Below are positions 1-64,000 of a stretch of 64,000 bases of DNA, one piece after another; within the stretch, counting starts at the first letter, position 1, and each line of letters opens with the position of its first letter. The stretch lies in contig NC_086106.1 in assembly GCF_963921235.1 (NCBI RefSeq), forward strand, positions 25,730,001 through 25,794,000, given 5' to 3'. A model generated the notes under the pieces. That model was given only the letters and a program-made list of their open reading frames with translations. It ran no database searches and had not been told where the DNA came from. The DNA is from Mobula hypostoma (taxonomy: Eukaryota). A program made the position numbers and the translations under genes.

Positions 1-149
1 CATGCTGAGTTCTGCCTATCTTGTCATATGCCTCCAGGTACTCTGTAACCTCATCCTTGACAATCGACTCCAACAACTTCCCAACCAACGATGTCAAGCT
101 AACAGGTCTATAATTTCCTTTTTGCTTCCTTGTCCCCTTCTTAAATAGC
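1..149 (-). mobile_element. CR1 LINE ORF2 fragment
   Basis: Near-identical to 39790-39935 of the larger CR1 (NYRPVSLTS region). Confidence 0.8.
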
Positions 150-1290
150 CAAAGGTACAAGGAAATTTCCATTCCAGGTCGACGGAGATGTCCTCATTTT
201 TAAAGAAAGGGGCTTCCCTTCCTCCACCATCAACCCTGCTATCAAATGCATCTCCCCCATTTCACGCACATCTGCTCTCAGTCCTTCCTCCCGCCACCTC
301 ACGAGGAACAGGGCTCCCTTTATCCTCACCTACACCCCACTGGCCTCCGGGTCCAACATATTATTCTCCGTAACTTCTGCCACTTTCAACTGGATCCCAC
401 CACTAAGCCCACCTTTCCCTCCCCGCTTCTCTCTGCTTTCCGCAGGGATCGCTCCGCACTCGAATCCCTTGTCCATTCGACCACCCCGTCCCCCATCCCT
501 CCCATCCGATCTCCCTCCTGGCACTTATCCTTGTAAGCAGAACAAGTGTTGCACATGCCCTTACACTTCCTCCCTTACCACCATTCAGGGCCCCAGACAG
601 TCCTTCTAGGTGATATACAGCGTCCGGTGCTCCTGATGAGGCCTTCTATATATTGGCGAGACCCGACGTAGACTGGGAGATCGTTAAGCTCTGTCCGCCA
701 GAGAAAGCAAGATCTCCCAGTGGCCACACATTTTAATTCCACGTCTCAATCCCATTCTGATATGTCTATCCACAGCCTCCTCTACTGTAAAGATGAAGCC
801 ATACTCAGGTTGGAGGAAGAACACCTAGTATTCCGTCTGGGTAGCCTCCAACCTTATGGCATGAAAATTGACTTCTCAAACTTCCGCGATGCCCCACCTC
901 CCCCTCGTACCCCATCCGTTATTTATTTATATACACACATTCTTTATCGCTCTTTCCTTTTTTCTGCCTCTGTCCCTCTCACTATACCTCTTACCCATTC
1001 TCTAGGTTCCCCCCCCCCGCCGCTTTTCTTTCTCCCTAGGCCTCCATTCCAATGATCCCCTCATATCCCTTTTGCCAATCAACTGTCCAGCTCTTGGCTC
1101 CATCCCTCCCTCTCCTGTCTTCTATTATTTTGGATCTCCCCCTCCCTCTCCCACTTCCAAATCTCTTACTAGCTCTTCTTTCCGTTAGTCCTGACGAAGG
1201 GACCCGGCCCGGAACGTTGACTGTACCTCTTCCTAGAGATGCCGCCTGGTCTGCTGCGTTCACCAGTACCTTTGATATGTGTTGATATAA
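150..1290 (+). mobile_element. Penelope-like element, 3' part with GIY-YIG endonuclease remnant
   Basis: HPTGLRVQHIILRNF..AFRRDRS; VIY..LYIGET; PVATHFNS..LEEEHLVFRLGSLQPYGM; terminal CTGACGAAGG..GCGTTCACCAG motif. Confidence 0.8.
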
Positions 1291-1840
1291 TAAACGTAAA
1301 CCACTTTGGGGTAACCGTAAGCGTCTGTAAAGTGAAGGCATACATCAGGCTGTCTTTCATTAGTTCATAAAATATCCAGTGACTATCGCGGCACTGTGGC
1401 GATATCTGGTGTTATTTCACGAAGGATCAGGTTGTATTCCGACAATTTCGATGCTGTCAGCATATACTTCTCTGCTCAGTTTCCGCTTTTAGCGCGTTAC
1501 CATGTACTACCCTGCCCGCAAAAGATGTTTGGGTTGCATGTGCCCGTGATCGGTGGATCACTGAGTGTGTACGTTAAGAGGAATGTGCGACAATTGGGCC
1601 GATAAATCAGTTGACCAGAACACCTTAAGAATCGAGGAACTAAATTAGGCCACTTGACCTATCGAGTCTGCTCTACCATTTCAGAGGAGACAGTGTAGTA
1701 ATGGAGTTCTTCGACACAGTAAACATATAATTAATATAAGAAGTTCAAAAGGTCGAAATATACCTTTGGAAACAGAAGCTATCACTTTGTGCTCCCTCGG
1801 TAGTAAGCTGACGTTCCCTCTCTTTGTCTCTTCGATCGTG

Positions 1841-2420
1841 CTACTACTACGTCGAGTCAGGCTTAGAGTGCCGGCGTCGGGCACGATGACGGACTCCCCA
1901 CTTCTCCCTCTCCCTCATCAGTGTGTTCAGTTCATCTACATTAGCCGCGCCGCTGTCTTCTAGGAGCGTGTTGACCATAGTTTTGGGACGGCGTCTAGGG
2001 TACATCCTCCTGTGCTTGGGCTCCCATATGATGACTGGGCTGGCAGGTAGCTTGGGGTGGCGTAGACAGTGCCCCGCTAGTTGCAATCTTCTAGCCTGAA
2101 TTTTAGGAGAGAGCGTCGGTAGGTTGTTATAGAGCACGACGTTCGTCATGTGCTGTTGCCAACTCACATCAAGAGCCATCCGGAGCATTCGTGTATAGCA
2201 ACCATCTGGAGATTTTCGCATCGTCTTGATGAGTGTCCACGTCTCGCATCCGTACGTGAGAATTGACTCTGTGACTACTATGAAAATCCTTTTTTTAAGC
2301 CCTCTGGTCTGGTTCGACTTCCAGATTTCCTTCATGTCGTTCATAGCCCCCCACACCAGCGCCTTCCGTATCTTTATGACCTTCTCCGAACTCACCATCC
2401 TTGACTCGAGGTACTTGTAG
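1841..2420 (-). mobile_element. RTE-clade LINE 3' fragment
   Basis: ORF 1847-2398 ESILTYGCETWTL..YTRMLRMAL..RRLQLAGHCLRH; (TAG)n tail; absent from the paralogous site at ~44835. Confidence 0.85.
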
Positions 2421-3422
2421 GTCGATTGTGATGTGATTCAAAGTTCTAAAAGCAGCAATAGATTATGTCCTTTGCAAGAGTATTGAACGGTAGGATGAAA
2501 TTGAATCTCAATCCCATCCACCTCGGTATGACCTTGCTGTTTAATTCCTGTCTGCGCTGCATTTTTATACGGCTCTCAGAATTTATTTTTGCATTCTTTT
2601 ATTGTTTAACTTTGTGCTACCTCCATAAAAAATGCAGTGAATTCATCTGTAAAAACCGAATCAATCCAGTCATGTGACAATAATAAACAAATTCCTATCC
2701 AATTTACATATGTAGCGAACTTCACGTGGCTATAACATTAGTTCGGTTAAATCTGGTCGGGAAACCAGATTATACAAGCAATCACCCTGTTGTGATCTCA
2801 TTCCCTCTCTCCCCCCTCGCTCTCTTTTATACTAAAAATACCTTCTAAATATGAATCTCTGGGTAGTATGCGATCACGTATATGTAGTTTAATCATAAAT
2901 TCACTTTAAATATTGAACCTCTTTCTCAGAGCAAGGACCAAAATAGCATCTGCATTCTTAAACACGCGAAGCATCCGCTGGTTGTATCGCATTATCTAAA
3001 TTCTCAAAATAAACAATAAGTAATTGTTCCAACATCCTGAATTTCATCAGCGTGCTACTTGCAATTCTTCAACAATCAGAAAACTGCCAATATTCACACA
3101 ATCTGGTTTCCTTTAGTCAGCCATTGTGTTATTTAACTATATCCGGGATGCATTCTGATCTGATTAATTTACACTGCAGACACTCAACAAAGTGGCACAA
3201 GACAATATCAGACAAGGGTCTCAACGGTGATATGCCGTTGCAGCAACAGAGCGCGGCTGAATGCAGATTCCGATATCCAGGAAAGTTGTACAGTTCCAGT
3301 TTGGGTCCCCGTTGTAATCAGCCCCTTCGAGTTTCATCGCCAAACGACACCCTCCAGTGAAAGCTTTTCGCATTAAACAGGACAGTTTTTGTTTGGACCC
3401 ACCGTGGCCTTACAACAGTGTG

Positions 3423-3852
3423 GTGCTCACTGCACAGACGTACATGCCGGAGTCCGACACATGAGCTTCACTGATATTCAATTGAGCCGTCTTACTGCCT
3501 TTCTGCAAACTAGCGGTAAACCTCACTGCAATCTGGATGCCGCCCCATTCCTCCTATACTATGCAACTTCAGCAAATAATGTGGACGTTTGCAGCTATGT
3601 TGAATATAACAAAAGATATTCGCACTTAGCGTAAGTGTAATTACAGTTAAGTGTTATTTTCTTTCCTTCCTCGGCCGTCAAGTCAGGAGGATCCTACGTC
3701 ACTGAATCTTTCCCACTCGCTCCTGCAGTAAAGAGCAGAATACATAGACATCGCTGGCTTGTATTGAACGCCGGGGAAATTCGTTGGCCAGTTCGCAGAG
3801 ACTCACCAGGCAGCACAGCCAATCCAATCAGTAATAAACAGATGAAAATCAT
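3423..3852 (-). pseudogene. TCR V pseudogene (family of the 25.6/46-kb genes), RSS retained at 3384-3422
   Basis: Leader MIFICLLLIGLAVLP; TAG at the FR1 Gln (3694-3696); frameshifts; ends DSGMYVCAVS; RSS CACACTG-23-ACAAAAACT. Confidence 0.9.
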
Positions 3853-4048
3853 GGCGTCTAATTTCTGCCGCAATCGAGCGGCAGGTTGCTTACAGGTCGT
3901 AATTATCACCTAATAGATACTGTGGTGTGAGAACGTTTCATCAATAGCTTCCACCTATTGTTAGATTTGGGGAGTTTACCTGGTTAAAGGATGGGCTGAC
4001 GGAATGAACCGAGCCTTTCTGAGCACCTGTTTCTTCGTTCTTTCAACG

Positions 4049-4207
4049 NNNNNNNNNNNNNNNNNNNNNNNNNNNNNNNNNNNNNNNNNNNNNNNNNNNN
4101 NNNNNNNNNNNNNNNNNNNNNNNNNNNNNNNNNNNNNNNNNNNNNNNNNNNNNNNNNNNNNNNNNNNNNNNNNNNNNNNNNNNNNNNNNNNNNNNNNNNN
4201 NNNNNNN
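4049..4207. other. Assembly gap (N)
   Basis: N run; a second gap at 48485-48638. Confidence 1.
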
Positions 4208-5694
4208 CTCAGTCTCTTTCCCAGCGTACCCTACTTCCTCGGTTTACCAGTTCTCTGCATGTTCACTACACAGACTTATCAATGTCTAATCCAACACATG
4301 GCTTTTCACGTTGTCGCTTCTTCAACATGAGCAATATCTCGCTGCATGTAGTTGATGCATTTATTTATTTGTTTTGTTTGTTAGTTATTTGAAGACCCGT
4401 AACACAATATGTATCAGTCTTCCAGCATTAAACTAGCTTTTCAACTGTTTGTAAGATTTATTCTCTACGCTTTGTATGCTGTTAGGGAGGCATCTCCGAT
4501 CCACGTCAATAGACCCCTGACAGCACACTCTGTGTAGCCAACACATTCTTCGTTAAAAAAAAAAACTCACCTCTGTGTAGCCAACACATTCTTCATTAAA
4601 AAAAAACTCACCTCTGGCATTCCCTTGTAATTTCTATCAGTCGTCTTAAAATATCGTCCTCTTGCATAAGCCATTTCCACTCTTAGGTCAAGGTGTGAGT
4701 TCTCCACTTTATCTATGTCTCCTATCATATCTTACACAGCTATTAAGCTACCCCTCAGCTTCTAAAATTTCAAAAATAAAAGTGTTTGCTCGTAGAAACT
4801 GAATTGTCCGTTGGAATATAAATACGCTTGCGAATGTGTAACTGTAGTTTAGCATTACGACTTGTTCTATCTTAATCGTCGATGCATAGGGATAAATCTC
4901 TCCCCCACGAGGCACCCACTATTTGTGCAAAGATTCGCCGGGCAGCTTAGTCAATATGTATCAAGGAAGCACATGGTGTCTCATTTCTAAAAGCCAGATT
5001 ACATCAAATGAGGTAATACCACAGATCTGTGAGAATAGAGTCAGATACGCTGCACCTTTCACTTCGTTTGAAATCTGCGTACATTGCTCTGCTAAATGGG
5101 AGCTGAACCGTGGAAGTCAGAACTAAGTCTATTTAGCCACCGATCTGAATGGAACTACTACGTTCACTGTCTCTTAAACATTCTCTCTAATTTTATTCTA
5201 TTTCTCGCTCTCACTCCCTCCCTCCTTCGTTGCACTTTTACTGACTCTTCATTTCCAGCAATGCCTCTCCTTCTCTATTCTCTCTTTCCATGCTCTCCTG
5301 TATTTCCGTCCCTGTCTCTCAATCGATCTCTGTCAGCCACTGTAATCTGAAGTAGTCGATTTTTGTTGACCCCCCACACCCCCACCGTCCACCACTCTCT
5401 CCACAAGATGTTGTTAACCACAAGATAGTGTGATAGGCAACAGAGAGACACATGGAAACCGAGATAAAGTAGAGATGTTTCGGAAAGCTGCCAAAATATC
5501 TTTAGGTAACCCGGAATTCAAGAAGTGTTCCTCAAAGTTGTGCGCATTTTGGCGCTGAATGCAGCGCTTTAAGTTGATCACGTGATCCTCATACTTCGTG
5601 CGTCCCGCTGTACCAGTTTCCCAGCAAAGGCGCCCACTAGTGATCACGCAAGCCTGGATTTTGTCCGGACCCTGTGTGCCCCTGTTAATCCTGA

Positions 5695-7209
5695 AGGGTC
5701 CATTGCACAGTGGTATACGACAGAGTCTGGCACAAGAACTTCACAGATATTTAAAGAGCTGCCTCTGCCTTTGTGCAAATCAGCTTTCAACCTTGCCAAA
5801 CATTCTGGAGGCCGCTCCTGTTATGGTCCGGTCCGCAAAGTCCGCATTCCGTTTCACGGACCGGTCCATCGATCCTTATTACAGGTTTTCCGGATTTCCC
5901 CTCTTCTTTTGGTGCCTTAATTGAGGCATATGATTCTCATTTTGGGCAGGAGACATGAACAGATCCTGGTTCAGCTTCACTTGCTGGACTGTTCCTTTCC
6001 GATCCCCTTCGTTCTGTAGCCCTTGGCTGAAGCCTCACCTGCTACCTTTCGCCTGAAGCCTCGCCTGAGTCTTCGCCTAATCTCGCCGTCAAGTTCTACC
6101 GCCGGAGCAAGACGGGAGCCTTACTGTGTTTAGATAAGGAACTGTCTTTCGTTGTTTGGAACTGGCTCTGTCTCCACACCTTCTGTCGGTAAGTCCGGCC
6201 GTTTGTCGCTAGCTTGTGTAGGCAACCGTCTCGTCGAGTTCAGCATTCTGTGTATGAGTCCCTGCCCTACATCCTGTTCCCAAGGAGGGTCCGGTGTCTG
6301 TGTTCCATGTTCCTGTACTCCCTCGACCAAGTCTCTCTGTTCCTGTCTCCCTCGACCAAGGCTCCGCGTTCCTGTTCTCCCTCGACGAAGGCTCGGCATA
6401 CTTTTTTTTCCTTCGAACAGGGCTCGGCGTTCCTGTTCTCCCTTGACCAAGGCTCTGCTTTCCTGTTCTCCATCTTCCAAAGCTCTGCGTTTCACTTTTC
6501 CCTCGTCCAAAGCTCTGCGTTCCTGTTTTCCTTTGTCCAAAGCTTCGAGGTTCCAGTATCTGCCAAGACAAATTTCCTGTGTTCCAGTTCTGCCAAGATC
6601 AAATCCAGGCTTCAGGTTCTTGTCCAGTCCTGAAGCCACGTACAGTCCTCTGGCTACGCCACTTCCTGTAGCCACGTCTTGTCCGAGCCTGGATTCGGAG
6701 TCTGAGCCAGAGTCAAGACCCTAGTTCCGGGTCCCTGTCCAGTCTCTGGCTTGAAGTCCTACCCAGGCACAAGTTCCTACTTCCTTTTCTTGGCTCCGCT
6801 TCGCTAGTCAAGTCCAGCCCAGGTCTTGGATCCTAGTCTCGTTCAGAGTCTGTGCCTTGCATTTAGGTCCGCTTCCAGCGCCCCCCGCCCCTATGACAGC
6901 TTCAGATTTGCTGAGCCATATACCTTCAGCAGTAATTTTTCCAGATTTGCCACGATACGGAATGTATCAAAAATGTTTGCATTACTTCGTGTGCAATTGC
7001 AATTCAGTGTGATGATCTGCCTTTTGTCAGCCATTAATTTAGGAGCATCCTAGATCACTGAATCTTTCTCTCTCGTTCATGCATTAAAAGACAGAATGCA
7101 GTAATATCCGTGACTTGCACTGAACTCATGTTTCACTCCTTGGTCATTTGCACAGCGTCTTACCTGTCAGGATGGCAAATGTAAACAATAACAAACGGAA
7201 GGAACACAT
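5695..7209 (-). pseudogene. TCR V pseudogene (family B) split by a solo LTR
   Basis: Leader 7209-7164; acceptor AG mutated; TAG at 7050-7052; FR2 lesion; ends DSVVYHCAMD; heptamer lacks CAC. Confidence 0.85.
5819..6898 (+). mobile_element. Solo-LTR-like element inserted in a V exon
   Basis: TGTTA..TGACA termini; 5-bp TSD GCTCC/GCTTC; internal ~30-bp tandem repeats at 6320-6540. Confidence 0.75.
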
Positions 7210-8197
7210 ACTTCTGGTATCTACCTCGATAGGACGACAGATAACTTCCAAGAAGTTATCACTATAACAGACATTGTAGAGTAAAACCGTATTAAAAGTA
7301 GACTTCAAAGGTCGCTACTAAACGATTGGGAGAAAAACAGAGCAGAAAACTGAGTTTGATTTCGTTGAATTCCCCCCTCCTGCCATTTTCCCACACTATA
7401 AACCTTTCTCACCCCATCTCTCTCCACGCCGTCTCTCTCCATCTATCGACTTATCTATCTTTCTCTCTTTCTCTCCGTCTGTCTTTCTCGCTCTCTCCAT
7501 AGCTTCTCTCTCTCTCACACTCTTCTTCCGAACAATCACATCTATTTTTCTACTTATTTTGTTCGCTATAAAAATTCTATCTCGCTTTGTTTGCTATTCC
7601 GTCCCTGTTCTCTCCATTCTCACACCACGTCACAACATTACTGAGTCATATGCAAAATTATGAATTCCCGCTGGTCCTGTTATCTATCATTAGCCTTATA
7701 ACTTATGACGAAATACCTGTCAATCTACCAGCATCCCTTTGGATATTTCTTGTCAATGGCACACCCAATATTTATTCCCGAATATCTTTTCCAACAGTTA
7801 GACAATCTCCTCTCCCTGGCTACAGACTCAACTGAAAATTTATTTTCTGTGGTTGCCTTCTGCCTCATAACTTAATGGCTCCTTTCTCAGAATGTAAAGA
7901 CCCTGTCGGTAACGAAATCTTGCAAAGTGTTCAAAGTCCTGACAGTCTATTGTAGACAACAGGTGGAAATGGATATGAGTTGCCTCGAAAATCTTTTACG
8001 TTCCCACTTGTACCGACAAACTGAATTCAAGCCTGGAACCCTGCGATCCCGAGTGCTGTCGGATTAAGGCGAACCCGTTGAATCACGTTCGTCTTGGCTT
8101 CCATTCTTCTTTCTGTGTAAAACTCGCTCTCTATTCAGCGTTCCTTACAACAACTAAGGGTTGTATTTTCCGTATCCATTATCTCCCTTCAACTGTG

Positions 8198-8330
8198 CAT
8201 GCTGCACGGCAGAAAGATACAAGGAAGAGCCCGAAGCAAGATCCTCGGTGATTTTTCATTGAACCATCTTCCATCATTTTGCAAAACAGTGGTAAACAGC
8301 GAAACATCAATTAATTACTAGTGGGGTGAG
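8198..8330 (-). pseudogene. 3' remnant of a V exon
   Basis: ITEDLASGSSLYLSAVQ followed by heptamer-like CACAGTT (8197-8191); paralog at 50.35 kb. Confidence 0.55.
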
Positions 8331-9324
8331 AAAAGACACAGAGATGATGCTATGAAATCAGTCCCCTCAGTGTCAGCAAAAGGAATGAACTGGTATTGAC
8401 TTCAAAAGTGATGGGACGAGCGATCATCAACAATAACCTTTTCAGGATCAGCGCGTAAACACCATGGCCAAGAAAGCTCAAACACGCCATTAAGTCCTCA
8501 GTAGGCAAAATAAAATTAGCACGCTCCTATCGACCTTGTCCATTTCTTTGATAAACCCAAAAGAAAGCATTATTTGCAGAAGATTAATGCCTTGGAATGA
8601 CAAATGTTCTGCACGTGACTACAATAAATTGCGCAAACTTATGGACACAACTTGTCTCGTCAATGATAGAACAGGAATTCTGCCTGCCCTCTTGCTGAAT
8701 CAGTGAAACACCCAGCATGATCAAAGTGTAACCCATTCCAGACATTAGCTCATTCTCCACTCCGATCGGGGAACAGATATACAAGCATCAGGGTGACCCT
8801 CTAAAATGCTATTAAAAGACAACTGCGTTGTTCCCCTGTAAGAGAAGTTGAACACTTGAACTCACAACTAAATCAGTATTACCTTCCAACATTTCGTTAA
8901 CTTGCACAACACTTTCTTTGCAGCTGCTTAACTACATTGCCAATTCTGCTGTTGACTCAGCTTGTACATCCTCAAATACCAATGCAATGACTTTATCCTT
9001 TTAAGGATATGCAAGAAAGTATTCTCACTCTACCCCGGTAGATAAATCACGACCTAACGAAAATCTAATCCGCTTGTTCAGTCTGTCTGAGTAAACGGAG
9101 TAACGCAAGAATTGAAGCCGTCATTATTAAAACGATAGGGTGTGAGGATAGCGAGTAAACGTGGCGGTGGTCGTTTTCAGATGTACGTTTTATTTGGTGC
9201 CGTGGTAGAGACTGCATAGTGATATCTACAGAAACCCTGTTTCAATTCGACCACCCATCTTGCCTGAAGTATGTGTTCACCTGCCCATGTTTCTCGTTTC
9301 CTCCGGAGTCCCAAAGACTATATG

Positions 9325-10975
9325 ACCATCATACGGCCCGTCGAGTCTACTCTGCCATTCAATCATGGGTATATCTAATCTTTCCAGTCATCCCCACTCC
9401 CCTGCCTTCTCCCCATACCCTTTGGTACCCCGGCAAATGAAGAACCTATCTGCTTTAAATGCACCAGTGACTTGGACTCTACAGCCGCTCGTTGCAACAC
9501 GTTCCACAGATTTACCACCCTCCGACTAAAGTAACTTCTCCGCATCTCTGTTCCAAATCGACTTCCTTCAATACTGACGTCGTGTCGTCTTGTCCTAGAC
9601 CATCCTACCATGGGAAATAACTTTGTCAAATCTAATCTCTTCAGGCCTTTTAACATTCGAAATGTTTCCATGAGATCCCCCGTCATACTCCTGAACTCCA
9701 GGAATTGCAGCCCAAGAGTTGTCAGACATTCCTGCAATCATTCTCGTGAATCGTCTCTGAACCTTCCCCAATGCAATGTATATTTTGTAAAATAGGGAGC
9801 CCAAAAGCGCAATCCAAGTGTAGCGTCTTAAAGAACCTCAACATCACATCTCTGCTCCTATAGACTATACCTCTACAAATGAATGCCAACATTGCATTGG
9901 TCTTCTGCACCATGGACCCAACCTTTAGGTCATCATGCACAAGGACTCCCAATTCCATTCTCATCTCTGCATTTTGAATTCTTTCCCCATCGCAATAATA
10001 GTCTGCTCGGTTATTTCATCCACCAAAGTACATGACCATACATTTTCCAACCCTGTTTTCATTTGCCACTTCTTTGCCCCTTTCGCTGCACTATCTGAGT
10101 CTGCAGGCTCTCTGTTTCCTCAACACTACCAGCTCCTCAAACTATTTTTGTATTACCGGCACATTTATCCACAAATTCATTAATCACATAGCCCAAATCA
10201 TTGGCATGCATCGTAAAAAGCAGCTGTCCCAATACCAACACTTGTGGAACTCAACTGGTAATCGGCAGCCAGCCAGAATAGGATCCCTTTATTCCCACTC
10301 TGTTTTTATCCTTTGTATTTATTTTTGCCGACCAGCCAATGTTCCACGCACGCTAGTAGCTTCACTATAATTCCAAGGACTCTATCTTGCTGACAGCCTC
10401 ATGTGCAGTGACCTATCAAACGCCCTCTGAAAATACAAGTACACCACATTTACTGAATCGTCTTTGTCTATCGTGCATGCAATTTGACACAAAGTTGTTG
10501 CAGGTTAGTCAGAAAGTATTTTCCTTTCAGGAAGCCATGCTGTCCCTGGCCTATAATGTCATGCGCCTCAAGGTATTCCGTATCTCATCCCTGACAACCG
10601 ATTCCAACAACTTCCCAACCACTGACGTCAGGCTAAGAGGACCTTTTCTGCTGCCACCCACCCTCCTTAAATAGCAGAGTAAGATTTGCAATTTTCCAGT
10701 GTTCTGGTGCAATGTCAGATTCTATGAATTCTTGAACGATCATTGTTAATCCCTCCAAAATTTCTGCAGCAAATTCCTTCAACACCCAAGTGTGCATTCC
10801 AGCAGGTGCAGGAGATTTATCCACCATCAGACCATGAAGCTTCCGGAGTACCTTCTCAGTCGTAATTTTCACTGCAAGTACTCTACTGTCCTGACATAGT
10901 TGGGTGTCCGGGATACTGCAGATGTAATGACTGATGCAAAATACGCTTTCAGTTTTTTCTGCAAGATAGTCGCAC
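9325..10975 (-). mobile_element. Decayed CR1 LINE
   Basis: RT and C-terminal remnants (ALGKVQRRFTRMI, NAMLAFI, WKIANLTLLFK). Confidence 0.85.
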
Positions 10976-12659
10976 TGGTTCATATCTGGTCTTGAGTAGA
11001 GGAGAGATCTGGATGAAAACACTGTCAAATTCGTGATAGGGAAACCGACTGGGCGGTGTAAATAACGGCAAACATAAAATAAAAATGAGAATTGTTGAAA
11101 AAAATTTAGAAAATTTTGCAACCGATGCTTACAATTTGTGCAACGCTTCGGCAGCAAACCGGTCGTATTCACCGCTCCTTCTCCCAGCAATCAGAAGACA
11201 CAAATGCCTGAAACAACGTAGAACAGCATAAGAATAAATAATATCTTCTATCCTGGTGGTATGACACAATTGAATGGCGCAAATGGATGAAATATTGACT
11301 CACACCACAGTCTTCCATGTTATGTCTTTACGCCTTATAGTCTCTCTGCTCTACAGGTATGTTGCACTTTAATTTGCTTCCTGGTATTGTTTACCTTTTT
11401 CAACCACGCTGCCCTGTGTAATAAATAGATGAGTATGAACAAAATATTTGAAGACATTATTTCCTTGTATCTCGGTATACGTGGCAATAATAAAACAATT
11501 CCATTTCCATCTGAGGTCAACCTCAGACCCATTATATCTAGCTGTCAGATTAATCTACAATGAATTTGGCACTCTTTTAAAAATCCGTTTCTGTCAATCC
11601 TTCTTCTCTCTCCTTTTCCCTCCCTTTTTCTCTCTTTATCGCTCCCTCTCTTTTTTATCTTTCCCTCTCACTGCCTCATTCTTTCCTCATTCCTCTCCTA
11701 TCCTCACTGGTAATTCTTCAATGAAGGGGAACACAGTTGTCAAAAACAAGTCCAGTAAAATTGCTAACTGTGAAGTGACGTTCAGAGCAAAAGAGTTATG
11801 ACAAGAACAACAAATTGCACTGGATGTTCATTACGAAAATAACATTTATATCTCTCATTACGCATTGATTTTGAGAGCTGTTCCTCAGTCTTGACGACAT
11901 GTTGCTCTTAAACGTGGCTTCATTAAGTCTCCAAAGCTCTCTTTCCTTCTCACCGCTTCTTTCTTCACGTGTTTTTTTCTTCCCTCTTTCCCGGTTTATC
12001 CATTCCGTTGTCCTGCTTCTCCTTCCCCACTCTCCTCCCAGCTGTTCTTTCTCTCGATATCAATCAAGCTCCCTCCTTACGCCACTCTAGCCGTTCCCGC
12101 TCCCTCGCTCTTTTTCCGACCTCGCTCTCGCTCTCCTCCTACATCTCTTTACTCTTTCTTCTATTCCCTCTCTTTGGCATCATTTTTCTCTCTCTCGATC
12201 TGTGTCGATCCCCTTCATTCATTCACTTTCCCTCGCCCTTCACCATATTTCGCTCTCCATATTTCTTTGCTATCTTGCTTTCTCGTTTCTCACGCATTTC
12301 TCTCGAATTCCTTCTGTCCGCTCCTATGTCACAACACACTGTTTTCATTTATCCTGATCTTACTCCGGCTTTCTCTATTGCACATCTGTACCCATACATA
12401 AGGGTCATGCCAATGACAGTAGAGAGAAAGAGGGCAGAATTTGCTCGGAGGAGAAATGGTAGTGCTTTGCAGAGCGTATACCTCGTCGTTGCAGCCTTGA
12501 GGAGCCCCTCCGGAGGGAAAATGCGGTGACGTCTTCGCCCTATGGACGAGCTTAATTTGAAGGTTGAGGGAACACCGAAGGCACCCGTTAGAGCAAGCAA
12601 ACACTGAGAAAACTCTGGTGTCCGGATCCTCTATTGCCGTGGAACGTTAAGTACGGAAT

Positions 12660-13023
12660 TGCGCAATGCTATTCCGTGAAGTCCAGCAGAATCCCGAAGA
12701 ACATAATTAAGCGGAAATATGCCATTTTTGTACAGAGACCCGAAGTCCTGACCGATCTGTCTTCGCCTAAAACTATATCTCCAGTCATGAATGTTTTCGT
12801 AGATTTTCCAGAATATTGAACGCACAACAAATATGCTCCGCTAGATTGCAAGTTACTGCAGCACAGAGACACGGTCTGCCCTTCCAAAGTCATAAAATCC
12901 CTCCTATTGGGGTTACAAAATCTGCAGCATTTGTCCCTGTTACAAACCTCGAATGTTTGAGCAGCGCCGGAACGCACTGACAGATTCAACAGGTAGAATA
13001 GTCGATAAAAAAAAGACCACCAT
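12660..13023 (-). pseudogene. TCR V pseudogene (family E)
   Basis: GTNAADFVT/NRRDFMTLEGQTVSLCCS..VQYSGK..LRDSAGLHGIALR; FR1 frameshift, Trp41 lost, RSS degenerate. Confidence 0.75.
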
Positions 13024-13928
13024 GTGGTAGTTGTATCGGCAACATCGTACATTAACTCAATTAAACAGATAATGATTTGAAGATGTTTCTTCGAAGAAGA
13101 CAAGTGATTCAAGAAAGGACTAGCAGAGACTTTCTGGGAGACTCTGTACTTTCGTTTCGAAGTATATCGACCGTTTTCTTCTAAAATAGATCATGAAAAT
13201 GGACTGACGTTAATTGACTATATTCCTCTCCTCCTACTTTCTCACTCTCTCTCTCTCTTACTCTCTCTCTCTCTCACTGTCTCATTCACCCTTTCCCCTC
13301 TTTTTATCCGCTATTATTTTTTTCTCTTCCGTTTTGTACTGTATTTTCCTTTCTCCTTCACTGTCTGATGTCCCTCACTGTCTCACTTCCTCTCTCTGAC
13401 GTCCGCCTCTCTATGTCCTCATCCTATTCGACTCCCTCAGATTCTCTCTGTCACTGTCAAGTCATCTTTCCAATTCCTGCATTCTCGATCCCTCCTTCAG
13501 ATCTTTCCCATCCACCTCTCCGCAGCCCCTTTCCCAGATGATGAAAACGGCCCCAGATAAATGAGTAACAATATAAAATTACCGTACGCAGAATTTGTTT
13601 CCAGTGGAAGACCTCTTGCAATCCTCTCTCACAAAGAGCTGCGGAGGCAGTGATTTCCTTTAAAAGACAGAGATTTCGTTTGCATCTTCAAGGAATCGGG
13701 GATATCTGCAAGCTTCTGTAAAATATAAACCAAGAACTAAGAGGAGTCTCACATAGCTTGGTCTTTCTCTGCTTGCCTTTGATTCTAAACGTGGAACTAG
13801 TTCCGGTTACGGCGACAACTACTCCTTGTTGAAGTATCCATTGTCCACGTCTCGCATATTTACAAAACAGAGTAGGGAGATACTGCAACAATGTTTTACG
13901 GAAAGGGAAATCCCGACCACAAAGATAA

Positions 13929-15146
13929 AGGCTACGTCCCCACTAGACCGGATAATTTTGAAAATGACAGGCGTCCACACTAGGCGTTTATTTCAAAATA
14001 TCTCTGTACCCACTACACCGGATATTTGGGCGATATTACTCCACTGTGGAAGCGCAGACACATCTACAGAAAACAAGCGAAGAGAAAACGGTTTAATATT
14101 TACGTTTCCGCGGCGGCGTTGTGCTATTTCCATTGGTCAAAAACTAGAATAACAGTAACAACAGCGAAAGAAAGTTTTCAGCAATGTCTTCGAGGAATAC
14201 AAAGAAAACCTCTGCTGGGAAAATCAGACCGGACTTCTTCGTTTAGACAGACAATGAAGTCGAGCTGTTTCTGCGAGTTACAAAAGACTACAAAGTCAGC
14301 ACAGAAGTGGTGATATTTAATTCCAAACAATCTATTAACGTAGACAATAAAGTAAACAACGCACGCATGAAGCCGTCCTCCACCCAAGATCAACAAGATC
14401 AACAATTACAAAATATTAAATGGTCAACTCGACATAAACTACCAATCCCACATCAAACCCAAACCAATTAGGAGCAGAAGATGGCATCAACTCAATTTGA
14501 AATACTAACTACTAAGTCAGATATGTGCAGCAATTCATTTTTCCCCCACACAATTAAAAAATGGAATAATCTTAATCCGAACACAGTCACACAATCAAAC
14601 CCAATTAAATTTAAGGCAAATTCTCTGCTTCAGAAATTTCCTTCTTAAGCCCACCCTCCGCCAGCTCCCGCTTAAATTCCATGCGGAATATTTTGGAGGA
14701 GTAAGAACCAAGAACTAAGAACCAAGAGAGTGGAATCTTCTGCCGGTAGACCTGCGCAGTATTTCTGACATTAATGTTTTTAAAGATAGACTCAATCAAA
14801 TCAATTTAGGGGAACTAGTCAAAAAAGCTCACTTTACAATTTGGCTCTCAGACCGTTCACACCAGTAGCACATTATAACAGCTGTCCGACAGTGCTTGCG
14901 CATTACCAAGCAGAAGCAGAAAAAGCAGTGTTGTGGTGTTGTCATGAAACGTTTTTAAATCTCTCCGTTTACCCGGTTCACACTACAACGCGAAACAGTC
15001 GTTTTCAAATTTACACAGCCTGGAGAGTGTTTTCGAAACTCTCCGTTTTCGGGGGCTGAAAACGCCGTTTCAGTGTGGACGGAGGGACCAAGCCAAGAGA
15101 AAAAGCTTCGTATTCAAAATTATCCGGAGTAGTGAGCACGTAGCCT
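13929..15146. mobile_element. Non-autonomous PIF/Harbinger-type element
   Basis: ~35-bp TIRs AGGCTACGT..CACTA..CCGGATAATTTTGAA; flanks TAA/TAG. Confidence 0.7.
14395..14728 (+). mobile_element. 3' end of a CR1/L2-group LINE nested in the Harbinger element
   Basis: NSFFPHTIKKWNNL motif and an (AAGAACC/T)n tail. Confidence 0.65.
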
Positions 15147-15340
15147 TAGGGTGAGGTGGATGTTCTTTCACCAGAATATCGGGCATGTTTGATGTTTTAT
15201 GAGCTATGGTTGCTTGTCTGCTGAAGAAACAACTGTGATCGAGCAGTTTCTATCTGTATTGGAGATCACAGGGGTAGATAATGCTGGTGTTAAATCAATG
15301 CGAATATTGAGAGGGCAATGTAAATATTGAGAACACAATG

Positions 15341-15726
15341 AGCTGGAAGGCACAAAGATAAACAATGGAATCTGGAAGAGTTCCGGAAATATTTAAATTA
15401 TACTGTTGGCCAGTGTTGTTCAGCGAACCTGAAATCCTGAGCGGAATGCCTTCAGATTGAACCGCGTTTCCAGTCCAGAATATTATCAACAACTTTTTCA
15501 GAGATTTTCCAGAATGTTACCAGTTTCCGAGTAGCTGCATCTCAGTGACACTGTCTCTCCTTCATCGATTATTAATTCCCGCCCATCCTGAGTCGCCGAG
15601 TTTGCCCTACTTGAATCTGTCAAAACTCCCAGAGCGTGTGAGCGGAGCCGAGTCGCATTGACCACGAAGGACAAGCGCTAACCGATTAGGCCGAGACACA
15701 CCAGGGAGAGCAGCCGTTAGGATCAT
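15341..15726 (-). pseudogene. TCR V pseudogene (family D)
   Basis: NSATQDGRELIIDEGETVSLRCSY..RISGSLNNTGQQYNLNISGT..DSIVYLCAF; stops and frameshifts; heptamer CATTGTG. Confidence 0.75.
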
Positions 15727-17658
15727 CGACCAACACAGGGAAACATGTTGTCTGCATTAAATCAATAATAGGATTTTATGAAATTGTTACGGGAGAGAAG
15801 GTGATAGATGGAGTTCAGGGGCAGAAGAGACTCAGTGGACCTAGAAAGCGTGTCTCTCGCACCTCATTCGTCACTTACTCAAGGCGTAGGATTATGGAAT
15901 TAATCAGAACAATTACCTGTTCACAGAATCTCTCAGTTTCCCACTCATGATCTCTCCCGGCGATCTTCTTCCTGTAGCCTGAATTCTTTCCACACAGACC
16001 CTCCTTGCTTTGTTTCTCTTCAGTAATTAACTTCTCAACTGTGTGTCACTCTTTTATCCTTTCTCCTTCCGCTTCTCCTTTCCTTTCTCAGTTTTGTTCT
16101 CCCTCTCTTTTACCCAATTTGCTTTTGCTTTCTCTATTCTGCACCCTCTGACACCCACTCACATGCACGCACACTCCCCTCTGTCTCTCTCTCTACCTCT
16201 CTCTCACTCTCTCTCTCTCTCTCTCTCACTCACACACACACACACACACACACACACTCTCTTTCTCTATCGCTCGTTTGCTCTGTGCCACATGCAATAA
16301 CACATTTTGTATAATAAAGATTATACGATGTTGAAATTCGGAAAGGAGTTTGTTCACTTGTTTTACTGTTCCGTGAGGCGCCTGGAGACAATGCAGCGAT
16401 TAATATCATGTAGACCAATTCTGGGATATGTGCAGACAACCGAAGGTTGGATGCTGATGTTAGAGAATGAAGATGATACCTGGAATGGCGAAATTGCCTG
16501 TTCTTTCTCCTCTTGCTTATGATTGTTACGCTGTAACTCATCCTGGTTACTTTGGTTGACTGTTCAGAAATTTGATTGGCTCAGTTCATTTTCTCAGTAA
16601 ACAGAGCAGAAAGCATTGTGACGATAGTCAAGGGCAAAAACGAGAACAACTTTCTTCTGTGGTTCCGGATTTAAAAGGAAAATGGACTCCCTCTCCACGA
16701 GGCACATTCACGGAAGCTTCATTCGGAGTGCAGTGGCTCTCCTGTCAGCAGATGGTTCTGCAGGTTCCGTGTTTATAGGGCTGAAGATGCAGTCTGCCAA
16801 AAATAAAAACGTATCGATTGAACGGTTTTCATCTGTGTTGCAGAGAGAAGGATAAGCATTATTGGACATATAAGGTTTTGATCTGGCTTACACAGTGGAC
16901 CGAGGACACTTCTCCTGGCAAAAGCAGCCGGGATATTGAGACTTCGATAGAATTGAGAGACATTGCTTTCAGAATGTGGGCTGAATATGGTGGAATCAGA
17001 CCAGAAAAGGTAGGCAACCTGCGACCAGATAGGGAACGGCTATCGGGAAGCTGGGCGGAGCGGGGTCCAAATAAGTTATCAAGAGGGGATCGGAGTAGGA
17101 GTGGTAGGACAATAATTCTCAGGGGGCGGGTGCAGCGGATAGGACAGGAGGAATTTTCTGAGGGGTTTCACTTTGATCAGAAGGAGAGAAAGGGAACGGG
17201 ATTCCCAGAACATTTGAACATTCATAAATAAAACTTAATAACGTCGTTTTGCAGATACCCCATGGGAAAATACGGTGCAGTTCCTTCAGTTTGCATTTTG
17301 CCTCATCCTGCTGTTGGTGGAAGCCGGCAATGTCCAACTCTCCCTTTATATCAAAACGCCATCCTCTTCTGTGCATCTTTCGGTCCTCCTCCCCTTCCAG
17401 TTCGAAACTGTAAGCAAATAAAGAAAAGCAATAAGCAACGTCTTTTCTGAGCATAGGAGTCGGGTGTTCAATCTCTTGTCGCCTAACGGTGTTGTCTTCA
17501 TAGGGCTCTGTCCTGGGAAGGTTTGAAGGTGCCTGAGTCTCGTGGCTGAGCTCACTTTGATGTGGAGGTTAGGCTGAGGTCACCCTCTGGTATGAGAGCT
17601 CACTGCAGTCAGGATATATATTTTTTGTCCAGATCTGCCTGCATCCCCAAAATCTGTG

Positions 17659-17938
17659 GGCTAATTTGTGCAAAGATACAGCGCAGAAACCCACACAAGA
17701 ACTCCGGAGATAGTTTCCTGCTCTGGAAATCCGACATCCTGACAGGGTTGTCTTCAGACCGAGCCACGTATGCAAGGATGAACATTGTAATGATTTTTTC
17801 TAAAGTTTCCACAATGTTAATTGTTCCACAGATAAGCAATGGCATACCCTGAGTAATTTCAGCTCAGCGACATGCTCTGTCCTTCCAAGTTCAATAATTC
17901 CTTCCGATCCTGAGTCAACTAATCTGCCCCGTTCGTAC
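17659..17938 (-). pseudogene. TCR V pseudogene exon with RSS (17620-17658)
   Basis: GTNGAD*LTQDRKELLNLEGQSMSLS*NYS..SALYLCTN; RSS CACAGAT-23-ACAAAAAAT; no clear leader. Confidence 0.8.
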
Positions 17939-18039
17939 CTTTAACAAACCCAAAGTTTCTGAGGGGCGCCGGGTCAATATGGGTTGAGTCAAGAAACTGC
18001 AAGTTTTAAGGAACCCTGCAGGCAGCTATATACAAGCCT

Positions 18040-19585
18040 CCCGACAGTAGCTAGAATGTGGAGTACAGATTACAAGAGGAAATAGAAAAGGTGTCTCAAA
18101 GGGTAATGTTATGATAGTCATGGGAGATGTCAACATGCAGGTTGATTGGAAAAGTCAGGTTAGATATGGAGCTCAAGAGAGTGAGTTTGTTGAATGCCAA
18201 TGAAACGGCACTTCAGAACAAATTGCCCGTCACCCTACAAGGGGATCAGTTGTACAGCTTTGGGTGTTGTGTAATAAACTAGAGATAATTAGTGACCTTG
18301 GGATAAAAGAGCAATTTGAAGGCAGTCCTTCCAATATGATTGAGTTCAACTGGAAATTTGCCAGTGGGAAAGTAAAGTCTGACGAAACAGAATTTCAACA
18401 CAGTAAATGAAATTCCAGTGGTATGAGAGAGGAGTTGGTCAACGAATTCAGAGTGGAGGACTTGGAGGACAGGCTGCAAGGGAGGACAGCAGAGCAGTAA
18501 GGGCGTGAAATTCTGGGAAAAATGAGAAAGGTGCCCGATAGCTGTCTCCAAAAATGAGGAAACACGCAAATGGAAAAGTAGTACAACCGTGGCTGACAAG
18601 GGGAGTCAAAGCTAATGTAAAGGCAAAAGAGCGGGTATACAGCAACGCAAAAATTAGTAACAAGACAGAGGATCAGGACGCTTTCAAAACCCTAGAGAAC
18701 AACTAAAACAACCATTAGCAAACATTAGCAAAATGGATACTATAAGGTTTTTCTTCAACAATGTAAAATAATAAAAGCGAGATGGGAGTGCATATAGAAA
18801 GCAAGAAACTGTCGCCGAAGAAATAATGCTGGGAGACAAGTTGATGACAGATGAACGATATGATTATTTCGCATCAGGCTTCCCTGTGGAATATGCGAGC
18901 AGCGGGTCAGACGTGGAAGGGTGCAGGGGAAGACATCTGAGTGCAATTACAGTTACAAGGGCGAAAGTCCTCAAAACGCTGAAGGACAGAAGGGTATATA
19001 AGTCATCCGAACCAGATGAACTGCACACTTGCGCCCTAAAAGTTGTAGCGGTAGAGATTGCGGAGGCATCAGGAATGATTTTTCAAAATCATTGTCAATG
19101 ATATAGATGATGGAATAGATGGCTGTGTTGCCAAGTTTTGTAGATGATACAAAGATTGATGGAAGGTTCAGAGGAAACTTGCAGGCTGCAGAAGGACAGA
19201 AAGATTAGGAAAATGGGTCAGAGAGTGGCAGACGAAGTACAATGTACCAAGATGAATGTCAACCCATTGGTATATGAAATAAATGTGCAGACTATTTCGT
19301 AAGCAGGGAGAAAATCCAAAATTCTACGATGCAAAGACATTTGGTGGATCCAAGTGCAGAACGGCCGGGCGGTTAACTTGCAGGAAGTGTCGATGGTGAG
19401 GAAGGCAAATAAAAACTTAGCATTCATTTCAAGATGTCCAGAATACATGGGCAGAGATATAATGCAAAGGATTTGTAAGACAAGCGAGGCCTCACCTTGA
19501 GCATTCTGAACAGTTTTGGGTTCCTATTTTAACAAAGATGTACTGACATTGGAAAGGGTTCAGAGGACATTCACAAGGATGACAC
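18040..19585 (+). mobile_element. Old internally deleted CR1
   Basis: Endonuclease (MGDVNM..DW) and RT remnants; paralogous to 54330-55845. Confidence 0.8.
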
Positions 19586-19770
19586 CGTCACTCCCGCAAG
19601 CAAAGCAGCATTCCAACTAACTGAAAAATGTAGTCGGTAATTTCTCCCCTTTCCCATGGAGTTTAGCCTTCTTAAGTTAATCACGTAACAGTGGTGGCTA
19701 TGTGTTTGCACCCCGGCTGTTTCCCGGCAAAGGGCTCCCTCTAGCGAGCGCTCACTGCATCACGGAGTTC

Positions 19771-19809
19771 GGATTTTGTCCAGAGCCGGCATCGCCTTGC
19801 AACACTGTG
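19771..19809 (-). other. 23-RSS
   Basis: Heptamer CACAGTG (19809-19803), 23-bp spacer, nonamer ACAAAATCC. Confidence 0.95.
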
Positions 19810-20233
19810 GGCATCATGGCACAAAGATAAACGGCGGAATCCGACACAAGAGCACCAGAGATGTTCAAATGGGCTGCCTTGCTGTCACGCTGCCAACCAG
19901 CGGTAAACCTCGCTGGATTCCGGTCCATTATCCCAGTGCTATATACCGTCAGCAAATATCTTGGAGATTCCACCCGATGCTGAATGTACCAAAAAATATA
20001 TGTAGGATCGCCAGTGTAATTACAGTTCATTGTTACACTTTGTTCTTCCGCAATCGTTAATTCAAGAGGCCATTGCGTCACCGAATCCTTCCCATTTGTT
20101 CCTGCAATAAAAGGACAGAATGCATGAACAGATCGGGCTTTCTTCGTACATACAGAACAGATATAGGCCGTTACCGCGGAGACTCACCGGGTATCGTAGT
20201 CAATATAATCAGCAGATAAAACTGATAATTCAT
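19810..20233 (-). CDS. TRAV: Intact TCR alpha/delta-type V segment (leader exon 20233-20188, V exon 20101-19810)
   Basis: Leader MNYQFYLLIILTTIP, GT-AG intron, open V exon GTNGKDSVTQWPLELTIAEEQSVTMNCNYT..FWYIQH..LNISGALVSDSAVYLCAMM with Cys23, Trp41 and Cys104. Alpha versus delta cannot be separated from the V alone. Confidence 0.9.
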
Positions 20234-20359
20234 GATGTCTGCTGTCAAACTCGATCGAAAGAGAGCTTACTTTCAATAAGTTAATATCCTTGACTGATAT
20301 TGAAGAGTAAACTCAGAACTGCAGCATATTTCAGCTTGCGTAAGTCTGGGGGCGTTGCC

Positions 20360-20441
20360 CTGCCAATGGATTGGTTGGCTGTCAGCACCGATCTGCGCTG
20401 GTCCAATCACCAATCACAGATCGGTTTGTTTCAGTTCCTCT
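20360..20441 (-). promoter_or_regulatory. Candidate V promoter: ETS-IRF composite plus CCAAT boxes
   Basis: AGAGGAACTGAAA about 200 bp upstream of the ATG, with several ATTGG/CCAAT; repeated at 56.7 and 60.07 kb. Confidence 0.55.
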
Positions 20442-21699
20442 TTATGCTATTCTAAATCCGATGCCCGGAGCTGTAAATAACGTCGCGCTGACCACCGTGC
20501 GAGAGTGGTTATACTTCACTCTCTCTCTTCCATTCTTCTTCCAGTCAGGGTCACATCCCTATTTCTCTCTCCCTCCCCCCCCCCCGCGATATTTATCGCT
20601 CTACTCTCTGTTCTGTCGATCACCATCTCTCACTCTCTCACTTTTTCACTTCTCTTACGTCTCCCCAAGTTATCCACTTTGTCATTCCATCATACCAAAC
20701 AGCCCACATTCTCCCCCTATTTTACTCACCATATCAACCTCCCACCGTTTTCCCTGGATATCACTTCCTCTGCCCACTCAGGAGATAAATGCGTCTGAAT
20801 GTGAACTCGCAAACCGCAATTCACACTCAGACGCATTTATCTTCACATTTCTCCCCTCTGGCAAGCGGGCGAAACGCCACTGAGGCAGACAATAAGAAAA
20901 ATGTCTTCACTCAGGAGAATGGGGGATGTGCTTTGTGTGCTCGTCTCTTGTCATAATGCGGTTCAGCCTTGTCTCTCCAGGAAAGTTGTTGTCGCTCCTG
21001 TCTTGTGGAAGGACGATAGTTGGATGAAAAATTTGCAGATGCTCAAAATCCAATGCAACTCAAAAAACTCAGGAGGGAGTCAGCAGGTCAGGCGGAATCT
21101 GTAGAAAATGTAAATAGTCGACATTTCGGCCCGAGACCCTTCTTCAGGACTGAGAAGTAAGGAGGGGGATGCATAAATTAAACCGTGAAGGAACATGAAA
21201 GAGTCTGACTGAAAGGGATAGGTGAAACCAGGTAGCTGGTAAAGGCCAAGCACTGTAGAACAAAGAAACTGACGATCTTATTAAGTAATGATGCGACTGA
21301 ATTGCGGAGCAGGTTCGACGGGTCAAACGGCATACTCCTAGTCTTATTTCTTACGGCCTTATGTTCGGCCCTTCCACGGTCATTAATTTCCTCATTTCCT
21401 GAGTTACCGAATTTACCCCACTCGTATCTGTAACAACTCTCGCAGAGGGTGAGTGGCCCCGAATCTTAATGACGGTGTAGAACACGCGCAAACTGATGAT
21501 GAAGAAATTATCCAGACAGAGCAGCCATTAAAATCGTCAACAAACACGAGCGTGATACGGTGTCGGCCTTAACATCAACAATAGGATTATATCAAATTTT
21601 GAGCCAGCTGAAGGTAATTACGTCACGTCAGGAGCATCAGAGGCTCGGGGGAGGCACGTGCCCTTCCTCCCGAACGGGATTGGTATATTGCCTATGATG

Positions 21700-24067
21700 T
21701 GCCTTCGACTTGAAAGGCGTGATGGCTCCCGGTCGGATTCTCTTAGGGCTTCATTTTACCCCTCTTACTTTGCATAGTGTAGTAGATGTCTGTTGTGTCT
21801 TCTTCATGGCAGATGTTGGAGACCTGGGAGATCCAGAGTCGCCCAGGGAACTACATCTGGAAGGAATGCATCTGGCTGAATCTCCTCGAAGACCATGGTA
21901 GGGATCTGGAGTGACCAGCTCAATGACCTTCGGCTTGTACAGCAGAGCGAGAAGATAATCGATCGGAGTCATAGGGAAGTAGCCAGTAGAAGCTGCAAGA
22001 GGCAAGTGGCTATTGGACTATCAGGAGAAATGGAAATCTGAATAGACAGCACAGCTGTGGTCATTCCTGTCAATAGTAAGAATATTTTTCTGCATACCAA
22101 TCTGGGGGATGAATTCACAGGGGAATGCTAAGGTGCCAGGGCTACTGAAAAGGAGCATAGGCTCGTGCTGCAGATGGGAAAGAGGAAGAAGAAAGGAGCG
22201 GTAGCAATAGGGGACTTAACAATCATGGGAACAGACTGGAGATTCTGAGGCTGTGAGCACAGCACCTTGATGGTATGCTGCCTCCCACGTGTCAGTTTCG
22301 AATTGCGTCCACGACATTTTAGAGAGGGAGGGACAGAATCTAGATGTCATGGAAAACATTGGCATCAATGACAGACGAAGAAAGAGCAAAAGAGATCTTG
22401 AAAAGCGTATTTGCAAAGCAAGGAAGAAGGCGCTAACAGATGTTGGCCGGTTCGAGGGATGTGCAGTTACTATTACAAGGCTCAAAGAGCCGAAAGAGCT
22501 AAGTCACCTGTACAAGGTGAACTACAAACTCAGGTTCTGAAAGATTAGTGGTAGTGATTATGGCGATATTATTAATGATCTCTCAGAATTACTGGACTGT
22601 GGCATGGTGCCAGAGGAATGTAAAATTAGAAACTTCACTTTACTGTTTAAGAAAGGAAGAAATTAAAGACCTTTTAGCCTGATATCAGTGGATGCGAATA
22701 TGTTGGATTCAATTGTTAAGGATGAATTATGAAACATTTGGTGACACAGGACCAGATAGGAGAAAGTCAGCATGGTTTCAAGGAAGATATTGCCTGACGA
22801 TCATGTTGGAATTATTTGAGGGGACTACACGAAGGTCAGATAAAGCGGGTGCAATGGATGTTGTATGTGATGAGTTTCATAAGGTTTTTGCCAAGGTGCC
22901 AAACGTGAGGAAGCTTACCAAGTTAAGAACGTTTGGTATTACAGGAACGTTACTGGTATGGTTATAGCACCAGCTGTTTGGCAGAAGGTAGCGAATAGAA
23001 CTAAAATAATCACTCTCCGGTTGGCTGCCGGTGAGAAGCGGTGCTCCGCAGGGGTCCGTGCTGGGACCAATGGTTCTGATGTTGTACATCAATGATTTAA
23101 ATGATAGAACTCTTCACTTTGTTGCCAGGTTTTTGCATATGATACGAAGACTGATGAAGGGTTAGAGTGTATTGATAATCTACAGAAGGCCTGAGACAAA
23201 TGACCAGAATGGGAAAGAGAACGGCAAATGAAATATAACGTTGGAAAATCATGGTCATGAACTTTGTTGGAAGAAGTAATTGTGCAGACTATTTACTGAA
23301 CGTGGACAAAAGCCAAAACGAAGATGTGCAAAGATGCAACGCGGCTTGGTAGTCCTTGTGCAGATCACCCTAAAGGTTAATTTTTTCGTAGAGTCGGCGG
23401 TAAGGAAGACACCAGACAATGTTAGAACTCATTTCAGGGGGTCGAGAATACAAGAGTAGCGATGTGACACTGACGCTTCAAGGCACGGGTGAGGTCTCAC
23501 TTTGGGGATTGCGAATAGCTTTGGGCTCTTCATTGAAGAAAAAATCCGCTCGCATTGGAGATATTTCAAAGGAGGTTGCCAAGGATGATTCCAGTAATGC
23601 AAGTGTTATCGTACGAGAAAAGTTTGATACTTATGAGTCTGTGTTCGCTGTAATTTAGAAGGATGAGGGGGGAATCTCACTGAATCGTTTCGAATGTTGA
23701 AAGCCCCTAGGCAGAGTAGATGTGTAAAGGGTGTTTCATACGCTGGTGGAGTCTAGGAGAATAGGGCAAAGGGTCAGGCGAGACAGGCGTCAACTTAATA
23801 CAGAGATGCGGAGTAATTCCATCAGCGCGAGTGTGGTGAATTTATTGCATTTGTTAGCACAGGCAGCTGTGGAGGACAGGTGGTTGGGGATACTTAAGGC
23901 AGAGCGTGATATGTTTTTGATTAGCCACGGTATCAAAGGTTCCGAAGGGACGGCCGAGAGTGGGGCTGCAGAAGGATCAAACGATCAGTCATGATTTCCT
24001 GCAGGAGCAGATTCCATAGGCCAAAAGCCCTAATTCTTCTACTAAGTTTTATGGTCTTATGTTCTTA
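21700..24067 (+). mobile_element. Decayed CR1 (ORF1 and ORF2 remnants)
   Basis: DEFHKVFAKVP, PQGSVLGP remnants; TATGGTCTTATG-type 3' tail. Confidence 0.8.
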
Positions 24068-25546
24068 CCCTGTCTTTCAAAATGAACAAGCTTTAGCAGT
24101 CTTTCAATTCTTCTTCTCGGACCTCATCGCGCGTCGTCTTCCTGCTGTATCGGGACCAGAATATGTCTCGTTCCCTTCTTTATCTCCCTTAATCACTCTT
24201 TTCACCTGTTTCCTCTCCTTTCCGCGCATTCTCTGCACTCCGCTCTTTCCGTTTCTCTTTTTTTTGTCCTCCACTTTGCGTCTCTAACTGTCGTTCACTC
24301 ACTTTCCCTTCCCCTTTCTCCCTCTCTCTCTCTCACTCTCTCTTTCTCTCTCTCACTCTCTCTCTCTCTGTCTCTGTCTCTCTCTCTTTCTCCTCTCATT
24401 CTGTAGCTCTCTCTTCTATCTATCTCCTACCTCTTATGCACGGATTCCATGTGGATGCTCCTAATAGGCAATCATTTATCCCTCGCATAGGTGTATTCCT
24501 TCTTGTCCAAAACTGTTCTTGGGGTTCTGGGTGTGTTGTAGCTCTTATCGCCCTGCCACTTCGTCCTCTTGTAGCCTCTGAGCAGGGAGGTTGTGTTGTC
24601 TCAGGACGGGGCGTTGTACGATGTTCAGCAGGATGCGCTCCGTTCCATGTGCCCATTCTACGCAGGATCTGTTCTGTCCAGATCGGCAATCACACTGCAT
24701 TAGGGAATGCTGATCATGCAAATATACATAGTGGAACCCTGCACAAGACCACTGGATATATTTGAATCCAAGCAGTGGCCATTTCATGTCCAAACAACCT
24801 GAAATCTTCACCGGTGTAGTTTGCTACTGATTTTCACTCTCATAAGTCAACCACGTGATTCTTGCTAATATTTGGGTGCGCCACTTCGAGTTTTCTATCA
24901 CGACCCGCCCTCTAGCGACGGTTCACTGCATCACACCTCGCACACACAGTATGTACTTTCAACATAAATTCACTATGAACAATGACCATTTCTCACAGTC
25001 CGTTAATGCAACGACCAAAATACTGTTTGCATTCTCTATCACGCTAAGCATCCGCAGGACCTGTCGCATTATCTAAATACTCAGTCTAAATCATAAGGAG
25101 CTACTGCAACATCCTTAATTTCAGCAGCATGACACTTGCTATTCTTTGTCAAACTAAAACAACGATTTGCTCACGCTCTGTTTTCCCTCAGTGAACCACT
25201 GTCCTATTTAAATATATTGCAGTTCCACTCCGGCCTTATTGCTTCTCTATGCAGAAGCTCGAACAATGTAGCCAAATACGACGTCATACTAGGTTGCCAA
25301 TCGCGATATGCCGTTGCAGCACAGAGGGTGGGTGAATGCACATTGCCGTATCCCGGAAATACATTATAAAGATCCAGTTCGGGTGCGCATTGTAGTCATG
25401 AACTGTTCCATTACCTTCGGCGCCTTGTGTTGGTGATTGCAGCGCTGTTAAGTAGGGCACGTGACCACTGCTGATTTCAGTGTGCGCACTCCCAATTTAC
25501 CGGCAAAAGACCCCTCCAGTGAGAGCTTTTTGCATTGTACAGAACC

Positions 25547-25585
25547 AGTTTTTGTCCGGACCCGCCGTCTTCAGGCAACAGCGTG
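25547..25585 (-). other. 23-RSS
   Basis: Heptamer CACGCTG, 23-bp spacer, nonamer ACAAAAACT. Confidence 0.9.
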
Positions 25586-26017
25586 ATGCTCATTGCACAG
25601 AGATAGAAGCCAGAGTCCGTCACAAGAGCTTTAGTGATATTCAGTTGAGCAGTCTTGCTGCCTTTCTGCAAACTAGCGGTAAATGTAACTGGACAATCTG
25701 GATGCCGCTCCATTTTTCCTGTGCTATATACCTTCAGCAAATACTCTGGAGATCCTCCACTATGTTGAATGTACCAAAAGGTATCTTCATCAGCGTCAGT
25801 GTAATTACAAATCATTGTTATGGTCTGCTCTTCCTTAGCCGTTACGTCGGGAGGATCCTGCGACACTGAATCTATCCCAGACGATTCTGCAAGAAAGGAC
25901 AGAATACATTAACATCGCTAGCTTGTATTGAACACCAGAGAAATTCGCGGGCCACTTTAGCAGAGACTCACCAGGCAGCAAAGCCAAAGAAATCAGCAAT
26001 AAACAGAGTAAAATCAT
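25586..26017 (-). CDS. TRAV: Intact TCR alpha/delta-type V segment (leader 26017-25972, V exon 25886-25586)
   Basis: Leader MILLCLLLISLALLP, GT-AG intron, open frame DSVSQDPPDVTAKEEQTITMICNYT..FWYIQH..MERHPDCPVTF..DSGFYLCAMS. Confidence 0.9.
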
Positions 26018-26261
26018 GGTGTATAATTTCGCTCTGAATCGAATGGCAGATTCCTTTCAGGACGTAATTATACCAGATATTGTGATGCGAGATTGTTTCA
26101 GCCGTACCTTTCACCTTGTGTAGAACCGAGATTTTTCGCGGTTTAAAGGATTCGCTGACAGAAAGAACCGATACCTTCGGCGGAACAATCAGAATCTGCT
26201 TCGTGTCCATACCGTTATTCTGCCTATTTCTTTGCTGTATACTGGTACCTCTTCCTACCTC

Positions 26262-26337
<76 letters not shown>

Positions 26338-26739
26338 CAGTCTCATGTTTTGTGGAACACCTTCCGTAACCCTACATTTACTCAGAAGTGCCACAATCAA
26401 AGTGACAGTGTACTCGAACTGAATGTCAATCGAATAAGTCAACCATTTATTCCCCAGTCATTTTCTGACAGTGGGAAAAACATCCCTCGTTGCTACATGT
26501 CGATGTCAATAACATTACTACTCCAATCGCCATGAGAGTGATATCCTATCCAAAATTTTCCCGGAATATAAAAATATTGTGTTCGCAGAGATTCCTTCAT
26601 CCTTGAGGAAATCTATCAAAGACAATTGCGACAAAGATGTTCAATGTGCACTCGAGCTTTGCGAAGATCCTGCGTCATCGTGTGATCTCTCATGGATTCA
26701 ACGTAAGTTCTTTAGCTTGTACGATTTGTCTTGGCGGAA

Positions 26740-29406
26740 AATGGGTAGGAGGGGTGGCATTACTGCGTGGGATACTATTACAGCTACAGAAAGTGTGGGT
26801 AATGTAGTAGGATCCTCTTTTGAGTCAGTATGGGTGGAAGTCAAGAACAGGAAGGGAGCAGTGACTCAATTGGAGGTATTCTATAGGCTCCCTGGTAGCA
26901 GCAGAGATGCAGCGGAGCACATTGGGAGGCAAATTTTGGAAAGGTGCAAAGGTAACATTGTTGTTATCATGGGTGACTTTAACTTCCCTAATATTGATTG
27001 GCACCTGATTAGCTCCAAGGGTTTAGATGGGGCAGAGATTGTTATGTGCGTCAGGACGGATTCCTGTCACAGTATGTGGACAGGCCGACTAGGGGGAATG
27101 CCATACTAGATCTGGTAATAGGTAATGAACCGGGTCAGCTCACAGATCTCTCAGTAGGTGAGCATCTGGGGGACAGTGCCCACCGTTCCCTGGCCTTTAG
27201 CATTATCTTGGAAAAGGATAGAATCAGAGACAGCAGGATATTTTTTTTAATTGGGGAAGGGCAAATTATGAGCCTATAAGGCTAGAACTTCCGTGTGTGA
27301 ATTGCGATGATGTTTTTGCAGGGAAATGTACTATGGGCATGTGGTCGATGTTTAGAGATCTCTTGCAGGATGTTTGGGATAAAGTTGACCCGGTGAGGAA
27401 GATAAAGAATGGTAAGGTGAAGGAACCATGGGTGACAAGTGAGGTAGAAAATCTAGTCAGGTGGAAGAAGGCAGCATACATGAGGTTTAGGAAGCAAGGA
27501 TCAGATGGGTCTATTGAGGAATATAGGGAAGTAATAAAGGAGCTTAAGAAGGGGCTGAGAAGTGCAAGAAGGGAGCATGAGAGGGCCTTGGCGAGTAGGG
27601 TAAAGGAAAACCCCAAGGCATTCTTCAATTATGTGAAGAAAAAAAGGATGATTGGCGTGAAGGTAGAACCGATTAGAGATAAAGGTGGGAAGATGTGCCT
27701 GGAAGCTGTGGAAGTGAGCGAGGTCCTCAATGAATACTTCTCTTCGGTATTCACCAATAAGTGGGAACTTGATGATGGTGAAGACAATCCGAGTGAGGTT
27801 GATGTTCTGAAGCATGTTCATATTAAGGGAGAGGAGCTGTTGGAGTTGTTAAAATACATCAGAACGGATAAGTCCCCGGGACCTGACGGAATATTCCCCA
27901 GGCTGCTCCACGAGGCGAGGGAAGAGATTGCTGAGCCTCTGCCTCGGATCCTTATGTCCTCGTTGTCCACGGTAATGGTACCGTGGGATTGGAGGGAGGC
28001 GAATGTGGTCCCCTTGTTCAAAAAAGGTAGTAGGGATAGTCCGTGTAATTATAGACCAATGAGCCTTACGTCTCTGGTGGGAAAGCTGCTGGAAAAGATT
28101 CTTAGAGATAGGATCTCTGGGCATTTAGAGATTCATGGTCTGATCAGGGACAGTCAGCATCACTTTTTGAAGGGAAGATCGTATCTAACAAGCCAGATAA
28201 ACTTCTTTGAGAAGGTGACAAGGCATATAGATGAGGGTAGCGCAGTGAACGTGATCTATATGGATTTTATAAGGCATTTGGCAAGGTTCTACACGGTAGG
28301 CTTATTCAGAAAGTCAGAAGGCATGGTATCCCGAGAGGTTTGGCAAGGTGGATTCAGAATTGGCTTGCCTACAGAAGGCAGAGGGTCATGGTGGAGGGAG
28401 TACATTCATATTGGAGGATTGTGACTAGTGGTATCCCACAAGGATCTGTTCTGGGAACTCTACTTTTCGTAATTTTTATTAACGACCTGGATGTTGTGGT
28501 AGAAGGACAGGTTGGCAAGTTTGAGGACGACACAAAGGTTGGTGGTGTTGTAGATAGTGTACAGGAATGTCGCAGATTGCAGAGAGATATTGATAGGATG
28601 CAGAAAGGGGCTGAGAAGTGGCAGATGGAGTACAACCCGGAGACGTGTGAGGTGCTACACTTTGGAAGGACAAACTTCATAGCAGGATACAATGTAAATG
28701 GCAGGATACTTGGTAGTGTGGAGGACAGAGGGATCTGGGGTACATCTCCACAGATCCCTGAAAGTTACCTCACGGGTGGATAGGGTAGTTAAGAAAGTTT
28801 ATGGGGTGTTAGCTTTAATAAGTCGAGGGATAGAGTTTAAGAGTCGCAATATAATGATGCAGCTCGAAAAAAAAACTCTGGTTAGTCCACACTTGGAGTA
28901 CTGTTTCCATTTCTGGTCGCCTTAATATAGGAAGGATGTGGAAGCATTGGAAAGGGTACAGAGAAGATTTACCAGGATGCTGCCTGTTTTAGAGAGTATG
29001 CATTATGATCAGAGATTAAGGGAGCTAGGGCTTTCCTCTTTGGAGAGAAGGAGGATGACAAGAGACATGACAGAGGTGTACAAGATAATAAGAGGAATAG
29101 ATAGAGTGGATAGCCAGCTCCTCTTCCCCAGGGCACCACTGCTCAATACAAGAGAACTTGGCTTTAAGGTAAGGGGTGGGAAGTTTAGGTGGGTTATTAG
29201 AGGAAGGTTTTTTATTCAGAGAGTGGTTCGTGCGTGGAATGAACTGCCTGAGTCAGTGGCGGAGGCAGACACACGAGTGAAGCTTAAGAGACTACTGGAC
29301 AGGTATATGGAGGAATTTGTACGGGAGGTAGGATTTGGGGGTCGGCACAACATTTTGGGCCGAAGGGCCTGCACTGTGCTGCACAATTCTATGTTCTGTG
29401 TTCTAT
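26740..29406 (+). mobile_element. 5'-truncated CR1 LINE, comparatively well preserved ORF2
   Basis: VIMGDFNFPNIDW; DKSPGPDGIFPR; NYRPMSLTS; GIPQGSVLG; FEDDTK; LERVQRRFTRM; TTCTATGTTCT tail; broken by frameshifts. Confidence 0.95.
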
Positions 29407-29518
29407 CGCCCTGATGAAATGGACCTCGAGACCCTCATTGATTTGTGTTCATCTCTTAAAGCGCCCCCTCCACCCATGGCCTGTTTTTAGGGTTCTTGCA
29501 TCTCCCAGCGACAATATG

Positions 29519-29960
29519 AATTCCAGGATACAAATGTACACGCCGGAGTCCGATAGGGGAACCGCGAGGATACAGAGATATTGAAATGAACCATACTCCT
29601 ATCTTGCTGCAGAAAAGCTGTAAAGGTCAGGGCTCATTCTAGAGATTGTTACTCCTTTGTGTTGTACTGCTTCAGCAAGTATCTTAGACGTTCTCCTCGA
29701 TGCTCAATATAAAAAAGAATACACCTATTTTAGATCGAGTAATTTCAGTTGTATAATATTGGCTGCGATGCTTAGCAGTTAATTTAGGAGTCTATTGCGC
29801 TACTGAATCTTTCCGAGTGAAAACCCGTAATAAAGGACGGAATGTCTGGACAGCCTAACTTCACATTGAACTGTATACATACACGCTGGTCATTTTTTGC
29901 ACAGATTCATCGTACTGCATGATATATATGACAGTCGGGAAAAGAGGAAGCACTGCCGTC
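29519..29960 (-). pseudogene. Degraded TCR V pseudogene
   Basis: KDSVAQ..FYIEHRGERLRYLLKQY..FNIS..SDSGVYIC; many stops; heptamer CATATTG. Confidence 0.7.
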
Positions 29961-31049
29961 GTCGTTGATAAAATCATTCTGCTATTTAACACAGTTTTAG
30001 CGATACTGGAGAATGATGTCAGACCCACCTTGAATCTATCTTGATCAAAAATAGCACCGATCAGAATGGCCTTTGACTTTAATCCAGTGTCACTGTCTGC
30101 CTGTGTGTCTCATCCCTCATATTCCGTCTCCCTTCTCACCACACCTCTGTCACACACACTAACTCTCTTCCTTAGAATTTAATAACAGTTACTTGAATTA
30201 AGCGAATATTGATTCCAGAATAAAACAGAAATTAAGAAAAACATTGAAGTTCCAAGTATTTTAAAATCTGAAGTTCGTAATGCAATAAGTAAGATTAAGA
30301 AAGGAAACGATGCTTTTTATCACCGTCCTGTCGAGGTGTTTCAGCTCAAAATTCCAACTCGACTTTTGTATAATTCTTGACTCTCCTGCTCAGTTCTTCC
30401 AGCATTAGGTGTGTGTTGACCTAATGGTAAATTCAATTCAATAAATAAGACTCTTTTACTGCTCTGATCAGCTCAACAAGTGAGGGAAGAGGGTCGCGAT
30501 TTTTACGAGACATTTGGAGGCTTAAAGCAATCATTTCATATGTCTATGGGCCCTTCGCCGCTTGGTTCTTCATTGCTTGATTTACCACAGCAGGTTGAAT
30601 ATTCCGTCTGCGCCGCAAGCAAAGCAGCTAACTATCTGAAAAATAAGGCAGTAAAATCTCCCCTTCCGCTTGGAGTATGCTTCTAAACGCCGCCATCAGC
30701 TCCACTGGGCTTCACGCCGTGCAAACAAAAACTTCCTTCTAACGTTAGCATGTAACACGCGGAAGTGGGAAGAGGATTCTCTTACATGAAAGAGCGCACC
30801 ATATCAGCAGCCGAACATTTGAGACTCTCTGTCTGTCGTTGTCTTTGTACATATCAGAGACAGCCACTCATCGGACATCTGAGAGGTCTGCTCCATCCAA
30901 TATTCCTCCTCCGCCTCTCGGGGATGTGCTTCCCTCCCTTTACCATTATCAGCCTACGATGACATTGTTTCTCTGCCGGTGTATTTTGCCATTAATGTGG
31001 TAGGGATATAAGCGCTGATACCAACTCAGAATATTTCCCCTCGCTAGAG

Positions 31050-31245
31050 GATTCATTAGACCTTCCACATCAGACAACTCCTTCCCTTCACTCCGAAGCA
31101 ACGAGATCAATTTGTCTTTGAAGTCTCCAACCTCAGCTACGGGAAACTCGGGTTCCAATTCGGTAGTCTCACTTCCACTGCCCTCCTCTCTGTAGGCATG
31201 GGCCAGCTTCTCCCGGGACCACAACAGCACGAGGCTAAGCAACTG
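31050..31245 (-). mobile_element. Possible PNMA-like Gypsy gag fragment
   Basis: DFKDKLISLLRSEGKELSDV resembles, from memory, fish PNMA-type gag; needs a search. Confidence 0.3.
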
Positions 31246-31279
31246 CCGTCACAACTTCCCTAGCCTGGACGAAAACGAA

Positions 31280-31470
31280 ATTGTTGCTCGCTGCTTAGAC
31301 AAACTGTCTACGTCACTGAACTTTGGTCCATCGGATTTTGCAACGAAAGGCAGTGTCATTCAGCATTCCGGGAGGGTGCTTAACCCTGGAAATTCTGAGG
31401 TACTATGAGAAACTCACCAGACACAATTACTATGATAACCAGAAATAGCACCCTGATCTGGATCAGCTGG
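31280..31470 (-). pseudogene. Leader plus FR1 remnant of a V segment
   Basis: Hydrophobic leader ending TCTG|GTGAGT, then TCAGTGACGTAG (SVT*); rest of the V missing. Confidence 0.5.
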
Positions 31471-33493
31471 GTTCCTATAAAATCGTGTTTATTACCAATT
31501 CTAGCCTGTCTGTTTGTAATTAGCTCCGCCGAACTCTTTCTTCCTCGCTTCCTTTAATTCTTTATTTTTTCATTCGCCTCCCTTCCGTTACTTCCTATGA
31601 CTTCTTGTTTATTTCACACTGCGCCGTCCTCTTTACCACAGCTTCGTTATCGCCATGCTATTCCAAACCTCTATCTCTCTCTCTCCCCTCTCTTTCTTTC
31701 TCTCTCTCTCTCTTCCTCTCTCCCACTCTCTCTCTCTTTCTCTCTTTCTCTTTCCCTTTTGCCCCTCTCAATTTAACTTTTCAGGTTCTTTACGGTCTTA
31801 CCTATTTCTTTTTCCGTGTACATCACTCGGTTCCTCTACTCCATCACTCCCAAATTCTTAGGAACTAGACGGTTGCTCAAGTGGAAGAGTAACATTCACC
31901 ATGAGTGGGATAACTACCCTGTGTGAACTACTGACACTAATAAATTTCAATATTTCGTTGCACTTCATTGGATTGTAGCAGAGAGGGGAACAAAATGCAG
32001 ATCACGATATATATAATTATGTGGGTTTTCTTTTAGATAATGCACTTCTAATCGACAGTATTTTGCACGACCGAGTTTGAGTCCCACACTTGCTGACTGA
32101 GGTAATTTCAAATAAGATTAGACGGTACAGTGTGATTTTATTAAGACTCATTTGAATGAAAGTTTGAATCAGAAAATCAAAGAATTTGTTAAAAGTGCAA
32201 ATAACAACGTAATACTGAAACAATTACTGGACATAAATAGAAATACTCAGTCTGCCTGGAAACGACTTTGGAGATTAAAGTTTCCAACCTTTGCTGGGGA
32301 CTGTGTACTCATTTAGGCAGTGTGATCAATGGGATTGTTTCATGCATAACACGAGGTTAAAATGATAGTTGTAAACTATCAAGTTAGAAGTTTGAAAACA
32401 GATGCTTTCATTCTGTTCTCCTTACTTCGACAGTAAACTGAACATTCTGTCTGTTCCCTTTTCCAGTCGTGCAGGTAATACATTGTGTACAGAGATAGTT
32501 TCTGCTCTGCGTTTTTCAGAGTAATGGGCTGCAGGATGAGATAGTCTGTTAACCCCCAATGCACTAGTTGTGGTCTTACTCTTTGCTACAATGCATTATT
32601 TTGTTACTTTCTTCTGCGTTCCAAAAGTGTTTATCTTATACTATCTCATCACACAGTGCAATGAAATGATCTGTATGATCGGAACCAATTCAACATTTCA
32701 CACTGTGTTGGCACATTTCATCTTTTAATAAACGCAACTCTAACTTCGATATTTAACAAGACATTGGAAGGACGCCGTTGTCAGTGAAATATCTATTCTA
32801 GATAAATTAAACAATCTTGTTTTGTCTTATCTTGTCACTCCTATTCCTTCTTCACAGATCTATCACAATTGTATCCTCTATATGTATCATACTATAGATC
32901 CATAGGTTGTGTAACTTATGTAAATAATCAATAAAATGATAAATATTTGTCACAACATCTTAGCTTTCAGTGGCATACCATTGTTATGCAGAGTCAAACG
33001 GAGGAACACTGATTTTTCCCACTGCCTGATTTTCGTTATTGTATCAATGTCAATAGATTCCACATGAGCTTTGGCCTTGATCTGTAGCTGTTGATGTTGC
33101 ACCGCATTCAATGTTTTCTATTTCCAGGTTCCACGATAACCTCACTGTTGTTTCCGCAAGAATCCCTAACAATCAGGCAAAAGACAACGTTGAATATAGT
33201 TGACAACCGTGATATGGCATCCCATGCAAAAAAAATGTATTTAGATACTATAGATATACAAGAAATATAATGTAATGGTTTCATTTGAGTTGAATGCAAG
33301 AATAGTACTCAAGCTTGACAGCTATTGCGACCGAGCGACGCCACTTTAAGTCGACCACATAACCTTACTAATATCTGTGTCCGCTTCTTGCAGTTAATTG
33401 GCAAAACAGGCCCGTCCCTGACATTTATTGAATCACCAAGAACTGCCTTATTTTTGTTCTTGTCCATTCCCGAGGTTTCCCTGCAAGAGCGTG

Positions 33494-34147
33494 GATCCTC
33501 ATAACCCAGAGGAACATGGTGCAGTGCAACAAAGAGCTCCAAGATATTCTTGGCGTTAACACTATCAGGACATTATGGAGGGCGCTCGAAATTTTCCTGC
33601 GATTATTTGAGAGATTCCTCGTAATGCTGATTGTACTAAAAGTAGTTACGCCAGCGCTATTGTGTTCTCGCTTTCTCAAACTTTAGTTGAAGGGAACTCT
33701 AAATCGCTGATTTCCTTCACTCAAGAAAATGTAGAATATTGGAAGATGCCTGGCTTGCACTAATCTAACTAGCAATCAGTTGGACGCCACTTCCCGACAT
33801 TCGTTAGGCAAAAGGCCAATACAAACTAGAAGGAACAAAGGAGTGGCGCATGGCGTCGGGTTTCTGACTCTGTCGAAAGGCAGTCTAGTTTCCAAGTAGC
33901 TACTTTTAATTGACAGATATTGGAAATCGCTGGTATAAGTAAAATTCAATGTTATGTTCATTTCTTTCTTCGAGCGTTAATTCGGGAGGGTCCTGTTTCA
34001 TTAAATCTTCCCTCTTGCTTCTGCAAGAAAGAACTCATGTAGGAGTATCCCAGGTTTGCAATAAAACCACGAGCCACTGATTGTCCATCACAGAGACTCA
34101 CCGTACAGAACAGATAATGTAATTAGTAAGGAACAGAAGGGACCTAT
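33494..34147 (-). pseudogene. TCR V pseudogene with ~230-bp insertion after CDR1; RSS 33455-33493
   Basis: Leader with GTGAGT donor; QDPPELTLEE..NITLN; FR2 remnant YNQHYEES; RSS CACGCTC-23-ACAAGAACA. Confidence 0.7.
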
Positions 34148-34869
34148 AGTGTTGGCAAAGGCAGCAGATCAGAAGCTAAATTGTAGGGTGAGAATGGATC
34201 AGCGAAATCGGTCTCCGTGGGGATGACTTGGGGCGTTTCTCTGCTAAAGTATTAGATGATAAAGCGGAATTGGACTTATTTAGGCAGAAATCAGCATCCA
34301 CTTTCGTTCTTTTCCTCTCTGCTATTTTTTCCGTTCCATCAATCATCGAAGTCATCAGGGAATCTGATAACTATCGCTGCCCTACAGTCTCCCTGCACCC
34401 TACATGCCTACCTTTCCACAAGTGTTTAATTTTGTCGTTCCCTCTCTACCGTTGGTGATCTTCCTCTCATGCTCCCTGCTCGGTTGCAGTCGCTGTAGCA
34501 TTGAGTTATTGAGGCTCCAAGACAAATGGGTGACATGGTCGAGTGTTCAAGATGGATTAAATTTCTAATGCCTCTACATACGGGGGTTCCAATCCCACCG
34601 TGGTCTGTTGAAGTAATTTCTGCTCTTGTTTATCGGTGTCGGTGAATTTACATTTTTTTGAATGAAGAGAATGGACGTTTAAATCCGAAGTGACGTCTAA
34701 CGGGGACTCCTTTGCTTGCAACTTCGGAAGCAGCTCTACTTCCTTCTTTAATATTTCTTTTTTTTTTTTTTTGCCCTCTTCCAGGGTTCTTTTGAAGAGC
34801 CTGACCCAGAGTTGCATGCTGACTTCAGTTCTTTGCGGAAATGGGGCGCGCTCCCGGTGATCCACGACT

Positions 34870-35475
34870 GTGGCCGTTATTCGATATCAAGGATGCGGCC
34901 TAAGAGATTAGTGGCTCCGGAGACGGGCGGACCGAAGGTCGGTGTCTCTGCAGGAATCCGGTGTATCCATTGCACCGCAGAACGAAAACAGCGAGTTGGC
35001 TGCCGGCTGTGTGCCCCTAGACTCTCTTTATTTTGGCACAGAGCTCGGAAAACGGACTTTTGACATCGCAAATCGCCGATGATTCCTATGTCTCCCATCT
35101 GAATGTGAAACGGAGACATCTCTTTCTCCCTTATAAATGAGAGAGAGACCTGTAGTACATTCAAACCGGGTGAACAAATAGTCTTTCGGGTGGTGCAAGT
35201 CTGTGTCTCTGCTGACGCTTTGCTGCTCGCTAAAGTGCACGGTGGCGGGTGACGGTGTTTTTTTTTGGTGGAGGAGAGGGGATAGTTGATTTGCTGCTCT
35301 TTACGCGTTGGACCAAGGAGCTGGGGGTGGTCTTTGGGGTTCTAACATTTAAATTTCGCTCATTCTTTGGGGGCACTCCTCTGTTTTTCCTGGATGGCTG
35401 CGAAGAAAAAAGATTTTAGGATGTATATGGCATATATTTCTCTCACATTAGTTGTACCTTTGAAGCCTTTGAAAT
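34870..35475 (+). mobile_element. Non-autonomous retroposon-like repeat
   Basis: GC-rich body ending in a CCTTTGAAGCCTTTGAA-type tail; family not assigned. Confidence 0.4.
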
Positions 35476-36494
35476 CTAATTAGTGTTGACAAAAGGAGAA
35501 ATAGAGACACATGACTTGAAATATTCAGCTCGTCTAAAAAGGTCTGAGGGGAGAGGACGTTCAGGCTTTACATCAGCAGGTTCTCCTGTAAAGGGCACCA
35601 GCGCGAAAAAAGTAATCTCATAGATATTATATTTATCAGGATGGCCATTGCTGATCCAGGGTGAGAAGGTTAACGTGATTACGGTCCTCCTTAGATCAAT
35701 TATTCGTAAAAGTCAACGTGGAAGAGCACAGCCTTTCCAAATCAGCCTGAAGTATACTATATCTGTTTTGAACAGAAGAGAGCAGTGAGGTTACGATCCA
35801 CACAGAGATCTTCCAATGCACATGAAGCCACAGTCAGCGCCGTGGACGTAAGTTCCATCATCAGCAGAGTGAACCCGTGGAAAGTACCTGGACTGGGTGG
35901 TGTCTAAGCCACTGTGGTTAGTTGCCGCACAACTCAGTTCGCGGGGCTACATGCAGAACATTTTCTCCTCGTCCCACTTCAATATCAGTCTCCCACCTGG
36001 CTTAGAAGATCACTATTAAGTTTGCTCCTCAGGAAAAACATAAAGTAAGTCTTATTGACCACCGGCCAGTGACTCTGAATCTCTGAATCCATCATCATTA
36101 CGTGATAATGGCACAGATTAACTCCAGCTATCCAGCCAAACTCGACCCACTACTGTTCACTACTGCCAAAGCAATTCAACAGTGGACGCCAGCTTCCTAG
36201 TCTTACATGCATCTACAGGTGGGCGTTAAGCGAACCCACATTCGCTAGACAGCTGTTATCGGCTGTGCTATGTAAAGTCCCAGTTTGGGTGCGCGTTGTA
36301 ATCAGGAACAGTTCCTTTAGCTGCGGCGCCCTGTGCTGCTGATTGCAGCGCTCTGAAGTAAGGCAGGAAACCATGGCTGATTTCCGGGTGCGCCCTTCCC
36401 ACTTTCTGGGCAAAAAGAGGTCCTCCACTGAGAGCATTTTTCATTATTCAGGACTTGTTTCTTGTCCGGATCTCCATCTGCATTCAACTTTATG

Positions 36495-36928
36495 ATACTC
36501 ATTGCACAAAGATGCATGCTGGAGACCAAAACATGAGCTTAAACGATCTTCAGTTGAGCTGTCTTGCTGCCTTTCTGCAGACTAGCGGTGAATCTCACTG
36601 GGCAATCTGGACGCCGCTCCATTCTTCCTGTGCTATACACCGCCAGCAAATAATTTGCAGGTTTTCCACAATGCTGAATCCACCAAAACGTATCTGCACC
36701 ATCGTTGGTATAATTACAGTTCAGTGTTATGGTCTGTCATTTTTCAGCCGTTACGTCGGGAGGATCTTGCGTCACTGACTCATTAATCTACTCGTTCCTG
36801 CAATAAAGGGCAGAATACATCAACATCGCTGTCATGTACTGAACGCCGGAGAAATTCACTGGCCGCCTTCGCAAAGACTCATCAGGCAGCACAGCCAATG
36901 CAAACACTAATGAACAGAAGGAAATCAT
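36495..36928 (-). pseudogene. TCR V pseudogene (family A)
   Basis: Donor GT>AT; frameshift; TGA and TAA stops; ..MERRPDCPVRF..HLCAMS; heptamer CATAAAG. Confidence 0.9.
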
Positions 36929-38180
36929 GCTGTCTAATTTCTTGCTGCATCGACCGGCAGCCTCCTTCCAGGTCGTAAGTATCACTTAGCAGTTACGGTT
37001 GTGTGGATCGTTGAAGCGGTACCGTTTTTTATGTGTAAAACCGGGGACATTTCCCTGGTTGAGGAATTCGCTAACACTAAGAACCGAGCCTTTCTGAGCG
37101 CCATCAGAATCCGTTTTGTTTCCATTCGTCATTCTGGGTTTTTCTCCGCTCATTCAAGGTCCCGCGTCCACACCCCCCTCCCCACCCCCGCCCTATCCCG
37201 TCTCTCTGTCTCTGTTTCTCTCTGTCTCACACACTCTCTTTCTCGGTGTGCCCAACTGCCTCCGCCCCGTTCTCTGCAAAATCACAGCATATTCACATAG
37301 TTATCGATGTGTAATCCAAATCAGTTATGAATTTCCACGTGGTCACTTCGTCGTCTTCGTCAATATTACGCTGGAAGTATTTATTTAGCCATTTGTTTAT
37401 TTAGTTAGTTATTTGGAGGTATATCCCATAATTGTCTCTTAGATCAACATTTATCAGTCTTCCGGCATTGAACTAGTTATTCAATATTGGCAAGTGTTCA
37501 TCTGGTTGTTCCCTAATCTTTGTCCGCTCTTAGGGTGCCAATCTCCTATCCATGCCAATAGACTCCTGATAGCATCCTTTAAGCAGCCACCCCTCCTTTC
37601 GTTAAAAAAAAAAATCTCACATCTGGCAGCCACCTTGTAGTTTCTTCCCATCGTCTTAAAATATCGTCCTCTCGCCTGACTCATTTCCACCCTCAGGCCA
37701 AATCGCTGGTTGTCCACGCTATCTTTGAGGAAGCTAATGTTAATAGACGCCACCTAAAATGTATCTTCATCTAAGCATGTAGTGTTACAGCTAATAGGAT
37801 GCTGTCTGGTCATATACACCCTCAGTGTCTTCAGGTTGCAATCATCTTCACTGCTAATCCCTCAAGGTGGTGGAAAATGATGTCAGCAAAAAAAAAAAAT
37901 AGCCACAAGATATTGGTAGAGGCAAGAAAGGGAGACATGGTCACCGAGATGTAGTGGAAATGTTCCAGAAAACTGCCACGATATCTCTAGGTAAAGCTAA
38001 ATTTAAGAAGTGTTCCACAAAGTTGGGCGCATTTTGCTGCTGAAAACCGTGTTTTAAGTTGACCACGTGATCCTCATGCTCTGCGCGTGCAGCTGTTCCA
38101 GTTTCCCAGCAAAAGTCCCCCTCTAGTGATCACACAAGGCTGGATGTTGCCCGTAACCGCTGTCGCACTGCAACACTGAG

Positions 38181-41100
38181 TGGTCCATTGCACAGAGGTA
38201 TACGCCAGAGTCCGGGAGAAGAATTCCAGGGATTTTAAATGAGCTTACTCTGCGTTTGTGCACATCAGCTGGCAACCTCGTCGAATATTCCGGAGGCCAT
38301 TATAGTGTTCCTGAGCCATATAGCTTCCGCAGTACTTTTCCGAAATTTCCGCAATGCTGAGTGTATCAAAAATATTTGCATGAATTCGTGTATAATTTCA
38401 GTGTTATGATCTGGCTTTCGTCAGAAATGAATTTAGGAGCATCCTACATCATTCAATTGTTCCCTCTCGTTCCTGCAATGAGGGGCATAATGCAGGAATA
38501 TCCCGGACTTAGACCGTAAGACCAAAAGACAAAGGATCAGAAGTCGGCTATTCGGTCCATCGAGTCCGCTCCCCCATTTTATCATGATCTGATCCATTCT
38601 CCCATTTAGTCCCGCTCCCCCGTCTTCTCACCATAACCTTTCATGCCCTGGCTACCCAGATAACATCAATCTCTGCCTTAAATACACCCAATGACTTGGC
38701 CTCCACTGCTGCCCGTGGCAACAGGTTCCATAGATTCACCACCCTCTTCGCATTTCTGTTCTGAATGGGGGTCCCTTAATACTTAAGTCATGCCCTCTCG
38801 TACTAGAGTCCCCCATCATGAGAAACATCTTTGCCACATCTACTCTGTCCATGCCTTTCAACATTCGAAATCTCTCTATGAGGTCTCCCCTCATACTTCT
38901 GAACTCCAAGGGATACAGTGCAAGAGCGGACAAACGTTCCTCATATGTTAACCCTCTCATTCCCGAAATCATTCTAGTGAATCTTCTCTGTACCCTCTCC
39001 AAAGTCAGCACATCCTTTCTTAAATAAGGAGACCAAAACTGCCCACAGTACTCCAAGTGAGGTCTCAGCAGCGCCTTAAAGAGCCTCAACATCGCATCCC
39101 TGTTCCTATACTCTATTCCTCTAGAAATGAATGCCAACATTGCATTCGCCTTCTTCACCACCGACTCACCCTGGAGGTTAACCTTAAGTGTATCCTGCAC
39201 GAGGACTCCCAAGTCCCGTTGCATCTCAGAACTTTGAATTCTCTCCCTATTTAAATAATAGTCTGCCCGTTTATTTCTTCTGCCAAAGTGCATAACCATA
39301 CACTTTCCAACATTGTATTTTATTTGCCACTTCTTTGTCCATCCATCCAATCTATCCAAGTCTCTCTGCGGACTCTCCGTTTCCTCAGCACTACCGGCCC
39401 TTCCACCTATCGTCGTATCGTCAGCAAATTTAGCCACAAAGCCATCTATATCATAATCCAAATCGTTGATGTACAATGTAAAAAGAAGCGGTCCCAACAC
39501 GGTCCCTTGTGGAACACCACTGGTAACCGGCAGCCAACCAGCATAGGATCCCTTTATTCCCACTCTCTGTTTCCTGCCAAACAACCAAAGCTCTATCCAC
39601 GTATGTAACTTTCCCGTAATTCCATGGGTCTTATCTTGTTAAGTAGCCTCATGTGTGGCACCTTCTCAAAGGCCTTCTGATAATCCAAATATACAACATC
39701 CACTGCATCTCCCTTGTCTAGCCTACTTGTAATTTCCTCAAAAAATTGTAATAGGTTTGTCAAGCAGGATTTTCCTTTAAGGAATCCATGCTCAGTTCTA
39801 CCTATCTTGTCATTATGCCTCCAGGTAGTCTGTAACCTCATTCTTGACAATCGATTCCAAGAACTTACCAACCAGCGATGTCAAGCTAACAGGTCTATAA
39901 TTTCCTTTTTGCTTCCTTGCCCCCTTCTTAAATATCGGAGTGACATTTGCAAACTTCCAGACCTCCGGAACCATGCCAGAATCTGTCGACTTTTGAAAGA
40001 TCATCGCTAATGCCTCCGCAATCTCCACAGCTATTGCTTCAGAACACGAGGGTACATTCCGTCTGGTCCGGGTGACTTATCTACCCTTAGATTATTCAGC
40101 TTCTTGAGTACTTTCTCTGTCGTTATCGTGACTGCGCACACTTCTCTTCTCTGACACCACAGTGTGTCCGGTATATGCTGATGTCCTCCTCAGTGTAAAC
40201 TGATGCAAAATACTCGTTCGGTTCCTCCGCCATCTCCTTATCTCCCATTACAATTTCTCCAGCATCATTTTCTATCGGTCCTATTTCTACTCTCACCTGT
40301 CTTTTACTCTTTATATACTTGAAAAAGTTTTTAGTATCCTCTTTGATATTATTGGCTAGCTTCCTTTCATAGTTCATCTTTTTTCCCTCTTAATGGCCTT
40401 CTTAGTTTCCTTTTGTAAGCTTTTAAAAACTTCCCAGTCCTCTGTCTTCCCACTAATTTTTGCTTCCTTGTATACCCTCTCCTTTGCTTTAACTTTGGCT
40501 TTGACTCTCGTGTCAACAACGGTTGCATCCTTTTTCCATTCGAAAATTTCTTCTTTTTTGGAATATACCTGTCTTGCACGTTCCACACTTCTCGCATAAA
40601 CTCCAGCCACTGCTGTTCTGCCGTCTTTCCTTCCAGTGTCCCTTTGCAGTCAACTTTGGCCAGTTCCTCTCTCATGCCACTGTAATTTCCTTTACTGCAC
40701 TGAAATACCGACACATCAGATTTCGGCTTCTCTTTTTCAAATTTCACAGTAAACTCAATCATGTTATGATCACTGCCTCCTAAGGATTCCTTCACTTCAA
40801 TCTCTCTAATCATCTCTGGTTCATTACACAGTACCCAATCCAGTACAGCCGATCCCCCAGTGGGCTCAACAACAAGCTGTTCTAAAAAGCCATCTCGCAG
40901 ACATTGTACAAATTCTCTCTCTTGAGATCCAGTGGCGACCTGATTTTCCCAACCCACTCGCAAGTTAAAATCCCCCACAATTATCTTAACACTGCCCTTC
41001 TGGCAAGCCTTTTCTATTTCCTGCTGTAATTTGTAGTCCACATCACTGCAGCTCTTTGGAGGCCTATAAATAACTGCCATCAGGGTCCTTTTACACCTGC

Positions 41101-41360
41101 GATTTCTTAGCCCAACCTATAATGATTCTGCACCTTCCGACCCTATATCACCTCTTTCTAATGATTTAATATCATTTGTTACCAATAAAGCCACGTCTCT
41201 CCCTCTGTCTACCTTCCTATCCTTCAAATACACCGTGAACCCGTGGACGTTCATCTCCCAGAGACATGCATCCTTTAGCTACTGAACTAACGTGGCACTC
41301 GCTGGTCATGTATGCCGGATGACGAATGTAATCAATGATAAACGGAGGGAACACATACTC
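38181..41360 (-). pseudogene. TCR V pseudogene (family B); V exon 38472-38181, leader remnant ~41300-41360 beyond an intronic CR1
   Basis: Multiple stops; ends DSGVYLCAMD; heptamer CTCAGTG; intron and leader homology resume at 41281. Confidence 0.8.
38513..41270 (-). mobile_element. CR1 LINE inserted in a V intron
   Basis: ORFs 40367-41080 (endonuclease) and 38736-39584 (GVPQGTVLGP, FADDT); ACCGTAAGACC tail. Confidence 0.95.
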
Positions 41361-41809
41361 GCTGGCTTCAGCCTCGGCAGAACGGCAACTTACTTCCGAG
41401 AATTTATCACTATGTCAAGTATTGAAGATTGAACCTGTATCAAACTAGACTTCACTGTGTCCTGCTCAACGATGGCAGTTAAAACAAACTGAGGCTACAT
41501 GAAGACGAATCAGAATCCGCTTTCTTTGTATTCCCATTTTTGCCTATTTCCTGACACTATAAATATCTCTCTCTCTCTTTCTCTCATGTTATCTAAAATC
41601 ATCAGCCTTTTAAGTTATTGACGAATTCATTTTAATCTTGCAGCATGCCGCTGGATATTCCTTGTCAATAGCACTCCAAATATTTATTGCCGTGGATCAG
41701 CTGGGGTTGGATGCTGAGGAGATACCGAAGGCACCCGTTAGAGCAAGCAAACACTGCGAACACTGAGGTGTCCGGATCCAGTATCGCTGTGGGAATTTGA
41801 ATGCTGATC

Positions 41810-42190
41810 TGCGAACGCTATTCAGCGGTGTCCGGCACAACGCTCCCGAAGATACTTAAGCATGTTTTGCCCAGAGACCAGAAAAAACTGAACGGACTGT
41901 CCTCGAGTAGACCAAAATCTCCAATCTTGAATATTTTCATCGGTTTTCCAGAATATTCAACGCACAACATATAGGATCTGCCAGATTCCAAGCAACTGCA
42001 ACTCAGTGATATGGTCTGTCCTTCCAGGTTCATTAAATCCCTCCTATTGGGTTCACAAAATCTGCCCCACTCGTCCCTGTAAGAAGTCCCGAATGTTTGA
42101 GGGGCGCCGGAACGCATTGACCCTGCAGGACACATTCGGACCGATTAGACAGATTCAACAGACAAAGTAGTCGATACAGAGAAATTCCAA
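41810..42190 (-). pseudogene. TCR V pseudogene (family E), paralog of 12.7 kb
   Basis: GTSGADFV/NRRDLMNLEGQTISLSCS..VEYSGK; same FR1 frameshift as the 12.9-kb copy. Confidence 0.75.
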
Positions 42191-42539
42191 GGGGTGGTTG
42201 TAGCGGGAACATGGTACATTGCATAATGTAAACAGAGCTGGATTTGAAGATATTACTCCTATAGAAGAGAAGAAAATTCAAGTAAAGAAAAGCAGAAAAT
42301 TTCCGAGAGAATCGGCGCATCGTTTCGAAGCATATGCGGATTTTATTTCTAGATTAGGACACTTAGCAATCTTAAGACTGCAGTAGAGTAAATCGACTAC
42401 ACCTTCAAACGCCCTCCATGCATTTTCCTCCGCCTCACTCCGTCATGCTTCTGTTCGTCTCCTTCTTTGCTCTCTGTTACTGTCACTTTAAAGGCGGAGT
42501 TAAAGTGTTATTACATGTTATTACACATCAGGTGATTAC

Positions 42540-42890
42540 ACATGGGTTTGAGTACAGAGTACAGAGAGGAAATTAAGAACCTGGTGGCATGGTGGAAGAG
42601 AATAACCTATCCCTCAACGTCAGCAAGACGAACGAATTGGTTGTTGGCTTCAGAAGGAGTAGCCGACCGCACGTCACAATTTACATCGGTGGTCCGCAAG
42701 TGGAACAGGTGAAAAGCTTTAAGTTCCTCGGGGTCAATATCACAAATGACCTTTATTTGGCACAACAAAGCAGAGTCCGTTGCCAAGAAGGTTCACAATC
42801 GACTTTACTTCCTGAGAAAGCTAAGGAAATTTGGCCTGTCCCCTAAAACGCTCACTATTTTTTAAAGATGCACCGTAGAAAGCATTCCCA
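42540..42890 (+). mobile_element. Rex1/Babar-like RT fragment
   Basis: NNLSLNVSKTNELVVGFRR..VKSFKFLGVNITNDL. Confidence 0.75.
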
Positions 42891-42894
42891 GTAC

Positions 42895-43420
42895 CAGTTC
42901 TACACAGATGCCAGAATTCAACATAACAGCTTGAAAGCTATGCAATTGAGCCGTCAGCTGCCCATATGCAAACTAGTGATAAATCTCACTAGGCAATCTG
43001 GATGCCGCTCCATTACTGCTGTGCTATAATTTGCTTCAGCAAATTATTCGGAGTTTCTCCACAATGTTGATTGTACGAAAATCTATCTGCATCAGCCTAA
43101 CTGTAATCACATTTGAGTGCTATGGACTATCCTCTCTCAGCCGTTCAGTCGGAAGGATCCGGCGTCACTGAATGTTTCCCATTCGTTTCAGCAATAAAGG
43201 ACACAATGCATCAACATAGCTGGCTTGTATTAAACGCCGGGGAAATTCACTGGCCATCTTCTCAGGCTCCCGAGGAAACACAGCCAATGAAATCAGCCTA
43301 AAACAGAGATTAGATTAGATTAGAGTAGATTAGATCAGATTAGATTCAATTTTATTGTCATTGTGCCGAGAACAGATACAAAGCCAATGAAATGCATTTA
43401 TTAAGAGAGGAAAAGCATGG
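42895..43420 (-). pseudogene. TCR V pseudogene (family A); 3' end lost next to a Rex1-like fragment, leader interrupted
   Basis: NGKHSVTPDP..YSTAVMERHPDCLVRF; stops; no RSS; (TCTAA)n-tailed insert at ~43290-43400. Confidence 0.75.
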
Positions 43421-45914
43421 TGTCTAATGTCTGTCCAGATCGAACGGCAGATTTATTCCAGGACGTAATTACCACTCAACAGATATTGTGGTGTGAGATC
43501 GTTTCAGCACTACCTTCACTTTGTGAAAGGCCGGGGGCGTTTCCTTGGTTAAGGATTCACTGACAGGAAGAACCGAAACCTTTCCGAGCACCGAGCGAGA
43601 AGAAACAGCTTCGCTTCCATTCGTCATTCTGCTCGTTTCTGCGTTCGTTCAAGGGCGCACGCACCCTCCCCACCCCCATCTATCTCTCTCTCTCTCTCGA
43701 TGCCAATGGGAGAGATGGAGAGATTACTGCCGATTCCCAGTTGGGCATATCGGTATAAAAAGAATGCTTCATACTGACTGTAACATCGAAATAGTGACTG
43801 CCGACTCGTCTCTCAGATTTGAAAGAGCCATATCAGTCTTTCATTTGTTAGTGAGAGAGAGAGAGAGACAGAGAATGCCTGTAAAACGATGAAATATTAC
43901 AATAAGCAGCTAGCTTTTGTTGTACTGTAGACCAAGCCGCTCTTTGTGTTTGTGGTTGTTTCGATGGTGATTGGTGGTGGAAATGCTGATGCTTTATGCT
44001 AGAATAAGTGAGAGAGGCAGAAGCTGGTCAGGTTAATGCTGCTTGTCGCTGATTGTGCGAGGGATGTGACAGGGGACTTTTAGATTCTTATCTTTTTTTC
44101 TGATATTGATGCATTTTGTTTTTGTTCTGTTTTAAGGATGTCTGTGGAGACTATAAATTTCAGGTTGTGTATTTTGCACCTCTTAGATTTTAAGCGGAGC
44201 CATTGAATCAAGCTGGGCATTCGGTTCGCTGTACCCTGGAACATCTGACAACAGCAAATATATAATATACATACTCAGGTTTCATGTAACTGTGAGCGTT
44301 TGCAGAGTGAAGGAATATAGCAGGCTGTCCATCATTAGTTCATAGAACATGGGTTGGGCAGGAAAGTGGCGGGGTTGGTGGCTGCAGAGCGCCTATCATG
44401 ACACCCTGGCGATATCTGGTGTCATGTCCCAGGGATTCGGTTCGATTCCGAACTTCGGATGCTGTCAGCGGATACTTACATGCTCAGCTTCCACAATTCC
44501 TGAGTTGCTATGTTTTTCACTGCCCGAAAAAGACGCTGTGGGTAGCACGTGTTCGTGTTCGGAGGATCAGTGAATGTACATATTAAGAGGAATTTGCGAA
44601 ATTGGACAGATAAATCAGTTGACAATAAGACCATAAGATACAGGAACCAAAGTAGGCCATTTGGCTTGTCGAGTCACCTCCGTCATTTCAGATGAGAAGG
44701 TGTCATGATGGAATTATTTGATACACTAAACATATAATTAAAACGAGACATTCAAAAAGTCGAATTATACCTTTGGAAACAGATGCTATCAGTTTGTGCT
44801 CCTTCGACAGTAACCGGACGTTCTCACTGTTTGTCTCTTCCATCGGTGGAAAAAGACAAAGTTTTCAAAGCAAGTTCCCATGAAACAACAATAGACTATT
44901 CCCACTTGCAAGAGTATTAAACTGCAGGATGAAATTGAATATTAATCTTGGTATGACCTACCTCTTTATTTCCTGCCTGTGCTGCATTTTGATACGTCTG
45001 TTACAGTTTAGTTTTGTATCCTTTTATTGTTTTACTTTGTACTGTCTCGATAAGCTGTGCAGTGAATTCATCTGAATAAGCAGAATCAATGCAATAATGC
45101 CACACTAATTAAAAACAATGTTTTCAATTTAGGTATGTAGGAAAATGCTACACGTGGTGATAACATCGGTTCCGTTAAATCTGGTTGGGAAACAAGATTA
45201 AACAAGCAATGAATCTGTCGTGATCCCATTCCCTCTCTCTTCCTTCGCTCACTTTTATACTGAAAATGCCTGCAGACTATGAATCTCGGGTTAGTCTGCG
45301 GTCACGTATATGTACTTCAATCATAAATTTAATTCAAATATTGAACCTTTTCTCATAGCTTGGGAATGCAACGACCAAAGTAGTATCTGCCTTCTCTAAC
45401 ACGCTAAGCATAGGCAGGTTCTGCCGAATTATCTAAATACTCAGTATAAATCATAAGTAGCTGCTGCAACATCCTTAATTTCAGTAGCATGTCACTTGCA
45501 ATTATTTGTCAATTGGAAAAAAGTCCAATTTTCACACCCTCTGTTTTCCTTTAGTCCGCCATTGTGCCATTTAAATATATCCCGGTTCCACTCCGTCCTC
45601 ATTATTTCACACTGCAGGTACTTGAACAAAGTGGCCAAAGCCGATGTCAAACGAGGCTGTGAAGAGTGATATGCCGTTGCAGCAAAAGATGGTGGGTGAT
45701 TGCACATTCAGGCACTGTATCCGAGAAAGTTATGAAGCTCAGTTTGTGTCCGCGTTGTAATCAGGAACTGCTCCTTCAGGTTCGGCGCCTTCTGCTGCTG
45801 AATGCAGTGGTCTGAAGTAGGGCACGTGACTGTGACTGATTTCCGGGCGCGCCCTCTGCAGATTCCTCGGAAAAAGGCGCCCTCCAGTGAGAGCTTTTTG
45901 CAATATACAGAACC

Positions 45915-45953
45915 AGTTTTTGCACAGACCCGCCGTCCCCATATAACAGTGTG
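45915..45953 (-). other. 23-RSS
   Basis: Heptamer CACACTG, 23-bp spacer, nonamer GCAAAAACT. Confidence 0.9.
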
Positions 45954-46376
45954 GTACCCATTGCACAGAGATATATGGCAGAGTCCGACACAAGAGCTTC
46001 ACGGATATTCAAATGAGACGTCTTGCTGCCTTTCTCTGAAGTACCGGTAATCCTCTCTGAATACTGCTGCGTTCCTCCTGTGCTATATAACTTCAGCAAA
46101 TAATTTGGAGCTCCTCCACTATGTTGAATGTACCAAAAGATATCTGCATAAGCATCGGTGTAATTACAGTTCAGTGTTATGTTCTGTCCTTCCTCAATCG
46201 TTCTATCGGGAGGATCCTGCGTCACTGTATCCTTCCCACTCGTTCCTGCAAGAAAGGACAGAATACATCAACAACGCTGGCTTGTATAGAATGCCGGGAA
46301 AACTCGCTAGCCAGCTTCGCTGAGACTCACCAGGGAGCACAGCCAATGCAATCAGCAATGAACAGAGGGAAATCAT
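45954..46376 (-). CDS. TRAV: Intact TCR alpha/delta-type V segment (leader 46376-46331, V exon 46245-45954)
   Basis: Leader MISLCSLLIALAVLP, GT-AG intron, open frame KDTVTQDPPDRTIEEGQNITLNCNYT..FWYIQH..DSAIYLCAMG. Confidence 0.9.
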
Positions 46377-46627
46377 GCTGTCTAATTTCTGGCTGAATCG
46401 AACGGCAGATTCCTTCCAGGGCTTTATTATCACAACAGATATTGTGGTAGTAGATTGTTTCAGCGATACATTTTACCTTGTGTAAAACCGGAGGTGATTC
46501 TCTGATTAAAAGATTGGCTGACAGAAAGAACCGAGCCTTCCTGAGCACCAATCAGAAGCTGTTTTGTATCCAATCGTCATTCTGCCTGTTTCTCCGCTAT
46601 TACAATGTCCGGTGTTCATCCCCCAAC

Positions 46628-46628
46628 A

Positions 46629-46702
<74 letters not shown>

Positions 46703-46708
46703 CTCTCT
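46628..46708. repeat. (CT)n microsatellite upstream of a V gene
   Basis: Direct read; similar (CT)n(CA)n tracts at ~16180-16260 and ~26265-26337. Confidence 0.9.
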
Positions 46709-47248
46709 GTATAATCACAAGATATTCACATACCTATCAAAGTGCAATCCAACATAATTAAGACTCTTCACGAATTCCCTTCTTGAAATTTGACAATATT
46801 CCGCTGGAAGTATTAGATACCTTTACTGTGTTTGTATTGGTGGTTAGTTATTTGAAGATATATCCTACAGTACGCCCTTAAGTCAACATGTTTCAATCTT
46901 CCTGCATTGAACTACTTATTCAAAGGTCATCAGTAGTTCATCAGATATTTCCTAATCTTTGTTTGCTGCGAGGGTGCCAATTTCTTATCTACGCCAATAG
47001 ACTCCTAACAGCACTTTCTGTGTAGCGATCACTTTCTTCGAGAAACAAACCTCACATCTGTACTTCCCTTATAATTTCTTCCATTCGACTCAAGATATCA
47101 TCTTCTCGCATGAACCATTTCCACCCTTCGGTCAAAGCGCTAGTTGTCCACTTTATTTATTCCCCTTATCATATCATACACAGCTATTAATTTACCCCTT
47201 TCTTTCCGTCGTTCCAAAAAGAAAGGTCCTTGCTCCCAGAAACTGAAA

Positions 47249-48199
47249 TGTCCCGTGGACTCGGAAGTCGGAACTCCGGAACCAGAGTCTGGACAGCCAC
47301 TCGGATAGGGGTCTTGACTCGGACTCGAGTCCCGGGCCTCGGCTAGGACTCGGGACTAGAATCTTGGCTAGGTCTTGGGAGGAGGATTTGGATCTGACTT
47401 AAAATTCGACTGGGACTTGGATCGGAATAACACTCGAATGGGACCTGGAACACAAGGCCTTGACTTAGACTGGACTGAAACATGAATCTTTGACTTGGAC
47501 TGGACTAGAACACGAATCCCTGACCTGGACAGGACTGGAACACAAAGCCTTGACTTGGAGTGGACTGTAACACGAAACAGCGAGCCGGTACTCCTCCTTG
47601 GATACAGAATATGGGGCCGGGACTCCTGTTAGACATGGAACAGAGAGCTAGGACCCCTCCTTGAGTAAAAGACCTAGGGCCGGGACTCTTCTTTTACACA
47701 GAACACTGAACATGAAGAGACATATATCGACTCAAGGTGGCGGAAAACTGCTGGACCTACCTAGCGAAGGCGAGGACACGAAGAGACAAGAACACACCAC
47801 AATAGACTGTTCCTTATATTGACGAGACAAGGCCTCATTTTCACCCCGGCGGGTTAACTTGATAGGGATTCTGAAAAAGTTACAGACGCGGTTGCAGACC
47901 AGGTTACAGATGAGGTTGCAGAGAAGGTTACAGACAAGGTCACTGATGAAGGCTGCTGACAAAGTTTCAGAAGAGGTTACAGACGAGGTACAGACGATGT
48001 AACTCACGGGGTTCTGAAGGGAACAGTCCAACCACTATCACTGGACCCCAGAGCTATTTACGTTGCCAGCCAGAGACAACAATCAGGTGCCTCAGTTAAG
48101 GCCCCCGATGGGACAAGAGAAAAACAAAATAACCGGAGTACCGAATCCACGGAACGGACCGTGAACCGAAATGCGCACTTCACGGACTGGACCGTGACA
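47249..48199 (-). mobile_element. 3'-truncated copy of the LTR family at 5819-6898
   Basis: Begins TGTCACGGTCCAGTCCG (compare TGTTATGGTCCGGTCCG); shares GAGTCAAGACC; host sequence adjacent to it is deleted. Confidence 0.7.
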
Positions 48200-49168
48200 T
48201 CCGTAAATCGTTCTGCTAAATGGAAGCTGAACTGGGGAAGTCAAAACTGAGCCTATTTGGCCAGTGATCTGAATGAAACTAGGACACTGTCTGTTTCTTA
48301 ATAATTTGCTCTAATTCTAATGTAGTTGTCGATCTCACACATCCGTCCTTCTTTATACTTAAAATGGCACTTCATTTCTAGCAATGGATCTCTGTCCTTG
48401 TCCGTCTTTGGTGACTCCCTTAAATTTTCGTCGCCGTGGCACGCTGTGGCTGTCTCTGTAGTCCATTCTAGCCCTTTATTTGTCNNNNNNNNNNNNNNNN
48501 NNNNNNNNNNNNNNNNNNNNNNNNNNNNNNNNNNNNNNNNNNNNNNNNNNNNNNNNNNNNNNNNNNNNNNNNNNNNNNNNNNNNNNNNNNNNNNNNNNNN
48601 NNNNNNNNNNNNNNNNNNNNNNNNNNNNNNNNNNNNNNTGGGGAAATTCGTTTACAAGCTGCCAGTTCACTCGGTATTCCGGTATTCACTGTCAATATGA
48701 AAAAAAATCAATTGTTCTCCACTTTTAAGAAGCTAATGTTAATAGAGTCCACCTGAAATTTATCTTCATCAGAAGGATTTACATGACAGCTTAGCCGAAG
48801 CTGTCTAGTCACATGCACCTCAGTATCTCCAGGTTGCACTCATCTTCACTGTAAATCGTGCAAACCCGTCAAAAATTATTTCCAGACAATTGTTAACCAC
48901 ACAATATTGTCATAGGCAACAGACACACAGTATTGTTATGGACACTGAGATGTAATGAAAAGTGTTTCGGAAAAATGCCACAGTAATATGAGGTAGAGCT
49001 GAACTCAAGAAGTCTTCCTCAATGTTTGGCGCTTTTTGCTGCTGAATGCAGCATTTTAAGTCGACAGGGTGATCCTTATGCTTTGTGCGTGCGGCTGTTC
49101 CAGACTCCCAGCTAAAGCGCCCTCTACTGTTCACGAGTCCTGACCCATAGTGTCCCTGCAATTCTGTA

Positions 49169-49597
49169 GGGTGCATTGCACCGAGGTATACACCAGAGTT
49201 TGGGACAAGAACGCCAGCTATGTATAAATGAGATGACTCTGCCTCTGTGTACATCAGCTGAAAATCTCGCCGAACAGTCTGGAGGTTTCTCCAGTGCTCC
49301 TGAGCCATATACCTACAGCATTTATTTTTTGAGATATTCCGCCATGCTGAGTGCATCAAAAATATTTGCATTAGTTCTTGTTAATTGAAGTTTAGTGTTA
49401 AGAGCTGACTTTCGTCAGCCGTTAATTTGGTAGCATGCTAGATCACTGAAACTTTCTCTCTCGTCCCTGCATTAAAGGACAAAATGCACTAAGATCCCTG
49501 ACTTGCACTGAACTCACGTGGCACTGTCTGGTCATATGTGCAGCGTCTTGTCTTTCAGAATGACGAAAATATTGAATACGAAACAAAGAAAGCACAT
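49169..49597 (-). pseudogene. TCR V pseudogene (family B)
   Basis: TAG at 49438-49440; donor mutated; ends NSGVYLGAMH; RSS partly deleted. Confidence 0.8.
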
Positions 49598-50349
49598 GCT
49601 TCTGCCTTCAGTCTCAATAGGACGGCAGATAACTTCCAAAAAATTATCACTATGGCCGATGTTAGGAAGTAAAATCGTATCAAAAATAGATCTCACGGTG
49701 TCCTGCTCAAGAATCAGTAGATAAAACGGAGCCGAGGCTCTATGAACATGAAAAGGAAAATCCAATTTCGTTGATTTCCGCCTTCGTCCTTTCCCCCCTC
49801 ACTACAAATCCTATTCCCCATCTCTCTATCATTTTCCCTCCTCTCCTCCACTCCCTGTCTCTCTAATACCTTTCAATCTATCAGCATCCCGCGAGATATT
49901 CCTTGTCAATAGCACACCAAATATTTACTCCCTAATATTTTCCCATAAGTGAGCCAATCTCCTATCCATGGCAATAGACTCAATTGTGAATTTATTTAAT
50001 GCAGTTGCTTTCGGCCTCACATCTTAATGCCTCATTTCTCGGAATGTAATGAACTGTAAGTCCTGTACACCGTGTACCATGATGGAAATCTTGCGAAAGT
50101 GTTCAAAGTCGTGACCGTGTATTGCAGATGACAAGGGGAAATGGATATTGAGGTGTCTCGAAAATTTGTTAACTTCCTATTTGCACCTATAAACTGAATT
50201 TAGGCCGAGACGTCTGAGAACCTGCCAGACTAAGGCGAACGAGTGACCCTCCTTTGTCTTTGCGTCCATTCTTGACTCGCTCTCTAGTCAGCGCTCTGTG
50301 CACCAGCTAGCCACTGTAATTCCGTGCCGATTATTCCCCTTTAACGGTG

Positions 50350-50470
50350 CGTGCTGCAAAGCAGAAAGATACAATGAAGAGTCCGACGCAAGAGCTTCGG
50401 TGATGTATCATTGAACCATCTTCGATCATTTCGCAAAGCAATGGTAAACAGCAAAATATCAATTAACGAC
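50350..50470 (-). pseudogene. 3' remnant of a V exon (paralog of 8.2 kb)
   Basis: ITEALASDSSLYLSALQ followed by CACCGTT. Confidence 0.6.
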
Positions 50471-51632
50471 AAGTTGGGGTGTGGAAAAGAGACAGAGATG
50501 ATGCTGTGAATACAGTCTCCTCAGTATCAGCAAAACAAATGAATGGGCCATCGACTTCAGAAAGTGAGAGGGTGAGCGAACATAACCAATAACTTTTTGA
50601 GATTCAGCGCGTAGGCGCCATGTCCAAGGAAGTTCAAAATAGCATCAAGACCTCAGTAGGCAAAATGAAATTCGCACGTCCCCTTTGACCCGGACTAATT
50701 TTTTCTGATCCCTATAGAAAGCATCATTTCCAGGCGCATCATGGCTTAAATGGGAAATATTCTGCACGTGACTACAATAACTTCGGCCGAGTTATAGACA
50801 CAACCTAGCACATTACTAATAGAACATGAATTCTGCCTGCACTCTTGCTGAATCAGTGAAACAGCAGGCCCATTCAAAATATTACCCATTCTTGATAATC
50901 GTTCATTCTCCCCTCCAATCCAGCAACAGATATAGAAGCATCAGAGTCAACCTCTAAAATCCATTAAAAGACAACTGCACAGTTCCCCTGTCAGAGAAGT
51001 TGAACACTTAACGTCACAAACTAAATCAAAGGAAATTCACCATTTCGTCACCTTGCACAACACTTTCTTTGCAGCTGTTTAACTGTATTGCCAATTCTGT
51101 TGTTGACTCAGCTTGGACACCTTCAATGCACAATGCAATGATTTGATGCCTGTAAAGATATGCAAGGCTGTATTTTCATTGTACCTCGGTGGACAAGTCA
51201 TTATCTAACCAAAGCCTAAACCAGCTGGTTCTTCTGGGTGAGTAAGCAGGGTGAGTCAAAAAATTAAGCCGGCATTATTTAAAGTATAGGATATATGATT
51301 AGCGAGTAAACGTGGCGGCGTTTGTGTTCGGAATTATGTGTTCAATTATGCTAATTGCTGCCACCCTGATATCTCCAGGAACCCGGTTTCAGTTCGACCA
51401 CTAAAGTTGTCTCAAGGTATGTCTTGACGTGCCCATGTGTCTCGCTTCCTCCGGAATCCGAATGACCATAAGACCATAAGATATAGGGACAAAAGTACGT
51501 CATTCAGCCCATCAAGTCTGCTCTGCCAATCATGGGCTGATCCAATTCTTCCATCATCGCCATTCCTCTGCCTTCTCTCCATTCCCTTTGATGTGCAGGC
51601 TAATCAAGAACCTATCTATCTCTGCCTGAAAT

Positions 51633-54210
51633 CAGCGGTCCCCAACAACCGGGCCGCGGACTGGTTCCAGGCCGCGAAGCGTGTGCTACCGGGCCGCGGG
51701 GAAACGATATAATTTGGTGATATGAAACGATATGAATCAGCTGCAGCTTTCTTCATTCCCTGTCACGCCCACTATTGAACTTGACGCACGCGAACTCATT
51801 ACTCACGCCAGGACATCAGTTGGTCATTAACCTACAACAATTCGATGAGTGTAAAGCAAACGCCACTTGAGAGTTCTTTGAAATAGATGGTAGGAGATAT
51901 AAAATGCCTAACAATGATAATAACGCAGAGACAGCCGAGGCCGAGTATACAAAATAAAACAAAGCTTCCTTCAACAGAAAATGCGGCGAGTGGTACTTAA
52001 ACTATGGCTTTATTACGACCGGTGACTCGCACGCTCCAAGCCCCCTGTGTGTGGTATGTGGAGGCAAATTGTCTAATAAGGCAAATAAGCCCTGAAAGCT
52101 CATTCGGAACCTTGAGTCCATGCACCCTGCACTTAAAGAAAAAGCCGTTGAGTTTTTTGAGCGGAAGAAACGTGAGCAAGCGGACCGGGAGCAAGTGCTG
52201 ACAGCAACCACCTCAACAAATGCTGCTGCTCCGAGAGCGTCGTACTTAGTCGCTAACCGTATTGCTAAGGCTAAGAAGCCTTCCACTGTTAGTGAAGAAT
52301 GATTCTGCCTGCTGCCAAAGACATGTGCTGTGAACGGTTGGGAGAAGCTGCACCTAACAAGATGGCACAGGTTTCTCTTTCAGCTACCACAATTTCAAGG
52401 AGAATCGATGACATAGCGGAGGACATTGAAGCACAACTGTTGGAACGGCTTAACGAGTCTGGTTTCACTAACCGAGTCAAAGCGGTTGCTCCTGAATGAC
52501 AGTCTACACACTGTGTCACACACAGGGAAATTCTGGCTAGCCGAAAGATGTCACCTGACCTTAACAGCGTATTGTGTGACGTTGTTGAAGTTACCGATCA
52601 CATCAAAGCAAAAGCCCTGACCTCACGTCTGTTTGAGCAGCTTTGCGAGGAAATGGATACAGAGCACAAACGGCTTCTCTTAAGCACTGAAGTCAGGTGG
52701 CTATCAAGGGGGAGAGCCTGTGTGACATCTTCAACCTGCTCAATGAACTCAATTTGTCATTTCAGGGGAGAATGACAACTGGCTTCAAGTTGGCAGTTAG
52801 AGTGTCTGCTTTCACAGCCAAACTGGTACTGTTGGGACGGCGAGTGGACAGGGGCATATTTGACATGTTCCCAACATTAGCTTGGAATTTGGGACAAACT
52901 GAGGCTCACAGCTGGTGCATGAACACCTATCTCCACTGTCGACAGAATTGGAGCGTAACTTCCCAAGCGCAAATGACCCAAGACGTGGAAAGGAATGAGT
53001 CCGTGAACCATTTGTGAATGTCCCTGGGGAATCATCTACGTCAGCGCGAGAAGATCAATTCCCCGAGTTTGCAAATGACGGTGGGCTGAAAAGTATGTTT
53101 GACATAACGTCTCTTCGGGCATTCTGGGTCAAAGTCAAGGCTGAATATAGTGACAGAGCCACGAAAGCACTGAAAACGTTGCTTCCATTTCCAACATCAT
53201 ATCTCTGCGAAGCGGAGTTTTCTGCAATGAATGCAAAGAAAACTAAATTGCGGAATAGATGGGACATAAGGAACCCTCTTATAATTGACTTATCACTATA
53301 TTCAGGAGAGGAAAATATGTGCTGTGTCTTTAATATTAAATTCGTTAGATAAACCCTTTTAGAAACGAAATTGAGTGATTAGATTAGATTATTAGATTAT
53401 GAGGACACGCAGTCCTCTTTTATTCGTCATTTAGTAATGCATGAATTAAAAATGATACAATATTGCTCCGGTGTGATATCACAAAATCCCAGGACAGACC
53501 AAAACTGAAAATCTAACAAGAGCACATAATTCTAACGTATAGTTACAACAGTGCAACAATACCATAACTTGCTGAAGAACAATCCATGGCAAATTAAAAA
53601 AGTTCAAAGATTCTCGAAAGTTACACATCTCACGCAGACGGGACAAGGAAGAAAACTCTCCCTGCCATAACCGCCACAGTCCGACTCTGAGTCGTCCTAA
53701 AACTTCGAGCTCTGATCAGCCGTCCGACACCGAGTATCGAGCACCATATCTGTCCGAACGTTTCGACGTCAGCCTCGGTCGCCAAGAGCAGGCAAAACCG
53801 GGGATTTGGGGGCCTACCCTTACGAGATTCTCGATCGCACAGTAACAAGAACAGCGAACCAGGCATTGCAGAAATTTCTCCAGATGTTCCTCTGCTTCTC
53901 ACGCCTGTCTTCATCAAATCCGAATTGTCCACGGCCCCTATTTAACAGATAGGTTATCATTTTCACCGGAGCGCTGCCTGCACGTGGCGCTGCCATCTTC
54001 TCCTCCCGCCTGAGCGTACTAGCCACTGACTGAGTGTATTAGATTGAGTGTATTAGCCACTGATAAGTGATTTAGAGTTGACTTATCACCTATCTTCCGG
54101 TCGTGATTAACACCAATGCCCCACCGCCCCCCTCCCATAGGTCGGCCAGTCCGCAAGAATATTGTCAATTATAAACCGTTCTGCGGTGCAAAGAAGTTTG
54201 TGGACCACTA
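51633..54210 (+). mobile_element. hAT (Buster/Charlie-type) DNA transposon, decayed transposase
   Basis: TIRs CAGCGGTCCCCAAC / TAGTGGTCCACAAAC; BED finger, LSATTISRRI, EVRWLSRG and LLPFPTSYLCEAEFS remnants. Confidence 0.9.
53378..54010 (-). mobile_element. Non-autonomous retroposon nested in the hAT
   Basis: AATAAA plus (TAATC)n tail; TSD TGAGTG/TGAGCG. Confidence 0.65.
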
Positions 54211-54329
54211 CTCTAACAAATCCAAAGTTTGTGAGAGGCGCCGGATCCTTCTGGGTTGAAATAAGGAAACTGAAAGGGTTCAGGAACCCTGCTGGCAGCT
54301 ATATACAAGCCTGCCGACAGTATGTGGAA

Positions 54330-55845
54330 TGTGGAGCACAGATTACAAGTGGGAATAGAAAAGCCGTCTCAAAACGGTAATGCTGTGATAATCATGGGAG
54401 ATGACAACATGCAGGTAGATTGGCAAAGTCAGGTCAGATATGGAGCTCAGGAGAGTGAAACGACATATTAGAGCAGATTGTCCATCACCCTACAAGGCGA
54501 TCAGTTGTACAGGATTGAGTGTTGTCCAATCAACTGGAGATAATTAGTGACCTTATGATAAAAGAACAATTTCAAGGCAGTGATCCCAATATGATTGAGT
54601 TCAACTTGAAATTTGCCAGTGAGAAAGTAAACTCTGATGAAGCAGTATTGCAGCACAGGAAAGGAAATTTCACTGGCATGAGAGGGGAGTTGGCCAGCTA
54701 ATTCAGAATGCAGGACTTGAAAGGACAGTCTGCAAAGGAGGGGAAAAGAGCAGTAAATGCGTGCATTTCTGCGGGAAATGAGAAAGGAGCCCGATAGCTG
54801 TATCCAAAAATGAGGAAACACACAAATGGAAAAGTCGTAAACCCGTGGCTGACAAGGGGACTCAAAGCTAATGTAAAAGCAAAAGAGCGGGCATACAAGT
54901 AATCAAAATTTAGTAGCAAGTCAGAGGATCAGGAAGCTTTCAAAACCCGAGAGAAAAACTAAAAGAATCATTAGGAGGAAAAAGATCATATATGAGCGCA
55001 AGCTAGCAAACAATATCAAAGTGGATAAAAAAAGGTATTTTCAAGAATGTAAAAAAGTAAAGGTGAATTGAGAGTGCATATAGAAAGCAAGGAAATGTAG
55101 CCGGAGAAATAATGCTGGGGGACAAGTTGATGGCAGATGGACGATATGAGTATTTCGCATCAGGCTTCATTGTGGAAGACCCGAGCAGCGGGTCAGACAT
55201 TAAAGAGTGCAAGGGAAGACATTTGAATACAATTACAGTTACAAGGGTGAAGGTCCTCAAAACGGTGAAGGACGGAAGTGTATATAAGTCATCCCAAACA
55301 GATGAACTGCACCCTTGCGCCCAGAAAGTGGTGGCGGTAGAGATTGCGTAGGCATTAGGAATGTTTTTTTTTCAAAATCATTGCCAATGATATATATGAT
55401 GGAATATATGGCTGTGTTGCGAAGTTTGTAGATGATACGAAGATTGATGGAAGGGTAAGTCGCTCTGAGGAAGCATGTAGGCTACAGAAGGACAGAAAGA
55501 TGAGGAGAATAGGCGAGAGAGTTGCAGACGAAGTACAATGCACCAAAGCCCATATCATGCATATTGGTATGAGAAATAAATGTCCAAAAATCTACGATGC
55601 AAGGAGACTTGGAAGATCCAAGTGCAGAACACCCTGACTGACAACTTGCAGGTAGAGTCGGTGGTGAGGAAGGAAATACAATGTTAGCATTCATTTCAAG
55701 ATGTCCAGTATACATGGGCAGAGCGTAATGCAGAGGATTTATAAGACACGTGAGGCCTCACCTTGAGCATTCTTAAAACTTTTAGGTTCCTATTCTGTCC
55801 AAGATGTACTGGCATTGGAAAGGGTTCAGAGGACATTCACATAGA
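54330..55845 (+). mobile_element. Old CR1, duplicate of 18040-19585
   Basis: Colinear with the 18-19.6 kb copy, including flanks. Confidence 0.8.
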
Positions 55846-56036
55846 TGCCACAGTCAGTCCCGCAAGCAAAGCAGATGTCCAACTAACTGAAAAATGTAGT
55901 CAGTACTTAATCCCCTTTCCCCTGGAGTTCCGCCTTCTTAAGTCAATCACGTGACAGTGATGAATATGTGTTTGCGCCCCGGATGCTTTCCGGCAAAGGG
56001 CTCCCTCTGCCGAGCGCTCACTGCATCACGAAGGTC

Positions 56037-56075
56037 GGATTTTGTCTGGAGTCGTCATCGCCTTGCAACACTGTG
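56037..56075 (-). other. 23-RSS
   Basis: Heptamer CACAGTG, 23-bp spacer, nonamer ACAAAATCC. Confidence 0.95.
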
Positions 56076-56508
56076 GGCATCATGGCGCAAAGATAAACGG
56101 CGGAGTCTGACACAAGACCAGCAGAGATGTTCAAATGGGCTACCTGTCTGCCACGCTGCCAACCAGCGGTAAACCTCACTGGACATTCTAGATGCCGTTC
56201 CATCGTGCCTGTGCTATATACCTTCAGCAGATATCTTGGAGATTCCACGCGATGCTGAACGTACCAAACAATAGAGTCAGGATTGCCAGTGTAATTACAG
56301 TACAGTGTTACAAATTGATCTTCGACAATAGTTAATTCAAGAGGCCATTGCGTCACGGAATCTTTCCCATTTGCTCCTGCAATAAAAGGACAAAATGCAT
56401 GAACAGATTGGGCTTTCTTCGGACATACGGAACAGATATAGCGCGAAACCGCGGAGACTCACCGGACATCATATTCAGTATAATCAGCAGATAACAAAGA
56501 TAATTCAT
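56076..56508 (-). CDS. TRAV: Intact TCR alpha/delta-type V segment (leader 56508-56463, V exon 56376-56076); paralog of the 19.8-kb V
   Basis: Leader MNYLCYLLIILNMMS, GT-AG intron, open frame DSVTQWPLELTIVEDQFVTLYCNYT..VWYVQH..MERHLECPVRF..DSAVYLCAMM. Confidence 0.9.
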
Positions 56509-56639
56509 TGTGTCTGGCTTCAAACTCAATTGAAAGAGAGCTTACTTTCAACAAGTTGATATCCTTGACCGATATTGAAGAGCAAAATCCGATTAGCAGC
56601 ATATTTCGGCAGACGTAAATCTAGGGGCGTTACGTTGCC

Positions 56640-56720
56640 TGCCAATGGATTGATTGGCTGTGAGAACCGATCAGAGTCGGTCCGTGCACCAATCACAGAT
56701 CGGTTTGTTTCAGTTCCTCT
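56640..56720 (-). promoter_or_regulatory. Candidate V promoter: ETS-IRF composite plus CCAAT boxes
   Basis: AGAGGAACTGAAA at 56720-56708 and CCAAT/ATTGG motifs. Confidence 0.55.
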
Positions 56721-58061
56721 ATATGGTTTTATAAATCCGACGCTCGGAGCCTTAAATAGCGCCGCGCTAACCTCTGTGCGAGAGTGGTTATACTTCACTT
56801 TATCTCTTGCATTCTTCTTCCAGTCAGGATCCCTTTCCTATTTCTCTCTCCTCCCGATGTTTATCGCTCTACTCTCTGTTCTATTGATCACCATCTCTTG
56901 TTCTTTCACTTCTTCATTTCTCTTACGTCTCTCCGAGTTATCCACTTTGTCATTCCATCATACCAAACCGCCCACCTTCTCCTCCCATTTTACTCACCAT
57001 ATCAACCGCCCACCGTTTTCCCTAGATATCACTTCCTCTGCTCACTCGTAAACCGAAACTCACATTGAGACGTATTTATCGTCACATTTCTCCCTGCGGG
57101 AAAACGGCGAAACGCCACTGAGGCAGACAATAAGGAAAAAACTTGTTCACTCGGGGGAACGGGGGTTATGCTTTCGCTTGAGTCTGTGGACGGACGAGAG
57201 TTTGGTGAACAATTTGCAGATGCTGAAAATCCTATGCCATTCCCAAAACTCTTGAGGAAGTCAGCAGGTCAGGCGGAATCTGGGGAAAATATAAATACTG
57301 GATTTGTCGGTCTCACCTCTTCGTCCTTCGTTATAGTTTCAATGATACTTCATTTCTAGCAATGAATCTTCTTTGTTCCCTCTTTCGGTTCTCTCCAATA
57401 TTTCTGTTGCTGTTTCACTCAATAGCTCTCTGCCTACCTCTGTATTCTAATCCAGTCCATTTTGTCTACCCCATACCCCGCTATCCATCTCTCTCTCTCT
57501 CTCTCTTCACTTCGCACTCCCCACAGCTTGCATACGCAGCCACAACAATTCAATCAGATTTTTATTTTTCTAAATCATCATTATAGATTTTAACTAGCAG
57601 TGGAAACAACCTTTAACCCATTGCCAGTTCACTTGGTATTCATTTTGAATCTGAAAAAAATACCATCCATTGCTCACCACTTTTAGAAAGCAAATGTCAA
57701 TACAGTCTAATTGAAATTTATCTTCATCAGAAGCATATAGCGTGTCAGCTAATCCGATGCTATCTAGTCACATATACCCTCAGAATCTCCAGTTTAAGCT
57801 CATCTTCACTGTTAACATTTCAAGGTAGTGAAAAAATTATATCCAGCCAAACGTCGTTGACCACAAGATATCGCTGCAGGCAACAGAAAGAGACATGAAC
57901 ACCGAGATATAGTGAAAATGTTTGGCAAAGCTGCGAAAATATTCCGAATATTCCGAAGTGTTCCTCAATGTTGGGAGCATTTTGCTACTGAATGCGGTAT
58001 TTTAAATCGACCAAATAATCCTCGTGCTTTGTGCGTACGGCTGTAGCAGATTCCCAGCAAA

Positions 58062-58076
58062 GGCGCCCTCTAGTGA
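58062..58076 (-). promoter_or_regulatory. RSS-adjacent CTCF-like motif (best example of a recurring element)
   Basis: TCACTAGAGGGCGCC, 12 bp 3' of the nonamer; variants beside most RSSs. Confidence 0.6.
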
Positions 58077-58126
58077 TCACGCAAGGCTGGAGTTTGTCCG
58101 GTCCCGCTATGTCTCACAATACTGAA

Positions 58127-58556
58127 GGGTGTCTTGCAGAGTGGCATACACCAAAGTCTGGCACAAGAACTTCAGAGATACTTAAATGAGCTGCCTCTGC
58201 CTTTGTGCATATCAGCTGTAAATCCCGCCGAACATTCTGGAGGCCGCTCCAGACTTCCTGAGCCATATACTTTTAGCAGTTATTTTTCGAGATTTTCAGC
58301 GATGCTGAGTGTATCAAAAATGTTTGCATTAGTTCTTAGGTAATTTCAGTTCAGTGTTACGGTCTGACTTTCGTCAGCTGTTAAGTTAGCAGCATTCTAG
58401 ATTACAGAATCTTTCCCTCTCGTTACTGCAATAAAGGACAGAATACAGTAATATCCCTGACTTGCACTGAACTCACGTGGCACTCGCTGGTCATATGTGC
58501 AGCGTCTTACCTGTCAGGATGGCGAATGCTATGAATAAGAAACAGAGGGACCACGT
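58127..58556 (-). pseudogene. TCR V pseudogene (family B)
   Basis: ATG>ACG; TAG at 58397-58399; Cys23>TGA; heptamer TTCAGTA. Confidence 0.85.
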
Positions 58557-58769
58557 ACTTCTGGTTTCATCCTCGATTGGACGGCAGATAACTTCCAAGA
58601 AGTTATCATCTCTCTCTCACTCTCTCTCTCTCTCTCTCTTTCACTCTCTATCGCAGTCGTTCCATCGCTCTCTATCTCTCTCTTCTCAACTTGCTGTGCA
58701 CACATCAGTGCATTGCCAGATCCTGCCTAACCGTCTATATGTTTGTAGATAACCCCATCTACGTGTGCC

Positions 58770-59230
58770 TCTAAGAACGATGGGACAGAGTACAGGAATG
58801 AGAAGAAGAGTTTACTAACAAGGTGTCAGAGGTGGCCAACCTGCACTGAATGTCAACAAACCGAAAGAGCTTCACAGGAGAGGGAACGAGTGTGCACGAT
58901 TCACGAAGTGAACATCACCAAGAACACGTCGATGTCCAGCTGCGAACAAAGCACGCCCTAAAATACACACCAAAGTGTCTATATCGTCAGAGCCTAAAAA
59001 TACTTGACACATCTTTCGGTCTTCACCAATTGATATCGATGTGCCAGTGAAAACAACCTGTATTGAGATGTATCACAGCTTTATACGGTAACTCCGTTGT
59101 TCAATACAGAAGTAACTACAGGCTCGTTGGTACAGCTCAGCACATCACGGAACCCAACCGCTTACACCCTTAGGCTCTGACAGCGCATCTCGCAGCCTCG
59201 GAAAAGAGCCAGAATGAATTAAACAACGAT
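58770..59230 (+). mobile_element. Highly decayed Rex1-like fragment
   Basis: Remnant similarity to 42540-42890 (CTGAATGTCAACAAA, GGGACAGAGTACAGG). Confidence 0.4.
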
Positions 59231-59486
59231 CGGCTGAGTAACAATGTTTGAAGTGTCCTGAGAATGTATTGTAAGTGTGTTATTTGGGATGTGATGAATC
59301 AAGAAGTGCTCCAAGTTTGGACGCTTTTGCTACTCAGACCTGCCCAATCGAATTAGTTACTCTCACAGATCTCTGGTTGCGGCACTTAAAACTTCTCGGC
59401 AAATGGTACTTTCTAGTGAGCGTTCATGGCATTAACTATGGTTCATATTTGTCCGAAACTGCCTGCTCTCTCCTTGCAACATTGTG

Positions 59487-59895
59487 GGCTTCGTGGCACA
59501 GAGATAAATGGCGGAGACTGATATAAGAGAATCAGACATATTCAAATGTGCTGTCTCGCTTTCTTTCTGCAATCAAGCGGTAAACATGACCGGAGGTTCT
59601 GGAGGTGGTTCCAATTTTATACAGTGAGGTAGTATTCTGGATACGCAAGGTACCAGAAAATACGTGCAAATACGTGTAATTGCAGTTTAGCTTTATGTTC
59701 TGGATCTGCTCAACTGTTTCTTCAAGTGTGTCCTGCGTAATTGAAGCTTTCCCACTTGTCCTTGCAATCAGGGATAAAATGGGTGAACAACACCGTCTTA
59801 CATGGAACCAACCGGACACACACTGGCCGTTTTTGCAGAGACTCACTGGGTAAGACGGACAAGGTAAACATTAAGGAGCGGAGTTTTCTGGCCAG
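59487..59895 (-). pseudogene. TCR V pseudogene with expanded RSS spacer
   Basis: SITQDTLEETVEQIQNIKLNCNYT..SAIYLCATK; frameshifts and stops; CACAATG-27-ACAAATATG. Confidence 0.8.
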
Positions 59896-61334
59896 ACTGA
59901 AAGGCAAGTTTAGTTAAAGAAATTAATGTTACTTGTCTGATACTGTAGCGTGAAATCAGATTCACAGTACACTTAACATTGAGCAATCCTGTGACGTTGC
60001 ACACTCATGATTGGCTACGAGCACATAGCTGGTCCTACCTGTCCTACCAATAATCAGAATAGAGATTTTCAGTTCCTCTTGTCATTATAATCTGTTCTCT
60101 CTCACTTTTTACCCACTTGCTTGGCTTCATCTACTTTCACTCATCTACAATCTTGCTCACCCTTACTCTCCTCTCTCCCTCTTCCTTTCCGTTACCCTAC
60201 CTCTCTCCCTGTCATTGTCGCTCAGAATCTCTCACGCACTTAGTCACTCAATGGCCGTGCTGCCTCCATCTCTGTCACGCCAACTCTCTATCTATCCCAC
60301 TTTCTCTAGCTTTCTGTGCCATCGTTTCTCTTTCCTTGACGCTTGTACGTTCGGGGACTATCTGCCCCATTCTCATGCTCTGTCGCGCTCACGTACATTC
60401 TCGATCTCCCTTCTTGCTCTCTCCGTTCCATCTACCTCTCTCTCTCCTTATGTCTCCCTTGCTCGCGTACACTCTCCTGCGGTCATGGTATGCACAGACA
60501 GACGAGTGAACCCAGGTGCGGAGGAACACCGGACTCCCGGGTTCAGACGGAAACAATGGCTTATTCATTGGAATTCCAAATGAAAATCGATAGCTTGACC
60601 GAGCAACGCCACTAGATGACTCCTTCCTGAAAAACGCAAGGACCCCGCATTCAGCTCGAATTTTAAGAAGCGCAATATGCTTAAAGCCCGCAACAGCCGA
60701 AACGTAGGTGACAAGATTAACCAGAAATCCAGCACTATCGCCTTCATTCTTTAGCTCTCTTTTTCCATTTGCTCACTCACATCTACTAGGTTTCTTCCCC
60801 TCTCATGCTCTACTTCTTGCACACCCGACAATATTATCTCTCTCGCACTCTCTATCTTCTTCATTTTTCTCTATCTGTTCCTCATTCAGTCACTTACCAT
60901 CTCTCCCTTACTCGTCACCACGGTCTTTCGTCTTACATAGCCCAACATATCACTCCTTCCTTTCTCTCATTTCTTATTTCTCCGCTCTTCTCTTTTCTCG
61001 TGGCTGAACCCCGTTTGTCTTTCCCACTGTCTATCACCCTCTTTCTCTCCCACTTGCTCTCCTGCCCTTTCTCACTCCCGATCGTTCGCTCTACCCCGCT
61101 CTCCACCATCATCGCTCTCGGTAACTCTCTGTTGCTTTCAGTTATTCATTCGTTTTCTCTCACTTCTCATGATTTCTCTCTTGCCCGACCTCTTGCTCCT
61201 CTGCAGAAAATACTCCTTCCTTCCGCTCCTCTGCCCAAAAACGCTATCCACCTTCAGTAACATCTCACTTTGACTGATGGCGGGGAGGAACTGGAACTGG
61301 GAGATGCAAGCGAATCTCTTGTCCTCTTATATCC

Positions 61335-61610
61335 AGTGCTGAACTTTGTCAACAGTTTTTTCGATACTTTTCCACGATGATAGACATAGCACAGTAGGCT
61401 CTGGTATTTTCCGAGCGTCCGCAGTACAGTGACACTGTCTGCTCTTCCAAGTCATTAATTCTCTCGGAGCCGAGGTCACCGAATCTGGCAAACTCTGACA
61501 TGTAACGAATCCTGAAGCACGTGAGCGATGCCGGAAATCACAGACCTCGCATGACACGTGTTCACCGATTAGATAGAGATTCGCCAGGCTGAATATTTAT
61601 CAGGATCGAC
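61335..61610 (-). pseudogene. 5' remnant of a family D V segment
   Basis: CTAATCG|GTGAAC donor; DSVTSAPREL..EEQTVSLYC; 3' half missing. Confidence 0.55.
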
Positions 61611-61825
61611 AAATATCACTGTAGGCTCATTGTGTCCTGTTTCAAGTGTACAAAACAGTAGGAAACTGTTAACGCTATTGAAGTGAATGGGTCCACGTCA
61701 GTACCGTCAGTCGGTCGTCCGTTCAACAAGAGGGGATTTTGTACCAATCGGAATAACCATGTGCTCTTACAATTTCTCTCGCCCTTTCAACATGTCATTC
61801 TACTGCTGTCTGTTTTAAACACCCC

Positions 61826-62271
61826 TGCTGCGTTCACCAGCAACTTTGATGTGTGTTCTCTAACTTCCGCTAATGCCCCACTTCCCCCTCGTATCCCATC
61901 CGTTATTTATTTTTACATACACATTCTTTCTCTCTCTCTCTCCTTTTTCTCCCTCTGTCCCTCTGACTGTACCCTTTGCCCATCCTCTGCCCAACCCCAA
62001 CCCCACGTTTTCCTTCTCCCTGGGACTCCTGTCCCATGATCCTCTCACACCCGTTTTGGCAATCACCTGTCCAGCTCTTGGCTACACCGCTCCCCCTCCT
62101 GTCTTCTCCTATCATTCTGGATCTCCCCTTCCCCCTCCCACTTTCAAATCTCTTACTAGCTCTGCCTTCAGTTAGTCCTGACGATGGTCTTGGCCGAAAA
62201 CGTCGACTGTACCTCTTCATAGAGATGTTGCCTAGCCTTCTGCGTTCACCAGCAACTTTGATGTGTGTTGC
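61826..62271 (+). mobile_element. Penelope-like terminal (pseudo-LTR) fragment
   Basis: 30-bp direct repeat at 61828-61857 and 62240-62269; TSD TTAAACACCCC; similar to 880-1290. Confidence 0.75.
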
Positions 62272-63269
62272 TTAAACACCCCTCTTTCTGGTTTCCCTTG
62301 TCCCGTTCTGTCTGCTATCCGTCTCTCTCCCTTAGTTCGTTCTCAGTCCCTCCTTCCCATTTATGATATTTGTTCCTTTCTCTCCCCTGCCCTCACTTGC
62401 GTTCTCCCAATCTTATTTCTTATTTCTCTATCACTGACCTCACTTTCTTCCGTCTCTCTCCTCCGCTCTATTTGACTATCTGCATTTACATCCAGATCTA
62501 CTGCGTGGTCTTTCGTGTACCTCCAGTAGTTTGCGTGTGCTGTAAAAAATGCAGAAAAAATCTCCATTGATCAAGTGATTGGTCATTTCCCTACGGCTGG
62601 AGACAGTAATGCCACAAGTAGGAATGGTAATGCGCATTACTATTCATTGGCCTGTATCTCGGTGACACCTCTCGAACACTCTGCCGAAATCGTAGAGGAA
62701 AAAGTAACGGTCTCTATTCTTGTTTGGGCTCTTTATATAAAGGGACCATACGCGCCAGGAAGTACATTCACAGAAGCTCTACTTGGGGTAAAGCAGTGGA
62801 CATTTGAGCAGAATACTGAGCACATCGGTGTTTTTAGGGATGATGTTCTGGCGTTTTGAAAAGAAAATTGATCAAGCAATCTTATTTCTTCATTAAAGAT
62901 AAGCAATGCTTGTGTTCAACATACAAGACACAGAGAGGGATTTTGAAGGCAACTACAGAGAGAACGCATGGGACGGTTAGGGCAAATAGACATTGATAGG
63001 ATTCAGAGACACTAGAAGTCAGGTCATAGTATACAAGAGATACTGCTAATGTGAATTTGCATATCACGAATTAGATCTCGCTTGAATTATTATGTTTGGC
63101 CGGGTTCCAGATAAAAGAATGGTGACAGTCAACGACATAGGCTGGAGGGTGATATATCGCGGCAACAAATGGCTTCAGCTGATGGGATTGAATAGAAAGG
63201 AAGACAATCACATAAAGGGGCGTATTTGAGTCGATAAGAACAGTTAGGGACAGGAAATGTTCCACACTG

Positions 63270-64000
63270 TAGGCTTATTCAGAAAGTCAGAAGGCATGGG
63301 TTCTAGGGAAGTTTGGCCAGGTGGATTCTGAATTGGCTTGCCTGCAGAAGGCAGAGTGTCGTGGTGGAGGAGGTACATTCACATTGTAGGATTGTGACTA
63401 TTGGTGTCCCACAAGGATCTATTCTGGGAGCTCTACTTCTCGTGATTTTTATTAACGACCTGTATGTGGGGGTAGAAGGGTGGGTTTGCAAGTTTGCAGA
63501 CGACACAAAGGTTGGTGGTGTTGTAGATAGTGTAGAGGATTGTCAAATATTGCAGAGAGACATTGATAGGATGCAGAAGTGGGCTGAAAAGTGGCAGATG
63601 GAGTTCAACCTGGAGAAGTGTAAGGTGGTACACTTTGGAAGTGCAAACTCCAAGGCAGCGTACACATTAAATGGAAGGATACTTGGTAGTGTGGAGGAGC
63701 AGAGGGATCCGCGGGTACATTTCAACAGATCTCTGTAAGTTGCCTCACAGGTGGATAGGGTAGTTAAGAAAGTTTATGGGGTGTTAACTTTGATAAGTCG
63801 AGGGACAGAGTTTAAGAATCGCGATGTAATGATGCAGCTCTATAAAACTCTGTTTCGGCCACACTTGGAGTACTGTGTCCAGTTCTGGTCGTCTCACTAT
63901 AGGAAGGATGTGGAAGCATTGGTACAGAGAAGATTTACCAGGATGCTGCCTGGTTTAGAGAGTATGCATTATGATCAGAGAGTAAGGGAGCGAGGGCTTT
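63270..64000 (+). mobile_element. CR1 RT fragment running off the window
   Basis: GVPQGSILG, FADDTK; closely similar to 28300-29030. Confidence 0.9.

What the first reader, a model, noticed from the sequence alone, without database searches (positions are those of the whole stretch)
3346..58076. CTCF-like motif just 3' of the RSS across divergent V families
Seen: a 15-mer on the V sense strand lies about 12-24 bp past the nonamer. Copies: TCACTGGAGGGTGTC (3346-3360), TCACTAGTGGGCGCC (5629-5643), TCGCTAGAGGGAGCC (19733-19747), TCACTGGAGGGGTCT (25508-25522), GGTGGAGGGGGCGCT (29460-29474, closer to a degenerate nonamer), TCACTAGAGGGGGAC (38115-38129), TCACTGGAGGGCGCC (45876-45890), ACAGTAGAGGGCGCT (49116-49130), TCGGCAGAGGGAGCC (55999-56013), TCACTAGAGGGCGCC (58062-58076). 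All share one orientation, and the motif persists where the surrounding flank aligns poorly between families. Established: the CTCF core is CCA[CG][CT]AG[AG][GT]GGC[AG]. Mouse D-proximal IgH V segments use RSS-adjacent CTCF elements to gain access during cohesin/RAG scanning, while mouse Tcra/d sites are mostly at V promoters. Inference: an RSS-adjacent CTCF design operates in this fish TCR alpha/delta V array, suggesting the scanning logic is ancient or convergent.
Basis: partly seen in the sequence, partly recalled or inferred. Interest (0 to 1): 0.8.

Follow-up and report, generated by a model that had tools for sequence, protein, structure and literature searches.

The report
CTCF-type box behind TCR V signals
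In this skate or ray T-cell-receptor V-gene array, nearly every V segment has a conserved, same-direction CTCF-type motif just past its recombination signal, as in mouse antibody heavy-chain genes, but only a few copies are strong matches and binding is untested.

Summary
All ten 15-mers are at the stated coordinates, on the minus strand, which is the V sense strand. They lie 12 nt (family B) or 23-25 nt (families A and C) past the 23-RSS nonamer. I found an eleventh copy without a V (24904-24918) and three decayed copies.

Between V families the box is as conserved as the RSS: identity 0.61-0.69, against 0.37-0.41 for other post-nonamer stretches and 0.31 for the spacer. Its per-position conservation follows the CTCF matrix (rho 0.70).

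As CTCF sites the copies are uneven: two strong, five moderate, the rest below threshold. The strongest sit behind pseudogenes. The four intact V segments score 10.6, 10.5, 9.0 and -3.1.

The box is part of a ~95-nt module that also holds a TTTGCCGGGAAA box and a CACGTG E-box at fixed spacing.

Strong copies recur at 4 of 4 V segments in a skate assembly and one unnamed run. In bamboo shark, teleost-like and tetrapod loci only 2 of 48 V segments have one. This favours a lineage-restricted, convergent design over an ancient one.

Occupancy and any role in RAG scanning are untested. The scan reported the same feature on three neighbouring windows of this genome.

The parts
58062..58076 (-). CTCF-type core TCACTAGAGGGCGCC, 12 nt past the nonamer of family-B pseudogene V (exon end 58139)
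   Evidence: PWM 17.4 bits, p=7e-7. One mismatch to CCASYAGRKGGCR.
49116..49130 (-). CTCF-type core ACAGTAGAGGGCGCT behind family-B pseudogene V (exon end 49186); the nonamer is largely deleted
   Evidence: PWM 17.3 bits. One mismatch to the consensus. The gap at 48485-48638 lies 478 nt further downstream, outside the unit.
5629..5643 (-). CTCF-type core TCACTAGTGGGCGCC behind family-B pseudogene V (exon end 5707)
   Evidence: PWM 12.3 bits. T at the R position 11.
19733..19747 (-). CTCF-type core TCGCTAGAGGGAGCC, 23 nt past the nonamer of intact family-A V (exon 19821-20090; heptamer 19803-19809, nonamer 19771-19779)
   Evidence: PWM 10.5 bits. V exon open. RSS coordinates.
55999..56013 (-). 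CTCF-type core TCGGCAGAGGGAGCC, 23 nt past the nonamer of intact family-A V (exon 56087-56365; heptamer 56069-56075, nonamer 56037-56045)
   Evidence: PWM 10.6 bits. V exon open.
24904..24918 (-).
   Evidence: PWM 10.6 bits. Sequence context. Module homology to family A.
45876..45890 (-). CTCF-type core TCACTGGAGGGCGCC, 24 nt past the nonamer of intact family-C V (exon 45965-46234; heptamer 45947-45953, nonamer 45915-45923)
   Evidence: PWM 9.0 bits. G instead of the strongly preferred A at position 9.
38115..38129 (-). Weak copy TCACTAGAGGGGGAC behind family-B pseudogene V (exon end 38192)
   Evidence: PWM 7.6 bits, with C15 lost.
3346..3360 (-). Weak copy TCACTGGAGGGTGTC behind frameshifted family-C V (exon end 3434)
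   Evidence: PWM 4.9 bits; CG>TG at positions 15-16. The gap at 4049-4207 lies upstream of the V exon, outside the unit.
25508..25522 (-). Poor copy TCACTGGAGGGGTCT behind intact family-C V (exon 25597-25875; heptamer 25579-25585, nonamer 25547-25555)
   Evidence: PWM -3.1 bits. V exon open.
29460..29474 (-). Half-match GGTGGAGGGGGCGCT behind pseudogene V (exon end 29530); only the 3' half fits CTCF
   Evidence: PWM -0.8 bits.
17579..17593 (-). Decayed homologous copy ATACCAGAGGGTGAC behind pseudogene V (exon end 17670)
   Evidence: PWM 1.5 bits.
36417..36431 (-). Decayed homologous copy TCAGTGGAGGACCTC behind family-C V with stop codons (exon end 36506)
   Evidence: PWM -4.9 bits.
59405..59419 (-). 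Decayed homologous copy TCACTAGAAAGTACC behind pseudogene V (exon end 59498)
   Evidence: PWM 3.1 bits.
19720..19731 (-). TTTGCCGGGAAA box, one base past the core. Example from family A; homologous boxes follow the core in families B, C and D
   Evidence: Alignment A1. Between-family identity 0.60 for the 15 nt after the core among A, B and C. Coordinates checked.
55948..55953 (.). CACGTG E-box, 59-62 nt past the start of the core. Same place at 5579-5584, 24852-24857, 25458-25463, 38064-38069 and 45823-45828
   Evidence: Six of the window's 21 CACGTG lie at this fixed place.
45783..45801 (-). Second, further-downstream CTCF-type hit in family C (TCAGCAGCAGAAGGCGCCG); also 45847-45865 (10.4 bits) and 36324-36342 (8.2 bits)
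   Evidence: PWM 14.5 bits.

Best explanation
The window holds a one-orientation array of about 16 TCR alpha/delta-type V segments of a skate or ray. Four have open V exons; the rest are pseudogenes or fragments.

The V duplication unit carries, just past the 23-RSS, a module of about 95 nt. Its first and best-conserved element is a CTCF-type core, consensus TCACTAGAGGGCGCC on the V sense strand. A TTTGCCGGGAAA box follows it, and a CACGTG E-box lies about 60 nt further on.

Most likely mechanism (inferred): CTCF binds the well-matching copies. Its cohesin-blocking N-terminal side then faces the 3' side of the V segment, towards the J and C segments if the array is in the deletional orientation. 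Extruding cohesin would pause there and hold the adjacent RSS at a RAG-loaded recombination centre. This is how RSS-associated CTCF elements of mouse DH-proximal VH segments are thought to work.

Shown here: presence, position, orientation, conservation above the flank, a CTCF-like conservation profile, and recurrence in a second skate-type assembly.

Inferred, not shown: CTCF occupancy, cohesin stalling, and any effect on V usage.

Many copies in this window are decayed, some by CG>TG change at the core CpG, and are probably no longer sites.
For: - V identity: the best solved-structure matches of the V exon product are all TCR alpha V domains, and the V segments have 23-nt-spacer RSSs.
- Conservation between families: core 15-mer 0.61 (all families) or 0.69 (A, B, C), nonamer 0.57/0.62, heptamer 0.60/0.58. 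Other 15-column post-nonamer windows average 0.37 +/- 0.08 (maximum 0.52) or 0.41 +/- 0.13 (maximum 0.62). None of 144 windows reaches the core. The spacer is at 0.31.
- CTCF-like profile: over 17 copies, per-position information correlates with the CTCF matrix, Spearman 0.70, p=0.001. The core holds 1.16 bits per position against 0.59 in its flanks.
- Other genomes: a skate assembly (L003, GCA_028641065.1) has 3 of 3 V with hits of 16.8-17.3 bits. An unnamed run (L005) has 1 of 1 at 18.2 bits. The L005 core, TCAGCAGATGGCGCC, differs from the window consensus only at the degenerate S, Y and K positions, while its flanks have diverged.
- Boundary: blastn alignments between L003 and the window V units end at or within about 15 nt past the core.
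- Controls: 2 of 48 V in bamboo shark, teleost-like and tetrapod loci have such a hit, against 9 of 16 in the window plus L003 and L005. Fisher p=2e-5, but the V segments are not independent.
- Feasibility: skate TAD borders carry oriented MA0139.1 motifs (PMC10115646).
- Mouse parallel: VH cores lie 17-19 bp past the nonamer, are as conserved as the RSS, and are more conserved than the spacer (PMC6746451).
Against: - Only 2 of 11 copies are strong. No copy matches the IUPAC consensus exactly, and nearly all have T where CTCF prefers C at matrix position 4.
- The four intact V segments have 10.6, 10.5, 9.0 and -3.1 bits, while the best copies sit behind family-B pseudogenes. In mouse 7183 and Q52 families the pattern is the reverse (PMC6746451).
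- Within family B the core is no better conserved than the pseudogene body; the whole region is about 81% identical.
- Matrix position 15 (C) is poorly conserved.
- The V units are paralogues, so shared position and orientation follow from descent.
- The J/C side is not in the window, so convergent partner sites and deletional orientation are unknown.
Confidence: 0.5

Rival explanations
1. The box is only inherited flank. The V duplication unit extends about 200 nt past the RSS, and the likeness to CTCF is incidental. The box has no function, and its conservation reflects slow decay, gene conversion among V units, or alignment bias.
For: The whole post-RSS flank is homologous across families. 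Within family B the core evolves like the pseudogene body. Most copies are weak PWM matches. Consensus matches are not enriched window-wide. The strongest copies sit behind pseudogenes.
Against: Between families the core is as conserved as the RSS, while the spacer and most of the flank are near random identity. The conservation profile follows the CTCF matrix. Copies from other genomes keep a high score through changes confined to degenerate positions.
Confidence: 0.2
2. The module is a real regulatory element, but the box is read by another factor. It could be a V-linked accessibility element or a germline or antisense promoter, driven by the CACGTG E-box (USF, TFE or MYC-type bHLH-ZIP factors) and the TTTGCCGGGAAA box. 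A different zinc-finger protein would then bind the G-rich core.
For: The best-conserved stretch is shifted 3' of the CTCF core (TAGAGGGCGCCCTTTGC). The E-box lies at a fixed 59-62 nt in six modules. CTCF-critical positions 4, 6, 9 and 15 are often off-consensus.
Against: In L005 and L003a the core is kept at high CTCF score while the TTTGCC box and the E-box are lost. No other factor's matrix could be tested here.
Confidence: 0.2
3. The box is carried by a transposable element that spread CTCF-type sites, as SINE B2 did in rodents, and happens to lie near V segments.
For: Two plus-strand CTCF-like hits elsewhere in the window (28365, 63338) do lie in a repeat about 86% identical over 459 or more nt.
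Against: Nearly every window match to the post-RSS module lies behind a V segment or in the one orphan remnant next to V fragments; the single exception is a 64-nt match to its distal part at 30613-30676. There are no dispersed copies. Homology runs unbroken from the V exon through the RSS to the core. There are no Rfam matches.
Confidence: 0.03

Closest known systems
RSS-associated CTCF-binding elements of mouse and human DH-proximal IgH VH segments (Ciccone et al. 2019, PMC6746451; Loguercio et al. 2018, PMC5859386)
   Same: Both have a CTCF-type core at a short, family-fixed distance past the V nonamer, in one orientation relative to V transcription. The core reads 5'-CCA..GGGGC-3' on the V sense strand. 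It is as conserved as the RSS and much more than the intervening spacer. A CpG lies at the 3' end of the core in about half of the copies.
   Different: This is a TCR alpha/delta-type V array, not IgH, in a cartilaginous fish. The spacing is 12 or 23-25 nt instead of 17-19. In mouse, CTCF binding was shown by EMSA and ChIP; here it is untested. In mouse 7183 and Q52 families the functional members have the site and nonfunctional ones typically lack it; here the strongest copies are behind pseudogenes. Here the core is followed by a TTTGCCGGGAAA box and a fixed-distance CACGTG E-box.
CTCF sites of the mouse Tcra/Tcrd V region (Loguercio et al. 2018, PMC5859386, Table 2 and TCR alpha/delta section)
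   Same: Same type of locus. Most mouse sites (129 of 144) point toward J-C, the same logic as the co-orientation seen here.
   Different: Mouse sites are mostly upstream of V promoters or intergenic, not next to the RSS. I found no consistent promoter-side CTCF hit for the four intact V segments of this window.
Oriented CTCF motifs at little-skate TAD boundaries (Marletaz et al. 2023, PMC10115646)
   Same: The same matrix (MA0139.1, threshold 8) finds oriented motifs in a skate genome. This shows that the mammalian motif and the orientation code apply to this lineage.
   Different: Those are genome-wide domain borders measured in fin tissue. That paper's CTCF passages, which are all I read, do not mention antigen-receptor loci or RSS-adjacent sites.

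Membership tests
RSS-associated CTCF-binding element (mouse/human IgH VH type) | Sequence matches the CTCF core motif (CCASYAGRKGGCRS / MA0139.1) | tested here: inconclusive
   Of 11 copies, 2 score about 17 bits (p<1e-6), 5 score 9.0-12.3, and 4 score below 8. There are no exact consensus matches, and two copies have one mismatch.
RSS-associated CTCF-binding element (mouse/human IgH VH type) | Fixed short distance downstream of the V RSS nonamer | tested here: met
   23-25 nt in families A and C and in L003b and L005; 12 nt in family B; 26-31 nt in three other lineages. Mouse: 17-19 bp (PMC6746451).
RSS-associated CTCF-binding element (mouse/human IgH VH type) | One orientation relative to V transcription, with the core reading forward on the V sense strand | tested here: met
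   All copies are on the V sense strand. No reverse-orientation hit of 9 bits or more occurs in the same interval. This follows partly from paralogy.
RSS-associated CTCF-binding element (mouse/human IgH VH type) | Core as conserved as the RSS and more conserved than the RSS-to-core spacer | tested here: met
   Between-family identity: core 0.61-0.69, nonamer 0.57-0.62, heptamer 0.58-0.60, spacer 0.31-0.32.
RSS-associated CTCF-binding element (mouse/human IgH VH type) | CTCF occupancy in vitro and in vivo | not testable with these tools
   Needs EMSA, ChIP-seq or CUT&RUN on skate or ray thymus.
RSS-associated CTCF-binding element (mouse/human IgH VH type) | Association with functional, frequently used V segments | tested here: not met
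   Intact V segments score 10.6, 10.5, 9.0 and -3.1 bits. The top scores (17.4, 17.3, 12.3) belong to family-B pseudogenes. Usage data are not available.
RSS-associated CTCF-binding element (mouse/human IgH VH type) | Oppositely oriented partner sites on the D/J/C side of the locus | not testable with these tools
   I found only V-like segments in the window and did not search it for J or C exons; the rest of the locus was not available to me.
TCR alpha/delta-type V gene segment | V-set domain closest to TCR alpha V, followed by a 23-spacer RSS | tested here: met
   All of the top 60 solved-structure matches are TCR alpha V domains, best E=5e-16. Heptamer, 23 nt, nonamer. Alpha cannot be separated from delta use by sequence.

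The most novel reading that the evidence does not exclude
Skates and rays independently evolved the design known from mouse DH-proximal VH segments. An RSS-adjacent, J-ward CTCF element, here coupled to an E-box in a fixed-length module, would stall cohesin so that RAG scanning captures the V RSS, in a TCR alpha/delta locus. If so, loop-extrusion impediments beside the RSS are a recurrent solution in antigen-receptor evolution, not a peculiarity of mammalian IgH.
Probability: 0.3. Interest if true: 0.75.

Novelty: new member of a known kind. Interest (0 to 1): 0.5.

Why it matters
RSS-adjacent CTCF elements are a key part of the cohesin and RAG scanning model, which was worked out almost entirely in the mouse IgH locus. 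A conserved, co-oriented CTCF-type box at the same place in a cartilaginous-fish TCR V array would be a natural replicate in another locus and a lineage about 450 million years apart (the age is from my own knowledge).

It makes testable whether scanning impediments beside the RSS are a general, repeatedly evolved way to tune V usage. My searches of the open literature found no report of this for shark, skate or ray antigen-receptor loci.

Within this window the case is weaker than the title suggests. Most copies are decayed, and the functional V segments carry only moderate matches.

Tried and rejected
- A word-index protein search with a window V found nothing. The full HMM search was used instead.
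- Two of the closest V proteins (P0018, P0097; the latter from elephant shark) had no gene on record, so no holocephalan locus could be read.
- A test for selection within family B gave no signal: the core and the pseudogene body are equally conserved.
- The transposable-element origin was rejected, because module copies occur only behind V segments.
- A structured-RNA or known-RNA origin was rejected: no Rfam match at gathering score.
- The window-wide enrichment test with the IUPAC consensus was negative, so density alone is no argument.
- A ZNF143 (SBS)-like reading of TTCCCAGCAAAGG on the plus strand was considered from memory. It was dropped because only the first half fits and no matrix library was available.
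- A reading of the upstream TGCAGTGAGC, present in families A and E and the orphan copy, as the CTCF upstream motif was considered. It was not claimed, because the spacing did not fit my recollection and I could not verify it.
- The run accession of L005 was not found in any paper, so its species stays unknown.
- The species names of L001, L002 and L007-L009 are not given by the tools. I describe these loci by V-sequence type only.

Full report
**What is in the window**

They read as written on the minus strand. That is the V sense strand, because every V-like segment found by pattern search and tblastn lies on the minus strand.

I count about 16 V-like segments. Their exon 3' ends are near 3434, 5707, 15352, 17670, 19821, 24718, 25597, 29530, 36506, 38192, 42957 (truncated), 45965, 49186, 56087, 58139 and 59498.

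The product of the 19821 exon matches only TCR alpha V domains among the top 60 solved structures, best E=5e-16. The well-preserved segments have heptamer, 23 nt, nonamer signals.

Only four V exons are open: 19821 and 56087 (family A), and 25597 and 45965 (family C). All others carry stops or frameshifts. This includes the whole of family B (5707, 38192, 49186, 58139), which also lacks CAC heptamers.

**Assembly gaps**

The two gaps (4049-4207, 48485-48638) lie outside every V-RSS-box unit. No N occurs from 200 nt below to 300 nt above the Cys-codon coordinate of any V end. Nothing below depends on continuity across them, and I did not try to fill them.

**How CTCF-like the copies are**

I scored both strands with the MA0139.1 count matrix as I remember it, so the numbers carry that caveat. 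The maximum score is 27.7 bits.

| Copy (start) | V behind it | Score (bits) |
|---|---|---|
| 58062 | family-B pseudogene | 17.4 |
| 49116 | family-B pseudogene | 17.3 |
| 5629 | family-B pseudogene | 12.3 |
| 55999 | intact family A | 10.6 |
| 19733 | intact family A | 10.5 |
| 45876 | intact family C | 9.0 |
| 38115 | family-B pseudogene | 7.6 |
| 3346 | frameshifted family C | 4.9 |
| 29460 | pseudogene | -0.8 |
| 25508 | intact family C | -3.1 |

It lies in an orphan module with no V or RSS in front. Three further homologous but decayed copies follow pseudogenes, at 17579, 36417 and 59405.

As an independent check, I ran the IUPAC consensus CCASYAGRKGGCR at up to 2 mismatches. It gives 22 window matches against 16.3 +/- 4.1 in shuffles, so density is not enriched. 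Six of the 22 sit at the post-RSS place, and the only two one-mismatch matches are 49118 and 58064.

Six of 15 V flanks have a V-sense hit of 10 bits or more in the 70-nt post-RSS interval. Only 0.8% of random windows do, and no flank has one in reverse orientation. Because the V units are paralogues, this shows a shared feature, not independent events.

**Is the box conserved above the neighbouring flank?**

I aligned 13 V 3' ends (alignment A1) and computed between-family identity per column. Values are given for all family pairs and then for families A, B and C only.

| Region | All pairs | A, B, C only |
|---|---|---|
| Core 15-mer | 0.61 | 0.69 |
| Nonamer | 0.57 | 0.62 |
| Heptamer | 0.60 | 0.58 |
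| Last 21 coding nt | 0.67 | 0.66 |
| Nonamer-to-core spacer | 0.31 | 0.32 |
| Other post-nonamer 15-column windows, mean | 0.37 +/- 0.08 (maximum 0.52) | 0.41 +/- 0.13 (maximum 0.62) |

None of the 144 non-overlapping post-nonamer windows reaches the core. [quoted passage not shown] 17-19 bp between" (PMC6746451).

Over 17 copies in register (window, L003, L005), per-position information correlates with that of the CTCF matrix: Spearman 0.70, p=0.001. The core averages 1.16 bits and its 12-nt flanks 0.59.

The main misfit is matrix position 15. Several pseudogene-linked copies have lost its C, two of them by CG>TG. That is what methylated, unbound sites would do, but this is inference.

Within family B alone, the core is no better conserved than the pseudogene body; the whole region is about 81% identical. 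The constraint is therefore visible only over deeper comparisons.

**The flank is not unalignable**

The core opens a fixed-length module:

- The core is followed after 0-1 nt by TTTGCCGGGAAA or a close variant.
- About 30 nt of less conserved sequence follows.
- A CACGTG E-box lies 59-62 nt from the core start, in six modules.
- ACTTAA comes next.
- Family C has extra CTCF-type hits further downstream: 45847 (10.4), 45783 (14.5) and 36324 (8.2).

Apart from a 64-nt match to its distal part at 30613-30676, window matches to the module lie behind V segments or in the orphan remnant, so it is not a dispersed repeat. No Rfam family matches.

**Other genomes**

A profile of the four intact V exons found 1831 related proteins. 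I fetched DNA for ten loci.

| Locus | Source | V with RSS-adjacent V-sense hit of 8 bits or more |
|---|---|---|
| L003 | GCA_028641065.1 (little skate, from my memory of the accession; not confirmed by a tool) | 3 of 3 (17.3, 16.8, 17.3) |
| L005 | Logan run SRR17051963, species unknown | 1 of 1 (18.2) |
| L006, L010 | Bamboo shark; P0081 is named Chiloscyllium punctatum | 0 of 6 |
| L004 | Shark-like metagenome contig | 0 of 1 |
| L007-L009 | Three teleost-like loci | 2 of 23 |
| L001, L002 | Two tetrapod-type loci | 0 of 18 |

The L005 core is TCAGCAGATGGCGCC. It differs from the window consensus only at the degenerate S, Y and K positions, while its flank has lost the TTTGCC box and the E-box.

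Pooled, the window plus L003 and L005 give 9 of 16 against 2 of 48 in the other loci. Fisher p=2e-5, with the non-independence caveat.

blastn alignments between L003 and the window V units run through V and RSS and stop at or within about 15 nt past the core. In my sample the feature is therefore confined to skate- or ray-type V units. An earlier scan note reports it also in whale shark and some bony fishes. I could not test that; the single teleost-like hit in L007 (12.7 bits) is compatible with sporadic occurrence.

**Comparison with what is known**

- Mouse DH-proximal VH segments have CTCF cores (GACCAGCAGGGGGC) 17-19 bp past the nonamer. More than 98% are in one orientation, and binding was shown by EMSA and ChIP. 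In families 7183 and Q52 the functional members have the site and nonfunctional ones typically do not (PMC6746451).
- Bound CTCF in the mouse TCR alpha/delta V region is mostly upstream of V promoters, and 129 of 144 sites point to J-C (PMC5859386).
- Skate TAD borders carry oriented MA0139.1 motifs, and the skate genome encodes CTCF and cohesin (PMC10115646).
- A 2026 preprint argues that the barrier function of CTCF predates the vertebrate radiation (10.64898/2026.10.19.759930).
- My searches found no paper on RSS-adjacent CTCF motifs in shark, skate or ray antigen-receptor loci.

**Verdict**

A conserved, co-oriented, CTCF-type box is a real part of the V unit and resembles the mouse IgH design in place, sense and relative conservation.

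Three things hold it back. In this window only a minority of copies are good sites. The good ones do not track functional V segments. Binding and function are untested.

'Convergent' fits my taxon sample better than 'ancient'. Three neighbouring windows of this genome were already reported with the same feature (s1-141898, s1-141899, s1-142025). This window is therefore a further instance, not a first sighting.

Noticed in passing
window 24850-24932 (-): An orphan copy of the post-RSS module (core, spacer, CACGTG) with no recognisable V exon or RSS in front. V fragments lie just downstream, at 24718-24807. It may be the remnant of a deleted or decayed V unit.
   Followed up: partly
window 5707-5817 and 6900-7067 (-): The family-B V at 5707 appears split. 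Residues 56-93 of the V model match 5707-5817 and residues 1-56 match 6900-7067. About 1.08 kb is inserted between the two parts, possibly a mobile element.
   Followed up: no
window 5689-5695, 38174-38180, 58120-58126 (-) and family-B V exons: All four family-B V segments share stop codons, loss of the first conserved Cys, and heptamers that do not start with CAC. The family was therefore copied after it was inactivated. Even so, it holds the best CTCF-type matches in the window.
   Followed up: partly
window 5579, 24852, 25458, 38064, 45823, 55948: A CACGTG E-box lies at a fixed 59-62 nt past the start of the core in six modules. The window has 21 CACGTG against about 12 expected from base composition.
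   Followed up: partly
window 45783-45801, 45847-45865, 36324-36342 (-): Family C carries one or two extra CTCF-type hits (14.5, 10.4 and 8.2 bits) in the same orientation, 30-110 nt further downstream of the RSS-adjacent box.
   Followed up: partly
window 28365-28383 and 63338-63356 (+): Two plus-strand CTCF-like hits (11.1 and 14.5 bits) lie in copies of a repeat about 86% identical over at least 459 nt. They are unrelated to V segments.
   Followed up: partly
window 49515-49520 and 58474-58479: A second conserved CACGTG (TGAACTCACGTGGCAC) lies just upstream of the V exon in two family-B units, in the intron or leader region.
   Followed up: no
window 42957-43177 (-): A truncated V (residues 1-73 only) whose downstream sequence is unrelated to the usual FR3, RSS and module.
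   Followed up: no
L003 2060-2160 and 6580-6680: Two near-identical skate V units have the core 31 nt past the nonamer, with C at matrix position 4 (CCTCTAGAGGGCGCA). The flank after the core (TTTAGCGGCGGAAGCGG) differs from the window families.
   Followed up: no
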